Assembly (NCBI GenBank): GCA_963733375.1
Contig: CAVTDB010000003.1
Span: forward strand, 128,001-192,000
Source of the DNA: Nitrospirota bacterium
GTDB taxonomy: Bacteria > Nitrospirota > JACRHJ01
Direction of reading: 5' to 3'
DNA: 64,000 bases
Part shown: positions 1-64,000 of the stretch, piece after piece
How the letters are laid out: each line of letters begins with the position of its first letter
Numbering within the stretch: the first letter of the stretch is position 1
Notes under the pieces: model-generated
Databases searched by the model: none
Seen by the model: the letters and a program-made list of their open reading frames with translations, nothing else
Told to the model about the DNA's origin: nothing
Position numbers and translations under genes: made by a program

Positions 1-869
1 CCAACCACCAACTCCTTGAAGCTTTTTTCCCTCAGGTCCCCCAGGACCAGCGAAGAGTGGTTGCACGGCCTTAACATGCCGTCGCAGCCTATCGTGTAAT
101 AGGAGTCAGTTCCTCCTCTGGGGCACCACCCGAAAGTTAGGTCTGGATATTTTGTCAAGTCCAGTACACAAGGCGGAATTGGAACGGAACTGAACACCGG
201 CATGCCGTATTGTCTTACAGCCTCCTGCGTAAGACTAAGACTTTCCTCAAGCATCTGAACTGGCGGCATCAATTCCCTTGCACGGGACTTCATGCCGCTG
301 CTGAGGTTGACACGATTGTACATGAAGCCTATCGCGCCAACCCCGAGGGCGAGTTCGTATACATTCATAATATCGAGAGCGTTGTATCTTGTTGCTACGA
401 ATACCGTCGTCAGGTAGGAACCGTGCCGATTGATACGAGAAACGTTCCTTACGACTTTGTCGAACACCTTTGCGCCAGCCAGTCTGTCGTGAAGGTTTGC
501 ATTGTGCCCCAGGAGCGTGACTTCGAACATTATTCCCGATGGCAGTTTGGCAAGCAGTGAATCTGTTAGCAAAGCACCATTGGTAATGACCGTTGGTTGA
601 ATGCCGTCATCAACAAGGTCTCCAAGTATCTGGGGTAGATCTTTTCTTAGCAACGGCTCCCCCCCTGAAAGTACAACATATCGTAATGGCACGGATTCTT
701 TCACCCTGTTTATGAGGATACGTATTTCCTCTCTCGACAGCGTTCCAGAGTCTGTACCGCTAACGACTCTGCCTTCCTTGCGCCAATAATTGTAGCAATG
801 CAGGCAGGCGTTGTTGCACTTCGGGGTCAGCTCAATACTTATAAAACGAGGCTCACCGCTTTTTTGCAC
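1..869 (-). CDS. Radical SAM/SPASM protein (runs off the left edge)
   Basis: Manual translation from GTG 869: ELTPKCNNACLHCY (CxxxCxxC), VVLSGGEPLL, VITNG, SPASM start WCPRGG...IGCDGMLRPCNH...LGDLREKSF. Absent from the ORF track because there is no stop in the window. Confidence 0.88.
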   Translation of the reverse strand, partial: MQKSGEPRFISIELTPKCNNACLHCYNYWRKEGRVVSGTDSGTLSREEIRILINRVKESVPLRYVVLSGGEPLLRKDLPQILGDLVDDGIQPTVITNGALLTDSLLAKLPSGIMFEVTLLGHNANLHDRLAGAKVFDKVVRNVSRINRHGSYLTTVFVATRYNALDIMNVYELALGVGAIGFMYNRVNLSSGMKSRARELMPPVQMLEESLSLTQEAVRQYGMPVFSSVPIPPCVLDLTKYPDLTFGWCPRGGTDSYYTIGCDGMLRPCNHSSLVLGDLREKSFKELVV

Positions 870-871
870 AT

Positions 872-1283
872 CTATCCTTTAATCTCTTTGATCATCTGTC
901 TGCCCAGGGCAGCGGGAATCTTAGCGTCTTTGACAAGCTTCTTCACCGCATCCATCCTAACGCCACGGTCAATTTCAGGAATTTGACCCTGAGCCACTAT
1001 ATAGCAAGTGACGTGGTAACAACGGAACTTCGGGAGGTTAAATATAACGGCGACTATGACGGCCTGCTCATCGACTAACACCTTGGCTTCCGTAGTTTTC
1101 GCAAGCATCTTTTCAAGCGGCTCAGGAGAGGATATTCAGGTTAGCCTTCAACTCGCTCTTTTTCCCATCTACCGCGACATAAACCTTGTTACCTGTTATC
1201 AATATCTTGCCCACTTTCGCTTTGGTACCATACTTCTTTTCGAGTTCTTCCACACTCATTTCGGCCAGTTTCACTTCCGGCAT
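872..1283 (-). CDS. Hypothetical ~137-aa protein with an RCYHVTCY motif (one frameshift near 1128)
   Basis: AGGAGG RBS before ATG 1283 (MPEVKLAEMSVEELEKKYG...). Removing one base joins it to ORF 872..1108. Confidence 0.6.
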
Positions 1284-1343
1284 GTCTTCCTCCTTTGAAA
1301 GGCGTTAACGGTCTTCTTGCTGGAATGGGCTACTACCTGATAT

Positions 1344-2397
1344 TTATGTAAAGTCGCATCTTGGTCGATTTGGATAGCTGCAATAGCGGCTCTCAAAAAG
1401 GGAACCACTGTTGAAATAGCTTGAACCCCTGCAACCTCCCCGGCATATGTGGCCTTTGTCACATCCGGCGCAGGCTCCGGCAAGCATGCTCACATCGAAA
1501 TTCCGGTTGTAAGCAAAGTTCCCATCCTTTGTCCATATCTCTTCGAAGGACTCATGGCGCAGGTTACCTTCGATGAATTTTTCAGAATAGATCGACTCGC
1601 ATCCTTTGACATTTCCGACGCTGTCGATGCCGACCACCCGTATCCCCGCTTTGCAGCCGTTCCAGGCTGAGATGGTACCAGGTAGACTACGGATGTAAAA
1701 CTCATTCTTGTCGAAGTAGCCAATATCGTCACCTGCATATATTCGCATTAGGCCCCTCCGACGTTTTTCTCGGATAAAATCGGTGATTTCTCCAACCCTC
1801 TCTGGAGCGAGGAGAATATCCTTTGCGCCCAGCCATGTTGCCCATGCCCGTGACTATCTGAAGCTGCCAGATTTCCACTCGGTTATCAACAAGTAGGTCA
1901 TATAGCTCGTCAAGATCTTCGGCGTTAAAGTCAACGAGGCTCGTTACGATGGCCATCGGTATATTTTCGCGGTTCAGTCTATTGAAGGCGGCAAGGACTT
2001 TTTGAAAAGAACCTTTCTTTCTTCTCATCCGATCATGGTTCTTTTCCATCCCATCAAGAGAAATACCTACATTGTTCAGTCCCGCCTCCCTTATCGAGGC
2101 TACCTCTTCGTCACCAAATAAAAACGCATTTGTGATGATGTTGGTTTTCGCTCCTCCATTTGACATCCTCCTTGCCACCTTTTCCCATCCCTTGTAGAGG
2201 AAAATTTCACCGCCTATGAAGGTGATCTGTCGGCAGCCTAAGCGAAGGAGATCATCTACTATGGGCAGACACTCCTCTACAGTCAGTTCGTTAGGCCGTG
2301 CCTTCGCGGCGGACGAACCGCAATGGAGACACTTCATGTTGCATTGAAGTGTCATTTCCCAGACGGCATTTTCCGGCACATATTCGGTTAAATTCAC
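1344..2397 (-). CDS. Radical SAM/SPASM maturase, PlpX/splicease-like (frameshift near 1810)
   Basis: AVWEMTLQCNMKCLHCGSSA, FIGGE, SPASM WNGCKAG...GIDSVGNVKGC...CAGC...CRGGC...YC; GTG 2397 with GGAGG RBS; split over ORFs 1729..2490 and 1344..1748. Confidence 0.85.
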
Positions 2398-2416
2398 CGT
2401 TCTGCCTCCATTCGAT

Positions 2417-2454
2417 AAGCCGCGCGGCGGGGCCGCTGCCCGCGCCGCAGGCTT
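2417..2454 (-). terminator. GC-rich hairpin between the putative precursor and maturase genes
   Basis: Imperfect inverted repeat aagccgcgcggc...cgcgccgcaggctt just downstream of the 2465..2755 stop codon. Confidence 0.45.
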
Positions 2455-2464
2455 AGATTTTCCT

Positions 2465-2755
2465 TTATACGCGGACCATGTACATTGCACGTATTACGTC
2501 CTGGTGAAGTTCAATGAAATCACAATCTACTCCTGCTTCATCCTTTATTTCTCGCATCTGCCAGCCGGTTAAATACATCCGTTTATACTTGTCATGGGTC
2601 GGAATACCGTATCGCAAAACCGGGTGCGGCGTCGTAGGAACATCGAGTTCATAAGTATTGCATTCGACGCCAAGAAAATCCTTGATCATCTGCTTTTGCC
2701 AGTCCTCAAGATAAAGGATTATTTTCTTCGCACCATCCACTGTCGGCATGATCAA
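2465..2755 (-). CDS. Small internally duplicated protein, candidate RiPP precursor
   Basis: Two units, LYLEDWQKQMIKDFLGVECNTYEL...VLRYGIP and MYLTGWQMREIKDEAGVDCDFIEL...RAMYMV; AGGAGG RBS; directly upstream of the rSAM gene. Confidence 0.7.
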   Translation of the reverse strand: MIMPTVDGAKKIILYLEDWQKQMIKDFLGVECNTYELDVPTTPHPVLRYGIPTHDKYKRMYLTGWQMREIKDEAGVDCDFIELHQDVIRAMYMVRV

Positions 2756-2899
2756 CCTCCTTTTAAAATGTTTTGAGACATTACGTCAAATTCAGCCGAG
2801 GCAAAATTACCCGGCAGGCCAAAAGCCCACAGCCTTTTTACACTCATAACCGTTACTGTGCATAAAACGGCTCATGCGGCTTTCCTAAACACCAAGTGA

Positions 2900-3559
2900 T
2901 TAAACAGAAGGGTTTTCCCTGACCGTGACCAAGAGTTCCTTGATCCCTACGATGCCACCGAAAGCCGCCCCTATACTTGTGACAGTATAATGATACAGTT
3001 TGTCTGGATAATCGGATCTGGATGGCGGTATCTGCCTGATGGCGTCAAAAATGGCATCTTCAAGGGAAAACTTTATTGACCGACCCGTCGCCTGTCTTGA
3101 TTGTAAGTTAATTATATCTGTTAACAAGTGCTCCATTCCCTTGCCAACACTAAATGGTATGGGGACTTCTCCGCCGCCGCCAAGCGGTACAGGTACCTCC
3201 CCACCTCCGCCAGCTATCAAAGTTTTAGTTACGACTCCCGATTCCGTTGCCCCAAAAGCGATGACATCAACAAGTTTATCTCCACCATTGAAATATACTT
3301 TGACCTGTTTCTTGCATGGACCGATGTCGAAAACCTCCACATGTTCCCACTTGTATCCTTTATGTACAGCCGCGCATACTATGCCGTCAGGCAAGTTCCT
3401 TTGAACAATAAACCCTGGCGGCTCTACATCTAGTTTATTTGAAATAATTTCTATGCCCTTTGTGCAGGCGTCAGGATAGGTTCCCCTTGCATAAATAAAG
3501 TGTTGCCCGAATGCAAAAAAAGCATTAACGCTGTCTATCCCAATTAATGCGGTAGCCAT
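2900..3559 (-). CDS. Hypothetical protein with tandem GGGGEVPxP repeat
   Basis: 219-aa ORF with AGGAG RBS; GGGGEVPVPLGGGGEVPIPF linker. Confidence 0.7.
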   Translation of the reverse strand: MATALIGIDSVNAFFAFGQHFIYARGTYPDACTKGIEIISNKLDVEPPGFIVQRNLPDGIVCAAVHKGYKWEHVEVFDIGPCKKQVKVYFNGGDKLVDVIAFGATESGVVTKTLIAGGGGEVPVPLGGGGEVPIPFSVGKGMEHLLTDIINLQSRQATGRSIKFSLEDAIFDAIRQIPPSRSDYPDKLYHYTVTSIGAAFGGIVGIKELLVTVRENPSV

Positions 3560-3942
3560 GTGTAGCTCCTATTCTATTAATAAACTGATGGAGAAAACAT
3601 TGCTCGAAAAGGTAAAACCCATATCTGTTTACAGAGGTGGACTTTGTTTACAAAAGCCCACGACTTACTCTGAGTCCTGACACTCGGATAGCACGTAAAG
3701 CTCGTATTGCGGCTTTCTATTTAAACAAGGTTATTTCTACATTATTGAGAACCTAAAGTCAATAAAGATTACCAGCTTATTGACTAAGGTAAAAATACTA
3801 CTACTTTTGAGTTAGACATAAGTAACTGCGCATTTTCAACTTTCGCCCCTTTTTTTGACTACCTGGTTTGCGTAACGCAATCCGTCTCACGCTTCTCTGA
3901 TTGCCTTATAGCTAGGACGGAAGTAGCCGCCGAAACGTTTTG

Positions 3943-4374
3943 TCATTGCCATTGGCTGGTCTCGACAGGTGTCCCGACCGGAGTTACATCGTTAGAGAGA
4001 TCCGATGCGTCGCTCGTCCCCGCTGAATTAGTCGCCATAACAACAAAATTGTAGGTGGTTCCATTTGTAAGACCTGTTACAATTATTGGGCTCGATTGCC
4101 CAATAGCCCTAACCGTAGCTACACCGGGGCCTGAGATAACTATATATGAAATGATAGGACTGCCGCCGTCATCCATAGGAGCGGCAAAGCTCACAGTAGC
4201 CTGCCCGTCGCCAGCCATCGCTTGAACATTGGTCGGCGCGCTAGGGACTGTTGAGTCCGCAAAACAGAGTTGGCCGACAACCAGAAGAGCAAAAACTAAT
4301 AGCATAGTCCAAATAGCGCTTAAAGAATGAATCTTCATAATTCCTATCCTCCTTTTTATCACGAGAATTCCCAT
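3943..4374 (-). CDS. Secreted fibronectin type III domain protein (paralogue of 36168..36587)
   Basis: Signal peptide, PSAPTNVQA...DGGSPI...GLTNGTTYNFVVMATN. The true start is probably internal (MKIHS). Confidence 0.85.
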   Translation of the reverse strand: MGILVIKRRIGIMKIHSLSAIWTMLLVFALLVVGQLCFADSTVPSAPTNVQAMAGDGQATVSFAAPMDDGGSPIISYIVISGPGVATVRAIGQSSPIIVTGLTNGTTYNFVVMATNSAGTSDASDLSNDVTPVGTPVETSQWQ

Positions 4375-4413
4375 ACGATTATTATCCCCGGCTGTCCGTT
4401 TGAACCGGTATAC

Positions 4414-4574
4414 TGTTGATCGGCGTGCAATAATGACCCACTTAGCGGGTAATCGGCGTCCAATATTGACCCTCCCTCTGAAGTCATAACACGCGGTTAT
4501 TAATATGATAAATTAAATTAACCCTGGGTCAAACAGGATGCCGATGGTGGGTCAAAATTGCACGCCGATCAACA
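4414..4574 (+). mobile_element. IS21-type MITE, copy A
   Basis: TGTTGATCGGCGTGCAATAATGACCC...GGGTCAAAATTGCACGCCGATCAACA; two ~21-bp repeats per end, AT-rich core, no transposase. Confidence 0.88.
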
Positions 4575-4663
4575 TCCTGAGGCGTTTCCGTGGCGTTTTC
4601 CGAAGCCGACTTGTCGTGATTTCAAAGAGTTAGGAATCTCACCCCCCCTGTCAATGTACAGTC

Positions 4664-5140
4664 TTGCTTTTGGGGGAATGCCCTGAATGGTTAAGGGAGA
4701 TAGTCACCTTCGCAATCTATACCGGGATGAGACGTAACGAGATACTATCCCTTAGATGGCCCCAGGTGGACTTAGAGCGGCAGGCGATAACGCTCCTTAT
4801 AACCAAGAATAAGGAAAAGCGCACCGTGCCAATAAATGAAAAGGTTCTGACCCTTTTGAGGGAAAAGGTCTCATCGCGGAAAAATTCTGGTTACGTTTTC
4901 CCTTCGGAGGCGGGCACGATGATAGAGGGGCACAATTTGAGCCGTGCATATAGGCTGGCAAGGGAAAAGGCAGGGCTTAACGATGTCCGTTTCCACGATC
5001 TCCGCCATACTGCGGGCAGCCGGATGGTTCAAGCTGGTGTTGACCTCTATTCAGTGAGTCTGATCCTGGGCCATAAAACCCTAGCTGTTACAAAGCGGTA
5101 TGCTCACCACAATGTTGAGAGTCTGCGCCGTGGCTGTTGA
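4664..5140 (+). pseudogene. Tyrosine integrase, C-terminal catalytic fragment
   Basis: YTGMRRNEIL, RFHDLRHT, LGHK...RYAH; the N-terminus is missing and replaced by a transposon-end-like sequence ending TGTACA at 4660. Confidence 0.85.
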
Positions 5141-5455
5141 TTAACATCCGGTTTGAGATTTATTGTCAGGAGGGGTGAGATTAACCCTATCGAAGTTTTG
5201 ATTAAACAAAGCGCGAAATGCGTCCTTTGTGGTGCTCCTTATGGGAAATGCGATTGCTGGCAGCCATGCGATTATAAGCCGCCGTGCGGCCACGTGCATG
5301 AAAAGGGGCAACTTGCGGGAATCCCATTCATGAGATGAAAAAGGCAAAAGAGAGGCGGCGGTGGGCTGCTTGGTAAAATCGGATTTCACGTGGTGAAATT
5401 TTTCGAGAGAGCGAGTTATCTCACCGTTTTGCGAAAGTTATCTCGCGCCGCTACA
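5135..5455. mobile_element. Possible miniature or remnant Mu-type element with TGT...ACA ends and GAGAT repeats
   Basis: Left TGTTGATT...TGAGATT...GGGGTGAGATT; right GTTATCTC x2 ...CCGCTACA, whose reverse complement TGTAGCG matches the end at 59179. Confidence 0.45.
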
Positions 5456-5479
5456 CAGAAACGAGGGAGTTGACTCTAA

Positions 5480-5513
5480 CTTTACAACTGGTACAATAAA
5501 CGGGGGCAGATCA
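5480..5513. mobile_element. IS3-family terminal inverted-repeat remnant (similar ones at ~12003, ~13675, ~14080)
   Basis: ctttacaactggtacaataaacgggggcagatca is the reverse complement match of tgacctgcccccgtttattgtaccagct at 13675 and ggcctgccccgttattgtaccaactgtaaag at 12003. Confidence 0.55.
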
Positions 5514-5587
5514 ATTGAAATCCCCCCTTATCCAGGTTTGGACAATCCGGCCCCGGTATTCCAGGAATTTAAGTCAAATTATGGATT

Positions 5588-5623
5588 CCCCGATTAAGTC
5601 ATTCGCGAATGACTTAATCGGGG
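5588..5623. repeat. Perfect 36-bp palindrome (REP-like)
   Basis: ccccgattaagtcattcg|cgaatgacttaatcgggg. Confidence 0.8.
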
Positions 5624-5741
5624 GTCATTCCACCTAATCCTATCACCCCCGCGGGTGCCTGGGGTTGGTCAGTAACCTTCCCCCAGCCATATGCCGCCAG
5701 CTCGTCAGGGGTTACACACCAAAGGTTTGATACTGAACCTC

Positions 5742-7244
5742 CTAATGGACGTATCCGATGCCGTTCAAAGTCAACGTGTCGTTACCGCCGTATATATTGC
5801 TGTCGCTCGCGGAGAGGAACAGCTTCACTGAGTAAGTTCCGGCGGGGTAGATCAGACCTCCCCATCCTCCCCCCCCCGTGAACTGGTACGCGCCGCCAGA
5901 AGAAATACCTACGGCGCCAAGCCTTGTTCCGTCCGAGTTGTAGAGGAACACCTCTGCGTCGTCGTAAGTATCTGATATTCCCAACATATTCACCGTGATG
6001 TTGCCCGCGTCAGTGGTCGTGAACGATACAGCAGTGGATGTCGTGCCGCTGCCAGATCCGTCGTCTGTGACCGAGGCAGTCTTGCTCGTGTCCATGCTGA
6101 AGTTACCGACAGTCTGCTGATAAGGACAAGATTGGGACACGGCTACCGTGGAGTATCCTTTTCCAGCCGATATTTTAGTTATCCCGGTGAAGCCGCTCTG
6201 AACAGGATTCCATTTGTCGGTAGTAGTTCCATCGCCAAGCTGGCCAAGATCGTTACGTCCCCAGGCCCGGACTGTGCCGTCCGATTTCAGGGCAACAGTA
6301 TGATACGCTCCCCCGGAAACCGAGACTACGCCGGTAAGCCCGGGCACCTGGATGGGGGAAAGTCTGTTAGTGTTGGTCCCGTCACCTATTTGGCCGTATT
6401 GATTACTTCCCCACGCCCAGACCGTACCGTCCGACTTCAGGGCAACTGTAAAAAGATACCCTCCGGTAATGGATACCACGCCAGTAAGCCCGGGCACCTG
6501 GACGGGCGAATGTTCGGTAGTGGTAGTCCCGTCGCCCAACTGCCCATACTGATTATCTCCCCACGCCCAAACCGTGCCGTCCGACTTCAGGGCAACTGTA
6601 TGCTGATACCCTGCGGCAATAGATACCACGCCGGTAAGCCCAGGCACCTGGACGGGCGAATATCTGGTAGTGGTAGTCCCGTCGCCTAGCGGGCCATTAT
6701 AGTTATATCCCCAGTCCCAGACCGTACCGTCCGACTTCAGAGCAAACGTATTATAATCTCCCACGGCAATTGAGACTACGCCGGTAAGCCCGGGCACCTG
6801 AACGGGCGAAAGCCTGTAAGTCGTCGTCCCATCGCCAAGCTCTCCTTCTCCTTCCGCATTTCTTCCCCAGTCCCAGACCGTACCGTCCGACTTCAGGGCA
6901 ACCGTATGATAACATCCCGCGGTAACCGAGATTACGCCAGTTAGCCCGGGCACCTGAATGGGTGAAGTCGTGGGATTGTTATTCCCGTCACCAAGCTCCC
7001 CATCTGAATTAGCTCCCCACGCCCAGACCGTGCCGTCCGATTTCAGGGCAACTGTATGCCATCCCCCTTCAGAAATTGAGACTACATCGGTCAACGGCAC
7101 CTCCACGGGGGTAGTGGTATTAGTCCCGTTGTTAGCCCACTGGCCAGTAGCCCAGACCTCCCCCGCCTCGGCCCTAACAGTCCCTATGAAACCTAAGAAG
7201 AGGATCGCCGTCAAAACTGAAAAAACCCACACTGCTTTTTTCAT
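5742..7244 (-). CDS. Secreted RCC1/BLIP-II-like beta-propeller repeat protein
   Basis: Signal peptide; six ~51-aa repeats HTVALKSDGTVWAWGxNxxGQLGDGT...SPVQVPGLTGV. Confidence 0.92.
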   Translation of the reverse strand: MKKAVWVFSVLTAILFLGFIGTVRAEAGEVWATGQWANNGTNTTTPVEVPLTDVVSISEGGWHTVALKSDGTVWAWGANSDGELGDGNNNPTTSPIQVPGLTGVISVTAGCYHTVALKSDGTVWDWGRNAEGEGELGDGTTTYRLSPVQVPGLTGVVSIAVGDYNTFALKSDGTVWDWGYNYNGPLGDGTTTTRYSPVQVPGLTGVVSIAAGYQHTVALKSDGTVWAWGDNQYGQLGDGTTTTEHSPVQVPGLTGVVSITGGYLFTVALKSDGTVWAWGSNQYGQIGDGTNTNRLSPIQVPGLTGVVSVSGGAYHTVALKSDGTVRAWGRNDLGQLGDGTTTDKWNPVQSGFTGITKISAGKGYSTVAVSQSCPYQQTVGNFSMDTSKTASVTDDGSGSGTTSTAVSFTTTDAGNITVNMLGISDTYDDAEVFLYNSDGTRLGAVGISSGGAYQFTGGGGWGGLIYPAGTYSVKLFLSASDSNIYGGNDTLTLNGIGYVH

Positions 7245-7446
7245 CAGACATCTCCTTTGAAGAAAGAATTAAGAAAGTGGATGGGATACTCCTCCGGGGT
7301 AGTAGAACCATCTTTAAATAATGAACATAAAAACAAAACATCGGGACGGGCAGAAGCAAGACCATAAGGATAATAACAAATAATGCCTCCTTTCCTCCTT
7401 ATTTTACTAATTTTTGAATTGCAATCCTAATTTTCTTTAGGATTCC

Positions 7447-7607
7447 TGTTGATCGGCGTCCAAAATTGACCCACCATCGGCATACTGCTTGACCCAGGGG
7501 CAAGTTAGTTTATCATTTTAATAACAGCAAGTTATGACCTCAGAGGGTGGGTCAATATTGGACGCCGATTACCCGGAAAGTGGGTCATTATTGCATGCCG
7601 ATCAACA
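7447..7607 (-). mobile_element. IS21-type MITE, copy B (inverted)
   Basis: TGTTGATCGGCGTCCAAAATTGACCC...GGGTCATTATTGCATGCCGATCAACA. Confidence 0.88.
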
Positions 7608-7683
7608 CCTTTAACCTCTAATACGATTTATATTCCGGTAGCCTCCGTGTAAATAACGGAATTTTCCCCGTTCTTATAATGCA

Positions 7684-8715
7684 TTATCCTTTTGACTTAT
7701 TGGGTTCTATGAACTTCTGGTTTTTACTTGAGGCTGCAGAAAGCCTGTTGAGCAGTTGATCCATGGTAGAACGCAGCAGTTTCTCTCCCGCAAAACCAGC
7801 AGCAAAATCAATCACCCTATACGCTACATACACGTCTGGGACCTCAATTTTAATTCCGGCAGAACTACTTCCGCCCGTTTTTATTATCCCGAAGAGCAGC
7901 TGACTCTCGGCCAAGAGGAGTATTGCAAGGGCCGTGGCCGCACCCATAATTGGACGTGCAAAAACGTTTAATGTCAGGTTTATGGTAAAGTTTCCCTTTA
8001 TCAAACTCTGTTTGTCGGAAGACATTATTCGAACTTAGGCTACCGCCAAGCGCACCCAAAACACAGGCATAAAAATAATCCGTGGACCCGTTCTGGCGGT
8101 AGTAAATAAAAAACAGCGCGATTAAAAGTAACGCCATTATTATCTGGGACACGTTGTTGATTTTTACCATGTAGAGTTCGAGGAAGCTGCTGTCCAAGCT
8201 CCTATTAATGGTATTCAGCGCCGCCTTGAGGGTTTTCCTCGACCTTTCAAGGACGTCATTACTTACTGTTTTCTCTTCGAGTTTCTTTATCACATCATCT
8301 AATTGGGCTCTCCAGGTTTTCCTGATGTCCTCGGGAAGGTTTGTAAGTGACAGGTTGTCCAAGATGCTTCTCGCATCGGTAAGAAGCTCATCCCCGTCCT
8401 TTATCAGCAGGAAATCCTCGTCAAGCCGATGCGCCGTCTCGCGGAAAAAAACTATTTTCTTATTAAGATATCCTTTTTTCTCCGTCTCCTAAAGACACCT
8501 TAAGGAGATTGATCCTCTCTCCAAGTTGCTTTAGCAGCTCGATTTATATGCATGTCTTCGGTCTCAACATATCTGGACTTGAGTATATTGAACTCCGACT
8601 CTATGCTAAGCATACTTGCGTATAGGTCCTCTTTGGGCGGCGTGTGGAACCCTTTAAGGGCTTTTATATAAAACAGGTGGTTTGTCGGCTTGCCTGAGTG
8701 TTCTAATTCGGTCAT
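7684..8715 (-). CDS. Hypothetical membrane protein (several frameshifts)
   Basis: ORFs 8500..8766, 7865..8362 and 7684..8025 in series; LGALGGSLSS, ARPIMGA and AAGFAGE hydrophobic segments. Confidence 0.55.
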
Positions 8716-8934
8716 GGATCCTCCTGATAAAAGATTTAACGAACAGCAAAGGGGGGGGACATGCAATCTCAGTTTTCACCGCAATACCATATTGCATCAT
8801 TACAGTTAGGTAAAACTTTGACTTTAAGCAAACTAACAATCGGCTGGTAATAAACTACCTGAGCCTGAACCATTATACAGTTGAAAGGTTGATGTCAGAG
8901 TTGAGTATAGTATTCCGCCCGTCAAGGCATTACC

Positions 8935-10138
8935 TCACTTGATATTAACACCTTCAGGCTCCTTGCAATTGCTATCCAAGAAAAACACCTCCGCACCAGT
9001 ATCCTCGACCGGGTTGTTTGGTTTCAGCCAGCCGCCCGTGTTATATAGTTCTATATTAGTTGCACCGGTAGCTAAAGGTAGTTCATATGAAAGCGGGTTT
9101 TCAATTGCTTCATGTGTATGACCAAATATCACCCTCTTGGGCACGGCCAAGCCAAAACCCGCGGCTTGGCTACAGCTCGCTGAATAAAAACGCGCAAACC
9201 TCTTTTGCACTTCAGGTTTATCTTTAAATGTCTTGGAGTAGCGACTGTCTTCATAGCCCGAGATTTGGCTGTCCACCCAGTGCTTCAACAAGCCGATAAC
9301 AAGATCATATGTCTCCCCGGTTAACCGGGTCGCCCCAAACATCTCCTTAATGTTGTTTTTGATGACATCAATAGCTTGATCCAATTGCTGGGATTGTTGG
9401 CTTTTTGCCTGTTGCTGCACAGTTTGAAACAACCCCGTTACCGGGCCTCCCATCCCGAGACCGGTACATATCATGGTGTTGATTGGCAGGTTATATTCCT
9501 CAATTTGCTTGACATCTGTTGCATCGGGTAACTTACCACCAGGAAAATCCTTCAGCAAGCTCTGAAAGCAATACCCAAGCTAATTCCAAGAAATGGCCAT
9601 GCGTGACAAGCGTAGCATTCTCGCCGCACTTTATATAAAGGTTTGGATAGACTATGTATATAGGCACATTACTTTCTTTGGGCAGCAATCCTTCTATATA
9701 CATACCGCCGTAGTCCCCGTCAGGGTTAGGCGTTACACCAGGGAGATTTATGCTGCCAGCCTCGAGGTTTATTATTCCTGGCTGGGTATGTATAAAGGCC
9801 TCTGGGTCGGCGTTCTTTTGAAGCTTCATGATGACATGCCGCTGCCACTCGGTAGCGTCCCAGACCTGTTTGTCATGGTTGCCTGGGATATATACTATTT
9901 TCTTCGTCAGTTTTACGATTGCTTCAAAAAACGGTTTTGAAATTGCACATGAATTAGCAAAGGAATTGATAGAAAAGTCTAATGTATCTCCGTTTAAGAC
10001 AAGGTAGTCAATTGGCCCCTTGTTATCTATTGCGCTCTTGAACCGATCAAATGTCGGGGTAGTCTTACCGTTGGCGACAAGCTTGCAGTTTGGATCGCCA
10101 AAGTGAGTGTCTGAGATTATAGCTATCCGTGCACACAT
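8935..10138 (-). CDS. Calcineurin-like metallophosphoesterase (frameshift near 9550)
   Basis: ISDTHFG, LNGDTLD, PGNHD, THGH, IFGHTH, YNTGGW across two ORFs. Confidence 0.85.
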
Positions 10139-10855
10139 AGTTCTTACATTCCTTTCTTTAAGTGTTTCATTTACCCCCAGACATTATCATTTTCAATCTT
10201 GTAATCATCGTACTGCCATTTTTTCTGTTCGAATATTTTCCGTAGAACAGATATACGATCTTCAATAATCTTCAATCAATTCTTATTTTTACTATCAACG
10301 CCTAAGGTTTTAAGTCTGTTAAACTCAGCTCAATACTAAGCATGTTGGCGAATAATTTTTCTTTGTGAGGAGAAAAGATACTTTTTGTAAAACCAATATC
10401 TAGGTTCTTCCTTTTCGTGGAGTTATATATATTATTTCTTATATGAGGATTACTTTACATTGTTAGGAGAAAAATGCCAATATAGGTATTTTACCAGGGA
10501 TTAGATTAGAATGAAGGGCCGGTTTGCTCTCCTGAAATTGTCAATTTTCCTAGTGTATCTAATTGGTTATATTCTATAGACGCAGCGGTTGGAACTTAAA
10601 ATATTTGTTGTCCTTGTCCTTATATGTCTTTAAGGAAAAAGAGAATAAACGGCGGCTGGGAATTCTGATGATAGATTAGCTTAAAAAAGATTTAGCTTGT
10701 GCTGTGATCAGCCGGATGGAATTGAACCCGCTGATAGGTTTTTTTATCTTTTAAAATACATCGCTTAGAAAATTGCAAATGGATTTGTGAACCTTTTGTG
10801 AACCAAGTGCCAATTCATACCCTTCAACTTCTTTTTGATGGTAAAACGCCGCTAG

Positions 10856-11017
10856 TGTGGATCGGCATGCAATAATGACCCACTTTGTGGGGTCATCGGC
10901 GTCCAATATTGACCCACCTTCTGAGGTCATAACATTCTGTTATTGATAATGATAATTTAAATTACCCCTGGGTCAAACGGATGCCGATGGTGGGTCAAAA
11001 TTGCACGCCTATCAACA
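10856..11017 (+). mobile_element. IS21-type MITE, copy C
   Basis: TGTGGATCGGCATGCAATAATGACCC...GGGTCAAAATTGCACGCCTATCAACA. Confidence 0.88.
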
Positions 11018-11164
11018 CTGAATGGGGACGCGCCGGTCAGGAAGACCGAATTGCTTATTTGGGAGAGAACAAATGGCTGCATTGCGACATCGACTACGCG
11101 ACAGTAACTCCGACAATGGAGGCGGCGGTGGCTACATCGGCACTAAATTCCTAATACGCGTAAG

Positions 11165-11839
11165 TTAGGTACTGACTTCCAGTTGGTGTTTCCATAGCCG
11201 CAACCATGCTTCCCGATCATGATATCCAATTATTTTTGAAGGATCAAGCACAACATGTCCTAAATTGATTAACGAAGATACCGCAAGGAGGTTGTCTGCC
11301 ATACAATAATCAAGCATGTCGGGATAGTTCGCAAATTCGGCAACAGAGCAGATAAATGCATATTCTAGATCATTAACAAGTTCGGGTTGATTTACTAAGT
11401 CTAAACCGATCAGATCCCCTAATTCTTTATATCCATTGTGGCCGGTCGTTTGAATAAATCCACGGCCTCTAAAGTTATAACCATCATCAGTGCCTGGTCG
11501 ATTTCCCATGCGCCCACCATAAGCGAGATCGCCAATCATTTGTTGGTTAGCCGGATGTTCCTGGGTGCGCCCATAAAGCAAAGCCTGCGCGGTGTTAAAA
11601 TGAGTTGGCCATTGTTTAAGCAAAGCTTGAGGGGTGTAATTTAGCGACTCAGTCATTTCCAAGGCTGTATTGCTTTCATGGCTTATTTGGGCCATCAGAT
11701 GAGCAAGTTCCAAAATACTATCGATTTTGTATTTTATAAAAGCTTCCGCCTGAATAGCCAAAATTCCGGTAATTTGACTTTGAACTTTTTCGCTATCTGG
11801 CCACACGGCATTAAAATCATCTTGAGTAAGATATCTCAT
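11165..11839 (-). CDS. Glycoside hydrolase family 19 (chitinase/endolysin-like)
   Basis: MAQISHES, ESLNY, YGGRMGN...DGYNFRGRGFIQTTGHNGY. Confidence 0.88.
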   Translation of the reverse strand: MRYLTQDDFNAVWPDSEKVQSQITGILAIQAEAFIKYKIDSILELAHLMAQISHESNTALEMTESLNYTPQALLKQWPTHFNTAQALLYGRTQEHPANQQMIGDLAYGGRMGNRPGTDDGYNFRGRGFIQTTGHNGYKELGDLIGLDLVNQPELVNDLEYAFICSVAEFANYPDMLDYCMADNLLAVSSLINLGHVVLDPSKIIGYHDREAWLRLWKHQLEVST

Positions 11840-12077
11840 TGAAGGTTACCTGGTTATTTATAAATTTATGGCCTCAGCATTACGCCCTGTGTTTAAACGG
11901 AAGAGGCATTAAGCCCCTTCCGCCATTTTTTTCTGACGGCTGCCATCGCCACCACGTAAAGCACGATAGCTACCTGTCTGCCCATTTTAGCCCTCCTTCG
12001 CCGGCCTGCCCCGTTATTGTACCAACTGTAAAGTTAAAGAAATCTGTCCCGAGGGCATAGTACATAATCAGCGCCCC

Positions 12078-12362
12078 TTACTTTTTGCCATCCACCATCT
12101 CTTTCAATTCTTTGCCTGGTTTAAAGAAAGGCACTAATTTCGCTGGAACACTGACAGCCTCCCCAGTTTTGGGGTTCCTGCCGTCGCGTTCTTTTCTGGA
12201 GCGTAATTTGAAACTGCCGAATCCTCGGATTTCAACGTTGTCATTGGAAGCAAGGGCGCCTTTAATGCTGTCAAAAAAGGCATTGACGATGATCTCGGCC
12301 TCTCTCTTGTTAATTCCATCTACTTTATTAGCCAGTTTATCTGTGAGTTCTGCTTTTGTCAT
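12078..12362 (-). CDS. ihfB: Integration host factor beta / HU family DNA-binding protein
   Basis: MTKAEL, VEIRGFGSF, GRNPKTGEAVSVPAK, FFKPGKELKE. Confidence 0.85.
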   Translation of the reverse strand: MTKAELTDKLANKVDGINKREAEIIVNAFFDSIKGALASNDNVEIRGFGSFKLRSRKERDGRNPKTGEAVSVPAKLVPFFKPGKELKEMVDGKK

Positions 12363-12404
12363 AGGATTCCTTGATAAATAAAACGCTCTTGTTTTTTTCA
12401 GCTG

Positions 12405-12551
12405 TTAGATTATGTTAGCCCTTCGGCGATTCTGTGCGATCCTTTTATCCACGATGCTACCGCAGTTTAAGCACTTCCAGCCGTAGAAAGTCATCGAATT
12501 GTTATCGAACCTCTGATAGACCATCAACCCACCGCATTTCGGACATTTCAT
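12405..12551 (-). CDS. 48-aa zinc-ribbon protein
   Basis: Manual translation MKCPKCGGLM...WKCLNCGSIVD; GGGGGA RBS. Confidence 0.7.
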   Translation of the reverse strand: MKCPKCGGLMVYQRFDNNSMTFYGWKCLNCGSIVDKRIAQNRRRANII

Positions 12552-13135
12552 AATTGTTCCCCCTTCCAGGTATTGTAAGTTTTATGGGGATATCCGGAAA
12601 GCCGCCTTTATTTTGAGCCAGTCTTCTTAAGCAACCAAGCCATGTTCTGCCCCAGCACCTCCATCGTCCTGATCCCCTCTTCGTCCTTTTCCACTTCTCC
12701 TTTTTCGCGGCCTATCTTCGAGAGTCTGCTTACTAAAAGAATTTGGAACTCAAGTTGGTTTCCTCGCGCTTCATTGTTGATCGACGTGCAATTTTGACCC
12801 ACCTTCTAAGGTCACAACTGGTTGTTATTAATATTATAATTGAAATTAAGCCTGGGTCAAACAGGATGCCTATGGTGGATCAAAATTGCACGCCGATCAA
12901 CATAGAAAGTAATCGAATTGTTATCGAACCTCTGATAGACCATCAACCCACCGCATTTCGGACATTTCATAATTGTTCCCCCTTCCAGGTATTGTAAGTT
13001 TTATGGGGATATCCGGAAAGCCGCCTTTATTTTGAGCCAGTCTTCTTAAGCAACCAAGCCATGTTCTGCCCCAGCACCTCCATCGTCCTGATCCCCTCTT
13101 CGTCCTTTTCCACTTCTCCCTTTTCGCGGCCTATC
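12484..13135. repeat. ~230-bp direct duplication (12484-12716 and 12903-13135) around MITE D
   Basis: Near-identical sequence from tagaaagt(c/a)atcgaattg to gcggcctatc; the second copy starts immediately after the MITE end. Confidence 0.9.
12775..12902 (+). mobile_element. IS21-type MITE, copy D (128 bp, one internal repeat lost)
   Basis: TGTTGATCGACGTGCAATTTTGACCC...CAAAATTGCACGCCGATCAACA. Confidence 0.85.
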
Positions 13136-13605
13136 CCTATGTTCCAGTAAATAGACCCAGGGACTATCATTTGAGTTACCATAAAAAAATGATTTATAGA
13201 GTCGAATACGTTTATTGCCCCGCCTCGGCGAACCGCGACGACGGCAGCACCTACTTTCCTCTTGAACATATCGTCATTGGCCATGGAGGTCATTCCGGCC
13301 CTCTCAATGAGAGCCTTTAGCCCCGCGCTGATATCGGCAAAATAGGTGGGTGAGCCCAAGATTATTCCGTCAGCATCTAGCATCTTGTCTATACACTCAT
13401 TGACTACATCATCCTTAACGGCACAATGACGGTCTTTGTTCTTAAAGCATTTGTAGCAGGCAATGCAACCCTGGATTTTCTTGCCCGAGAGCTGAACCAT
13501 CGTTGTTTTTATGCCTTCCTTCTTCAGTTCATCAAAAACCCGGTTAATCAGTATCGCTGTATTACCATTTTTGCGGGCACTCCCATTGAAGGCAATGACT
13601 TTCAT
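13027..13605 (-). CDS. Flavodoxin family / iron-sulfur flavoprotein (NADPH-dependent FMN reductase family)
   Basis: MKVIAFNGSARKNGNT, CIACYKC...C, GSPTYF, RRGG. Confidence 0.9.
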   Translation of the reverse strand: MKVIAFNGSARKNGNTAILINRVFDELKKEGIKTTMVQLSGKKIQGCIACYKCFKNKDRHCAVKDDVVNECIDKMLDADGIILGSPTYFADISAGLKALIERAGMTSMANDDMFKRKVGAAVVAVRRGGAINVFDSINHFFMVTQMIVPGSIYWNIGIGREKGEVEKDEEGIRTMEVLGQNMAWLLKKTGSK

Positions 13606-13846
13606 TTTGTTCCTCCTACACAGAACCATTGGGGTGAATAAAACACAAGTGCTCTATTGATGGTTGGCGCGGATGACCTGCCCCCGTTTATTGTACCAGC
13701 TATAAAGATTTTACTTACCATCTTGAGGTGCTCCCCTTTTTAGGTCCATCCGGGATGAGGAAAATGCTATAAATTTGCTCATGAAGGAACAAGTTTTTCC
13801 AGTGTTGGATTTTGCTCCTGTAGAGCAAACATCTCCGGCGTTAAGT

Positions 13847-14009
13847 TCTTGATCGGCATGCAATAATGACCCACTTTGGGGGGTCATCGGCGTCCAATAT
13901 TGACCCCACCTTCTGAGGTCATAACATTCTGTTATTCATAAGATAATTTAAATTACCCCTGGCTCAAGCAGAATGCCGATGGTGGGTCAAAATTGCACGC
14001 CGATCAACA
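13847..14009 (+). mobile_element. IS21-type MITE, copy E
   Basis: TCTTGATCGGCATGCAATAATGACCC...GGGTCAAAATTGCACGCCGATCAACA. Confidence 0.88.
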
Positions 14010-14097
14010 GTATAACCCCGCTTCGCCATACAACACCCCCTTATTAATAATCATGTCCAGATTCTAACATTAAATCTGGACCGGTTTAAAGGGGGCA

Positions 14098-14122
14098 GGT
14101 CATTATTGCATGCCGATCAACA
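14098..14122 (-). mobile_element. Solo MITE terminus abutting an IS3-type end
   Basis: ggtcattattgcatgccgatcaaca preceded by ccggtttaaagggggcagg. Confidence 0.75.
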
Positions 14123-14284
14123 CTTAGCGCAAAAACGGCGCTTTCGAAGTTTAACTTTGGAGATAAAAACCCGATAAAATCCACTATGGGCACTTTTCTC
14201 TTAAATACTTCTTGCCCGATCGCTCTTAATTGGTCCATGTGTTTCGATTAACGACACAAATGCTGTTCAGAATAGTTAATTCAT

Positions 14285-14722
14285 TTATTTCTTATCGCCG
14301 GTATCCTTTGATTTTACTTCATGCTCCCGCGTATTTATCCATTTTGCATGTTCCTGCGACACAATAGCTTCAACATGCTCTGCAAACATAGCACTTGGCT
14401 CTTTTGCTGTAGCGTAATGACCGGCTTTCGCGAGATAGAGAAACTTTTCATGTTTCAGTGATTCACATGTTGTTCGATAAGAAATCCAGTTTTGGCTATA
14501 TTGGTTCAACTGTTGCAAACTTTCAAGGATAACTATGACAACGCCAAATCCACCGGTTATATAAGGTGATGCCCCAATACCTGCCAAAAAGGGAATCACG
14601 GCCGCCGCTATTATTTGTATGACCTTTAGCCGTTTATACAACCGTTGATTTTTTATACTTCGCTGATCATACCAATTGATTTGGTCTTCCAATCGTTCAA
14701 ACGTAGAGTTTTGTTCGGACAC
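14285..14722 (-). CDS. SLATT (DUF4231) two-TM protein
   Basis: RLEDQINWYD, two hydrophobic helices, NWISYRTTCESLKHEKFLYL; AGGAGG RBS. Confidence 0.88.
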   Translation of the reverse strand: MSEQNSTFERLEDQINWYDQRSIKNQRLYKRLKVIQIIAAAVIPFLAGIGASPYITGGFGVVIVILESLQQLNQYSQNWISYRTTCESLKHEKFLYLAKAGHYATAKEPSAMFAEHVEAIVSQEHAKWINTREHEVKSKDTGDKK

Positions 14723-14734
14723 AGTCGATCCTCC

Positions 14735-15037
14735 TAAATTTTTATGCTATTTGCCATCAACTTCTTCAGATCTTCTAGTCCCTTTCCAACCAGTATCATC
14801 GACTGCTAAGATTGTCTTTAATTCTGTTGCGCCAACCACCGCAGCAGCAGCAGTAACAGCAAGCTGTCTAAACTTGTACCAAAGTTCAAACCAACTACAA
14901 TGAAACTTGTTCGGCCAAGACAGTTAGCATAATACTACTCACGGGAATATAATTGACAACGTCGAAATCGATCTGTGTCCCAGAAAAGCTAGTTTTCTGG
15001 CCAAAAGGCATGAGTACAAACATAATGGACGAGACAT
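14735..15037 (-). pseudogene. Remnant of a DUF4071/TRAF-binding-type gene (N-terminus only)
   Basis: With one base restored it reads MSRPLCFVLMPFGQK...IDFDVV, resembling the N-terminus of genes often found beside DUF4231; the rest is deleted. Confidence 0.5.
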
Positions 15038-15100
15038 GAATAGCTTCCTAATTTAGCGGTGAATTCGGGTGGAACTTTAAACCAGCCCCCCAAATTATTT

Positions 15101-16991
15101 TTAATAATCTGCCATCATTTCGTAAATAGGTTCCCACACACTAGCTAAATGTTTTAATTCTGTATTAGAGTCGTTACGTAGTACATCTATAATATCCTCG
15201 CGCGTCAGACGTTTGTAAAGAAAAGACTCAACAGCAAGGTTTTTTCGTATTGTAGCGAAAAAATCCTGGAACTCACTTGTCATACCGATTGAAATAACGC
15301 TTAACGCCGTTAAAACTTGTTCGCTAATATCTGAAGACTCTCGGTAAGCAGTTTGAATAATAGCATAGTGTTCAGGTCTTCCTATCCGCGCTAATGCAAG
15401 GGAAGCATGGCCTCTATTTAGACTCTCATTACTAGAAATGGCATTTATTAATTCGTTCATGAAAAATGTATCTTTTCTCAATCCGATGGCGCGATAAACC
15501 CAGCATTTCTCACTAAGTGAAGAGCTAAGGAGCATACTAGCTATACTACGGAACTCGTCATTATTTTCGATATAATGCACTGAAAACGCTAAAGGTAATA
15601 AATATCTACTACGAGAAAGTGAGTTTACCGCTTTTTCACCACCAATGTTCCCTAGAGCGTAGGCCGAAGCATCAACCACATCTGGTTCTTCTTTTTCATT
15701 AAAAAGACGCTCACTAAGGAGTGGGACTGCTCGTGAAAGTCTCATTTGGCCTAATGCGCGTACTGCTAGTAGGCGAAGATAGGCCTTATCAGAATTAAGC
15801 CAACGAGAATATCAATAAATCAGAATGTCTTGCTTTACAATGTATCAGTTCGTTATTAACAGTATCTATTTTTTGATAATTAGAGAGAGCCGCTTTAAAA
15901 TTAATCGCAAAATGTAATCCCATTTCCAACTTATCAAAGGCATCTGAAATTCTATGTTTGTCACATTCGAGTACAAATATCTTTGATAGAGCCTTAAGAG
16001 CGAATATACAATATTTTCCAAAATCATATTCGCTGGTATAATATCCTATAATTGGATAGTTTTTTCCACGAAGAACATCTAGGATAGCAAAACCCCACTC
16101 GCTTGCACCTAAATATCCTAATGCCTCTATGCAGACACGACCTAAATCTGGGTCAGAAGTCTTTTGTAGTGTTTCCGCGATGTTACTTGCACAATACGGC
16201 TTATGCACAACATCTAAACAATCAGCCATGAAAATTGCTTCATACCAATTTTCGCTCGCGCTCATTATGATTTCCAATATTAATGGAGCAGCGTCCTTAG
16301 GGAATCTCTTGAGCACATTACGAACGATGATCTGATTAATCAGCCTTAAGTTTGTTTTTTTTATTTGGGCAATTATTGTGTTAATATCAATATTTTCAGA
16401 TGATATTAATGTTTCAGTAGCTGGCACACTAACTAAGGGATCGGGATTAAAAATATCATCAAACAGGGCAGCGAAATCGGATTTAGGAAATAGATTTGCA
16501 TGATTTGCTAGAGAACTAGCTGAGCGGACATCGCTAATCGCTCTGCGCAACTCTTCAAGTAAATTGTTATAAACCGCGGCTTGCTTTGCTTTACTAGCAT
16601 AGTCGCCTAATGGTTTTTCCTTGGGAAAATGTTGGGTTTGGCTCAGCCATGGCAGGTTCTTCCAGTCGCAAGCATACAGAATCACAGGGAATAAACGAAG
16701 CCCAGCTTTTCTTCGTAGTTCGAGGAAAGAGGCTACTTCCTCTTCTTGGCAATATGGTGAAACTAGAAAATCATTACTAATTAACAAAACAGCTATTTGA
16801 CTATTTTCAATGTTTTTCTTTATTTCTTCATCCCAAAGTTTACCGGTAGCGATTCTTTCATCATCCCAAAATTCTACTTCCTCTTTTACGAGAATTTTAA
16901 GATGATCAAGTAGCTGGTTCTTTTTGCGACGATCTTTGTGGCTATAGCTAATAAAAATCCTTAACATTTTAAATTGGTCCTCAATTACCAT
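15101..16991 (-). CDS. TIR domain + HEAT-repeat protein (frameshift near 15795)
   Basis: IFISYSHKD, FWDDERI, LLISNDFLVSPYCQEEEV; HEAT-like EALGYLG, AYALGNIGG, ALARIG across two ORFs. Confidence 0.82.
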
Positions 16992-17159
16992 AGTTTAATA
17001 AATTCTATTTTTCTCCCAACTCCTCGCATGATGGGCTTGAAATCCAATCTTTACTCCCAAGCGCGTCTCCTTAGCATCAATTCATTTATCTCATTTAGCA
17101 GTATTCCATGAGAACTTAGACTGGCTTTTATTAATGCGGCCTAGCGGGCTTAAGTAAAC

Positions 17160-20100
17160 TTATATTCCCAAATTTTCATTTTGGGCCTGGCTTTCGGCCT
17201 TGTCAACATTAATCAGGCGCTTCAATGTGTCCTTCTTAGGATGCTGACGGTTCTCCTTGATCCAGCTCAAAACCATCCTCCGCAATGTTGGTCTAGAATT
17301 CTGAGCAGTCCATAAATCTAAGACTATTTCTGACCATTCGTGGTATTTTGAATTTAAAGCCAAAAAATTAATTCCCCAGCGTAAAAGATTCTCGTCATTA
17401 GAATCAACTGCCCAAACCGCACGCCAAACGGGCAAGACTGCGTCATCTTCTTTAAGATTCGAATATATCCATTCCTTCGCATGTCTCACCAGTTTCGAAT
17501 GATTTTCTACATCAAGGTCCCAAAGGGCAAGCCAAATCTTTGGCCATGAAGAACGGGTGAAGAAGCCATGTTGCATCCACCGCCGGCCGAGTTTCAATAG
17601 TTCGGAATCCGACTTTCGAGCCCGTACCATTGCGTTCCACACAAGCCCCCAGCCGGGTGAACTTGAATCCACGCCCGTGACCCATACCTTTCCTATGCGC
17701 ATCAATCCTTCGTCTGGACCGATCTCATCAAAAATATCCTTCCAGATAAACGGAAGCTGCTTTATCCACCCCGCTTTTTCAATTGCATTAATAGCAAAAC
17801 ACGCAAGTCGCGGTCGTTCAATATCGGCATCCCAAGCCTGCCTCCATAAGAAAGTCCAGTTATCATTTTCTTCAATGGGGGCTGTCTCAATCCGATTAAT
17901 CAGTGCTTCCTCTTCCGTTGGACTAGACTCCGCCAAATAGGCAAAACCCCGCTTACGCCCTGCTTCCATTATGTCATCGGGCATTTTCCCTGTGCCTGCC
18001 AACCTCGACCAAACGTCGAGCCAATTATTGTCGAAAATCATATAGAAACGGAGGTACCGTTCGGTCGTTGCCAACAGATCGGTATCCCAGCAATCCCCTT
18101 CGGACAAACGTTTCCAGAGTTGTATCCATTGCATATCCCCCGATGCAACCTTATAAGAACAAGACGCAGCGTTATCCAGCCATTCCAGTCCAAGCTGAAA
18201 TAGCTGCCTATCTCGGGGGAAATACGTGAAGAGCACAGTCCAAACGTAGCCCCAGCCAGGGCGTTGCGTAATCGAACTTGCCAGCCAGGAACGGGCTTCA
18301 TTTTCCAGATTTTGATCTCCCGGTGTTCTATTCCATAGTGTCCGCCACACATAGGGCCAATGTTTGTCTTCCAGTCTAGCCCTTTTTAGCCAAACAAACC
18401 CCTTCTGTTTTAATTGTTCGTCAAAGGGAGACGTAGCGTAAATTACTTGCCAAATTTGACTCCATCCCCTGTGCAGGATGGGAACTCGGTCAAGCCAAGT
18501 TCGTCCAATAATTATGAGTCCGTTATCGCCGGGGCTTGCTGTATGAAGTTCCATCCAGACGTAACTCCATCCACCATGAAATGGTGGCGCAACAGAGAGC
18601 CAATTTAATCCGATTCTGTCAATTCTCCCGTCGTTCTTGCAAAACTTTCTTAACTGCATCCATATGGTGTGCCAGCCTGCTTGGGATGCCGGTGCGTTTT
18701 CTATCCAATTAATTGCCTGTTCCAGCAGGACAGAATCTCCTCGCTTCTTGTTCCACAGCGTAATCCACACGGCTGCCCAACTTTTGTTCTCTAAGGCTGC
18801 GATCTTTAACCAGCTCTGACCCCGGCTTATTAATTCCTCATCCGCATCGGAACTTTCTGCAAGAGCTTTCCATATATACCCCCACGAGTCATTTTTAGCT
18901 GTTATTTCGTTAAGCAATTTGAAACCTAAATCCTTCAAACCGATGTCGGCTGGATTGCTCTTAAATAAAGGCCCCCAAATAAAATTAAAATTCACCTGCA
19001 CGATTTTTACATGCCCAAGCCACTCACGCGCCATTGTTTGTAATACCGAATTGCCAGGATCTGCTTCCCATAGCTTAGGCCAAATGTACCCCCACCCGAT
19101 GTGATCTGGTTTAGCTATTTCAAGCCATCTGCGGCCTTGTTCCGCAAGAACGCAATCGCCTACGTTCACTTCCCATAGTGAAAGCCAGATAACCCCCCAA
19201 AAATGTTCGAATTGGAGAACGTTCTGTTGCAGCCACTGGATTCCTAGCCTCTCCAGATCTGGATCCTTAGGGTCCACCTGCCAAAGATAACGCCAAATCA
19301 ATGTCCAAGCCTGATGCCCAGCAGGTACGTTGTTTATCCAATTGCGACCCATTTGTTCTAATTCGGAATTTCCTGGATGTTGTACCCACAGCGCTACCCA
19401 TAGGTAAGTCCAAGATCCATTTGTAACTGGCTGTTCCGCTAGCCATCTTCTGCCAATTGCCTCAAGGTCGCTGTCGCCTGGCTTCCACGCCCATAAAGCT
19501 GTCCAAACAAGTCCCCATGCAGGGTGCTCTCTTGGGCCGCCCTTTAGCCATCGGCGTCCGCTTGTTTCTAGTCCCTGCTCGCCGGGATTACCATTCCAGG
19601 ATTGACGCCAAGTTAAGCCCCATTTACCAAGTTCCTCACTTGTTTGTTCATCAATACCGTCATCTTCCGACATACAGTAAGTAGGCTCAACTGTTCTAAA
19701 AAGCTCATTTATCGGAATATCCGCATTAATGGAGACCAATTCAACAAGTTCATCATCTATACCCCTCCAACATTCAATAAGCGCACGGCTCAACTGCTTT
19801 CGCAAACCAGGCTCCATCTTGCTCAAACGCTCAATAAAAGCAATCATTAATGGACGTGATTCCTTGTCAAGAGATTGAAGAGCGTTTTGGGCGTCACGAC
19901 GTATCCACCTGTTTGAGTCGAGGAGAGAATTAATAACCCCCTCCAAAGCGTCCCGCCCCGGAATTTGACTAAGAGCTGTCAATGCAATACGTCTCATCCA
20001 ATGTAGGTTGCTCTTTTGAAGAAGTAATAACTGGGATACTATCATATTGCCAAGTTGAACCATTCCTGATAGGGCAGCAGGGCAGTTTTGGCTACCACCT

Positions 20101-21968
20101 TGAATGAGGCTGATAAACCGGTTTAGCAATTGTGCCAGTATTCGGCAATCGATGGAGTATTCGTTTGGCGACTGTGAAATTGCAGCTGCCGCCAGAAAAG
20201 GATCGCGCTCAACAATATCCAGAAGCATGGAAGAAGGATTTCCCAAGTTTAGTAGGGTGTATATAACTTCATCATAGGGTCTTAAAATGCGTCTTCCGTT
20301 TTCAATTAGCGGTTCTCGAATTAAGGCACCTAATTGTTCCGAATGCGTAAGGTAATACTCTGCTGCGAAATATTCAAGTAATAGAGGATGGGCGAACTTC
20401 AGAAAACGACCCTCTTTCACTAATACGATAAAATCAGCACCACGGCCAAGTCTGACAAGAGCATTACCGTCAATCCCATTTGGTAAATATCTTTCTATGT
20501 ATTTCGTTTCAACCATCTGAGACGTTCTATTATGGAGCATGGCAACTGCTAATGCTCCGAAACCATCAATAGCAGTAGATAACTGATGGTACCTCATTTC
20601 TTTACGTAATTGTTTTTGTTCCCGGTCGTATAATTCAGAAGCAAAAGATCGGATAAGTTCTCCCCGAGTTGGCGGTATTCGTTCATCTTTATTATAAATA
20701 AGACACATCACTTGCAATAAAAAAGGATTCCGGGCCATATGGACCAGGTCGCGAGGCGCAGCATCAAGTCGGCACTCCCATCCAATTTCATGAAGAAGCC
20801 CCTTGTTTCGATCGCCTAGTCGCTCTAGCACGAACTTTTCGACAGCTTTGTCATTCATAGGGAGGACATTTACTATCGGCAAACCTAGATGTCCAGTTTC
20901 CTCCCGTGAAGTTATGACTACAGAGGTTCCTGGGTGCCTGGAAAGCCATACTGCGATTGATTCAATCTGGATAGCGGCATATTCTGAATCCATTTGACTT
21001 AATCCATCAAGCAATAGCAACAACGATTCAGGAAACACAGGAGTGCCTATTTGATTAAGGGTCTCATTATGGATCAAGGTGGCAAGATCTATGACGTTAT
21101 CTGGCCATGCTTGAAGTTCAATAAAAAGCGGTATTGATGTTGTGGTACCAGCCAAATATCGATGAGCGGTGTCATTTAAAATGTGCTTTAGGACTGCTGT
21201 TTTCCCGCATCCTGGCCTGCCTACGATGACAAATTGTCGGTGGAATGCCACCGCGTTCTCTACTTGTAACAGTGAGATGGCCTTTGGAATTTGTGGCGCA
21301 ATCTGTTCCATGGTATTAACGTATGACGGCCACAAAAAGTCCGAACAGTCATCGCGGTCCTTAATCTCTGTTATGTGAGTACCTCCACTGAGATGAACAT
21401 AGTACTTTTCGAACTTATTGTTCGTGTACGTAGATTTAATTTTTTCTAAATATTTTTGAACAGGGGATTCCGGTTGCGATGGTTTTTTGACGTTTTGCCT
21501 ATCATTCTTCCACTTGAGAATGCTATCAGATATTAAGCCAAGGAGCTCATCTTTATTATTAAATGTACGAGCTCGAAGATCAAGAAGCCTCATCCTAAAA
21601 TCGTCGATCAGTACTCCACGTTCATTATCTCCAGTAGAATGATCGGTAAGACTCCGGGGCCATAAAGGATCGTCGAGCACAAACATATGCCGTTCAATTC
21701 CTTTATTCCCGGCCTCTTCATATTCCAATTCTGTGATAGATTTGGTTTCACCTTTAAAAATATGTCCGTAACGATAAGCGATAATACCTATAAATAGGTC
21801 GCACTCGCGTATATCCCCCAGGCATTTCTCAAGATGCCTCGTTTCCTCAGCACAATAATATTCCATCGCAACGTCATCGAGATTTAATCTTTTTAACTTA
21901 TCCCGCACGGCGCTACGGATATTTTTGAGGTCATCGAACGTTGCGGAAACATAAACCTTTTCAGGCAC
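17160..21968 (-). CDS. NLR-like protein: DUF4062 (TIR-like) + NACHT/STAND NTPase + HEAT + Trp-rich repeats
   Basis: KVYVSATFDDL...RYG...SITELEY (DUF4062); Walker A GRPGCGKT, Walker B LLLLDGL, NPFLL, FAHPLLLEYFAA; ~22 C-terminal 35-aa repeats. Confidence 0.88.
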   Translation of the reverse strand: MPEKVYVSATFDDLKNIRSAVRDKLKRLNLDDVAMEYYCAEETRHLEKCLGDIRECDLFIGIIAYRYGHIFKGETKSITELEYEEAGNKGIERHMFVLDDPLWPRSLTDHSTGDNERGVLIDDFRMRLLDLRARTFNNKDELLGLISDSILKWKNDRQNVKKPSQPESPVQKYLEKIKSTYTNNKFEKYYVHLSGGTHITEIKDRDDCSDFLWPSYVNTMEQIAPQIPKAISLLQVENAVAFHRQFVIVGRPGCGKTAVLKHILNDTAHRYLAGTTTSIPLFIELQAWPDNVIDLATLIHNETLNQIGTPVFPESLLLLLDGLSQMDSEYAAIQIESIAVWLSRHPGTSVVITSREETGHLGLPIVNVLPMNDKAVEKFVLERLGDRNKGLLHEIGWECRLDAAPRDLVHMARNPFLLQVMCLIYNKDERIPPTRGELIRSFASELYDREQKQLRKEMRYHQLSTAIDGFGALAVAMLHNRTSQMVETKYIERYLPNGIDGNALVRLGRGADFIVLVKEGRFLKFAHPLLLEYFAAEYYLTHSEQLGALIREPLIENGRRILRPYDEVIYTLLNLGNPSSMLLDIVERDPFLAAAAISQSPNEYSIDCRILAQLLNRFISLIQGGSQNCPAALSGMVQLGNMIVSQLLLLQKSNLHWMRRIALTALSQIPGRDALEGVINSLLDSNRWIRRDAQNALQSLDKESRPLMIAFIERLSKMEPGLRKQLSRALIECWRGIDDELVELVSINADIPINELFRTVEPTYCMSEDDGIDEQTSEELGKWGLTWRQSWNGNPGEQGLETSGRRWLKGGPREHPAWGLVWTALWAWKPGDSDLEAIGRRWLAEQPVTNGSWTYLWVALWVQHPGNSELEQMGRNWINNVPAGHQAWTLIWRYLWQVDPKDPDLERLGIQWLQQNVLQFEHFWGVIWLSLWEVNVGDCVLAEQGRRWLEIAKPDHIGWGYIWPKLWEADPGNSVLQTMAREWLGHVKIVQVNFNFIWGPLFKSNPADIGLKDLGFKLLNEITAKNDSWGYIWKALAESSDADEELISRGQSWLKIAALENKSWAAVWITLWNKKRGDSVLLEQAINWIENAPASQAGWHTIWMQLRKFCKNDGRIDRIGLNWLSVAPPFHGGWSYVWMELHTASPGDNGLIIIGRTWLDRVPILHRGWSQIWQVIYATSPFDEQLKQKGFVWLKRARLEDKHWPYVWRTLWNRTPGDQNLENEARSWLASSITQRPGWGYVWTVLFTYFPRDRQLFQLGLEWLDNAASCSYKVASGDMQWIQLWKRLSEGDCWDTDLLATTERYLRFYMIFDNNWLDVWSRLAGTGKMPDDIMEAGRKRGFAYLAESSPTEEEALINRIETAPIEENDNWTFLWRQAWDADIERPRLACFAINAIEKAGWIKQLPFIWKDIFDEIGPDEGLMRIGKVWVTGVDSSSPGWGLVWNAMVRARKSDSELLKLGRRWMQHGFFTRSSWPKIWLALWDLDVENHSKLVRHAKEWIYSNLKEDDAVLPVWRAVWAVDSNDENLLRWGINFLALNSKYHEWSEIVLDLWTAQNSRPTLRRMVLSWIKENRQHPKKDTLKRLINVDKAESQAQNENLGI

Positions 21969-22064
21969 TTTGAAAAGCTCCTTTCAGGACCTTACAAGTT
22001 ATAGATTGGAGAAGACGTTCGAGTGCTCCTACTGCCTTCTCTTTTGGGTTCCATGATCGCCTTG

Positions 22065-22226
22065 TGTTGGCCGGCGTGCAATTTTGACCCACCATCGGGC
22101 ATCCTGTTTGACCCAGGCTTAATTTAAATTATAATATTAATAACGACCAGTTGTGACCTTAGAAGGTGGGGCAATGTTGGACGCCGATTACCTTCAAAGT
22201 GGGTCATTATTGCATGCCGATCAACA
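22065..22226 (-). mobile_element. IS21-type MITE, copy F (inverted)
   Basis: TGTTGGCCGGCGTGCAATTTTGACCC...GGGTCATTATTGCATGCCGATCAACA. Confidence 0.88.
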
Positions 22227-22289
22227 AGCCTATGAGCGTAATAGCGAATTGGCCGTGTGCCATTTTTTTAAAGCCGCTGGCAACTATTA

Positions 22290-23873
22290 TTAAACTTGCG
22301 CACCTGCATACCTCAAAATTGCCAGAATTTCTGATTTAACTTTTATTGGTATTTCTGCAGCTTGCGAGATTTCTACATATTTGAAAGTTGTAACATCGAA
22401 TGGTACTTTGTCGTCGGCGTTTACAGGTTCAAAAAGTAAAATAAGGCGATTCTGTTCATGATGCTTTAGGGCGTACCCTATCTCAACATATACATTGGGC
22501 CGGTGACCTGTAAGGTCGCATATGATTATATCCGATGAGGCAATCGCCTCGTACATTTTTTTGTGAATAGGAAAAGTCCCGCCTTCCTCAGTTCCCATAT
22601 CCTCCAAATCGAGTTTTATACGATTCTCTCTCTCAATAGCAGCAAGTGTTTCTTTGAGTTGCTCAAGCCTTCTTTCTGCTCTATTATAAGCTCCATTCGG
22701 CGCATCAACAGGAGGATACCATCGTGCTAGGAAGACTTTCTTCGGTATTTTAAGTTGTGCGGCCTTGAATGTTTCAAGAAGCTGCTGAGCGGGCGATACA
22801 GGGCTGAGGAGGTTCGTTATTCCTTGCGAGCCGAGCCAGTTTCCTATGCGATTAAGATAATCGACCGACCACCTTATTTTAGTTTCATGGTCTCCACCGC
22901 TTGCCTCTCGCCAGACTCGTGCCGCTAGCTCTAAAAAAGAATACGTTTTACAGAGTGATGGATGTTCCGCCGTGAGGCGAGTGAGTATATCGGAAAGTCC
23001 TGCAAATAGATCCTCAGAAAATATCGTCATCTTTTCTCGTGACTCAGTGATACTCTCATCCAGCTTTATTAGATTGCTGGCAGCTTCCGACAAAGCTGTT
23101 AACGGACGTTCTCCAAACCGTTCTCGGGCAGGTTGAGGTAAATGTTGCAGACGCTCAGACAGTAGTCTGGTTAAATGTAATTCGGGGCTATATGCAAACT
23201 CTCTGTCAGGGGTCATGGAGTGAGTCGGGTCTTGACCAAGTAGAAGTCTCAAGCCATGTTCTGATTCAAGCGGTAACGCTTTACTGTTGATAGTATGGAA
23301 GATCAGGGACTCAGCAAAATCATCTGCATCGTTATTAGGCGGCTCAAGTAATACTAAGCAAAACGGCGCAAGGTATTTGTTTGGTAATGACATGTCTTCT
23401 TGTAGGTCTTCAGCCTTTGCAAGTCGGTGATTGCCGTCAATTCTTCTAAATAATTTTTCAGCCTTGACTTGATCCAGTTGGCTGCGCCTAACCCAAACAC
23501 GTAGTATTCTAAGATTCCTGCTTGCGTATCGACGATAGATTCCTATAGGACCTTCATCGACAGTTTTTACACCAACAGTTTCATCTTCAATCGTAATAGG
23601 TTCCACATGGCAGCGCACTGAGAGTATAACTTCTGGAATGAAACGACTATCGCTTTTCTCAAGGTACTTTCTTATATCATCTGCGTGCTTCGGATCTAGC
23701 TCTCTCTGATGTCCGGTGACGCGTTGGGGCTGGCCTCCATCTGTCATTAAGTAAGGAACGGATATAGCTGCCAAGTCTCTTAAATCGGCAAAGCCACGTA
23801 TGATGCGGAATATGCCTAACACACCTTCGGCAAAGTAGCCTTCGAATGATATGTATTGTGTTGCCAACGTCAC
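22290..23873 (-). CDS. DGQHR/ParB-like domain fused to a nucleoside 2-deoxyribosyltransferase/TIR-like domain
   Basis: HQRELD, IDGNHRL, IFHTINSKALPL; C-terminal AIASSDIIICDLTGHRPNVYVEIGYA...VPFD. Start overlaps the stop of the S gene. Confidence 0.75.
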   Translation of the reverse strand: MTLATQYISFEGYFAEGVLGIFRIIRGFADLRDLAAISVPYLMTDGGQPQRVTGHQRELDPKHADDIRKYLEKSDSRFIPEVILSVRCHVEPITIEDETVGVKTVDEGPIGIYRRYASRNLRILRVWVRRSQLDQVKAEKLFRRIDGNHRLAKAEDLQEDMSLPNKYLAPFCLVLLEPPNNDADDFAESLIFHTINSKALPLESEHGLRLLLGQDPTHSMTPDREFAYSPELHLTRLLSERLQHLPQPARERFGERPLTALSEAASNLIKLDESITESREKMTIFSEDLFAGLSDILTRLTAEHPSLCKTYSFLELAARVWREASGGDHETKIRWSVDYLNRIGNWLGSQGITNLLSPVSPAQQLLETFKAAQLKIPKKVFLARWYPPVDAPNGAYNRAERRLEQLKETLAAIERENRIKLDLEDMGTEEGGTFPIHKKMYEAIASSDIIICDLTGHRPNVYVEIGYALKHHEQNRLILLFEPVNADDKVPFDVTTFKYVEISQAAEIPIKVKSEILAILRYAGAQV

Positions 23874-25240
23874 GTCTCCTTAACAGGTAACTTTCCAAGT
23901 ATCATTGTCTCTATTTCCTTCTCGATATTTCGCGCCAACAGTTTAGCTGCGTCTTGCTCACGGGCAATCTCTTTTCTGCCCTCGTCAACGCGGCGCATAA
24001 TCTTTCGTTGCTCTTCGACATCCTTTGGCAGTGGTATGCTCAAACTTCGGATTTCTTCGGTGTTGATGTTCGCCTGTCCGATAATTTGTCTGCTCATAGC
24101 ATCTATCTGTTGACGACCAACGGTGGAGTTTAAAACGAATGCAATAAAATCTGGGTCGGCCTTATTAACGTTGGCACGTAGTCGAATCAAGTAAGATGCA
24201 AATACATAATCCCCTACTTCGTGAAACACCGCACATTTTCCAACAAGCTCTTTGCTGTTTGTTCTATTTATTAAGATATCGCCTTCTCTTAAAAGCAAGT
24301 TCACGGTCTCACGTTCGGATAGTTTAATATGCTTCAAGTCTTTTAGATTCAGGGTTCCGCTTACAATGTTGTTCATGCGTATAACTGGCGTACCCTCCCC
24401 GTTGATGTTCGCCTTATCGCTCGTGCCGTATTGAACCATGTCGAGGATAGAGCCAAGCGACACAACGGGGAATCGTCCCTTGGAGATATCGCAGCCTGTT
24501 TGCACTTGCTGGTTAAAGTCAACACCCCAGCGCGGAAAGTCTTTCCACCATACCGATAGCGACTTGGGCAACTGCGCCTGCATTGGTGGCTTTAACCCAA
24601 GGTCTTTATAGAACCTGGCGTCAATGTCCGCTTTTATTTGCTCAACCCTTTTATTGGCGGCTTCTATTTTCCCCTTTGCTTTGTGCCAGTGGTCAACGAT
24701 GGCTTGCTGGACAGAAGGCGGGGGGTAGGGTACTTGAACGGATAATAGGCGCTCCTCGCTTATTTCGCCTTTGCCTATACCACCGGTTTCAATATTAAAT
24801 TGATTCGTGCAATATTGTGAACGCAAAGCCGCCCATAGGAATTCAGTATTAACTTTTGAGGTATCTGGTATTAGCGAACGAAAATGAATCGTGATACCTA
24901 AGTCTGGGCCATCGGGTACTATCCCTATAGCTCTTTTTCTTGCATTTATTTTTGAGACGACAATATCACCCGGAACTGCACGATATTGAACCATTTTTGT
25001 AGCTGTACGCTTACCGGAGAAAACCTTCCCTTCATCAAACGAAATACGATCTAAGAAATTCACTTTCTCGTGTTTTTCCTGTGGCACAATCTCGAAGCGA
25101 ATATTACATACTTGCCCTAACGGTATGGTCGGCCAATGGCACTTATTACTTAATGAGAGGCGAAGTGAGGCAACATCCCAATAAACAAAATTTTGAAATG
25201 TAACCGCAAAAGCTTTTGTATCTATGCTATCCGTTATCAT
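23870..25240 (-). CDS. hsdS: Restriction-modification specificity (S) subunit
   Basis: Two TRDs, each followed by PxPP..Q..IV / IPLP..EEQRKI; GDILINRTNS, FASYLIR, GQANIN. Confidence 0.9.
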   Translation of the reverse strand: MITDSIDTKAFAVTFQNFVYWDVASLRLSLSNKCHWPTIPLGQVCNIRFEIVPQEKHEKVNFLDRISFDEGKVFSGKRTATKMVQYRAVPGDIVVSKINARKRAIGIVPDGPDLGITIHFRSLIPDTSKVNTEFLWAALRSQYCTNQFNIETGGIGKGEISEERLLSVQVPYPPPSVQQAIVDHWHKAKGKIEAANKRVEQIKADIDARFYKDLGLKPPMQAQLPKSLSVWWKDFPRWGVDFNQQVQTGCDISKGRFPVVSLGSILDMVQYGTSDKANINGEGTPVIRMNNIVSGTLNLKDLKHIKLSERETVNLLLREGDILINRTNSKELVGKCAVFHEVGDYVFASYLIRLRANVNKADPDFIAFVLNSTVGRQQIDAMSRQIIGQANINTEEIRSLSIPLPKDVEEQRKIMRRVDEGRKEIAREQDAAKLLARNIEKEIETMILGKLPVKET

Positions 25241-27454
25241 TAGTCTGTCCCTAAAATCAAAAAGGACTCCGGGTTAGCAAGGAACTCACCGTAAAGCTCC
25301 AGACACGTTTTCTCAACGCCCGAAGGCATATTGTTGTTAGGATAAAGTTCGTTCTGGTCGGCTTCACCCGTAGCCGTAATGCCGACCTTCTCCGCGTCGT
25401 ACAGGAAAATCATGTACGGGAACCTCTCCTTCAGGAGCGCCCGGGCTTTGGCTATGATAAGGGCTTCCATCCTCTTCTCATATTCCTTAAGCTCCTTCTG
25501 AGACGCTTTGCGAGACTCGGTATCTCTGGCGTCCTTTGCCGCCTCAATCTCTTTATTTAAACGCCCCCGCTCAGCTTCCATTTCCTTACTGTACTTGCCG
25601 CGTATCTCTTCTTCCGCTACGGTTTTCTTGGACTCGAAATCGGCCTTTTCACTTTCGGTGAATTTCTGCATGAATAATAACGACGCCTTCACGCTGGCCC
25701 CGGATGAGAAGAACGTCTCCTGGGGTAGGCTGACGACGGCTCGGATATAGGCGCGATCCTCACAAAATTCTCGGACGTAAGCAAGAGAAGGGTTATTGAA
25801 GACGCCTTCGGGCAGGACTATCCCCATTCGTCCACCAGGCTTAAGGAGCGAAAGGCAACGCTCGATGAAAAGTATTTCCGTCTTTATATTGCTTGTCGTC
25901 GTCTTTGGCAGTTCGAAAAGCGCGGCTATAGGCTTACCCTTGACAGCCTGCACCCTCGCCTGGGCCTCTTCATAAAGCTCTCCGAACTCAGAGAAGTATC
26001 TATTTGCCATTTCATTTGGAACCTGTATGTCTTCTTCTCTTATAATGTCGGAAGGCTCGACACTTGCGCCAAAGGGCGGGTTGGTCAGTATGATGTCAAA
26101 ACGTCCTTCAAATATTCCGTTCACATTCAGGAAGCCGTCGTGATGATGCACGCCGCCATGCCCGTCGCCATGCATTATCATATTCATCTTGCTCGTCCTA
26201 GCCATTCGGTCGTTGGCGTCCGTGCCATATATGGCTTTATTCGCAAGCTTCCAAAGACGGGAACCAGTTAATGACGGGTCAATCGTCTTTTGTATCTCTT
26301 CGTATTTTTGCCGAAGCGCTTCCGCCTTCTTCTCGTCAGAGAGCTTCTTGTTCTCTAATTGGGCTTTGTACTCCTGGTAAGCTTTGTCCGCGTCTGCAAG
26401 GATCTTCTGCCGTACAACCTCAAAGAAGCGGATAAGGAAGCCGCCAGAACCGCTTGCCGGGTCACATATAACATCTCCTTCCTCTGGCTCCACCATATGA
26501 ACCATAAATTCAACTATGGTTCGAGGGGTAAAAAACTGGCCGATTTCGCCACGGAATGTGCGGCCCAGAAATTTCTCAAAGGCGATACCCTTAATGTCTT
26601 CGCTGGTTTCAGAAAGGTTGTAGCGTTCGAGCCTTCTAACTATTTCATGTCCGGTTGCGGGCTTCAGGTTGATGTGTTCATCCGCATCAAAGATTTTATC
26701 GTTCTTGAAGAATGCCTTAGTGTCTTGGAAAAGTCCGTCCAACGGGTTATCGCCGAACTGCTCATTAAGAACCACGGTGGTGAAGAGGTTCTTGCGCTTA
26801 CGCTTTGCGCGCAGTTCCCTTTCAACAAAGACCTTGACGAACAGTATCTTGGCTATTTCATCGAATGCTGCGGCGGGGTCTTTTTTCTCGCGGTTACGGA
26901 TTACGTTATGGCAGTCCTGGAGGAGCTTTGCAAACTCGTCCTCTTTGAAGATTTTCAATTTGGATAGGAGTTCGTCTATCTCCTTGTCGCTGGCGTCGGC
27001 ATGGGGGATGTTGTCGATCTCTTCCAGCGACTTCGGCATCTTGTCATGCAAGACGCGCCAATACTTGGTTTCCCTGTTGTTGTGGGTTACAAGAAAACGC
27101 GCGTTAGAATAGCGGGCATATGCGTCACCCTGCCGGTAATCCTTATCTGTTATGGTTACGTTATCGGATTTGCACTCCACTACAATCAGAGGACTCTCGT
27201 TTTCGGTTTTGTCCTGAGCGGTACGCCAGATGACAAAATCGGCCCGCGCGTGTGCCGATCCCCTACCTGTTACCTCCTCCTCTTCAGCAATTTGGTTCTA
27301 AGGAAAAACCATATTCTTCGATGAGCACGAGAAGGTATTCTTGACGTACACGTTCTTCCGGCGTCTCGACGAGCCATCTTTGCCGCTTATGGCTCCAAAT
27401 CTTGCCGCCCTTAGTTTGTATTTCCAAAAATGTCTTGGCTTGTTTTTTTTCCAT
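25240..27454 (-). CDS. Fused HsdR_N-type endonuclease + N6-adenine methyltransferase (Type IIB/BcgI-like; frameshift near 27295)
   Basis: TPEERVRQ, RADFVIW, VVECK nuclease motifs; GQFFTPR, DPASGSGGF, TNPPF methyltransferase motifs. Confidence 0.85.
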
Positions 27455-27553
27455 GGAGGTTCCCTGCCAACTCAATAATAAAGGATAGCAGTACAGACGG
27501 TCTTCCTTGTGAGTCAACCCTGCCTATAACCGCTATCCTGCTGAATACGCCTT

Positions 27554-30500
27554 TCAGTTGCCTGATAGATTTGATTTCCGCAGTTCCAAATATCTCAGGT
27601 CGGAATGTAAGGTTTCACTTTTGATTCCTTGTAGAGAAGTCAAGTCAATCTCGTTTAATTCTTTTAGATATTTCTTTTCTAGATCATTGTCGCCAAGTAT
27701 TCGCCAAAGAAATGAGCTATGTCGAAATATTCTTAATAATTGGACTAATTGATTTTCATGTTTCATTAACTTCCAAATAACATTATGACATCTATTAAAT
27801 AAATCTTGGAGCCACTGATAATATAGATGAGTGTATGCTAATGATAATAAATGTCTATCTTCAGAATTAATTTCATTAGTTCTTATTTCTTCTATTAAAA
27901 TCTCTGCTTTAGTGATGATAGCTATAATGTGATTATAATCGTCTTCACGTGTCTGAAGAATTTGCTCAAGAAATCTAAGCTTCTCTTCCGTATTATCTGA
28001 TTTTCTCATTAAATTCAGGAGGGTGTTATTGCTAAGAACAGTGAATCCTTTCTTGCGAGCCTTCTGCTCCAATTGCAACAATTCCTTTTTTGTATCTGCG
28101 CTGGTTTCTTTGCATTCCAATATTATTTCTTTCGCATGCATATAAGCGGCGGATTCTTTTTCTTTCAGTTCCAAAACTTGTTCCGCAAACGATATTGCAG
28201 AAGTTCGTTCGATATTTTTAAGTGCAAGTGCAATATTCAAATACGCTGAAGCTTTCATTTCCTTGTTTAATAATTTTTCGCTATGCCCAAGGACTGATTG
28301 AAGGACTTGCACCGCTTCTTTTCTTTTATGCGTCATTCGAAGAGATTTCCCGTATATAAGGGCTATATCAGTAAACTCTTTTTTTAAATTCTTACCTTCA
28401 ATTAAATGATATATTTCAGCTGAAGCTTTACAGGCATCTTTGAAGCGATCATGATCAAATAATTGACCGCAATAATAAATGGCTAAACTGGCAGCCTGTT
28501 TAGCCGCTAGCTCATCTTTTTTTTGAAGTGCCGCCCAAATTAGATGATAAGCTACCGCATGTTCATTACCAGGGCCAATTGGCATCGCAAACTTCATTCC
28601 TAATTGAGCCATTTTCGTAAGTTTGATTTTACCTTCTCGCCAGTTTGGACCAAAAAGCAAATCTGTTGCTGTATATGTAATATCTGAATATTCTTCTTCT
28701 GTAATTAATGAGCTTACATAATCACGAACCTGCCTTGGTATACGAAGCAATTTAAATGCCTCAGATAAGGTAGCAGAGCCTTCTCTAATATAAAGGTTTC
28801 TGGGCGGGCGATAGAAGAGGCACTATTTCTAATAGCGAAAGCTCGGATAATTCCATAACGTTCCCTGGAAAAAAAGGTTCGGTAGGATAAAAACGCTTAA
28901 TCGTAGCCAATGTTTCTCCATTTGAGAGAACAGTTAGCAGTTTCAAGAGACGATAGCTCCGACGAGAATATCTGTCATTCGATTGAGCGAGGGAAGATAC
29001 GGCTTGTACCAAGGCCTTCGGGACAGGTTCTGCGTCAATTCGCTGTTCTTGCCCCGTTTCAAGCTCTATATCGAGCAATTCGCTGAAGGATATAATTTTA
29101 AGTGATTTTATTATTCGATCCAGATGCATTGGTAAGCCGCCGGAGAGTCTGGAAAGTTGTTCGACACTCTCAGCGTCTTGAAGTTCCATATTAGCTTCAG
29201 GGTGAACAGCCATATAATTACGGACTTCCGGTAAATCCAGCGGTTTTAATTCTACAAAGTCCAAAATTTGTTTAGTGATTTGTCTTGAAACAAGAATAAT
29301 ATAAATGCCCGGACAATAATCTAGGATTGAACTTATGAGTTGTTCAATAACGTTTCCTTTGCCTTCTTCAAAGGTAGATTCTGATAGTTCTGGAGTTATA
29401 TTGTCTAATATTAGTATTGAACAGGGTATGGCCGTATTTATGGCAACAAATTCTTGTAAAGGCAATCGGAATTGATCATCAAAGGCAGATAATAGTTGCT
29501 CAGCAGTGGTTATATCTTCGCATTGGAGGTTATATATATCTAAATAGGAAGATTGACCTTTCAGCCGTTCGAAAACACATCCTATAAATGTTTCTTTACC
29601 TAGACCCCAATCTGAAATTAGCCAAGCATACCGATTTCTACGAAGTAAGGTCTCAAATTGCGACTGGTCTTCCAAGCGGATTGCTCTATGTTGAGGTCCA
29701 ATATTTACTTTCAGTCGTGGTATTCCTTGAAGCTTTGATTTTGCTTTTTCAACGTCAGGGGATTCTTCACTCAATAAAGTTTTAAAACTTTCATTTAATG
29801 CGATTTCTTTTTCTGAGAGCCTCATTTGTAGGAGCTTCTAAGTGTAAAGATAACGATTCAGTTTTTTGTATTTCAGCTTCTGGGGGTTTTTTCGGTTCAA
29901 ACGTCCATACGATTGAATCTGCTTCGTTGAGGTCAAATTGTTGATCTGGACCAATTCGAAGATGGCCCGCATATGTTTGTACTGATATTCTTGGCCAAAG
30001 CTGCAACCTTCCTTCTGTTTCTGTTTTGTTTATTTCTATCCGGCAAGCGGTATACCCATGTATACGTTTTACCCTTTCTCGATATGTTTTCAGTCCAAAT
30101 AAAGAAGGTCCTTGCAAATATCTTCGAATCTCTGCACCACCTTCACTTATGCTCGCGGTGAAAGGTTCATGCATGTGCCCATATAGATGGGCAAAAAACC
30201 TTCCTGGCGGAGAAATTTCTCCTTTAAGACGAGCTTGTGCATTGGGATGCAGCCACTCCGGGCCATGATGAGATATCAATAAAGTAATATCTTTTTCTTT
30301 GCACCAGCTGACCGGATCACCGGAACAGGCATTGTGAATCTGGTTTTCATGTATATCGAGTTGACCTTTGTAATCATCCTTAGTGAGCTGCAAAAAGGCT
30401 GTATTTATACCAATAATCCCAAAACTTGCCCCGCCTATTTCAAGAACGATGGAAAAGTCTCCGGGGAGTAAACCATATTTTATTTCTTTAGGGTGGGGAA

Positions 30501-30942
30501 GAGATAAAGTTTGCAGCCATATTGTGTAATTATAAAAGCATTCATTTATGGTTGCTCTATATTCATTTTTACTAGAGCCCCAAAATTGTTTTCGTAAATC
30601 GGCGTCCTCATGCCAGTGTCTGAAAGCTTTGACCGCAGCATTCTCAGTTGAAGGGCGCAATAAATCATGGTTTCCTGGTACAGTTATCAGCGGCGGCCAG
30701 CTGCCCAAACTTCGGAAATGGGCCCAAATCTTATCCAAGGTTTCTGATAGTTTTTCGAATTCTTCCTTTTTCCCAGAATATGTTAAGTCGCCAGAAAATA
30801 TTACAGCATTCCACGGACCAGTTTGATCATGTAATTTCGATAGGTTTTTAAAAAATTCTTCGCGGTAGGTTGGCCAAAGCCATTCTTGATTTTCAATTCC
30901 AAAGTGCAGATCGGAGAAATGTAGCCAGTTAAAAGTAGCCAT
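27554..30942 (-). CDS. Metallophosphoesterase + degenerate STAND-like NTPase + TPR-like protein (two frameshifts)
   Basis: LHFSDLH, SGDL, PGNHD, HLYGHMH; SDWGLGKET, LILDN, SGGLP; helical TPR-like C-terminus; three abutting ORFs. Confidence 0.72.
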
Positions 30943-31081
30943 TTGTTTTCCCTGAATAAATATATGAAGTCGGTATTAGTTCTTGGGCAAGAAAGAAGCC
31001 ATTTCCAATGAATTTTATTACGCCATATTATGTTTTTAAAGGCAAGTAAATAATCAGAATTCAACTGAGTTTATTAAGGAT

Positions 31082-31560
31082 TCAGGTATTAACGCTGCAT
31101 AATGCCTCCTGCATATCACAGGACAAGTTCCCCATTAGAGTAGCGATCTTATAAAGGCTTTCCCCTTTCATGGCAAGCTGACTCCCAAAAGTATGTCTAT
31201 AATCCGGACATATCCATTGATGCTTTGCCTTCTCATTTGCATTTGGAAGAGCTTGTGAAATGTCGTCAGCATCCCATTTTACCTTGCGGACTGGTAAAGT
31301 ACCAACCTTCATGAGTGGGGGCTGGCGTATATCTCTCAAGATATTTTCTTAAAGTCGTGCTTATAGGCACTACGCGGTTTGCCTTCGTCTTGGGCTGCCA
31401 AAATTTTCCATTGATATTCTTTGCCCTGATGCGCAACATTCCTGCTTTCAAGTCAACATCCTCAAGGGTAAGCCATACAGCTTCTTCTCGACGTATTCCT
31501 GCAAAAATATACATGGCGACAATCGTCTGAAGCTGTGGTTGGTCATTGAGGGCCTCAAGC
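31082..31560 (-). pseudogene. Tyrosine integrase C-terminal fragment cut by a MITE end
   Basis: FAGIRREE, PKTK, DYRHTFGS, LMGN; the reading frame begins at the MITE terminus at 31561. Confidence 0.8.
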
Positions 31561-31611
31561 TGTTGATCGGCGAGCAATTTTGACCCACCATCGGCATCTG
31601 CTTGACCAGGG
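31561..31611 (-). mobile_element. MITE half copy G
   Basis: TGTTGATCGGCGAGCAATTTTGACCCACCATCGGCATCTGCTTGACCAGGG. Confidence 0.8.
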
Positions 31612-31864
31612 GCCGGATGGCCACCGGATTCGCCTCAGGACCACGAATACGGTGGAGCGGCTCAACAAGGAAAAAGCGCCGGACAAGCGTAATCGAGATA
31701 TTCCCGTCCGTGCAGTCAGCCGAGCGGATCATCGGGCATTGCTTATCGACCAGGATGAAAAATGGCAGGTCGAAATAACCTACCTAAACATGGATGAACT
31801 CAAGGAGTGGGAAAGGAAGCAGTCAAGCGAACAGGTCGAGGAGTCGGAATTTGCAGAAGCTTGA
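31612..31864 (+). pseudogene. IS256-family transposase C-terminal fragment
   Basis: HRIRLRTTNTVERLNKE, IFPS in a shifted frame, DEKWQ...YLNMD. Confidence 0.75.
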
Positions 31865-32023
31865 CTGCCATCGGCATGCAATAATGACACACTTGGGATG
31901 ATAGGCGCCCAAAATTGACCCACCTTCTTGGGCCATAAATTGCTGTTATTAAAATGATAAATTAAATTACGACTGGGTCAAGCGGGATGCCGATGGTGGG
32001 TCAAGAATGCACGCCTATCAACA
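31865..32023 (+). mobile_element. IS21-type MITE, copy H (left tip eroded)
   Basis: ATCGGCATGCAATAATGAC...GGGTCAAGAATGCACGCCTATCAACA. Confidence 0.85.
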
Positions 32024-32063
32024 TCTGAGCAGCATCTTCACGGCTTCACGCATTGTCATTGCC

Positions 32064-32432
32064 CTATTCTTTCATGACCGGCAATCCGAGCTCGGCAAGG
32101 CGCTTCTCCTCGCCATCGGCCCAATAACTCTTAGTGTTGGGGTCGTACAAGAGGTTTATGTCTTTCATTATCGGCGGTATTGGGCCTGTGTTTTTTGCAA
32201 GTCTGAAGAGACGCTCCCTGCCCGGCTTTGGAGATCTACTCCTGTAGCCGACTAGGGTAATATATCCTGCAGTTTTGAGCGTGCCCAAATAGTGGGTCAG
32301 ATTCTCGACCTCGGATTCTGAAAGCCTTGCAATGTCCCGAATAGCGAATGGGCCTCTAATGATCCTCATCACTTGCCAGGCGCGTTCACGCGCGGTATTT
32401 CTAACCCGCTTGTTTTTGGTAGTGCCTTTCAC
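32064..32432 (-). CDS. Winged-helix protein of the type found after MuB-like genes
   Basis: AWQVMRI, YLGTLKTAGYI, FRLAKNTGP.PP, LYDPNT. Confidence 0.75.
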   Translation of the reverse strand: MKGTTKNKRVRNTARERAWQVMRIIRGPFAIRDIARLSESEVENLTHYLGTLKTAGYITLVGYRSRSPKPGRERLFRLAKNTGPIPPIMKDINLLYDPNTKSYWADGEEKRLAELGLPVMKE

Positions 32433-33181
32433 TTCTTTGCCCGCCAGTCCAGGTCTTTGATGTGGGAAGCATCTATCTGCTTCAGGTTGTTTCGCCTGGC
32501 GAGGACCTCTAGGTGGTTGATTATTATCTTCAGGGAGCGGAAACAGCCTGACGATGCTTTTGCCATGGCATCAGAGGCTTCTTCTGTCATGCTTACCTCG
32601 CATAGCTCTTTGGCAGCTTTCATTATGTCCTCGTTATCCAGAGGCTGGAACTTGTTTATCTGACTTATGCGCGAGAAGAAGTGCGGGTGGCGCATCAGCT
32701 TCTTGTCTACGGACCCCATACCGATTAGAAGGATCGGGGTACCGCATTCGTCGTGAAGGTCACGTAAGGATTCCAGAACCCTTGAGTCATGGCAGCAGAA
32801 GTCAGCCTCGTCGACAATCAGCATGACGTTATTTCCTATGAGCAGTTCTACCGCCTGACCGAATAAGTTTGAAAACCTGTAATATGGCTCGGCTCCAAGG
32901 GCATTGACGATCATCTCGAAAAACCACCTATGAGAGATTGCGGCCCTTGCCCGGACGTATACGGCATTTGAGCCTTTGCGTCCGACGAACCATGTGCAGG
33001 TCTCTGTCTTGCCGAGGCCGGGGTCAGAGTAGATTAGTCCGAAGCCGGGGACTCCATTGCCGCGCTCTTTCAGGTTGTCGATCATCTCGACGGACCTCAT
33101 GACGTTCTTAGTCTTGACAAACACGTTGTGCATGATGCACCTCCTTGTTAAATGGAAAAGGCCCCAAGAGGGGCCTTTCAT
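32429..33181 (-). CDS. MuB-like AAA transposition ATPase
   Basis: SDPGLGKT, LIVDEAD, LRDLHDE, ILLIGM. Probable start is MHNVFVKT at 33132. Confidence 0.88.
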   Translation of the reverse strand: MKGPSWGLFHLTRRCIMHNVFVKTKNVMRSVEMIDNLKERGNGVPGFGLIYSDPGLGKTETCTWFVGRKGSNAVYVRARAAISHRWFFEMIVNALGAEPYYRFSNLFGQAVELLIGNNVMLIVDEADFCCHDSRVLESLRDLHDECGTPILLIGMGSVDKKLMRHPHFFSRISQINKFQPLDNEDIMKAAKELCEVSMTEEASDAMAKASSGCFRSLKIIINHLEVLARRNNLKQIDASHIKDLDWRAKK

Positions 33182-35181
33182 CAGACATACGAGGCGAGCC
33201 TTGCCTCATATTCGGTTAGCCAGCTTCTTTCGTCAGGGCTTAAGTCCTGCCTGCTTTTGAGTGCCAGATATTTGTCGTAGTCTGATTTGTATAGGCCATT
33301 GCTTTTTGTTTTTTTACTTCTTACTATTCCGTCTGCAACCGTCATATGACTGGAGGCAAGCTTTGCCTCCAGTGCCTCGACGTGTTCCGCTATCCTGGGA
33401 ACTGTGGGCACAATCTCATGCCAGGGCAGCACCGCATCCTTGGAGGCGGCCTTGGCCATTTTAACGACCTTTAGAGTCTGGCGCTTAAGGGAGCGTTTCC
33501 TGCGGATGCCTTCCTTCACCGCGTCCATAGTCACCGGGTTGCCGGTAAGCTTTGCCATCGAGTGGACCGCCTCTACCAGCTTAGCTGCGCCCAGGTATTC
33601 GCCACGTGTTGTGTAAACCAAAATCTGAGTGAGGTCGAAGAAGCTGTAGCGTATGCGGACTTTGTCTCGTAAACCGTAAAGGGCCTCGTGGAAGTACTCG
33701 TTGCCGAGGAACCTGATGCCGTTCCTGCCGATGGACGCCGTCTCAACGGATAGCATAAGGTAATCAAGCTCACGTGCATTTATTCCATTACCACGTCCTG
33801 CATTAAGGACCTCGCCCGGTGTGTGCCCATCGAGGCCGCCGTGTGGCTGTGTGCGGTAATATTCCCGCCACTTGCCTATCATGGCCATAGTCTCCGGTAT
33901 TGTGGGTACCCAGTCGTTATGCAGGCTCTTGAGGAATTTTTCATTCCGTTTCATGTAGCCGGGTTTATCCTCTATGGAAGCGCCAGTAAACGAGGGCATT
34001 AGCCTCTCAAACGAATCGGAGAACGTCCCGAAGAAGCGCTCAATCGGTTTGCTCTGCGCGTTATATGGCCAGGCAAAGGACGTAATAATGCCGAGCCTCG
34101 CAAACATCCCGTAGAAGCCGCACTCCTCAAGGCTCAACTCGCTTGTAAATACCTTCGCCTTGAACGCCTTGCCATTGTCGAGCAGGGCTGCCTTCGGAAA
34201 TTTGCCCAGCTCAAGGACTGCATTACGGAGCGCTCCAGCAACGGCCTGGATGTTCTCCTCGACCATAATCTCATAACCTAACAAGTCACGGCTGGCCCAG
34301 TCGTAGAAACCAACGAGTACCGCACGGCAAGGTTTTCCGGTGTACGGGTTTATCACCTGAAAATTAAGCCTGTGGCCGTCGGCGACCAGAACGTCGCCGA
34401 CATCAAGAAGGGATGAATCACGTTTCAGGAACGGGAGCACCTTGTCGTTTAGCGCCTTCTCACCTTCACGGAGCGCAATCCACAGGTCGTAATGGCGCTT
34501 CTTGAAGTTATCGACAAACCGGCGAAGGGTCATGCCTGATGAATGCGAGGGGAGGCCACGGCGTTCCAGAATATACTTTGTCAGTTTTATTGCCGTCTCG
34601 ACCTTGACCTGGTTCTGATGCAGAAGCTGCGTAAGGAGCAGGTTGGCCTCGTCTTCGGTGACCTTCGACCTCTCACCGCGATTATTGGTGGGTCCTGGGG
34701 CCAGGACACGGTAGTCGCTGTCCCCGTCCTTGTATGCCTTCTCCCACCGGTATAGCGTCCCGCGCGAGATGGTGCCCAAAACCTTGAATATCTCCGGAAG
34801 CAGATGGCCGGTATTGTATGAGAGCAGGAAACAGCCCAAAGCGTCTCCTACACTACACGATGCGATAGCGATTTTCTTGTCCTTGTGCCAGGCACCAAGC
34901 AGGTCGGCACGAGCAAGTGCCGATTTTTCGGTCCGTGCGGGCAGGTGCCTTTTATCGGCTGCACATATATTGGAAGATCGAGTCTGGTCCGTTTTACACT
35001 TAAGGTAGTTGTCTTGAACTTCAGGTGGGAGGGCGGAGAGAGGGATCAGGTACTTCCAGCCCGATGTGCCACGAGGGACTTTCTCGGCTGGCATTTTTCC
35101 CAGGCTGATGAGCCTCTGGACCGACCTGACCGTTATTCCCAGGAGGTCCGCTACCTCGGTAATCTCAAGTCTTGATTCCAT
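33181..35181 (-). CDS. MuA-like DDE transposase
   Basis: N-terminal HTH, VADGH, LLDNGKAF, SKPIERFF, Mu C-terminal GIRFLGNEY...RIRY. Confidence 0.9.
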   Translation of the reverse strand: MESRLEITEVADLLGITVRSVQRLISLGKMPAEKVPRGTSGWKYLIPLSALPPEVQDNYLKCKTDQTRSSNICAADKRHLPARTEKSALARADLLGAWHKDKKIAIASCSVGDALGCFLLSYNTGHLLPEIFKVLGTISRGTLYRWEKAYKDGDSDYRVLAPGPTNNRGERSKVTEDEANLLLTQLLHQNQVKVETAIKLTKYILERRGLPSHSSGMTLRRFVDNFKKRHYDLWIALREGEKALNDKVLPFLKRDSSLLDVGDVLVADGHRLNFQVINPYTGKPCRAVLVGFYDWASRDLLGYEIMVEENIQAVAGALRNAVLELGKFPKAALLDNGKAFKAKVFTSELSLEECGFYGMFARLGIITSFAWPYNAQSKPIERFFGTFSDSFERLMPSFTGASIEDKPGYMKRNEKFLKSLHNDWVPTIPETMAMIGKWREYYRTQPHGGLDGHTPGEVLNAGRGNGINARELDYLMLSVETASIGRNGIRFLGNEYFHEALYGLRDKVRIRYSFFDLTQILVYTTRGEYLGAAKLVEAVHSMAKLTGNPVTMDAVKEGIRRKRSLKRQTLKVVKMAKAASKDAVLPWHEIVPTVPRIAEHVEALEAKLASSHMTVADGIVRSKKTKSNGLYKSDYDKYLALKSRQDLSPDERSWLTEYEARLASYV

Positions 35182-35338
35182 GCGGCATTAAAATCTCCTA
35201 ACCCTTTGCCAATACTGCCGTTAAGTCGGACACACACTACCTCTGTGCCGGGGACATTGCAAGTGGATCTTGCGACAAGCGGAGACTACTTAATTAGTAA
35301 AAAGTCCTTATTTAAAGGTAGTTAGCTAAGCGACCTTT

Positions 35339-35694
35339 TGTGTCGCGACAGATGTCGCGATAATGTCGCAACATGGCTGAATATTGCGACGCAGGGTTTT
35401 AAAGGCTAATCGGCAAAAGGCAAAAAAAATAAATAGCTTAGCGAGTTATGAGGACAGACAAAATCTCAAACCGAATGGCAGGAACTGGCCTGAACTGGCC
35501 GGTCAATCTCACTTTAAAAACTGCCTAATATGGCCCGTCTAACTCTTCCGATTTTCCTGAGTTTCAGTAAAGAAACTGTAAAGTTTTGTAGGGTTTCTGT
35601 AAAGTAATTGTAAAGTTTAATCCCACCTAATCCCTTTAAATCCCGCTACTTCCCACAATCTCCCCTCCTATGTCAAGTTATAGTGGCGTAAACG
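35339..35694. promoter_or_regulatory. Repeat-rich end/control region of the Mu-type transposon
   Basis: tgtcgc(g/a)a x3 at ~35341, tgtaaagt x3 at ~35577-35616, and aatctcccctcctatgtcaa at 35657, similar to motifs at 4635 and 5163. Confidence 0.5.
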
Positions 35695-35763
35695 CTTTAG
35701 TTTCGGGGCATGTCTGAAATGAATTGCTGCAATTTTGCTGCAGTTGCCGATTCTGGCAAAAAA

Positions 35764-35791
35764 AAGGACTCACGGAAGTCCGTAAGTCCTT
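35764..35791 (-). terminator. Hairpin downstream of the tRNA fragment
   Basis: aaggactcacgg-aagt-ccgtaagtcctt, followed on the minus strand by a T-run. Confidence 0.6.
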
Positions 35792-35800
35792 GATTTAAAA

Positions 35801-35845
35801 TGGTAGGCGATGGGGGGTTCGAACCCTCGACCCCTGCCGTGTGAA
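35801..35845 (-). other. 3' half of a tRNA (Val-CAC-like), probable att site
   Basis: Reverse complement TTCACACGGCAGGGGTCGAGGGTTCGAACCCCCCATCGCCTACCA: anticodon loop, T-arm GGTTCGAA and CCA end; no 5' half. Confidence 0.8.
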
Positions 35846-36167
35846 TTTCATTTAGGGAAACTTGCTAAGTGGGCTGCTGGTCTGGGAAATCGGCTATCCC
35901 ACTGGAATACATATGCTTTCATTTCCTTCCGATATTTACAATGTTTCCATATTTTCCATATAGTCGGTAGAATTCTGCTACATTTTTGCTACAGTATGAA
36001 CACTGCTTTGCAATTCCAGCAAATGCTATAAACAAAAGAGCGGTTTTTAGGCCCCTCCCTTGCTGACGATTATCAGTTGTTTTGTCTCTTTCTCTTTGCA
36101 CTATTACTCGAACTGCCTCTCAGTGTCTGTTCTGGTAATCCATTTGCCGTCGCCGCCGAAACGTTTG

Positions 36168-36587
36168 TCATTGCCATTGGCTGGCGTCGCTATATGTCTC
36201 TGTCGGAGTTATATCGTTCGAGGGTTCCGACGCGGGCCCTGTACCCACCTCGTTAGTTGCCATAACAGTAAAAGTATAAACGGTCCCCTTTGTAAGGCCG
36301 GTTACAGTTATTGGGCTTGATGTCCCAGTCGCTACAAGCGTAATAACTCCGGGATTTGAGATAACAAAATATGATTTAATAGGACTGCCGCCGTCAGATT
36401 CAGGCGCGGCAAAACTCACGATAGCCTCCCCGTCGCCCGCCGTTACTTGAACATTGATCGGCGCGCTTGGGACAGTTGCAGGAAAACTTGAATGCTGGTC
36501 AAAGGCAAGTAAAACGAAGAATAAGAAAACAGTCATCTTTAGAATCTTCATGACTCTAAGCCTCCTTTTTATCATGAGAACTCCCAT
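36168..36587 (-). CDS. Secreted fibronectin type III protein
   Basis: PSAPINVQVTAGDG...DGGSPI...GLTKGTVYTFTVMATN. Confidence 0.85.
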   Translation of the reverse strand: MGVLMIKRRLRVMKILKMTVFLFFVLLAFDQHSSFPATVPSAPINVQVTAGDGEAIVSFAAPESDGGSPIKSYFVISNPGVITLVATGTSSPITVTGLTKGTVYTFTVMATNEVGTGPASEPSNDITPTETYSDASQWQ

Positions 36588-39125
36588 ACTATTATTATCC
36601 CAGGTTGTCCGTCTGAACCGACATACCCGGTGCTGCTGGTTGAAGTCGCGCCGCTACCGCCCGACCCATAGCCATAGGCATTACTATTCGAGCCTTGCGT
36701 GGTACTACCCCAGCCGCCCGCGCCAAATTGCCCGCTCCCTCCAAACCCGCCTTTCGCGACAGAACCAGATAACCTTGTTCCGCACTCCCCGCTATGTCCA
36801 TAGTCGTTGATGTCTCCATTAACAGCGATCGAAGGCCCGCCCCCGTTAACTATGGCAACCGAGGTTCCATGCGCCATGCCGGCCCCGCCGTTACCCCCAT
36901 CTGCGGTATAGGTTATGCCATTATATGTAAAACTCGTGTTCCCGCCTGTGCCGCCACTACCCCCGGAACTACTGCCGTGGGTCCCATAAACTCCTACGGT
37001 ATATGTGCCCGTGCCTGAGAAACCGGTTATTCTTTTGAGCAGATATGCGGCTGAAGAGCCGCCCCCGCCAGCCGCCGCTTGAGATGACGCTCCCGACGCG
37101 CCGCCACCTCCACCGCCACCTCCAACCATTTGGATAATAATGGAATGCGTCCCCAACGTCGGCGTATAGGTTGCATTCGTACCGGAAGTAAGATATTGGA
37201 CATTTAAAAGACTACCCGATGTGCCGCTCGAAGAAGGCAGATTCCCGATCGTTATATATTTTTTCGCGCCGGAGGCTGCGCTGTCCTCTATCAAAAGTAC
37301 GTCGTTACTTGCCGGGGTAGTTTTTTGGCTGAAGGATGAGAAATCATTGGCCGAGCGTTTGAGCTGGGCATCATTTGTCACGCTGTTGAGGTTGACTTGT
37401 GAGGCAGTTATTCCAGTAAGCCCTGAGCCGTTGCCTGTCGGAGTCAAATAATCCGCCCCTGCCACGGCCGCGCTGATCGCCGTACCATTGCCCTTCAATA
37501 GCCCGTTGACATTAGTGGTTATGCTTATCGCGGGTGTGGATGTTGCATTCGCTACGCTTCCACCGAAGCCGTTGGCAGTCGTTACCGAAACAGATGTTAC
37601 AGTGCCGCTTCCGCCGCCACCTACATGCCTTGACGAATATCCTGAAAAAGCTGCCCAACTGTGCGGAATATAGCCGTTCCAAGTTGCACCCGTGACATTG
37701 CCGAATGTAGTTTCAGCCATCGTCCTGTGGCGAATAGCAATTGGAGACTGGTAATCAGTGTCAATAGCCGCGAGCGAGAACCCCCCCGAGCCGTCGCCTT
37801 TTAGGACCGATGCACCGGATGTGGCTGGAGCAAAGTCTACTCCGGACGTCGCCGCGCTGACGGCCGTGCCATTACCTTTCAATAAGCCGTTGACATTGGT
37901 GGTTATGCTTATCGCGGGTGTTGAATTCGCATTCGTTACGCTCCCGCCGAAGCCGTTACCACTCGTTACCGAAACCGAAGTTACCGTGCCACTACCAATG
38001 CCTGTAAGGTGCGAACCGTCGCCGTAGAAAGCGGTCCCCGATACGTTCCTGAATGTAACTTCCTGCGCATATGGGTTCCCCTCCCACCACTCTCCTTGAC
38101 TCTCTCCCCATCCGCGCATTGCCGTGTAAGGCATATTACCCCAGAAGCGGTTACTATCCACAAGAAAAGGCCCGTCTTCCAAGGATGTCGGTGCACCAGA
38201 GTATTTAACCCTACAGTTGTTCAGATCAGGGTCATACCAAATATAGATATTTCCAATACGAAGAGGAGTGCCATTCCAAACCATATCATATAAGGAAAGG
38301 CCGTTACCCACCTGTGCAGAGGTTATGCCTGTCAGATGTGAGCCATTGCCGTAAAAGATACCGGAAACATTCCCGAATGTAGCCTGTTTGCTACCCTTTA
38401 TCGCCCCAGTCATTGTCCCTCCTGACAGGGGTAAGCAAACGGTTGTCGGACTGGTAATCCAGGAGTTTAAAGTACCGCTTGCGTCAGCAACGGGAATTGC
38501 ACTTGGTGTCGGCATCGTGGCCTCTGCTGAGAACCGGTATCGCACCCACCTGGGAAGCTGTAATGCCCGTAAGCTGAGAGCCGCTGCCGTTAGGTATTAG
38601 ATAATCGGTTCCTGGTAAAGCGGCGCTTATTACGCCTGATGAGGCTTTTAATATGCCCGATGTTGCGGGGTCAATCGTGTTGCCCGCACCACCATTTCTT
38701 GCCCAGGTACGATCGTCGGTAATTGTGAGGACGCCGGAGGCATTTAAGACATTCCAAAGGGGAATGCCAGCGGGATTATATGATCCTGAGTCTACCGAAA
38801 GCGATGCCGTGCCTCCTGATGTAACAATGCTTACATAATGTGCAGAGGCACCCGTATAGTTAGAAAAATCGATGTTGCCATCAGGGACAGTATAGACGTT
38901 ATTTCCAAAGCAGGTTTTACCGCCTTTGTAGCTTACAGTCGTACCGCTTGTGGAATATGGATTAAAAGATCTTTTCGAAAACTGCCAGAGCTGGTTCAGG
39001 TTCTCCCGAAGCTGAGCAGATGATACAGAAGCTCCAGTGGCGGGATAATTTTCCTGGAAGTCGGCAAATGTTGCAGTCGATATAAAAAGGATTAGAAGAA
39101 CCAGTATAAAATATCTTTTCCCCAT
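36572..39125 (-). CDS. Signal-peptide-bearing tail-fibre-like protein with Gly-rich C-terminal domain (frameshift near 38530)
   Basis: MGKRYFILVLLILFISTATFA; LPLSGGTMTG, GDGSxLTGI, duplicated GTVTSVSVT...GLLKGNGTA; MVGGGGGGG...GQPGIIIVWEF. Confidence 0.75.
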
Positions 39126-39145
39126 ATCTCATTCCTCCTTTTACT

Positions 39146-42100
39146 TCAATTTGATGGATAACATGTAGCTGTGAAACTTGAAATCTGTCCTGCTGATGAT
39201 GTGTTTGAGGAAGTTACATCAGCTCTTATCTGGAAGAACCTCAAGGTTACGGGATTTTGCGTCAAAGGTTGCCAATCGCTCCACGGATCTGTGGCATTGG
39301 ATTTATAACTGATTTCGTATGATACAGTCAGATTTGGCGTGGTTGCCGCTTGCGCGCTTATTATAACCGATTGTATTTGACCCAAATCTATGGAAGAAGT
39401 TGTCCATGAGCCTGAAGATGCTGTCGGGACATCATAATTGATATTAGAGTCATAAACCAAATCAGCGTCATCATAATGATGCTGGGTATCCAATGCCAGA
39501 AGTCCTGCGGGCAGCCAAAATATGCCTGAACCCGTACCGCCAGCCTTAGAAACTATTATTGAATTGCCCGCGCCGGGAATCTCAGTATTTCCTGCACTAT
39601 CTGTCGCTCTAGACTTTAGAGTGTATGATCCGACCGCAGGCTGCACCCACGCATAGCTCCAAATAGCCCAGGTGCCATTGCCGGATGTATCCTGAACGCC
39701 GTCCGACTGGCCCTTCCATGTCGCGCCACCGTCTGTGGAAATTTCGATTTTGGATATTCCTGAGCCTACGGGGTCTGTAGCTGTGCCAGCAATGGTATCG
39801 GTGGCACCGCAAATATAATAAATGACCGCTCCATTTACAGGATTTGTAATTGCCGAGATTGGCGGAATAACGGTTGTCACATTTATGCCTGGCCCTGGAA
39901 ATTCAATATTCCCCTGGTTATCCATTGCCCTCGACTTAATATTAAATTGTCCGTTAGAAGTCGGTGTCCATGTATAGCTCCAATTATCGGTGCCAACCGC
40001 ATCTATCCAGTCAGAACCGTTTATCGATATCTGGACTTTTTTAATCCCCGCACCGCTTCTATCAGTTGCAGTGCCCGATATTGTGTTTGCCCCATTTATG
40101 GTAGCGCCGTTCAGAGGAGAGCTTATTATTGAAGATGGGTCGAAATTAGTCAGTTTCGAAAGGAAATAGCCAGCACCTACATTCCCGTCAAAATCGCTCT
40201 GATTTGTGCCGGAAATGAATATTGATCCGTCGTCTTCTACCGTTATGCCATCTATCGAATCCGCTGAAGTGTTACTAAATATGTATTGCCATATTTCGTT
40301 TCCATTTGGGTCGTACTTAGATGCAAACATATTACCTTCATAATCATATCCTACGACGTATGCATAGCCGTTAAGGTCTAAATCAACATCTCCCGCATAG
40401 GCCAGCTGGTCATTTTTCCATAATTGGTTGCCTTGACTGTCAAGTTTTGAAATATAATCGTCTCCGATTATATAAATATTCCCAGTCTTATCAGTTCTTA
40501 TCGCATTTATGGACTCAGCAAGCATTTTGTTCCATTGTAAGGCACTGTTTCCACTAAATTTTGCCATAAAATTTTGATTATTCATGGTTCCAGATACAAT
40601 TACATTGCCTCCCGGGTCCACGCATATCGGCCCAGAATAATCGAAAGAGCGGGATGAATCTCCGGAAATGCCGTAATTTTCTGTCCAAATATTATTGCCA
40701 TTATTGTCATATTTAGCCAGAACTAAACTCGCAACGTTAATGATTGAGGTTTCGTCTTGAGGATATGTGGTATAACCAGTAATATAGCAGTTACCCGAAC
40801 TATCTATCGCGATTCCCGAGGGAAGAAAGATATGGATTGTTTAATGAATTTGACCATAATAGATTTCCGTTTGGATCATATTTTTGAATATAAGTATTCC
40901 ATCCATCATTAATAGAGACAAAACTATTGCTATTTTGATCCCCAACTATATTTGTTATCCGGTCGTCGTAGTAGGCCCCGGTTATAATCCAGGTTCTATT
41001 CCCTGATGTGTCATATTTTGAAATAAAAGAACTCCCAAAAGATAAACCCGATATATAAAGACTTGCATTTTGATCGCAAGAAATTCCCTCTATACTTGGA
41101 TTTGAAAAATCAGAAAAAACCTTTGTCCATTCTGTTATAGGATTAATGTGATAAATATCTGTTTTCTCCGGTTCAACGTAATCATTGTTTTCGATCCCAA
41201 AATATTTCAATGTGGTATCGCTTAAAATAGGAATGGGCGACTGATATACGGAGGACGCAGTTGTGGGATTCGATCCGTCTGTAGTGTAATATTTCGTAGT
41301 AGTTGATGGAGATAATCTAACCACCTGTCGAAGATTATATGAGCCTCCGGCCGGGGTTGCTGTTGTTGTAGTTATGACCGTCACACCGGGTCCCGGTGTT
41401 TCAATATTTCCCGCTATATCGTAGGCTTCTGTTAAAATTGTAAAGGTTCCACCATCGGGGGGCACTGTCCATAAATAAGTCCAATTTGTCCCTGTAGGTA
41501 AAGTGTAATTCCACGTATTTCCTCCATCAGTAGAAATCGCTAATACGTATGCCCCGGAGCCAGCGCCATCGGATTCTGTACCTGTTATCGTATATGTCTC
41601 ACTGTTACTTATTTGTGCGCCGGGAAGCGGGTCTGTAATTGATGAAACGGGTGGCGTGGTGTCTAAAGTTATCGACGCTTGGTATACTTCAGATACATAA
41701 CCTGAGCTATCTTCATATTTAACAAAAACAGTCTTTAGGCCATCGCCTGATGTTAGTGACCAACTTTTTGTGGTATTATAGGGCTCCCATTGTCCTGTAG
41801 CGAATGACGCATCATTACTTATCATCATTTGAGTTACACCTATTGGTGCATAGGCGTTTAAAGAAAGAGCTACAGTTGGGTAGTTTGTAAACGCCTCCTG
41901 GCTATTAATAATTATAGAGCCTACTGGAAGTGTGCTATTATCAACATCAACCATTACTCCAATAGTCGGTTGTTCAACATTTTCACTGTTATCCGTAGCT
42001 CGCGATTTTAGAAAGTACGTTCCATCCGTCGGCAAAGTCCAGGTGTAGCTCCAATTAGTCGTCCCAGTGGCTTGATTCCAGGTGCTTCCTCCATCAGTTG

Positions 42101-44303
42101 AGATTTCAACTTTTTGGATACCATTGCCAGTCACATCCGTAGCAGTTCCTGAAACCGTATAGCTTGCTCCATTGACTACCGCACCATATGAAGGACTGGC
42201 TATCGTTGAGAAAGGCTCTGCCCGAAATTCGATTGCCCCAATATCAACAGCTGAACCTATAATTCTCGGATTACCCTCAAAATCTGTATCCGGTAAATTA
42301 GGTGCAGAATTATTGCCTATATCTATTAATTGCGAAGAACTATTCAGTCTGAGATCTCCAAAAGCGGAATTAATAAATCCTGCATCATAATTAAAATTAT
42401 TCGACTGAGTAAAAGATGTGCCGTTTTCGAGGTAAACCTTCGCAGGGTCGTAATCGTTGTTCTGGAAATACATGGATGGTGCATCATTATCATAATAACC
42501 GATGTCCCCACCATAGGTTGCTGTATTGTTTTCTAAAATATTATTATAGGCATTGATAACAGAAGAGCCTTCGTTTTGATAATACAATCCTCCGCCTGTC
42601 CCATTCGGTGACGTGCAATTATTTTGCGTAATTGTATTGTTGACAAGATTGATGCTGGCTGCGTAGTCGCTGTATATATAGATACCTCCTCCAAAGTTAC
42701 CTGCTGAATTATTGTAAAGCACATTATTCGTCATCAGGACATTCGAAGAATCGTAACTTTCGAGATATATACCACCACCCTCCGAACCTCCTGACGATGT
42801 ATTTCCTGCTATGGTATTTCCATTAAACGTTAATCCAGCACTATCAGAATAAATATGCAAGCCAGCTCCATCATTACTTGAAGAATTCTGGACCACCGTG
42901 TTTCCAGAGAAATCAAAGGTAGCATCCTCGGCACCAATAAAAATGCCTCCGTAATAACCGGAATTTCCATAAATAATATTATTATTTATCGTATAATTGC
43001 CTTTATAGCCATCAATTAAAACACCAGTACTTAAATTCTGAGCGACAATATTATTACTGAAATCAAGACTACCGTTATCTAAAGATATATAAAGCCCAGC
43101 CTCTTGTCCGCTTCCTTTCGTTATTGTCAATCCTTCTACTGTTATCCCAGAATCGGGCGAATCCGACCAACTATAAATATACAAAACATCGCCTTGTCCT
43201 TCCCCATCAAGCACCGTACCTGTGGGATCTTGGGTAGAACATGTAAAATCTCGACTATAACCGCCGATTAAAACCAATTTATATGGTTGCGCTGAAATAT
43301 ATTGGAATGCTTGATTTTGATTTGCCGATACTTTATATATTCCTTGCGCCAATAAAATTAGATTGTTAGTATTATTAGTCTGCGCCTCGGTTAAGGCGGA
43401 TTGCAGTTCCTGGCTGGTGCTTACTTTGTAAACTACACCGCTTTCATTACCAAAACCTGCGCCATTTATATCGCTCTTTGTAGTAAAGCTCCATATTGGC
43501 CCATCGGACTCCACGTTATGGCTGTCTTTTGCCACCACTTTCCAATAATAGGTAGTATGGAATTGATAGTAATCGAGTGTATAGCTCGTTGCCTCGCCGC
43601 TCCAGACCAAAGGTAAATTGTTAGGGTTCGTCCCGCAATATAAAGAGTATTTCGCAGTCGTATCCGAATCTTGCCAGGTCAATGGGGTATATTTAGGGTT
43701 AATTCCAGTTGAATTGTTGAATGGAGAAGTATAAGTAGGTACATTCGGAGGCAGCGATGACATTGTGGTAAAACTCCACACGGGTCCATCTGACTCCGAA
43801 TTTTGGCTGTCTTTCGCAATTACTTGCCAGTAGTAGGTAGTATGGGATTGATAAGAGTTTAGAGTATAACTTGTCGTAGTGCCGCTCCAGACCAAAGACA
43901 GGCTAGATGGAGATGTTCCGGAATATACATAATACGCCACCGTGTCGCCAGTGTCCGGATCTCCGCCCTGCCAGGTCAATGGTGTCTGCGCCGGATTAAT
44001 GCCTGTCGCATTGTTGAATGGAGAAGTATACGTAGGGACGTTCGGGGGCTGATTTACTGGTGCATCCGGCGTTGTTGTGGCCTGCGTAAGACGGTTCCCC
44101 ACATTATCATAGGTGTAATTAGCGGCCGTTGAATTATTGCCGAAGGTAGTTTTTATGAGTTGGTCGGTTACATCGTAGGTGTGGCGGATAACGTCACTGG
44201 CTGTGCCCCAAACGGGAAATGAAACTATCAGGGCCAGAGCGCATATTGAGGCAACTAGTATAATCTTGTGAATTGATCTTGCCAAGGACTGTACAGGGGT
44301 CAT
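39146..44303 (-). CDS. Giant secreted multidomain protein (YD stub, FN3 x2, beta-helix, Ig-like, beta-propeller; frameshift near 40810)
   Basis: YTYDNVGNR; YYWQVIAKD; GGGIY/NNTITQN repeats with DFEGNPR...DIGAIE; VEISTDGGxTW...SRATD; YYTTDGSNP; KYDPNGN..W repeats. Confidence 0.82.
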
Positions 44304-44568
44304 AACGTCCTCTGATTTATTTTTCTCTACAATTTAAACTTACCTCTTTAAGTTCTTATTTATTCTCACTCTAAGTTCAGTTATCCTGTCCAAAAACCTA
44401 TTTAACTCCAGTCTCTTTTCTGATGATCGCTAATTTGTCACGTATCTGTGATGGTAACGTTGATTCATTGATACGGGATTCATTCAGGTTGCGAAGAAAT
44501 TTATCTTATTAGTCATGGTCTTAATGTCCCGAAAGTCAACGTGGCTCTGGCATTGTATGCAAAGGCGT

Positions 44569-44991
44569 TCATTTTCCACCTTTAATCATAGTTACGGTAA
44601 AATAAATAAACAGCAAACCTAACATTAAATTAAGCAGGGCGAAAATAATCCCGCTATAAGGAACCACAGAACCGGATACCAATATTCGAGTCCCGTCATA
44701 AATGAAATATCCGCCCGAGAAAAACATAAGAAATCCACTTAGACCAATATAAAGCAGAAAAAACCATTTTGCTGTTTTGTTATTTTTATAGAACAAGAAT
44801 GCCAATAAACTTAACAGAAAAAATTGGCCCAAAGCGACATATACAAGGTAGGACCTGTAGTCGTGTTTCCCTAAATAATTATTAAAAGCGCTTATAACTC
44901 TCACTAAATAATATGACAATACTACGCAGATGATTACTAATTTGTTTCTAAACAACTCGCGTATTATTAACATTGGTTTCCTCATTTGCAT
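44569..44991 (-). CDS. Four-TM membrane protein, candidate RHS immunity protein
   Basis: Hydrophobic ORF overlapping the RHS stop codon. Confidence 0.6.
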   Translation of the reverse strand: MQMRKPMLIIRELFRNKLVIICVVLSYYLVRVISAFNNYLGKHDYRSYLVYVALGQFFLLSLLAFLFYKNNKTAKWFFLLYIGLSGFLMFFSGGYFIYDGTRILVSGSVVPYSGIIFALLNLMLGLLFIYFTVTMIKGGK

Positions 44992-47900
44992 TTCTTGTTT
45001 ATCTTATCCTCATACTTTTTCAGGGTTTCATTGTAATCGTACCACCATGAATCGTTGAAAGCATCCCATATCCCATAATCTTGGCTTAACTCATACCATT
45101 CATAAGACTTCTGAATGTGCTCTTGGTATTCAGGTGGAGCATTAGGAAAATCAAAATTTTTGAATTTGTCGGCTTCCTTAGATTCTTCTTCTGCTTTCTC
45201 ACAAAACATCTTCCGCATAACATTCCTGAATCCATATGCCATAAAAGGACTAAATAATGGATCTACAACACGTTCGATTATTGTTTTTTCAGCTAAACCC
45301 AAAGGATCAATCCTATTCACAGGGCTGTTGCCTACGAACCCATATAAGTTCAATCCTCCTCTTTCTCTTAATGGGTCTCGTGTCATCCACTTCCCAATTA
45401 TCGGGTTATAAAACCTATACCCGTAGTAATTCGCCCCCAAGCTCGCATAGTAAGGCTTCGTCGAGAACTGATACGGCTGGTCGAGCGTCCCGCTCTTCGA
45501 TACAAGATTTCCAAAGTCGTCGTATTTATATGCCGCAACAACGTTCTGATTGCTGTCAATCACGGCGCTCACATTCCCTTTGCCGTCGTAGAGATAATTA
45601 TAATGCTGCCCGCCCTGAGCCAGTTCTAACAACCCCCCGATACCGCCAGGAGCTTTTGGATTCCAGAAGTAAGAGCGGGACACCGCGTTAGAGCTGTCCC
45701 TCTCCTGCACTACGTTAAAATTGTCATCCCTTATGAAGCGTGTTTCAACGCCATCAATAAATTGTTTTGCAAGCAAACCATCGCCGCTGTAAAAGAACTG
45801 ACAACTATGCTGTACGCTTTGTGAGTCCGTATACGATACAGTGCTCAACCTGTTCTCGGCATCATATGTCGCTGTAGCCGCATACCCGTCAGGCGTAAGC
45901 CAACTGGTCATGTTGCCGTCCGCGTCATAGGTATATGTTCTTGCCGGGTTGGTGGAATTTGTAAGCTGATTAACATTATTGTAGTTGTAATTTACAAGAT
46001 TGTTCGTCAGGCTCATCGGCTGTCCGTTAGTAATCGTCTCCGTGTCACGCATGTCCACGTTCGTTGGCGAATTATAAGTAAAGTCGGCCGCATTTATAAC
46101 TTGCGGTACGCTGTTCATATTAGATACTTCTGTTAGCCTTTGGAGTGGATCATACTGGTAGTTGGTTACGCTCCCATTCGGCCTCGTAAGACTAACAGGA
46201 ATCGGGCTCGGGCTGCCAGTAGAATACGCGGAGGTAAATACACGAGTGCCGCTCGTGATCTTATTTAATCTGCTAATCGTGTCATATCCGTAAGTAATGG
46301 AATCGCCGCCCTGTTGTTGCAGGTTCGCCCTTCTGCCGTTATCATCATACGAGTATGTAAGACTTGGACTGCTATCCCAAGGCGTCTGAACAGTGAGTAG
46401 CTTGGAATTAGCATCATAGCTATAATTCCATGCCCCAATGCCGTCGGTCCGGCTTGTTACGCGGTTATAAGTATCATAGGTGTAGCTAACATTCGGCGTA
46501 GTTTCATCTGAATATGTAATGCCAGTGAGCTTATTATTAGGGTCATATGAATAACTGGCCGTTATGCCCCGTGCATTCTTCTTGCTTATAAGCAGGTCCT
46601 CGCCATCATATACATAGACCTCGCCTTTTCCATCGGCATAAGACTTCCCTACAAGACGGTCGGATGAATCGTAAGAGAACCATGTAACATTGCCATTGGC
46701 ATCAGTCAGCGCCATCATATTACCGTCAGCATCATAGACATATTTGATTATAGTGTTGTCCGGATTTTTAACCTGCGTAAGGTGCTTCGTCGCGTCGTAG
46801 GTGTAATAGGTCGTGCGACCCGACCTGTCGGTATAGCTGTCTATCATTTTGGGGCAGCAGGAAGAATAGGTATATGCCTCCTGCTTTCCATCCGGGTAGG
46901 TTATGCTGGTTATCTGGTCGAGGTCATTATATAAATATGTGAGTATGAGTCCTGTTGTGTCGGTGACAGTTTGGATACGTCCTTTGCTATCATAAGAATA
47001 GCTGTAAAGGACAAGGCCCCCGCGTTCAATTGTGTGAAGCTTGTATTTTGCCGCACCTGTCGGACCGTAATAGGTATAAGTGGTGACGTTGCCAAGAGGG
47101 TTTGTCTTTGACGTTACCTGTCCAAAGCTGTTATATGTATAGCTCGTTTTTTTGCCGAGACGGTCAGTCAAAGAAGTTACATTATGAAAACCATCATAGC
47201 CAAAAGATACGGTTCCGAGACCATTAGAGATACCCGTAAGGTCTACATTATTCCCGGCATAATTCAGGATGGTTGTATTACCTTTGGCGTCTGTTACCGA
47301 AGTCTTATTGCCCATATTGTTATAGGAAAATGAAGTGGTATTACCCTTGGAATCCGTTATGGATGAACGCTCAGTGGTAGCCCAATCATATTGATAAGTG
47401 TTCACCCCGCCGCATTCATAATGCTCGGAATTAATTTCCCCTTTTTCATCTACAAGGACATAGTCGTATAAGGTCTTGGGTACATTGGACATGAAATTGT
47501 TATTTGAGCCATCAGCATATGGAATATAATTATTGGCGCTCACATGCCAACCTTCAATCAAATTTCCATCGTACTGATATTCCTGTTTATTGCCCACAGG
47601 ATTGGTTATAGTAATTCGATAATCCTGATCCATTGTCCCACCGGGCGCGGGATAGTCATTTGAATTATTAGGAATTCCATCCGGAAGTTCAGTATAGAAA
47701 CTCCAGGTTCCTCGCGAATTGCCTATAGAGGAGATATTTATGTTGCTATCGTAAGTCATTGTTGATGTATAACCGCCCATGTCAGTTATGCTTACGAGAT
47801 TTCCGTCGGTATCATATTCAAAAGAAGCGGATCTACCGAATGGGTCGGTTACCTGCTGAACAAGGTTAGCACCCGATTGGTAGGTAAGGGTAGTTACTTG

Positions 47901-49607
47901 ATTTAAGGCATCAGTAATTGTCACAAGCCTTACATTCGAATCGTAACCAAAGTTAAGGCTCTGTCCGTATCGATCTGTTATTTTCGTTAGAAAGGGCTGC
48001 AGAGAGTTCGTTCCGTCGGGAATATTGTATTCATAAACCGTGTCGTCTGGAAAGCGCAAGGTAAAATGATTTTCAGCTATTTTTGTTAAGGTATTGAAAA
48101 CGCCAAACGGACGAATATAGCCCCCGGAACCGTCGGGTGAATAAATATCACGTCTTCCATCCGGCATGAATAAAATCACCTGGCCACCAGTATCTACAAC
48201 AAAATAGCTCCCATAGTTTAACTGCCACTTATTGCCAAAAGGTTCATTTTGGTTTATGGCAGACTGCGAATTATAACTTAGCGTAATTTCAACAGAAGGC
48301 CCAACGGGGCTTTGGTACCACATGGGCGTGTCTTTAACATACATATTCATGTTTATGTTATTAACCCGCCACTTTGGTGAACCGCAGCCGTCGCCGCCAC
48401 CGCTATCACAACAGTCGCCTTCTTCACATTTAGGTGGTCCTAAATCATCTTCGGGCCTAGGTTCTCCACAGCAACCGCCAGTACAGCCCTCCATTTCTGA
48501 TGCAGATAATTTAATGCCTATATTGATGGGGGCATCCTTCGCTTGTAAAATAAGCACGTTCCCGTCCCATTCATTATCAAACTCTTGGGGCGCCTGATGA
48601 AATCTCCTGCCAGCTTGTGGATCAAAAAAGTCAAGACTCTTATCTTTTTTTATCTTATCTAATACCCAATAATGACCACCGTCTCCTGGATTGTGAGATT
48701 TTAACTGTACAATTGAGGGTAAGGGCAATTTGTTCAAGTCATCTTTCGTAATCTTAAGGCCGGCGACGCTATAGCCATATTTCAAAGCGATGTCTTTAAG
48801 TTCCTCCATACTGTAGCCTGAATCCGCAGTTGGTTTCATCATCCGCAGTTCATTTGCCTGTTTCACTTTGCCTTGCTTTTCCATTATGCTCGCCAGAGCA
48901 AGCGTTCCGCAATTCAGCATGGCTCTTTTATGAGCTTTGAAGAGCGACAGTCTATGAATCCAGTGACTGGCGTATGTCCTATCCCTCCAATCATCACTCT
49001 TGATAAGTTTTGTGAAAAGTTTACCGGCCTCGCCAAAGTTATTCTCATAAACCTTTAATACTCCGAGACGGAGCGAAGCTTTATTGACCATTTTCTTCGC
49101 CCCGTCATAAGTATTGTCTTTATCCTTGGTAAGGATTGTAGTGAAATAGGTTTCGGCCTCGCTGTAGCGGCCATTGTATTGAGCGTCGCAACCACAATGC
49201 AGCATGGCTTCCGAAGCCCATGGGCTTCGAGGGTATTCTGTGAGATGCTGCTTTAACAAAGAAGCCGCTTCCTTGTAATTGTGTTTGTTCCATTCCTGCA
49301 TGGCCTTTGCAAAGGACTTGTTAGCCCTGTCTACATCGGCAGCATGCCCTTTGTCTCCAATTGGCTTGATAATATCTTCTGTGGGATAGAGCTGCCCGCC
49401 TAATTGACCAGCTGCCATTATGTCGGTTGCAGTTGGATTTGTGAGGTCAAGGGGTTTTACCGAGTGTTTTACTCTGGGGATTTTAGAATCGGCATATAAA
49501 TAATTTGTATAGGGCGGCGAAAGAAGGAAGAGCAGCGATAAAACAGCTATGACAATAGAAGCTCTAAAAGATAGTTCTCTGCTAAACAATTTCTGCCTCC
49601 TTCGCAA
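44982..49607 (-). CDS. RHS/YD-repeat protein with N-terminal TPR and C39 peptidase-like domains
   Basis: Signal-like N-terminus; TPR; NCGTLAL / GHYWVL / FFDP; YD repeats; core RFYNPIIGKWMTRDP...NLYGFVGNSPVNRIDPLG. Confidence 0.9.
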   Translation of the reverse strand: MRRRQKLFSRELSFRASIVIAVLSLLFLLSPPYTNYLYADSKIPRVKHSVKPLDLTNPTATDIMAAGQLGGQLYPTEDIIKPIGDKGHAADVDRANKSFAKAMQEWNKHNYKEAASLLKQHLTEYPRSPWASEAMLHCGCDAQYNGRYSEAETYFTTILTKDKDNTYDGAKKMVNKASLRLGVLKVYENNFGEAGKLFTKLIKSDDWRDRTYASHWIHRLSLFKAHKRAMLNCGTLALASIMEKQGKVKQANELRMMKPTADSGYSMEELKDIALKYGYSVAGLKITKDDLNKLPLPSIVQLKSHNPGDGGHYWVLDKIKKDKSLDFFDPQAGRRFHQAPQEFDNEWDGNVLILQAKDAPINIGIKLSASEMEGCTGGCCGEPRPEDDLGPPKCEEGDCCDSGGGDGCGSPKWRVNNINMNMYVKDTPMWYQSPVGPSVEITLSYNSQSAINQNEPFGNKWQLNYGSYFVVDTGGQVILFMPDGRRDIYSPDGSGGYIRPFGVFNTLTKIAENHFTLRFPDDTVYEYNIPDGTNSLQPFLTKITDRYGQSLNFGYDSNVRLVTITDALNQVTTLTYQSGANLVQQVTDPFGRSASFEYDTDGNLVSITDMGGYTSTMTYDSNINISSIGNSRGTWSFYTELPDGIPNNSNDYPAPGGTMDQDYRITITNPVGNKQEYQYDGNLIEGWHVSANNYIPYADGSNNNFMSNVPKTLYDYVLVDEKGEINSEHYECGGVNTYQYDWATTERSSITDSKGNTTSFSYNNMGNKTSVTDAKGNTTILNYAGNNVDLTGISNGLGTVSFGYDGFHNVTSLTDRLGKKTSYTYNSFGQVTSKTNPLGNVTTYTYYGPTGAAKYKLHTIERGGLVLYSYSYDSKGRIQTVTDTTGLILTYLYNDLDQITSITYPDGKQEAYTYSSCCPKMIDSYTDRSGRTTYYTYDATKHLTQVKNPDNTIIKYVYDADGNMMALTDANGNVTWFSYDSSDRLVGKSYADGKGEVYVYDGEDLLISKKNARGITASYSYDPNNKLTGITYSDETTPNVSYTYDTYNRVTSRTDGIGAWNYSYDANSKLLTVQTPWDSSPSLTYSYDDNGRRANLQQQGGDSITYGYDTISRLNKITSGTRVFTSAYSTGSPSPIPVSLTRPNGSVTNYQYDPLQRLTEVSNMNSVPQVINAADFTYNSPTNVDMRDTETITNGQPMSLTNNLVNYNYNNVNQLTNSTNPARTYTYDADGNMTSWLTPDGYAATATYDAENRLSTVSYTDSQSVQHSCQFFYSGDGLLAKQFIDGVETRFIRDDNFNVVQERDSSNAVSRSYFWNPKAPGGIGGLLELAQGGQHYNYLYDGKGNVSAVIDSNQNVVAAYKYDDFGNLVSKSGTLDQPYQFSTKPYYASLGANYYGYRFYNPIIGKWMTRDPLRERGGLNLYGFVGNSPVNRIDPLGLAEKTIIERVVDPLFSPFMAYGFRNVMRKMFCEKAEEESKEADKFKNFDFPNAPPEYQEHIQKSYEWYELSQDYGIWDAFNDSWWYDYNETLKKYEDKINKKCK

Positions 49608-49898
49608 AAACTAATAATAAAACTTGATACTTAGATGCTTAAGATTTGAACTCTGTTAAAGCAAGAATATCGGGATTACGTAGGGCTCGGATAGAGCAAA
49701 GGGCTATTAAACAAAAACTATGACAATAGTATAAGCAAAAAACACGCCACATAGATTTGGCAAACTAAAAATTTTATTTAAGTTTATGATATTATTTAAT
49801 AATCTTTTCTCATTTAGATTACCTCAAAAAATGATTTTTTGCGCATTAACGCTCCAATATTATGCATTATCGCTCATTTTTAAGTATATTCTGTCAGA

Positions 49899-50046
49899 TG
49901 TGAGCAGCCCCGCTTGTCGATATTGCAGGTTTATTTCAAAAAACAGTTTGAAGGGGGTGGGTCTATTGGGAGATTATAGTCAGAGAAGAGTTGACAAGCT
50001 CAGGGAAGCGGATGTGCTTTTAGGCAAAGGCGAGACGGTCGGTTAG
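49899..50046 (+). pseudogene. IS3-family orfA remnant
   Basis: KLREADVLLGKGETV resembles IS3/IS407 OrfA; preceded by an IR-like tgtgagcagccccg. Confidence 0.55.
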
Positions 50047-50327
50047 GCGTCGGGTGATTGGTGTCGCTTTAAGGAGTAGAAAAACCTTGAATTTCATTTA
50101 ATCTTCCAAAGTATTAAGAGTAAAGAAACTGAAAAAATTGTATAGATACCGTATATAAGGCAATTCAATTAAGGATTTTGTAAAAGAAAAAGGCTCCGTT
50201 GTAAGGGCCTTCAGATTATGCGGATTCTTTGAAGTAGGTTTTCTATATGGAGCACGGTTCGCCACAGCTTCTATTGGATCGCCTCTTTAATTTTTGACTA
50301 CAAGATAGTTATTGGAGTGAGGATGCC

Positions 50328-50362
50328 AAATGAGAGCCGGCTATTTAGGACGGCTCTCATTT
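50328..50362 (-). terminator. Hairpin downstream of the amylase gene
   Basis: aaatgagagccg...cggctctcattt. Confidence 0.65.
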
Positions 50363-50374
50363 AAAGAGGCCTTA

Positions 50375-52291
50375 TTATAGAACGGGTGCAAAAATCTGTA
50401 TCTCCATAGGTGCAAGGTTTACATCCAGTGCGGCTGTGTCACTCGTGCCCTTCAAATTACCCGGACTGTCATAAAATTTTGCCTGGTTTATTATCCGTGC
50501 CGTAGCCGTACCGGATGTTCCGAGGTTGCTATAGACCAGGGACATCTTCCTCGGCGGCCGATTCAGGTCTAGGTCAAGCAGGATTTGGCCTTGGAAGTTC
50601 TGAGTAGGGCTGGTATTTGCGGCAATCATTATCTCGCGGTTATAAAGTATTCGAGAGAATGCCAACATGCCGCCTTTCCCGAACGAATGACCGAAATCAG
50701 ATCCGTTGCCTGATATTTCTCTGAAATATATCCTTCCATAACGGATGGCGGGCTCGCTCATGCGCAAACGCGCAATGGCCTGTATGTGTACAAACAGGGG
50801 GTTCGTTTGGTCGAATGCGGAAGGCCCTTTGCCCCAGAGCGCTTCACGGACCGATTCCAAGCTCCCATTGGCATCGATAGTCCCCTGTAGCCCTTGCTCC
50901 GTCCCATAGTACAGGCAGGGGACCCCTTGCAGACAAAAAAGCGCCGTTAAACCCAGACTGACCTGCTCTTTGGGAGTAGCTATATTATTAAATCGTCCCG
51001 GCTGATCATGGTTATCCAGGAAACTTACAAAATATTTGCCAGCTTCGCCATGCGAGCTGATAAGTCCTGTCTCCGCCTTTTTTCGGTTCTCAAAAACGGC
51101 GCGAACCTTCTCAACCTCGCAAAGTCCCTTGGCAGCCCAAGGCAAATTATAGAATGTCGGAAAATCAAGGGCCGCGTCGAGTCCGAAACCATCGACAGCG
51201 GAACTATGTCGCCCGATAAACTCATCGATAATGCTTTCCTGGTCGTAGACTTCAGCGAACGTAAAGAAATTCTTTTTGCCTATGCTCAACGCGAATTCTC
51301 TCATAGCGTTGCCAAATGTCTGTATCGCATCCGGGGCCACGTATTTTACGGTATCGAGCCTGAAACCATCAATGTCGTATTTTGCAATCATATTCTGGTA
51401 TATGCGGATAAGGATATTCAGCACAGGACTTCTGCCATATTTGTTGAGTAGGCCCGGTTGCGCGGGCTGTGCCGCGTCGTATTCCACGACGAGCTGGCGC
51501 ATTGTGCCGAAGTCTCCACGCACAAAACCATCGGGCGGAGGAGCATCTGTAAGTTTGTCCCCTCTTCTACGGAAAAATTCCTTTACTTGCAAGTCCGACG
51601 GCCAAACTGCATCGTCAGGAGAGAGCTTAAAACCGGAAGGAATATCATTCAATAAATTCGATTGCGGTTTTCCAGTTCGGTCTATCCACTCTATCGGAGG
51701 CTCCTGTCCAAAAGGGGCATCCATTATCTGCTGGCTTGCAAACTCGTTTACGAGAGAACCATTCAGTACGTAATTAAAAACCTGCGCCGAATGGTTCAGT
51801 ACGATGTCCAGGATTATGTAAATACCCCTTGCATGGGCCTCTTCCACCAATTCATTTAATTCCCGCTCGGCGGTAGCAACGGTGTGGTCGGATGCAAAGC
51901 GCGGGTCCAAATTCAAAAAATCCTGAATGGCATAACCGTAATAGGTGTTACTCCATTTTGCGTTTTTAAGTACCGGGCTCAGCCATATAGCCTTCGCTCC
52001 AAGGTTTTCGATGTAGCCAAGCTGCTCCTTCACGCCTTTAAATGTCCCGCCCTGCCAGCCGTCACATCTTTGGTTCCATGTAAATTGGGGGGGCACATCG
52101 GGATTATTGAAGCGATCCATCATTAAAAAATAGATCCAGCAATCACGCCAATCTTCGGGGGAAGGGAATGGATACGGAATAACTTTACTTACACCATCTA
52201 CAACAATCGTTTTTGTTTTTCCGTTCTTTGCCGCCTCCATTACATCATGTTCAATCTGGATCAATTCCGGACTTAAAATTTCCGTGGCCAT
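50375..52291 (-). CDS. GH13 alpha-amylase family glycoside hydrolase
   Basis: IYFLMMDRF, LDIVLNH, DGFRLDTVKY, FAEVY, FLDNHD, LYYGTEQG. Confidence 0.92.
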   Translation of the reverse strand: MATEILSPELIQIEHDVMEAAKNGKTKTIVVDGVSKVIPYPFPSPEDWRDCWIYFLMMDRFNNPDVPPQFTWNQRCDGWQGGTFKGVKEQLGYIENLGAKAIWLSPVLKNAKWSNTYYGYAIQDFLNLDPRFASDHTVATAERELNELVEEAHARGIYIILDIVLNHSAQVFNYVLNGSLVNEFASQQIMDAPFGQEPPIEWIDRTGKPQSNLLNDIPSGFKLSPDDAVWPSDLQVKEFFRRRGDKLTDAPPPDGFVRGDFGTMRQLVVEYDAAQPAQPGLLNKYGRSPVLNILIRIYQNMIAKYDIDGFRLDTVKYVAPDAIQTFGNAMREFALSIGKKNFFTFAEVYDQESIIDEFIGRHSSAVDGFGLDAALDFPTFYNLPWAAKGLCEVEKVRAVFENRKKAETGLISSHGEAGKYFVSFLDNHDQPGRFNNIATPKEQVSLGLTALFCLQGVPCLYYGTEQGLQGTIDANGSLESVREALWGKGPSAFDQTNPLFVHIQAIARLRMSEPAIRYGRIYFREISGNGSDFGHSFGKGGMLAFSRILYNREIMIAANTSPTQNFQGQILLDLDLNRPPRKMSLVYSNLGTSGTATARIINQAKFYDSPGNLKGTSDTAALDVNLAPMEIQIFAPVL

Positions 52292-52354
52292 ACGATTCCC
52301 TCCATACCTATAGATTTTTTTATATAATTCTCTATGTCGCTCCCTTCCAGCCTA

Positions 52355-52673
52355 TTAAAGAACCGTTACCCTTATCCATATTTCTCTCAAAGGCTGTTTA
52401 TCGTGTTCCCACGGACGTTCGCAATGATAGATGGACTTTTACTATGCCGGGGGCCAAAGCGGTGATGATAAGCAATTGTTCTATACTGTACGAATCCGGA
52501 GCTGCACCTCCGGGCAGCGGGCGGATGGGAGGAGGCAGCGATTCCATAGACACTGCCACAATGCCCACCTCACCCTCAATGTCCTGTTCCCAGCGGTAAC
52601 CAGCACTACCCAAACCGCCAATCTTCAACTGATATTTTTCTCCAGGCCGAAGGCTGATCTCATACGTTTCCAA
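52355..52673 (-). CDS. Chagasin-like (I42) cysteine protease inhibitor (frameshift near 52418)
   Basis: GLGSAGYRW; removing one base yields LRRPWE...IRVTVL-stop. Confidence 0.75.
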
Positions 52674-54616
52674 CGACAACCCCTTCGTGCCAGCCACTCC
52701 CGTCACGCCAGTAATGCTGCAGTTTATTATCAGTACGGAGCACAATAACTTCGAGATTAAACCCATAGCTTCCCTCAACCAAAGCGATAACTGCCCACAC
52801 ATCATGGCCGAAGGTGGCGCTTTGACGCCAGAGCATATCGCTGGAGTTAGCACACCACCAATGCTGTACGGTTCCCCCCGAAGTAGCAACACAGAGTTCA
52901 AAGTTTCCTACGGACGTTCTCGTCTTTAGCACCGTATTGTCCTTCAATCATGCAGGGGGGACTACTGACACTACTTCCAAAATTTGCACCTTCCTTCCAT
53001 GCCATACCATGGTCATTATCACGCCGCCAGTGTTGCATCTTTCCGGAGCTCAAAACACATACCAGTTCAAAATTGCCTTTATTATAATAATGGCTTTGTA
53101 TTAGTGTGGCTCCGCTGTGCATTACGTCGCTGGCAAAGCGACCGCCGTCGTGCCAACCCGCCCCATCTCGCCACCAATGATTCAACTTGCTGTCCGCCGT
53201 ACGTACCACGACTTCAAAGTTTCCGGGAGCATTATAATTACTTTGAATAAATCCAGGAACTCCTGCCGCATCGCTTGGACCGAAAATTCCTCCGTCGTTC
53301 CATTTCTGGCTTGACTGATCAAACCACCAATGATGAAGGCGTCCCGAACGTGTTAGATGGACAGACTCAAAATTGCGGTTAAAGGTAGTGCCTATGAATG
53401 TGGGACAGGACTTCAACGTATCATTTCCAAAAAGCGGCCCTTGGTGCCAGGGAAAACCTGTAGCCGAGTTGTCTCTCCACCAATGCCTGATCTGATTGCC
53501 CGGAGCTGCGGTCAACATCTCGAAATTCCGGTGCAAGGCTCCATTACCGCTTTCAATCATGCAGCCACTGTGAATGCGCCTTTTTGTCCATGGATCAGGA
53601 TTTGTACCCTGAAAACCTAACTTAGCGTAGGAATCAATGTCACATTCACCATAGCCGATACGGCCAAAACCACCCTGACCCCATGCAGGCCCCCAGGAGT
53701 TCTTTACAATCCAACAACTTAGAGAATCATCATAGCCGATGATCAACATAAAATGTCCACCCTCGGCTTTGTTAGGGGTAAACCCTATCATGTTTTGTTT
53801 GTGATAAACACCGGTGCCATATGAAAAGAAATCATCCCAGACTTCGATAAAAGTAGTTATGGGTCCGACAGTATCCAGCCATTTTTTCTGGTCAGCAATA
53901 TTACCAATTGGCGTATAATCCGGTATTTTGATCGTGCGGCCTGAGCGATCCGCTGTAGGTGTGTAGGCGACTTGGTCATACGGTCCGCCGCCCGTACCAC
54001 CGCAGCCTGAACATCCCGATGATGTAACAGGCCAAGCAAAGCAACCTGGATCGGCCGCACCATGATCCTTCATCCAGTCCAAAGCAGCGCCAGGGTTGCC
54101 GCAATCACAGCAGTGGCTACCCATACCCTTATGAACATCTCCTTCTGATATCCAGGGCCAAACGCAGTGCTCAATTCGGGCCATTGCTTCCACGAGGGCT
54201 ACCGCAGTGAAACACCAACAAGCCTCACAACCATTCTGATCGCGAAAACTGGTAATCCACGGCCAACCCCACCTGTTGCGCCAATCGAGGCTTGCCGGCA
54301 CTGTGCCTCCCGACGGTAAAATTCCCTCTCCGGGTTCTATTTCAGGCAGAGAACCTAAATGAAACTCTTTTTTGACGACAGATTCAGGAATGATGCCATG
54401 CGCTATCCTACGCTGAAGGATAAAAGGATTATTTGGTTGGATCTTAAAAAGATTTATAAAGTCGATTGGCTTTACATCTACCGATCGTATTAAACCCTCC
54501 TTTAGACCGCCTAGTGTACGTACAGGAATGTCCTGAATATCCAGAAGATTATCATTAACGGACCATCTTGCTTTGTTCTTTTCAAGAGTTTCCCTCAGAT
54601 CTTTTATTTTCGGCAT
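52660..54616 (-). CDS. Papain-family (C1A) cysteine protease with C-terminal Trp-rich propeller repeats (frameshift near 52910)
   Basis: LDWRN, DQNGCEACWCF, GGHFMLIIGY, IVKNSWG; repeats NFE...HWWRD...W. Confidence 0.88.
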
Positions 54617-55010
54617 ATTTTGCTCCTATTATTCTGCGTTAGGTTATATTCAATCCTTCCAATTTCAGTTGGACAAGTCTTTCTATCCGTTACCTATTCG
54701 CGCTCGTAACACAATCAAATATGGCCTCCCCCCAGCAAATTCTTCTGGTATAACACTCGACATTTGGTCGCTTTAAGGTGAATGCTGGCAAATATTTACA
54801 GAATCAATAAAATAGCGGAAGGACAAATGCAAGAACAATGCGGCATAGTAGCCTCCGACGCTCAAGATTTTGAGGATATTCTTGAGGATATTTTGTGAAT
54901 GCAGCTTTAACGTTACTTCCATCGATGGAAAGACAATTGTGAAATTAATCTCCGCGCCAGTAAATATTTATATTCGGGATAACAGAACAATTAAATTTTG
55001 TCAATTCTAA

Positions 55011-56586
55011 TTAAACTGGAATTTCAACAATAAATCTGGATCCATTTCCTTCTCCATCCGATTCAGCCCAAATCCTTCCGCCGTTATTTTCTATCATCTG
55101 CTTCCCGACATACAGCCCGAGTCCGGTACCGCCAGTATTGAGACGAGATGTATCCTTGCCCCTTGAGAATTTGGCGAAAAGGTACGGAAGCTCACTCTGT
55201 GGAATTCCGATTCCGGTATCCGAAACAGTGACCCGGATGTTCCCTTTGACCTGTTCAAGATTCAGTTTAACTCCGCCTTTTGGCGTATACTTAATCGCAT
55301 TATCTACAAGATTGGAAATCACCTCCCTAACTTTCAGGCCATCGATAGTGACTTCGGGTAGTGGACTTGCCGGTTTTATATATTCCAAGCCCAGGTTGTG
55401 CTCTTTGGCCTTCAAAGCCAGAGTATCTATGACCTCCTGACAAAGATCCTCCATCTTCCATTTGGCAAATGTGAACTCCATCCTGCCTGATTCAATCCGG
55501 GAGATGTTGAGGAGGTCCTCGACGAGGTTTACTGAGCGGTCGCCGCTATCATATATCTTACTTAAGGCATCACGTAATTGAGATTCGACGTTTCCATAAG
55601 CGCCTTCAAGAGCGAGTGAAGCATATCCCTTAATCGCGGTAAGCGGGGTTTTGAGTTGATGGGAGGCAATGGAAAGAAAATCCGATTTGGCGTTATCCAG
55701 TTTCCGGAGTTTATCATTGGCCTGAGCGAGCCTATTGGACATCAACTGAAGTTCTTCCTTACGCTTTACTTCGCTTAAAACACTCTTTACCATGAAAACG
55801 GATAATAGTGTAAGCACGACAAACATTATAGATTTATAAATTCTCTGTCCTATTGTATCCGCCACAAATATCTCCATTAAGGAAGCGCCTATAATGAAAA
55901 TGGACAATAGTTCAAAAGCGACCACCTTTATATTCATCCATCTATATTGCACTATGGCATAAGTGGTAAACCCCACAAAAATCAAAGAGCATGACACATC
56001 GAAGTTGGTAAATCTTTCATAACCCAAAGCCGGTAGGACCAGAACCAAACATGATGCTGCCCGCTCCATAAAGCAGGAATCCTGTCAGTATTGTCCGGTA
56101 ACGTTTCTTCTCTTCGCCGGAGCTTTTAAAGAAGTGCCCTACCAGCTTAATAAGCGCGAATAAATAAGCGAGTTCAAAGAAGGCCAGGAAGGGGATAAAT
56201 AACGGGCCTGCCTGCTCAGTAGTCCCCGTTATGCGATCAGGCTTGATGTTTGTAATGACCAGATTATTAATGAGCGGGGAAATGATAAATATAGACCCGA
56301 CAAGGCCTGTTAATATCTCTTTGGCTATTTTCCTTTTTGGGTCTAGTAAACCGTATATCCAGAATAATAAGAAAGTTGGGATTAGCGCGGCAGTCGAATA
56401 CGCTAATTCATCATAGAAGGCATGGCCGGTTTTATAGACAAAGAAATCAGCTAACGACCAGATAAAAGTGGAAATGGCAAAGAGGGCAAAAGGGATTTTC
56501 CCTTTTTCTGCCCGGGAATCAAAAATGACGACTATCCCTAGTATCAGGTTTATGATTCCCGTAAATATGATTATATATGCGGTCAT
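55011..56586 (-). CDS. Membrane sensor histidine kinase with multi-TM (7TM-type) input (frameshift near 56060)
   Basis: SHQLKTPL, NLVDNAIKY, DTGIGI, GTGLGL; N-terminal hydrophobic helices. Confidence 0.88.
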
Positions 56587-56738
56587 TGATGGAAATAAAT
56601 TTAAGAATACTGAAGCAGGAAATAGAATCGAGCGGAGGAGATAAAATTATTTAAGAAGCTTTTCTCTTACGAAATTATAACACAAAAAAGACCGCCCCGT
56701 AATATGAGCCGGTCAAAGAAATGGACATGCTTTATTGT

Positions 56739-58004
56739 CTATATTCCAAACCTGGCCCCCAAATCAATACAGGCTTCGACAAGCCTTTCGAGTTGGGGTT
56801 GAGTATTGATCGCCATCGGCATGAAACGAATCAGCGCTTCACCTTTCGGCACTGCCGGATATCTTGCAGCAGGCGCAAGTATGCCTCGGTCTTCCAAACC
56901 CTGGGCAATCATCTGAGCCTTTTCTTCATCACCGATCAACCAAGGCACCACGTGGTAATCACCCAGAACTGTAAAGCCCTTAGCTTTCAGCTGGTTCCTG
57001 ATATAAGAGGCATTATTGAGTACAGCCTCGCGTCTCCACGGCTCTTGAGCCGCTACATCAAGAGCTTTGATTGCGGCTGCGGGTATGGAGGGCGGGAGAG
57101 TGGCGGAAAAGACGTAGCCGCGAGAACTGACCCTGAGATATTTGATAAAAGTTTCGCTCCCTACGGTGAAGCCACCTCTCACGCCAAACCCTTTTGAAAA
57201 GGAGCCTACTATAAAATCGACTTTATCCTCGACTCCGAAGTGTTCGGCGGTGCCGCGTCCGTTTTTCCCCAAAACCCCGCTGCCGTGCGCGTCGTCCACC
57301 ATTAGTAAGGCGCCGTACTTCTGGGCCAGTTCAACCAGTTCAGGAAGCGGTGCCAAGTCCGCGGCCATTGAAAAGTATCCGTCGGTCACGATTAGCTTAC
57401 GCTTATGAGAAAACCTCTTCAAATGGCTTTCCAGATGATTCATATCGCAATGCCTGTAAACGTAGAGTCTATCGGGCCTGGCAAGCTTCACCGCGTCAAA
57501 AAGGCTGGCATGATTTAATTTATCAAAAAAGATTGCCGTGCCGCCAGCCAATTCGAACTGTTCAACCATGTGGGGCGGGAAAAGCGAAGCTAGCGGAGGA
57601 TTAATTGCGGTTGTTATTAAGCCCTGGCTGGTTAAGGTTACCGAGTTGAAAAAGATTGCAGATTCGGATCCCATAAACTTAGCTATTGCTTCTTCGGCTG
57701 CGGCATGAATATCGGTATATCCGGAGATAATTCCAGAGCTTGTTGTGCCAACCCCATATTTATCGATTGCGTCTATTGCCGCTTTCTTCATGACGGGATG
57801 ATTAGACAATCCCAGATAGCTACAGCTGCAAAACTGTAGCATCTTTTTGCCGCCGACGTATATTTCTTCCGCAGCTGGTGATCCGTTTATCGTCCTGATA
57901 ACCGGATAAACACCCATAACAGCATCGGCCAGCTTTTTGGTAGCCGAGAAAGGATCAAACCCTTGTTTCTTTTCGGACCCCATTACGTCTTGTGCTCTTG
58001 ACAA
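56739..58004 (-). CDS. PLP-dependent alpha-oxoamine synthase (BioF/CqsA family)
   Basis: SYLGL, NHASLFD, DGYFSM, DDAHG, GSFSKGFG, FSATLPP. Confidence 0.88.
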   Translation of the reverse strand: MSRAQDVMGSEKKQGFDPFSATKKLADAVMGVYPVIRTINGSPAAEEIYVGGKKMLQFCSCSYLGLSNHPVMKKAAIDAIDKYGVGTTSSGIISGYTDIHAAAEEAIAKFMGSESAIFFNSVTLTSQGLITTAINPPLASLFPPHMVEQFELAGGTAIFFDKLNHASLFDAVKLARPDRLYVYRHCDMNHLESHLKRFSHKRKLIVTDGYFSMAADLAPLPELVELAQKYGALLMVDDAHGSGVLGKNGRGTAEHFGVEDKVDFIVGSFSKGFGVRGGFTVGSETFIKYLRVSSRGYVFSATLPPSIPAAAIKALDVAAQEPWRREAVLNNASYIRNQLKAKGFTVLGDYHVVPWLIGDEEKAQMIAQGLEDRGILAPAARYPAVPKGEALIRFMPMAINTQPQLERLVEACIDLGARFGI

Positions 58005-58094
58005 TTCTCTACCCCTAATTATGATGAAGAAAACGCACTGAGCCTCTCTTTACAAAGCGGAGCTTAAAACAAGGGAGGCGGTGTAACCTATGAA

Positions 58095-58853
58095 ATGCAA
58101 AGCAAAAAAAAGAAAAAAGTTGTGGCGTATTGCAGGGTATCAACTTTAGAGCAGAAGAAAAAAGGGCATGGGATAGACATCCAGATTAGGGACGCTACTT
58201 TATTTGCAGAGAGGCATGGTTTATTGATTGAGAAATTCTACAGAGATGAGGGCGAGAGCGGCGTAAAGGAAGAGCGGAAGGCTTTAAAGCTATTGATGCG
58301 GGCTTGTAGGAATAACAGGATTGAGACGATTATCCTGCCGTCGCTCGACCGGCTCTCAAGGGAGGTCAGGATCGCCGAGAACATCTTTCATGAGCTTAAA
58401 AACCTGGGAGTGAAGGTTCTGATAGCTGACATGCCCTACTATAACGGAGAGCGCAAGGACATCCTGATTCGGCAGATTTTAGAGGCGATCGCTGAAGAAA
58501 ACAGAAGAGACATCATCGAACGGCTCTGGAAAGGACGGCAGGAAAGGACGAGGAAGGGCCTCTTCCCAGGCGGAAATCTGCCCTATGGCTATGTCCGAAA
58601 GAATAAGAAAATTTTAGTCCACCCTCACGAGGCCGATATTGTGAATCAAATTTATGCCTCGGCTTCTCACGGACTCTCAGGCGGGGCCATAGCGGATCGT
58701 TTAAATCAGTTTGGATACAGAAGAAGAAACGGCAAACCATGGACTCAGCGGCAGGTATGTCGAATACTGCACCACGTACGGATTTATCAAGGAGGATTAG
58801 TGCACTATGGAGAGGTTTTTGGAAGAATTAATTCCGCGGCTATTTTAGTTTAG
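58095..58853 (+). CDS. Serine recombinase (resolvase + recombinase domain; short)
   Basis: YCRVST..Q, DEGESG, LDRLSR, GGNLPYGY. Confidence 0.88.
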   Translation: MQSKKKKKVVAYCRVSTLEQKKKGHGIDIQIRDATLFAERHGLLIEKFYRDEGESGVKEERKALKLLMRACRNNRIETIILPSLDRLSREVRIAENIFHELKNLGVKVLIADMPYYNGERKDILIRQILEAIAEENRRDIIERLWKGRQERTRKGLFPGGNLPYGYVRKNKKILVHPHEADIVNQIYASASHGLSGGAIADRLNQFGYRRRNGKPWTQRQVCRILHHVRIYQGGLVHYGEVFGRINSAAILV

Positions 58854-58996
58854 CACTTAAAATTAAGAGCCTGTGCTGCGTTTGGGTTGTTGGTATACTG
58901 CTTATCCTTTATTTGAGTTATTCCAAGAGTTGTGGTAGAGTCAAATGTAGATATAGCCCTTATCCAAAGCTTACTTTTACTCTTGCGAGGGCTTTT

Positions 58997-59178
58997 ATGG
59001 CATCCTCACCCGCAAATTTTAAAATCATAGCAGATAACTCACAGACGTTGATAACTTGGAGCCTGACAGCTGTCGGGGGATCCATAGCCGCCATTGTCGG
59101 AACCTCATACCACAGCCCTGAACAATGTACGTATTGGCGTCTTATATATCTGCTCTTTATTCCAGGATGGATTTTCCT
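58997..59178 (+). pseudogene. Membrane protein gene interrupted by the Mu-like element end
   Basis: MASSP...LITWSLTAVGGSIAAIV...IYLLFIPGWIF runs into TGTAGCG at 59179. Confidence 0.55.
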
Positions 59179-59313
59179 TGTAGCGCACCAAAATCTGTGT
59201 CAGTAAAGCCACATTATTTGTCAGTGTGATAGCCGAGATATTTGTCAGAAATACTTCTCAAAGCTAACACCAAATTCTCAAATCATTTGGGAAATAATAT
59301 CACAAGGCGGGGC

Positions 59314-59366
59314 TTTAAAAAAGGTTTTAAAGGGGCCGAAAAGCCTCCTTTAAAACCTTTTTTAAA
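59314..59366 (-). terminator. Long hairpin after the protease gene
   Basis: tttaaaaaaggttttaaagg...cctttaaaaccttttttaaa. Confidence 0.7.
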
Positions 59367-59372
59367 CGGGGT

Positions 59373-60431
59373 TTATTCTACTCTTTTGCTGTATTTCTTG
59401 AAACTTTCAGCCGATATTCCGAAGCCCTTATTAACTTCCTGTTGTGTTGATCCGGCGATCAGGTTGGACTCAGGCAAGCGGCTCGCGCCGAACTCCCTGA
59501 GGGACACCACCACCGGCGCGACGGCGATAAAAGACTTTAACGCCTCTAAATCCTTCCCGGCCAGGTCGTCAGCCCAGGGACGCATAGCGGGCGTTATTTT
59601 ACCGGCCTGCATAGCCTCCTGTATGACGTTTTCAGTGTCCCGCACAACTATCTCTCTCCTTAGCTGTTCAAGTTCGCCCTGGGCCTCCTGTGCGTTCTCT
59701 TTATGCGCCTGTATTGTAGACGGAGGCCCGTTCTTGTCGATGCACTTTTTCCATGCGGCCTCTATCTTGTCCATGATTTCCTTTTGCTGCTCAGGAGTAT
59801 AAGCGGCGGCGTCTTCCTGGCGGTTGATGGAATCCCAAGCCGCCCGCACCCGCTCCGGGTCCAATTTGCCGCCCTTCTTTAACGGGTATCTGGGCATTCT
59901 GTCCGACTGATACCCCATATCAGCGTATCCGGCCTCTTTGTGCGTCCCGTACTCGCCTTTTGGGGGAGTATCATCAACACCCTCTTTGTTGACGACGGGG
60001 ATCATGCCGTCAATCGCGGGCGCATTTGTTAAGGCGGCGTTCACGAATTCAATAACCCGGCCTGTAGCCTTTTTTACGAAAACGACCGGAGAGAGATAAC
60101 GGTATTCGCGGTTTTTAAGATACTCCCGCGCCTTCTCGGTCCATTCCACGGTAGCCCAAATGCCGCCTTCCTTGCCGTCGCCCCTATCTTCAAGCCCCTT
60201 TATCCAACCCGCAGCCGGGGCCTGTGTCCCCGCTAAGGTTTGGTGTTCATAGTCAATCACCGTGTCATTTTGAAGCGCCGAATATTTAGCAAGAACCTCT
60301 TTCCTTGATTCGGCGTCCACCAGCATCTCAGGCTTCCCTTTCGGAGAGATTTTACCGCCCGGAAGAACCTGTATAAAGGTCGGAATCCCCTGTAAATCCG
60401 CACCAACTGAAAATGCTACTTTCTCCTTCAC
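59373..60431 (-). CDS. Mu-like prohead protease/scaffold (gpI)
   Basis: IDYEHQT, APAAGWI, VEWT..AREYL..REYRYLSPV, AALTNAPAI, GKITPA. Confidence 0.9.
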   Translation of the reverse strand: MKEKVAFSVGADLQGIPTFIQVLPGGKISPKGKPEMLVDAESRKEVLAKYSALQNDTVIDYEHQTLAGTQAPAAGWIKGLEDRGDGKEGGIWATVEWTEKAREYLKNREYRYLSPVVFVKKATGRVIEFVNAALTNAPAIDGMIPVVNKEGVDDTPPKGEYGTHKEAGYADMGYQSDRMPRYPLKKGGKLDPERVRAAWDSINRQEDAAAYTPEQQKEIMDKIEAAWKKCIDKNGPPSTIQAHKENAQEAQGELEQLRREIVVRDTENVIQEAMQAGKITPAMRPWADDLAGKDLEALKSFIAVAPVVVSLREFGASRLPESNLIAGSTQQEVNKGFGISAESFKKYSKRVE

Positions 60432-60447
60432 TTAAACCTCCTATTCA

Positions 60448-60999
60448 TCACACCCCCTTCAACAAAAAGTCTTCAAGCTCTTCACCAATCTCCCGCCAGT
60501 CCTCGTCCTGGACAACCAGGAAGGGCCTGGCGGGGATGGTTACCTTTTTGCCGCGCCCAGCCTTGCCGCCGAAGTTCTGAATCGCGGCGTATTTTTTATC
60601 CGACCCGACCACAATACCGCCGTCACTTGCCCTAACAACAATATCATCTGAGAGTTGCCCCGACTTAATGAGGATTTTGCGCCTCTTGCGTATCTCTTCG
60701 GGGCTCATGCCTTTCTGATAGCCGCCGCTCTTCTTTAGGACGCCGCCTTGGCCGTACTTATTTTTCCCCGCGTACAGCGACGCTACTGAAAGTTCTTTCC
60801 ACTTCTCGTTGCCGCCTTTCGCGCTGCCCGGCTCCGAGTACCGGCCCCCGACCTCGAAGTTTTTTATGACGGAGGTCCTGACCGTCTCGCCCATTTTCTT
60901 AAAAGCGGGCAGGAGCTTGCCCGTGCGGCGTCCAATTTCGAGGAGTTTTTTAATTCCCGTATCGTCTATTTCGACCTTTAACGGCTCAAATCCCGACAT
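60448..60999 (-). CDS. Mu gpG-like virion morphogenesis protein
   Basis: LIKSGQL, VGSDKKYAAIQNFGG, IPARPFL. Confidence 0.88.
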   Translation of the reverse strand: MSGFEPLKVEIDDTGIKKLLEIGRRTGKLLPAFKKMGETVRTSVIKNFEVGGRYSEPGSAKGGNEKWKELSVASLYAGKNKYGQGGVLKKSGGYQKGMSPEEIRKRRKILIKSGQLSDDIVVRASDGGIVVGSDKKYAAIQNFGGKAGRGKKVTIPARPFLVVQDEDWREIGEELEDFLLKGV

Positions 61000-61065
61000 G
61001 ATCTCCTCTCCCTCTGTAAAAATTCCATTTTTAAGTGCCCCTTAAACGCTGGTGCTGCCCTCTCT

Positions 61066-61099
61066 CCCCCGGAGGGCTACATTCGTAGCCCTCCGGGGG
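61066..61099. terminator. 15-bp-stem hairpin after the capsid gene
   Basis: cccccggagggctac-attc-gtagccctccggggg. Confidence 0.7.
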
Positions 61100-61136
61100 A
61101 GTCGGCGCAACGGGCGAGAAGGGTCCCCGGTGCGGC

Positions 61137-62027
61137 CTATTGAGTGCCGTCGCTGCCGTATGCTAACTGCCAAAGGCCATAGCCCGCGTTATCGCGGCTG
61201 TCCACGCCGAACTTGTACTCTTTCTTCATAAACACGGAATCTTCATCCGGGCGGTTGATCATTGTCACCACCGGCGCTTTGCGCTGCTGGAATACGAGCG
61301 CCTTAACCGCCTTCTTGCTATCTAAGAGATACCAGGCGGTCGGACTGGCGGACAGGCCGGGAACCACCAAAAGTTCGGCGCTGCCCTTCCATTGATTTGA
61401 TGTTGCGTCGATCAAGTCGTTATGGAGGAGAATGCGGCCAACCTCCTCAAGTTGCGGCGGCACGGCGAGAAGATCGGGCACGATGTTTAATATCTTTCCC
61501 TGGTCATCCTTCAAGGACATCATCTGCGACCTGGCAAGCGCATAACTGTTTGAGGCGAGGATGCCGTGGCCGAGATTCGATTGTATCGCGCCATCGAGGC
61601 CATAAGGGTGTGCAGCGGTGAAAAAGGGTAGGCCGTCGTAACATAAGCCTGTGAAACCGCCAAGGAGAAGCTCATATAAAAGCTCGTCCGGGTGGTATTT
61701 CGCGGCCTCTGCCATTGAAGCCACAAGCGGCTTATATACGCCATACCTGTCGTCTTCAATGTCATTCCTGTCGATCGCGACGGTTGATTCCCAGTCCCGG
61801 TTCTTTATGCTGTAGTCATACAGCTTCATGTTAGCCAGGACCCTTTCACCTATCCATTCCCGCATCCTGGGGAACCTGCCGAGCCATGCGTAAATTTCTT
61901 CCCGCGTGGCAGAGGGAACCGTCGTGGCGAGCTTATTTAAGACGCTGGGCGTCGTCTCAAACACCTCATTAAAGATCGTTGCGACACTTTGGTAAACGAT
62001 CTGCAAATTCGCCTGATTGATAATCAT
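61137..62027 (-). CDS. Mu-like major head protein (gpT family)
   Basis: YAWLGRFPRMREWIGER, NRDWESTV..RNDIEDD, CYDGLPFF, FQQRK, GVDSRDNAGYGLWQLA. Confidence 0.92.
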   Translation of the reverse strand: MIINQANLQIVYQSVATIFNEVFETTPSVLNKLATTVPSATREEIYAWLGRFPRMREWIGERVLANMKLYDYSIKNRDWESTVAIDRNDIEDDRYGVYKPLVASMAEAAKYHPDELLYELLLGGFTGLCYDGLPFFTAAHPYGLDGAIQSNLGHGILASNSYALARSQMMSLKDDQGKILNIVPDLLAVPPQLEEVGRILLHNDLIDATSNQWKGSAELLVVPGLSASPTAWYLLDSKKAVKALVFQQRKAPVVTMINRPDEDSVFMKKEYKFGVDSRDNAGYGLWQLAYGSDGTQ

Positions 62028-62040
62028 ACTTCTCTGCCTC

Positions 62041-62313
62041 CTATTGAGATTGTTTTTGCCGCATTATTGCGGAACCTTCACGCCGTCTTTCATAAGCTTC
62101 TTTATAAAGCCTAAAAAGCTCTTCCTCTTCATAGCCCAATTTAGTAATAGCAACTGCCAATTTTTCATAGGTAGAAAACTGCGGCACGGCCCCATGTTCT
62201 ATATCGCTCAACGTCTGGTTAGAAAAATTGAAACGCTTCTCAAAGTCCACGATTGTCAGCCCCGCCCGGAGACGAGCTTCAAGGATATATTTTGCCAGGG
62301 TGGAAGCTTTCAT
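62041..62313 (-). CDS. XRE-family HTH protein
   Basis: ARLRAGLT...SNQTLSDIEHG..P. Confidence 0.75.
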   Translation of the reverse strand: MKASTLAKYILEARLRAGLTIVDFEKRFNFSNQTLSDIEHGAVPQFSTYEKLAVAITKLGYEEEELFRLYKEAYERRREGSAIMRQKQSQ

Positions 62314-62591
62314 TTCGGGGGCCTTTTGATTCCCTTCACGACGTAATTAATCCAGCGAGTAGTTTTTTCATATTTCCTTGCTAATTTTCTCACGTCCGCC
62401 CCTGTGCTGAATTCTTCTCTAATGCTCCTGTTTCTTGCCCTTGCCGTGCAACGCTTAAAAATCGGAACATACATGGCAGTACCGCCTATTTTTTCGCAAA
62501 GCTGTACCGCCATATCCAGCCCGATCACGTCCGCCACCCTTAAATAATAGTCAGGGAAATCTTCTATCTTTATTTCTTCTTTAAGGTCCAT
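62310..62591 (-). CDS. Mor/C-family transcription activator
   Basis: IGLDMAVQLCEKIGGTAMYVP, RNRSIREEF, LARKY..TTRWI. Confidence 0.85.
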   Translation of the reverse strand: MDLKEEIKIEDFPDYYLRVADVIGLDMAVQLCEKIGGTAMYVPIFKRCTARARNRSIREEFSTGADVRKLARKYEKTTRWINYVVKGIKRPPK

Positions 62592-62694
62592 TAAATTGCT
62601 CCCTTAAGTTTAGGGCCGGACCCGATAGACGGTGCGGGTCCGGCCCCCATTGCCAGGGGAGAGAGGAGGAAGTCCCCGGCAAATTATAAATCAC

Positions 62695-63060
62695 TCAAAC
62701 TTCCCCCGATGAAACTAACATTTCCGATATCTCTACAAGGCGCTTTATCTGGTCCTCCAAAAGATAAGCGATACCTGTTAATCGTCGGATATTGAAATTT
62801 TGCGTCTCTCCAAGGGCAAGTAGAGATTCAGTAATTCCCTCAAGCCGGAAAGTGACATTATCAATTTCATCACGCTGATCTGCCGCTATGGGAAAAAGCT
62901 CTCGAAGCGTTTTAGCCGTTGGAGTAATCTTAAGCTTCGGCGTTAAAGACCTGCTTCTTTTCTCAATCTCCTTGCCTATAGTCTGAATTAAGCTTGTCAG
63001 CTTTTTATCACTCGCAGTGCTGATTTCATGTTTAAACTCGCGGCCCATTGTCTCCCCCAC
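62695..63060 (-). CDS. Hypothetical protein
   Basis: 121-aa co-oriented ORF within the element; no motif recognised. Confidence 0.6.
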   Translation of the reverse strand: MGETMGREFKHEISTASDKKLTSLIQTIGKEIEKRSRSLTPKLKITPTAKTLRELFPIAADQRDEIDNVTFRLEGITESLLALGETQNFNIRRLTGIAYLLEDQIKRLVEISEMLVSSGEV

Positions 63061-63130
63061 TCTAAACCTCGTTTAAAAGGCGTTTAAAAGCCTCTGCGCG
63101 GTCCTTAAAACGCAACCGCCTCCCTTACCC

Positions 63131-63802
63131 CTAAACAAGCACCAAATCCTCAGCAGCGGCCTTTATAAGCTCCGGGGTAGTTTCCTTAATTCCGTTTACT
63201 TCTTTAAGGCCCGCTATATTTTTTAATAGCTGAGACAAAATGCGAAGATTTCCCCTTGAAGCTTTGTGTAAAAGCTTTGTCGTTTCGGAATCCAGTTCCG
63301 GTAAAGCTAACCGCATTTCCGAAAGGTCCAGGTTAGAAAAATCAGCCCGGAACTGTAACCTTGAGCTTAATTGGTCCAGGCGCTGTTTTCTTAACCGGCC
63401 CGTGAATTTCCTGGACCCGATGAAAAGGACCGGCGCGCCGCTTGCGTCGTGAAGGCCGCGAATCAGTTCCAAAACGTCTGTGCTTAGAAGGTCCACTTCA
63501 TCAACAATGGTTATACCGTGCTGCCATTTGTAATGCTTTAAGGCTTGTTCATACCGGGCCGAAAGTGTCCAGTCCCGGTATTGAACCATCTTGTCCAGGA
63601 GCGCATTTAAATACTCGCTCGGTGTCATTAAGTTATGCCCGGAGACGAAATAACACCGTGCATGGCCTTGTTCTGCATAAAGATTTGCAGCTGTGGTTTT
63701 GCCTGTCCCGGCAGAACCTATAACCAGCGCCATTGATTTGTTATCAATGACCCTCGCCGCGATCTCGCGGAATTTCCTTGTGTACGTCGTCTCCAAAACC
63801 AT
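63131..63802 (-). CDS. MuB-like AAA transposition ATPase
   Basis: GSAGTGKT, IVDEVD, LIRGLHD, QLSSR, GNLR. Confidence 0.88.
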   Translation of the reverse strand: MVLETTYTRKFREIAARVIDNKSMALVIGSAGTGKTTAANLYAEQGHARCYFVSGHNLMTPSEYLNALLDKMVQYRDWTLSARYEQALKHYKWQHGITIVDEVDLLSTDVLELIRGLHDASGAPVLFIGSRKFTGRLRKQRLDQLSSRLQFRADFSNLDLSEMRLALPELDSETTKLLHKASRGNLRILSQLLKNIAGLKEVNGIKETTPELIKAAAEDLVLV

Positions 63803-63822
63803 AAATCCTCCTTTTACGGTTC

Positions 63823-64000
63823 TTAAGAGTTTGCCGCCTTAGCCTCAGCGGCTTCCTTGTCTGCTACAAATCTATAAATATTGTTTTTCTTAACTTGCGG
63901 CGCGCGATCTTCCTCGTGTTTTGCTTTTACTGCCTTACGTTCTTTTTTCAGATGCATAGGGACGGTTACAAATCCAGGGACTATAACCGGATCGGAAGCC
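63823..64000 (-). CDS. C-terminus of an upstream ORF, probably the MuA-like transposase
   Basis: Open frame ...PMHLKKERKAVKAK...NIYRFVADKEAAEAKAANS-stop directly upstream of the ATPase; the identity is inferred from position only. Confidence 0.5.
   Translation of the reverse strand, partial: ASDPVIVPGFVTVPMHLKKERKAVKAKHEEDRAPQVKKNNIYRFVADKEAAEAKAANS

Follow-up and report, generated by a model that had tools for sequence, protein, structure and literature searches.

In the window, that is, the whole 64-kb stretch of DNA that was analysed, a 161-nt element occurs nine times, in whole or in part, and separates gene blocks of a genomic island that are unrelated to one another. These copies (MITEs) and the features around them are the following.

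3939-4413, minus strand: fn3 gene plus the final codons of a Gly-rich gene that is complete in the paralogous region 36149-36626 (73%)
4414-4574, plus strand: complete MITE copy of 161 nt; its left tip abuts the last codons of the truncated Gly-rich gene, its right tip the integrase 3' fragment
4575-5137 (ORF 4664-5137), plus strand: 3' fragment of a tyrosine recombinase, catalytic domain only (PF00589, 1.2e-36)
5129-5456, no strand assigned: 81-codon ORF (no family) and a module of about 80 nt with two AGTTATCTC repeats
7447-7607, minus strand: complete MITE copy of 161 nt, upstream of an RCC1-repeat gene; 89% identity to 4414-4574
10856-11017, plus strand: complete MITE copy of 162 nt
12484-12716, no strand assigned: first copy of a 233-bp duplication, 99% match to the second; the pair brackets 58 nt and a MITE (12717-12902)
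12717-12774, no strand assigned: unique DNA of 58 nt that separates the first duplication copy from the left tip of the MITE
12775-12902, plus strand: 128-nt MITE sub-variant that has one left repeat and retains both tips, the TGTTG tip being intact
12903-13135, no strand assigned: second copy of the 233-bp duplication, which begins exactly at the right tip of the MITE and truncates a duplicate Zn-ribbon ORF
13847-14009, plus strand: complete MITE copy of 163 nt, with TCTTG as left tip
14097-14122, minus strand: solo left end of the MITE, one repeat and tip
14123-22064, minus strand: cargo block 1, with SLATT/DUF4231, HEAT, a ThsB-like TIR protein and a 1601-aa DUF4062-NACHT NTPase
22065-22226, minus strand: complete MITE copy between two defence-like blocks
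22227-31265, minus strand: cargo block 2, with a protein whose C-terminus is TIR-effector-like, type I S and M subunits, a metallophosphoesterase and unknowns
31266-31560, minus strand: second tyrosine-recombinase fragment, truncated at a MITE right tip, 26 codons deeper into the gene than the first fragment
31561-31612, minus strand: right half of the MITE (element positions 110-161), its tip abutting the second integrase fragment
31865-32023, plus strand: complete and most diverged MITE copy, with a degenerate left tip, 40 nt from the orf121/TniB-like gene
32064-35178, minus strand: orf121, a TniB-like AAA ATPase and a 665-aa MuA/TniA-like DDE transposase, the right neighbour of the MITE array
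35722-35845, minus strand: copy of the 3' part of tRNA-Val(CAC) with downstream sequence

Regarding its structure, the element has TGTTG...CAACA tips, two repeats spaced 33 nt in its left end and two adjacent repeats in its right end. The end repeat, ATCGGCRTSCAAWWWTGACCC, gave 22 matches in the window with up to three mismatches, all within 4419-32018, against 0.03 expected; none of 100 shuffled sequences reached this number. The orientations along the window are + - + + + - - - +, the mean identity of a copy to the other compared copies is 81-89%, and pairs of copies differ at 3-19% of positions. The copy at 12775-12902 is a complete sub-variant rather than a truncation, and the same 128-nt form was also found in two other genomes of the genus, G001 and G002; the 87 nt between the copy at 13847-14009 and the solo end at 14097-14122 recur beside a left end in G001:C65. 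The element is a MITE in that it is small, has no coding capacity, carries terminal inverted repeats, is present in many copies and derives from an IS. The initial annotation, made from the sequence alone, had described nine diverged copies or part-copies in both orientations at these positions and none in the remaining 32 kb, with TG...CA termini and two repeats per end, and all of this holds, the sub-variant with its one left repeat being an exception to the last point.

As for the intervening DNA, several copies are intergenic. The initial annotation had noted that several abut truncated genes, a point confirmed for the truncated Gly-rich gene (4413), the duplicated Zn-ribbon ORF (12903) and the integrase (31560), but not for the "orphan ORF tail" at 11018, which is only a 29-codon open frame. 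The two defence-like blocks that it had recognized are confirmed by their domains (ThsB-like TIR, NACHT/DUF4062 NTPase and SLATT in one, type I M and S subunits in the other). Concerning the duplication, its 233-bp sequence occurs just once in G001:C111 and likewise in one contig from a soil metagenome, and both lack the arrangement of 58 nt and MITE inside it; the 58 nt (12717-12774) match nothing else in the assembly or the relatives' loci compared.

The motif of the end repeats matches elements of 2.4-2.9 kb in many other genomes. The closest full-length ones (L097 and L144) encode an IS21 transposase (NF033546, 305 bits in L097, cut-off 160 bits) and IstB (NF038214, 278 bits in L097, cut-off 200 bits); the left end of these closest elements, one of which lies in a Geopsychrobacteraceae MAG, aligns closely with nt 1-63 of the MITE, at about 88% by manual count. 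The ends of IS21 carry L1/L2 and R1/R2 repeats, according to the portion of PMC10122671 that deals with them. Like the IS21 family (IS21, IS5376; IstA transposase and IstB AAA+ helper), the MITE has TGT...ACA tips and two transposase-binding repeats per end, spaced on the left and adjacent on the right; unlike it, the MITE is 161 nt long and gene-free, its helper was not found in the genome, and it shows the 4-8-bp duplication at 0/23 copies. Judged by its ends, which are near-identical to those of 2.4-kb IstA/IstB-encoding elements elsewhere, it is a non-autonomous miniature derivative of the IS21 family, as first annotated, and the search then proposed for an istAB element with the same ends has yielded full-length relatives in other genomes. 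No description of an IS21-derived MITE family was found in the open-access full texts searched. Regarding the helper genes, istA and istB, already reported as lacking from the window, were not found in the assembly either (81% complete), and searches by tblastn, Pfam and protein sequence detected none in the three genomes of the genus (G000, the source of the window, G001 and G002) and 8 further genomes of the family. The sole istAB-like trace found is a weak IstB relic at G001:C65:37783-37995.

Other candidates were tried and rejected. The MITE ends were considered as Tn7/Tn5053/Mu-type, with the MuA/TniA-like and TniB-like genes at 32.4-35.2 kb as their transposition genes, a possibility dismissed because the ends match IstA/IstB elements; the 665-aa MuA/TniA-like protein was ruled out as a member of the transposase family of the MITE, scoring 33 bits against the cut-off of 160 of the IS21 model, and no MITE end repeats occur within 32024-35850, the region of this module. 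Copies of the MuA/TniA and TniB module have only 32429-35520 in common, and its upstream region is followed in both G001 and G002 by 57-64 nt that match 4606-4674; the likeness of 4606-4663 to 35625-35684, evaluated as a shared transposon end, was not significant by BLAST. Finally, the 87-codon frame at 31601-31861 was dropped as the tail of an IS256-type transposase, with no Pfam match even at E up to 5 and no paralogue.

A short flanking target duplication belongs to the definition of a MITE, as worded in the relevant part of PMC11602168. It was present at none of 23 complete copies (seven in the window, where the initial annotation had seen none either, nine in congeners and seven in metagenome contigs), and none had even a 4-nt match between the tip flanks; the closest full-length IS, in its own genome, has 6-7-bp duplications at 4 of 11 copies, and a mixed set of full-length relatives has a duplication in 6 of 18 cases. 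Ordinary MITE behaviour, namely one-by-one normal transposition into A+T-richer, dispensable island DNA, with later decay of the duplications and unrelated deletions blurring the flanks, would agree with the divergence of the copies, with the intergenic position of several of them and with the G+C content of the inter-MITE segments, 42-52% against 53-57.5% for the contigs. Furthermore, IS copies devoid of duplications are common in genomes, one example being ISPsy17, for which Table 4 of PMC3189936 lists 12 complete copies that lack repeats. However, at the rate of the closest IS, 23 misses have a p of about 4e-5; the only recent event with a known empty site (12717-12902) is no simple insertion, and no pair of collinear flanks was found in G001 or G002. 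We regard this account as unlikely. In the reading that we prefer, no MITE copy is the trace of a simple insertion; since the footprint of a normal insertion is never present, the copies would mark sites at which DNA has been cut, exchanged or joined.

From intramolecular events, the two halves of a duplication would be expected at separate copies. A search across copies for duplications split in this way compared 64 end pairs and returned one 6-nt match, where about 0.016 were expected; it pairs the left flank of the copy at 31865 with the right flank of that at 31561, and these flanks do not form one gene. This match aside, there were no matching 4-8-nt duplications around cargo segments or adjacent MITE pairs, in the window or, read by eye, in the flanks of G001 and G002. 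Long flanking repeats occur at one of 27 copies, that at 12775.

The genome-wide BLAST of the MITE, a check suggested in the initial annotation, revealed that the copies are clustered: 16 of 17 HSPs fall in C3:95,167-160,025, one in C20:13,278-13,325 and none in the other 24 contigs. With fragments at C3:95167, 116261 and 117547, the cluster reaches about 33 kb upstream of the window. The copies sit inside a hypervariable tract of about 106 kb adjoining tRNA-Val; between its conserved flanks lie 106 kb in this genome and 34 kb in G002:C1, a threefold length difference between species. The 3' part of tRNA-Val is found four times in C3 (at 118.5, 125.3, 163.8 and, as the intact gene, 200.0 kb) within one 81-kb stretch, and the tract also holds integrase remnants, a Mu-like prophage, Mu/Tn7-type modules and tandem tRNA-Val att repeats. 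In the window itself, ARAGORN detected no tRNAs and the Rfam search found no family.

Given that the source assembly (2.39 Mb) is a bin of 26 contigs with 81% completeness and 5% contamination, and that the best public run contains 17% of the sampled words of 10500-14500, chimeric joins produced by the repeats in a metagenome-assembled genome had to be weighed. Against such an artefact, the copies differ at 3-19% of positions and so are not collapsible repeats; the same pattern appears in two other assemblies, one of which comprises just 8 contigs, as well as in ten contigs from JGI; and the contig of the window shows synteny with G002 to either side of the tract. We consider this explanation extremely improbable.

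The comparison with related genomes, likewise suggested from the start, covered the three genomes of the genus and the ten JGI metagenome contigs; the flanks of the MITEs are non-collinear, and their tips coincide with joints that differ between genomes, among them nested deletions, an inversion and the 233-bp duplication. The right tip of the MITE is joined to one and the same neighbour sequence at 4575 in the window and at 5158 and 5366 in G002:C3; in G001:C85, the right tip is followed by 29 nt of other sequence and then by 5376 of the neighbour sequence that follows the 4414 copy of the window, and in G002:C2 this neighbour sequence (window 4575 onward) is inverted. The 5129-5456 unit lies beside MITE right tips in G001 and G002, at nested distances and in both orientations, and C20:59272-60176 is inverted at a MITE in a relative's contig. 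At tRNA-Arg, G002 has a 25-kb island that extends from a MITE at the stop codon of a core gene to a 13-nt MITE tip; the same boundary has a MITE half in G001, and the island is absent in G000.

Cargo segments also recur at different MITE-marked loci. A B12-rSAM segment with the same mutated MITE tip belongs to the tRNA-Val tract in this genome and to the tRNA-Arg island in G002, and a DUF1571 segment (97.5% identical) is to the right of a MITE in G002 and to the left of one in G001. Conversely, the MITE at 22065-22226 has 96.9% identity with G001:C85:28870-29030, and their flanks are unrelated. As for recombination, the distances of the left and right halves of the copies are poorly correlated (r = 0.15), but a PHI-like recombination test gave no significance (p = 0.79).

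These data bear on the mechanism put forward in the initial annotation, in which IstA/IstB provided in trans works at MITE ends that are paired or abutted and joins foreign DNA circles to the array by replicon fusion of the IS21 cointegrase type, the array itself being the gene-accretion platform. The tips directly joined to DNA that differs between genomes speak for it, as do the 21 ORFs (at least 80 aa) of the 25-kb MITE-bounded island of G002, none of which has an integrase or transposase domain, and the lack of own duplications at all 23 copies, the expectation for copies flanking a fused replicon. In addition, the IS21 transposase acts on tandem elements, and the cointegrase isoform was reported as more efficient on IS21 tandems (PMC10122671, in the part concerned); a paper cited there has a cointegrase catalysing replicon fusion, according to its title. 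On the other hand, an abutted right-left junction (right tip, then left tip within 12 nt) was not found in the assembly or in the relatives' loci compared; matching 4-8-nt duplications around the cargo or adjacent MITE pairs are missing; the orientations are mixed, whereas replicon fusion should give direct repeats; istAB was not found in the three genomes of the genus; and accretion can be explained without the MITE, the tandem tRNA-Val att repeats and integrase remnants, along with the Mu-like prophage, offering a simpler route. The copies are neither evenly scattered with ordinary target-site duplications nor collinearly flanked in relatives, two of the outcomes that had been named as contrary to the proposal; its clustering, missing duplications, non-collinear flanks and tips at variable joints are supported, while the capture and concatenation of DNA by trans-mobilised abutted ends, as an integron-like platform, is not, and we hold this mechanism to be rather unlikely.

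The reading that we prefer, with moderate confidence, is that fossil MITEs act as break-and-join points in a hypervariable tract. The MITEs would be old deletion derivatives of an IS21-family IS that kept two IstA-binding repeats per end and nothing else, in a tract of about 106 kb probably built mainly by serial tRNA integration, a Mu-like prophage and Mu/Tn7-type modules. Two kinds of events may have occurred at them: tip-precise rearrangements (adjacent deletions, inversions and one duplication), as IstA/IstB in trans would make, and exchange between MITE copies serving as dispersed stretches of homology; together, they would have deleted, flipped and moved accessory segments among the MITE-marked hot spots of related genomes. 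Directly observed are the family of ends, its clustering, the missing duplications, the alternative joints exactly at the tips and the same cargo beside MITEs at different loci; because no transposase is at hand, we infer every enzymatic step, including the enzyme making each joint, along with the order of events and the present immobility of the MITEs. The following weigh against break-and-join: the 6-nt match is the only one among the 64 end pairs and its neighbours fit no simple model, repeats of 161 nt differing by 3-19% are poor substrates for homologous recombination, and no proposed step accounts for the 233-bp duplication with its 58 unique bases.

Regarding known systems, IS26 copies in IS26-interspersed arrays are directly oriented and encode the transposase for the conservative targeted reaction, whereas the MITE orientations are mixed and the element is non-coding; to our knowledge, there is no enzyme for a targeted conservative reaction on IS21 ends. 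The likeness to IS26 translocatable units and IS26-interspersed resistance regions, as far as these are treated in the corresponding part of PMC4196232, is that segments are separated by one short element without own duplications and recur beside this element elsewhere. It is doubtful, in our opinion, that IS21-type ends are used for duplication-free, tip-precise joining akin to the IS26 targeted conservative reaction, by which the coding-free 161-nt MITE would be a genus-wide docking joint for uptake, excision and movement of segments between tRNA-adjacent hot spots, that is, accretion without an integrase. Integrons (IntI, attI and attC cassettes) likewise have palindromic elements of about 60-160 nt between self-contained gene blocks in an array, but here there is no intact integrase and no attI, DDE-transposon ends take the place of attC, and the blocks are of 1-9 kb, multi-gene and in both orientations; the two truncated recombinase fragments reach 44.7 bits with the integron-integrase model, whose cut-off is 265. 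Finally, the locus resembles tandem genomic islands at tRNA genes in its four tRNA-Val 3' copies in 81 kb, its integrase remnants, a G+C content below that of the genome and the threefold difference in tract length, and differs from them in that the block boundaries within 4.4-32 kb are MITE tips, not att repeats.

In conclusion, if the MITEs are only passive scars, they are a clean example of a MITE family that has lost every insertion footprint, and short duplications would then be a poor criterion for calling MITEs. If their tips are truly preferred joints, they would represent a second route to exchangeable arrays of gene blocks, besides IS26 units and integrons, operating in uncultured soil and peat bacteria and carrying defence systems, and a transposon relic could structure the flexible genome long after its transposase was lost.

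Regarding the copies of the MITE, the 161-nt IS21-derived miniature element, a repeat finder and direct reading identified seven complete copies of one element in the window, together with a solo end and a half copy.

Complete and partial MITE copies (repeat finder, direct reading)
4414-4574, + strand: complete copy
7447-7607, - strand: complete copy
10856-11017, + strand: complete copy
12775-12902, + strand: complete copy, 128-nt sub-variant
13847-14009, + strand: complete copy
14097-14122, - strand: solo left end
22065-22226, - strand: complete copy
31561-31612, - strand: right half
31865-32023, + strand: complete copy

Copy 12775 is not truncated; it represents a 128-nt sub-variant, also present in both congeners (G001 and G002), in which the left end has a single repeat and the TGTTG tip is intact. 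The 21-nt end repeat had 22 matches with up to three mismatches in the window, all between 4419 and 32018, against 0.03 expected, and none of 100 shuffles reached 22; with the list of copies, this confirms the initial annotation on the coordinates, on the TG...CA tips, on each end having two repeats and on the absence of MITEs from the right half of the window. In the source assembly (G000; 2.39 Mb, 26 contigs, 81% complete, 5% contamination), BLAST placed 16 of the 17 HSPs within C3:95,167-160,025, on the contig whose positions 128001-192000 form the window, and the remaining one at C20:13,278-13,325; a decayed, internally deleted relic lies outside the window at C3:346740-346825, about 100 nt from the contig end. 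Seven of the 41 genomes searched, G000 included, had a MITE match at E 0.001 or better: the congeners had 20 and 11 matches, clustered again, one genome from another genus of the family had two, and three further genomes had a single short match each (E 1e-5 to 1e-3), regarded as untrustworthy.

As for the family of the ends, a scan for the end repeat in one genome per species matched at least 120 stretches of DNA, and many among the matches listed had two inverted end-repeat matches 2.4-2.9 kb apart. L045 and L097, the two full-length elements examined, code for proteins in which Pfam recognises IstB_IS21 and rve/Mu-transposase-C domains; those of L097 scored 305 bits on the NCBIfam IS21 transposase model (cut-off 160) and 278 bits on that for IstB (cut-off 200). 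L097 and L144, the closest full-length elements among the matches listed, have a left end with few differences from MITE nucleotides 1-63 (about 88% identity, manual count), and the right end of the full-length element has two adjacent repeats, as in the MITE; IS21 ends are described as L1/L2 and R1/R2 repeats in PMC10122671. The ends thus match IstA/IstB-encoding elements, and the original assignment to IS21 stands. Ends of the Tn7/Mu type served by neighbouring genes, an idea based on the MuA/TniA-like gene (33181-35178) and the TniB-like gene (32429-33178) adjoining the last MITE copy, were rejected because of this match; the 665-aa transposase of the window reached just 33 bits on the NCBIfam IS21 transposase model (cut-off 160), and it is part of an element other than the MITE's.

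No tip-flanking match of 4 nt or more occurred at any of 23 complete MITEs (seven from the window, nine from G001 and G002, seven from JGI metagenome contigs), and a long flanking repeat was present at one of 27 MITE copies. The IS21-type family of the MITE generates target duplications: the closest full-length IS among the matches listed (L170-L180, in the Geopsychrobacteraceae MAG G041), which was recently active since its 11 complete copies are 98-100% identical, has 6-7-bp duplications at four of them in its own genome, while of 28 full-length relatives among the matches listed, 18 had both tips recognised and six of these had 5-8-bp duplications (flanks read by eye). Copies devoid of duplications are therefore common even for this autonomous element, which favours an ordinary MITE with eroded footprints; against this, the total absence at the MITEs is unlike the outcome of drift alone, and we regard such erosion as quite improbable.

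The initial annotation had proposed an integron-like platform, at which trans-mobilised MITE ends actively capture foreign DNA. Its term "cassette-like" is apt insofar as tips coincide with differences between related genomes and segments shift among MITE-marked loci, but the sequences lend the proposed enzymology no support. A right tip followed by a left tip within 12 nt was found neither in the assembly nor in the compared loci, and no matching duplication surrounds a cargo segment or a MITE pair, with one 6-nt match among 64 end pairs, the neighbours of which are not one gene; furthermore, MITE orientations are mixed, and the searches turned up no IstAB. In tblastn, IstA and IstB of L097 had no match at E up to 1e-3 in the G000 assembly and nothing meaningful in 18 loci of G000, G001 and G002 (one 15-residue match, E 0.61). 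The Pfam IstB model matched AAA+ proteins of a kind also matched in 13 of 14 control genomes, and otherwise a single weak relic (G001:C65:37783-37995); the IstA protein was unmatched in G000, G001, G002 and nine further genomes of the family, and matched in two of nine more distant genomes. Since the G002 assembly has eight contigs and is 94% complete, the absence of istAB is meaningful at least there. Active capture is unlikely. Among known patterns, the IS26 translocatable-unit array (PMC4196232) comes nearest; the MITE case is set apart from it by its orientation, its coding capacity and the lack of a known enzyme. Searches of open-access full texts, supplements aside, found neither a described IS21-derived MITE family nor an account of arrays like these.

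The tips coincide with alternative joints. The sequence 4575-5456, to the right of the first MITE copy, comprises the 3' part of an integrase gene, an 81-codon ORF and an 80-nt module, and it is found in the congeners beside MITE right tips, with differing joint points.

Joints of the 4575-5456 sequence to MITE right tips in the congeners
G002:C3: at 5158 and at 5366
G001:C85: at 5376, after 29 nt of other sequence
G001:C123: at 5134, after 298 nt
G002:C2: inverted

Nested joints from the tip of an element are a classical sign of adjacent deletions and inversions made by a transposase. At copy 12775, the event was recent and other than a simple insertion: G001:C111 and a 5.8-kb soil-metagenome contig carry 12082-13674 with no MITE and a single 233-bp stretch, which in the window is duplicated (two differences between the copies); between the two copies lie 58 unique bases and the MITE, whose right tip directly adjoins the first base of the second copy. 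That the array is an artefact of assembly is extremely improbable. In one metagenome contig of a relative, C20:59272-60176 has the opposite orientation to that in G000, with the inversion at a MITE, and in two other such contigs MITE pieces link C26:34455 with the final 273 nt of a gene found 267 kb away in G000. At the tRNA-Arg(CCT) locus (C26:242.5 kb), 55 nt separate the stop codon of a core gene from the tRNA terminator in G000; G002 has here a 25-kb island, from a MITE at the stop codon to the terminator, where it ends in 13 nt of a MITE tip; none of its 21 ORFs of 80 aa or more has an integrase or transposase domain. In G001, the right half of a MITE adjoins this terminator. A B12-radical-SAM segment is shared between this island and the tRNA-Val tract of G000 (94.7% identical), with the same mutated MITE tip joined at both loci; of the MITE itself, G002 retains just 15 nt. 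Another shared segment, with DUF1571 (97.5% identical), has a MITE on its left in G002 and on its right in G001. Judging from the sequences, homologous exchange between MITE copies would be plausible; most copies have their nearest relative in another genome, and the distances of left and right halves are poorly correlated (r = 0.15), yet a PHI-like permutation test for recombination was not significant (p = 0.79).

Regarding the tract, the contigs have 53-57.5% G+C and the inter-MITE segments 42-52%, and the inter-MITE cargo is almost wholly missing from G001 and G002. The intact tRNA-Val(CAC) gene lies at C3:200050-200124, and further copies of its 3' part plus about 80 nt downstream occur at 118.5, 125.3 and 163.8 kb of C3, the last of these being window 35722-35845; the four 3' copies, including that at 200.0 kb, suggest tandem related islands. 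The conserved flanks match G002:C1:4687-8726 and 42950-47058, so that the variable tract measures about 106 kb in G000 and 34 kb in G002, whose counterpart contains no MITE.

Other features were observed in and around the tract. Two tRNA-Val(CAC) 3' copies flank a block with a GH94 gene in G001:C27. The fn3 and Gly-rich genes form paralogous pairs (3939-4413 and 36149-38542, 73% identity over about 480 nt), which suggests that the two neighbouring islands are related; in the left copy, the sequence is truncated at the first MITE. Positions 3-2755 encode two radical-SAM proteins, a SPASM-domain protein and small ORFs, and look like a peptide-maturation cluster, and at 44982-49604 a 139-aa ORF follows the gene for a 1540-aa RHS-repeat protein whose N-terminus carries a C39 peptidase domain. 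A stretch of about 54 nt (11934-11987), present in contigs from all four metagenome runs (and in all X5 pieces but one among those listed), has differing flanks on both sides (loose ends of X1, X3 and X5) and also adjoins a MITE in JGI contig L168, and could be a further dispersed repeat of short length. The MuA/TniB module (window 32064-35682, C20:17448-20551 and C1:97098-98576; three copies) consists of the 665-aa MuA/TniA-like DDE transposase and a TniB-like AAA ATPase, with a 121-aa ORF in the window copy only; copies in G001 and G002 are 86-92% identical, the common 3.1-kb unit is 32429-35520, and a sigma-54 activator follows the module on C20 and in G002:C3.

Finally, the tract holds two truncated tyrosine recombinases, this MuA/TniB-type module with about 91% identical paralogues on C20 and C1, and a Mu-like prophage (head protease I, major head gpT, Mor, a 776-aa MuA-like transposase and a CI-like repressor) that runs from window 58095-64000 on to C3:~199.9 kb and ends beside the intact tRNA-Val. 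Together with the tRNA-Val copies, these indicate that serial integration at the tRNA accounts for the accretion of foreign DNA without the MITE. In conclusion, we favour, with evenly balanced confidence, a reading in which fossil IS21 MITEs would be used as break-and-join points within a tRNA-linked hypervariable tract.

Follow-up and report, generated by a model that had tools for sequence, protein, structure and literature searches.

A miniature Mu-type transposable element with its own capsid genes in a Nitrospirota genome is a plausible phage satellite

What way of life would suit a Mu-like element in which, of all virion proteins, only those of the head are encoded? The question is raised by the right-hand part of a 64,000-nucleotide stretch of DNA (hereafter, the window) from a Nitrospirota metagenome-assembled genome that is 81% complete with 5.18% contamination. 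An original prediction, made from the region at 59179..64000, proposed a DDE-transposing satellite that depends on a Mu-like helper. Having analyzed the whole element and its relatives, we find this plausible, with a probability of about 0.55: a miniature Mu-type element that lives as a helper-dependent phage satellite, the window copy being probably non-autonomous. The function is predicted from the genes.

Gene families were assigned with Pfam and PHROGs, and the sequence was followed beyond position 64000 in locus L005, whose coordinates are converted to window coordinates by adding 57000. The Mu-like element is 7,841 bp long; its right part occupies 59179-64000, and its left end was found 3,019 bases beyond the window (L005 10019). 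This right part amounts to two-thirds of a miniature Mu-type transposable element, which is present as a single copy in the assembly. On the minus strand, the genes are arranged in the order small ORF, MuA-type transposase, MuB-type ATPase, unknown ORF, Mor, HTH, T, G, and I, with a divergent repressor gene on the plus strand. The gene content and order of 59179..64000 agreed with those first read, and the seven complete ORFs in this part, described as uninterrupted, were all open.

The probable transposase tail (63823..64000, minus strand) proved to be the C-terminal tail of a Mu-type DDE transposase, whose gene runs on past the window. From there to the left end, we found the remainder of this gene, a 103-aa ORF following it (L005 8673-8984), the divergent repressor (L005 9147-9545, plus strand), and nothing else. 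A predicted sigma-70-like promoter (11/12 match) lies in the gap between the repressor and the early genes. The other genes are all on the minus strand. They include a MuB-type AAA+ transposition ATPase of 223 aa (63131..63802; AAA_22; phrog_296, 2.6e-35) and a 121-aa ORF (62695..63060) without a family match in Pfam or PHROGs. A Mor-family transcription activator of 93 aa follows (62310..62591; PF08765, 4.1e-15; phrog_836 and phrog_532), and its stop is overlapped by the start of a gene for a 90-aa Cro/C1-type HTH protein (62041..62313), which lies between Mor and T. The Mor-headed operon codes for head-shell functions only, namely, the Mu T-type major capsid protein (296 aa; 61137..62027; PF10124, 1.4e-93), a Mu G-type virion morphogenesis/head completion protein (183 aa; 60448..60999; PF05069, 8.4e-16), and a Mu I-type head protease/scaffold (352 aa; 59373..60431; PF10123, 1.5e-67; phrog_328) with a DUF6582-like insert in mid-protein (PF20223). 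Two hairpins accompany these genes on the same strand, one located between T and G, whose perfect G+C-rich stem is 17 bp long (61064..61101; -50.8 kcal/mol, z -8.8), and one with a 20-bp perfect stem directly 3' of gene I (59314..59366; -31.4 kcal/mol, z -4.9). No portal, large terminase, Mu F, tail, or lysis genes were found between the two ends with Pfam and PHROGs. The original prediction had noted the absence of terminase, portal, tail, and lysis genes from the right part, and the other side of the element, where terminase, portal, and tail genes might still have lain, contained none.

For control and transposition, the element retains from Mu a repressor, an early promoter, a DDE transposase, a MuB ATPase, and cognate TG...CA ends. 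These features, including the Mu-transpos_C domain of the transposase, the divergent arrangement of the repressor, and the subterminal repeats, are common to Mu-like phages, as are Mor and the T, G, and I genes. The Mu genome is about 37 kb, whereas the element is 7.8 kb, lacks a complete virion gene set, and has a frameshifted transposase.

Both ends of the element begin with TGTAG and carry cognate 19-nt sites in inverted orientation. At the right end (59179..59249, plus strand), which had been described as a clean TGT terminus with three repeats, the terminus stood as TGTAG with two good 19-nt subterminal repeats, but the first repeat, at about 59188-59205, is a weaker copy. The 19-nt consensus matched at 59207-59225 and 59231-59249 (plus strand) and, inverted, at L005 9790-9808 and 9994-10012; four matches compare with 0.17 expected and were reached in 0 of 200 shuffles, the pattern having been built from three of the four sites that it then matched. 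We take the repeats at the right end as putative transposase-binding-type sites. No long terminal inverted repeat was found beyond TGTAG; the scan for 24-mer pairs gave best pairs that had no relation to the ends.

A plus-strand ORF (58913-59206; outside part, 58913..59178) reaches into the right end and may be the truncated host gene that was first read as interrupted here; it belongs to no Pfam or PHROG family, and homologues were present in 0 of 20 relatives. A truncated serine recombinase gene (58095-58853) also lies outside the element on this side. On the other side, the element has its left end inside the MuB gene of a second, truncated Mu-like prophage, at a point about 30-37 aa short of the end of that gene. 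The window is rich in defense genes (TIR, NACHT, and type I restriction-modification). The 5-bp target duplication that was sought from the bases before 59179 is absent, the element flanks being TTCCT and GCCGT, and the two flanks do not match as one target site. Flanks of different insertion sites or strains joined across a mobile repeat during assembly would also give such junctions. The metagenomic source and its 5.18% contamination are compatible with this artefact, as are the other metagenomic copies, which likewise lack target duplications and whose contigs stop at the element termini. We nevertheless consider it very unlikely because each junction coincides precisely with a TGTAG terminus that has cognate sites and the element is single-copy; moreover, wrong flanks would leave the content of the element unchanged.

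As read from the assembly, two 1-base frameshifts, each a deletion within or next to a short homopolymer, divide the transposase gene into three frames (L005 6823-7998, 8010-8276, and 8132-8713, minus strand). The split transposase has PF09299 and rve, and its catalytic D, D, and E motifs align with those of relatives of 643-652 aa. If the frameshifts are real, this copy cannot move itself. Since the transposase is frameshifted twice and the flanks are not from one target site, the window copy is probably no longer autonomous, and it may be a dead member of its kind. A co-resident Mu-like helper had been named as something to look for; no complete one was found in the 81%-complete assembly, and neither was Mu F. 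The only portal gene in the assembly is fragmented and located on contig C10, where the head cluster has about 20 one-base indels compared with an intact, 90%-identical relative.

The state of this copy raises the question of whether it is simply the dead remnant of an ordinary Mu-like prophage, in which deletions and rearrangement left the head genes, and whether any likeness to elements in Bacillota is coincidental. The two frameshifts, the missing target duplication, the position inside a second truncated prophage with a truncated serine recombinase alongside, and the decaying phage genes on contig C10 are what such a remnant would show. The G and T genes fit as well: the G of the element is 69-70% identical to that of locus L019, which is part of a canonical portal-F-G-I-x-T module and has F and I as its neighbors, and in a quick tree, the T of this module (row L053) is sister to the T of the element and its 86% relative (SH-aLRT 96). 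By contrast, the nine other ORFs, both ends, and the two terminator hairpins are intact.

The order of the head genes also speaks against a remnant. The element has T>G>I, whereas Mu-like relatives have G>I>T or I>T>G, so that the order capsid, gpG, protease is indeed unlike that of Mu, as first proposed. Of 80 loci from genomes, 69 have I ahead of T, as do 63 of 80 viral loci. T precedes I in only 2 and 9 of these loci, respectively, and all are compact; portal or F was found in none of the 11, and A/B in the same locus in 8. To arrive at T>G>I, at least three events are needed.

Relatives of the proteins persist elsewhere. The closest T proteins are 88% (P0003, on an ENA contig of size 12,481) and 86% (P0002) identical to that of the element, followed by one at 60%. 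The 81% identical G relative, P0123, likewise comes from an ENA contig of 12,481, and judged by this equal contig size and source only, P0003 and P0123 are apparently on one contig. At E<=1e-25, the sole homologue of the MuB protein among 5.8 billion proteins was P0198 (58%), which comes from an 8,182-nt Logan contig. The 60% identical T homologue P0014 has the same source and contig size (8,182 nt), and on this basis only, one contig of 8.2 kb apparently carries both the rare MuB type and a T gene. Of 400 other genomes in the phylum, only two have an A1-type transposase (35-36% identity), in both cases within a full-size phage. The original prediction had also allowed that the arrangement might be unique and decaying. 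Decay fits this copy, with its frameshifts; uniqueness does not, in view of the 86-88% identical capsids, the 81% identical G, and the compact elements of Bacillota. Taken together with a length, 7,841 bp, that falls among those of the bounded compact elements (7.0-8.0 kb), and with the finding of T before I in compact loci only, these relatives make a mere prophage remnant unlikely in our estimation.

We defined the compact Mor-T-I set as loci L054, L061, L077, L086, L132-L139, L145, and L156. Elements of 7.0-8.0 kb bounded by inverted repeats occur in Bacillota genomes and in IMG/VR viral contigs; the five bounded ones are 7,844 bp (L077), 7,045 bp (L086), 7,444 bp (L132), 8,042 bp (L135), and 7,974 bp (L145) long. 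Their genes are a repressor, A, B, Mor, and T then I, plus G or gp27; portal, F, and TerL are all absent. They have TGTA(A/G) termini and good terminal repeats, and some of their contigs end right at the element termini. L138 sits between two host genes, one coding for an SPFH protein and the other for an SLH protein. No target duplication was found in those with both flanks visible (L086, L135, and L145), and no second, canonical T gene was seen in the genomes with L077, L086/L061, and L054. The capsids of the compact elements form one clade of five rows (UFboot 87/SH-aLRT 98), and also of 11 rows on the quick tree (SH-aLRT 99).

The element in the window resembles this set in size (7,841 bp vs 7,045-8,042 bp), in the position of T downstream of Mor and upstream of I, and in the lack of portal, F, and TerL. 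It differs in sequence, its A and B being only 25-30% and its T about 50% identical to theirs; in order, having T>G>I with an HTH gene between Mor and T, whereas the compact elements have T>I>G; and in lacking their terminal inverted repeat, which measures at least about 20 nt. Its T groups with Nitrospirota phage capsids, apart from the Bacillota compact clade, and forcing all of them into one clade cost 27.8 lnL (p-AU 0.158), so that the AU test neither rejects nor favors a single clade. On these comparisons, the element probably belongs to a recurring kind, that is, compact Mu-derived elements of 7-8 kb with the capsid gene directly behind Mor and before the protease.

Such elements could also be kept for the damage that they do to infecting Mu-like phages. 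A Mor-responsive operon would then make foreign capsid, scaffold, and neck proteins that poison head assembly of an invader, and the element itself would not be packaged. A Mor-HTH-T operon in which T has moved to the front, without portal or terminase, would suit this role, and the resident helper is missing in three of the four Bacillota genomes that have such elements; the many defense genes of the window (TIR, NACHT, and type I restriction-modification) are in keeping with it as well. What makes an anti-phage role quite improbable is that the other compact elements retain full transposition and repressor modules with good terminal repeats, that contigs break exactly at the element ends, as for multi-copy elements, and that several carry a gp27 small-terminase-like gene, which points to packaging.

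We return to the satellite as the preferred reading. The gene set and the 7-8 kb relatives in other bacteria suggest an undescribed kind of phage parasite. The element would increase in number through Mu-type transposition. In a cell where a Mu-like helper phage is growing, Mor-driven T and I of the element would build a shell on the portal of the helper, possibly smaller than that of the helper itself, and helper proteins would then package the element and add a tail. Helper dependence, capsid remodeling, and packaging by a helper are what we infer from this gene set. The proposal of a DDE-transposing satellite gains partial support from the Mu-type transposition module, the element's own head genes, and the recurrence elsewhere; it is weakened for this copy by the frameshifted transposase, the lack of a target duplication, and the nesting in a truncated prophage.

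Several known systems come close. P4, a satellite of P2, has its own regulators, which cross-talk with late activators of the helper, and makes small capsids from the helper capsid protein plus Sid; it uses an integrase. Laboratory mini-Mu, an artificial construct of the Mu ends with A and B, is packaged by helper Mu and has no capsid genes. Unlike P4 and mini-Mu, the element brings capsid, scaffold/protease, and G genes of its own. The cf-PICIs are reported to encode every protein required for small capsids and for packaging and to steal tails only (bioRxiv 10.1101/2022.09.08.507074; NAR 2023, PMC10085698). The element is like a cf-PICI in being a small chromosomal element with its own capsid genes and an incomplete virion set, so that a helper would be needed for the rest. 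In contrast to PICIs and cf-PICIs, it has no integrase, portal, or either terminase subunit; its capsid set is limited to T, I, and G, and a Mu-type transposition module stands where cf-PICIs use integrases. The satellite families named in the literature considered here are P4-like, PICI, cf-PICI, PLE, and PICMI. Our literature search found nothing resembling the present kind of satellite. To our knowledge, all five of these families use integrases rather than transposition.

More broadly, and more tentatively, at somewhat below even odds, at least two phyla (Bacillota and Nitrospirota) may harbor an undescribed family, or convergent families, of DDE-transposing satellites in which Mor controls capsid and scaffold/protease genes, a shell for 7-8 kb is built on a helper portal, and terminase and tail are borrowed; the window would then hold a Nitrospirota member. 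This idea is directly testable because the compact elements, of small size and with defined boundaries, occur in gut Bacillota. If it is true, a satellite that combines replicative transposition with its own capsid shell would represent a new way to parasitize a phage and a natural counterpart of the laboratory mini-Mu vectors, and it would offer a two- or three-gene system for studying the control of head size by capsid protein and scaffold. Should the elements instead prove to be decoys that poison the assembly of phages, they would embody a new principle of defense.

The gene map proposed in the original prediction for this part of the window (C3:128001-192000) was confirmed by the ORF listing and family scans. 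The element begins at its right end at 59179 and encodes a Mu I-type protease/scaffold (59373-60431), a Mu G-type morphogenesis protein (60448-60999), a Mu T-type major capsid protein (61137-62027), a Cro/C1-type HTH protein (62041-62313), Mor (62310-62591), an ORF without a family (62695-63060), a MuB-type ATPase (63131-63802), and the tail of the transposase (63823-64000), all on the minus strand. Reading on beyond 64000 added a 103-aa ORF upstream of the transposase and an HTH repressor read divergently from the early genes (9147-9545 of L005, the locus record spanning the element). Because the Mor, HTH, and T genes overlap or abut, they were read as a single operon. A very stable hairpin lies 3' of T (-50.8 kcal/mol, z -8.8) and another 3' of I (-31.4 kcal/mol, z -4.9). 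A sigma-70-like promoter matching at 11/12 positions is directed into the early genes; the total count of promoter-like sites was not higher than the shuffled expectation. The Rfam scan gave no match inside the element, its sole match being a tRNA-Val outside. The G+C content of the element was 47.5%, compared with 53.8% for the contig.

We located both ends of the element. The right end starts with TGTAG and has repeated 19-nt sites, and the left end, at L005 10019 (plus or minus 3), likewise has TGTAG. A 19-nt end consensus, built from three of the four matching sites, has two matches at the right end and two inverted matches at the left (L005 9790-9808 and 9994-10012); these four matches compare with 0.17 expected, and four were reached in 0/200 shuffles. 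A degenerate left terminus near L005 9835, with L005 9836-10019 as a third element, was dropped since 9994-10012 fits the end consensus. These ends give the element a length of 7,841 bp, and portal, terminase, F, tail, and lysis genes are absent across its full length.

The left end falls within the MuB gene of another Mu-like element, truncating it ~30-37 aa before the gene end. This outer element retains a transposase (777 aa, only 22% identity to ours), a Ner-like gene, a repressor, and its own TGTAGC end adjoining tRNA-Val; its remainder was not found past our right end or elsewhere in the assembly. Homology to the outer MuB crossing the junction was considered and rejected, as the protein and DNA alignments stop by about L005 10020. 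The ORF running into the right end had no family in the family scans and no homologue in 20 relatives. The expected target duplication was not seen, the flanks being TTCCT and GCCGT. An adjacent deletion made by the transposase after insertion fits the unmatched flanks; so does an artefact in which the assembler joined flanks from different insertion sites. Directly outside the element lies an apparently truncated serine recombinase gene (58095-58853; 252 aa), in which Resolvase and Recombinase domains are present and the C-terminal part is missing; an 81%-identical DNA stretch occurs in the relative G006. The 10 kb to the left of the element has 45.7% G+C, and a 1,541-aa RHS-repeat protein with a C39 peptidase domain is encoded at 44982-49607, in a low-G+C stretch.

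The transposase is split over three frames (L005 8132-8713, 8010-8276, and 6823-7998). Each frameshift behaves like the loss of a single base within or next to a short homopolymer: a C5 run near L005 8015 in one case and, in the other, a stretch containing T4, G3, and A4 runs around L005 8290. The pieces align in order against relatives of 643-652 aa and retain the catalytic D, D, and E motifs. Such A1-type transposases are rare: among 400 other genomes from the phylum, only two contain one, at 35-36% identity and in both cases within a full-size phage. Frameshifts also occur elsewhere in the assembly (26 contigs, 81% complete, 5.18% contamination), in a sensor kinase gene (55011-56586) and in a head cluster on contig C10; the idea of an assembly full of indel errors was nevertheless dropped, since intact ORFs of 1,602, 1,541, and 1,167 aa in the window argue against a high uniform rate. 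The 7TM and kinase parts of the sensor histidine kinase are parted by the frameshift (overlap 56017-56069); the break reflects either decay to a pseudogene or faulty assembly.

No complete Mu-like helper was found in the assembly; its sole Mu-type portal is fragmented, in the C10 head cluster, and Mu F is absent. Because the transposase is split, the flanks are unmatched, and a helper is absent from the assembly, the copy in the window is probably defective and now immobile, and could move only in trans. The C10 head and tail-like cluster (about 39300-54600) contains, in order, TerL, I, the Mu-type portal, a small virion protein, T, an adaptor, further genes, and an endolysin, with no A/B genes. 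Its capsid gene had a DNA-search match in 10 of the 11 host-family genomes and only a weak one in the remaining genome, G006. The cluster is intact in relatives; compared with one that is 90% identical, the copy here has about 20 one-base indels. It may be a prophage kept by vertical descent, or a gene-transfer-agent-like cluster, that is now decaying in the host genome. A second Mu-type A/B pair, comprising a 666-aa transposase and a 250-aa ATPase, is located at 32064-35181 of the window, and a 95%-identical copy of its ATPase is present on contig C20 (within 17452-20192). The pair adjoins a defence-type run (14285-30942) of metallophosphoesterase, type I restriction-modification, NACHT, TIR, and SLATT genes, so the region could be a Mu-type transposon bearing a defence island.

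Similar gene arrangements were found in other genomes. The species-representative genome scan with a capsid alignment returned 80 loci, with I before T in 69, T before I in 2 (L054 and L077), and T without I in 9. Mu A and B were located within a few kb at both loci with T before I and at the T-only loci L061 and L086. At a fifth compact locus, L071, a Mor-T-Mor cassette was found alone, with A/B not seen; a tie between this cassette and a Tn916-type integrase was rejected, as the locus reproduces the right half of L086 (a 96.6% copy) and lies beside another mobile element. L077 is 7,844 bp, is bounded by a 27-nt terminal inverted repeat (93%), and encodes gp27 (small-terminase-like), a small virion protein, T, an I with the protease part only, Mor, B, A, and a repressor. 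One side is flanked by host genes, and the contig stops one base past the other end. L086 is 7,045 bp and contains a repressor, Ner, A, B, Mor, T, and a second Mor. Four identical capsid-gene copies stand at contig ends in Paenibacillus melissococcoides records (L093-L096), a pattern expected for an actively transposing multi-copy Mu-like phage.

An IMG/VR scan with compact-type capsids as the query also gave 80 loci. T preceded I in 9, among which portal/F was present in none and A/B in six; I preceded T in 63, with portal or F in 53 of these, and the other 8 had only one of T and I. Bounded elements were 7,444 bp (L132), 8,042 bp (L135), and 7,974 bp (L145). The gene order in L135 was repressor, Ner-like, A, B, two small genes, Mor, T, I, a 104-aa ORF, and gp27; L136 and L156 have an additional G behind I, and L138, whose right terminus was read by eye, lies between host SPFH-protein and SLH-protein genes. 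On the contig L192, a transposase-like match only ~1.7 kb upstream of F, I, T, and G may represent another kind of shortened Mu-like genome. The capsids of compact elements formed one clade in the careful tree (5 rows; UFboot 87, SH-aLRT 98) and in the quick tree (11 rows; SH-aLRT 99), and the deep branches within it indicate an old lineage rather than repeated accidents.

Among 5.8 billion proteins, the best relatives of our own T were 88% (P0003, on an ENA contig of 12,481 nt) and 86% (P0002, on a JGI contig of 4,606 nt) identical, and the third-best dropped to 60%. P0003 has two garbled stretches matching another frame of our T gene, so that copy is frameshifted or mis-sequenced. Viral-contig scans with our T and G gave only relatives of 29-34%, and a metagenome scan with our T only relatives of 34-46%. 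A G relative (P0123; 81%, 130 aa) comes from an ENA contig that is likewise 12,481 nt long, and the single MuB homologue at E<=1e-25 (P0198; 58%) is on a Logan contig of 8,182 nt, the same source and length as for the 60% capsid homologue P0014. The equal lengths and sources suggest, short of proof, that P0003 and P0123 share one contig and P0014 and P0198 another; if so, T is linked to G, and MuB to T within about 8 kb, in DNA other than the host genome as well. In the host family (11 genomes), T homologues were about 60% identical and located in modules with I before T. The nearest G, at 69-70%, is part of a canonical portal-F-G-I-x-T module (L019), whose T (row L053) was sister to our T plus P0002 in the quick tree. 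The DUF6582-like module of I lies between the protease and scaffold parts in our element (59373-60431) and is N-terminal in this nearest canonical phage (L019 3993-5330), a domain shuffle within the protease/scaffold gene. Our T paired with P0002 beside a Nitrospirota phage capsid, outside the Bacillota compact clade; forcing our T and the compact clade together was not rejected (p-AU 0.158). Thus, either this design arose independently in Nitrospirota or our element belongs to the compact class as a very distant member.

These results partly support the reading of the element as a candidate satellite-like mini-Mu carrying its own capsid module. The original prediction held for the gene map and ends and only in part for the interpretation. 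Full-text literature searches turned up no satellite carrying a Mu-type or DDE transposase. Apart from the frameshifts, the Mu-type control and transposition module is complete and the ends are cognate, and the Mor-headed operon encodes only a capsid shell, scaffold/protease, and head-completion protein. Rival readings are a dead prophage remnant, a defence element that poisons phage assembly, and flanks that are artefacts. The presence of gp27 in several Bacillota members suggests redirected packaging. As a satellite, the element would be unable to build virions alone and would obtain portal, terminase, and tail from a Mu-like phage. With T placed directly behind Mor, its expression would be early and strong, and shell geometry would be set by the element's own T and I. 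Mu has a genome of roughly 37 kb and a T=7 head; by simple volume scaling from these values, a T=3 shell would hold near 10 kb, which would suit an element of 7-8 kb plus host flanks.
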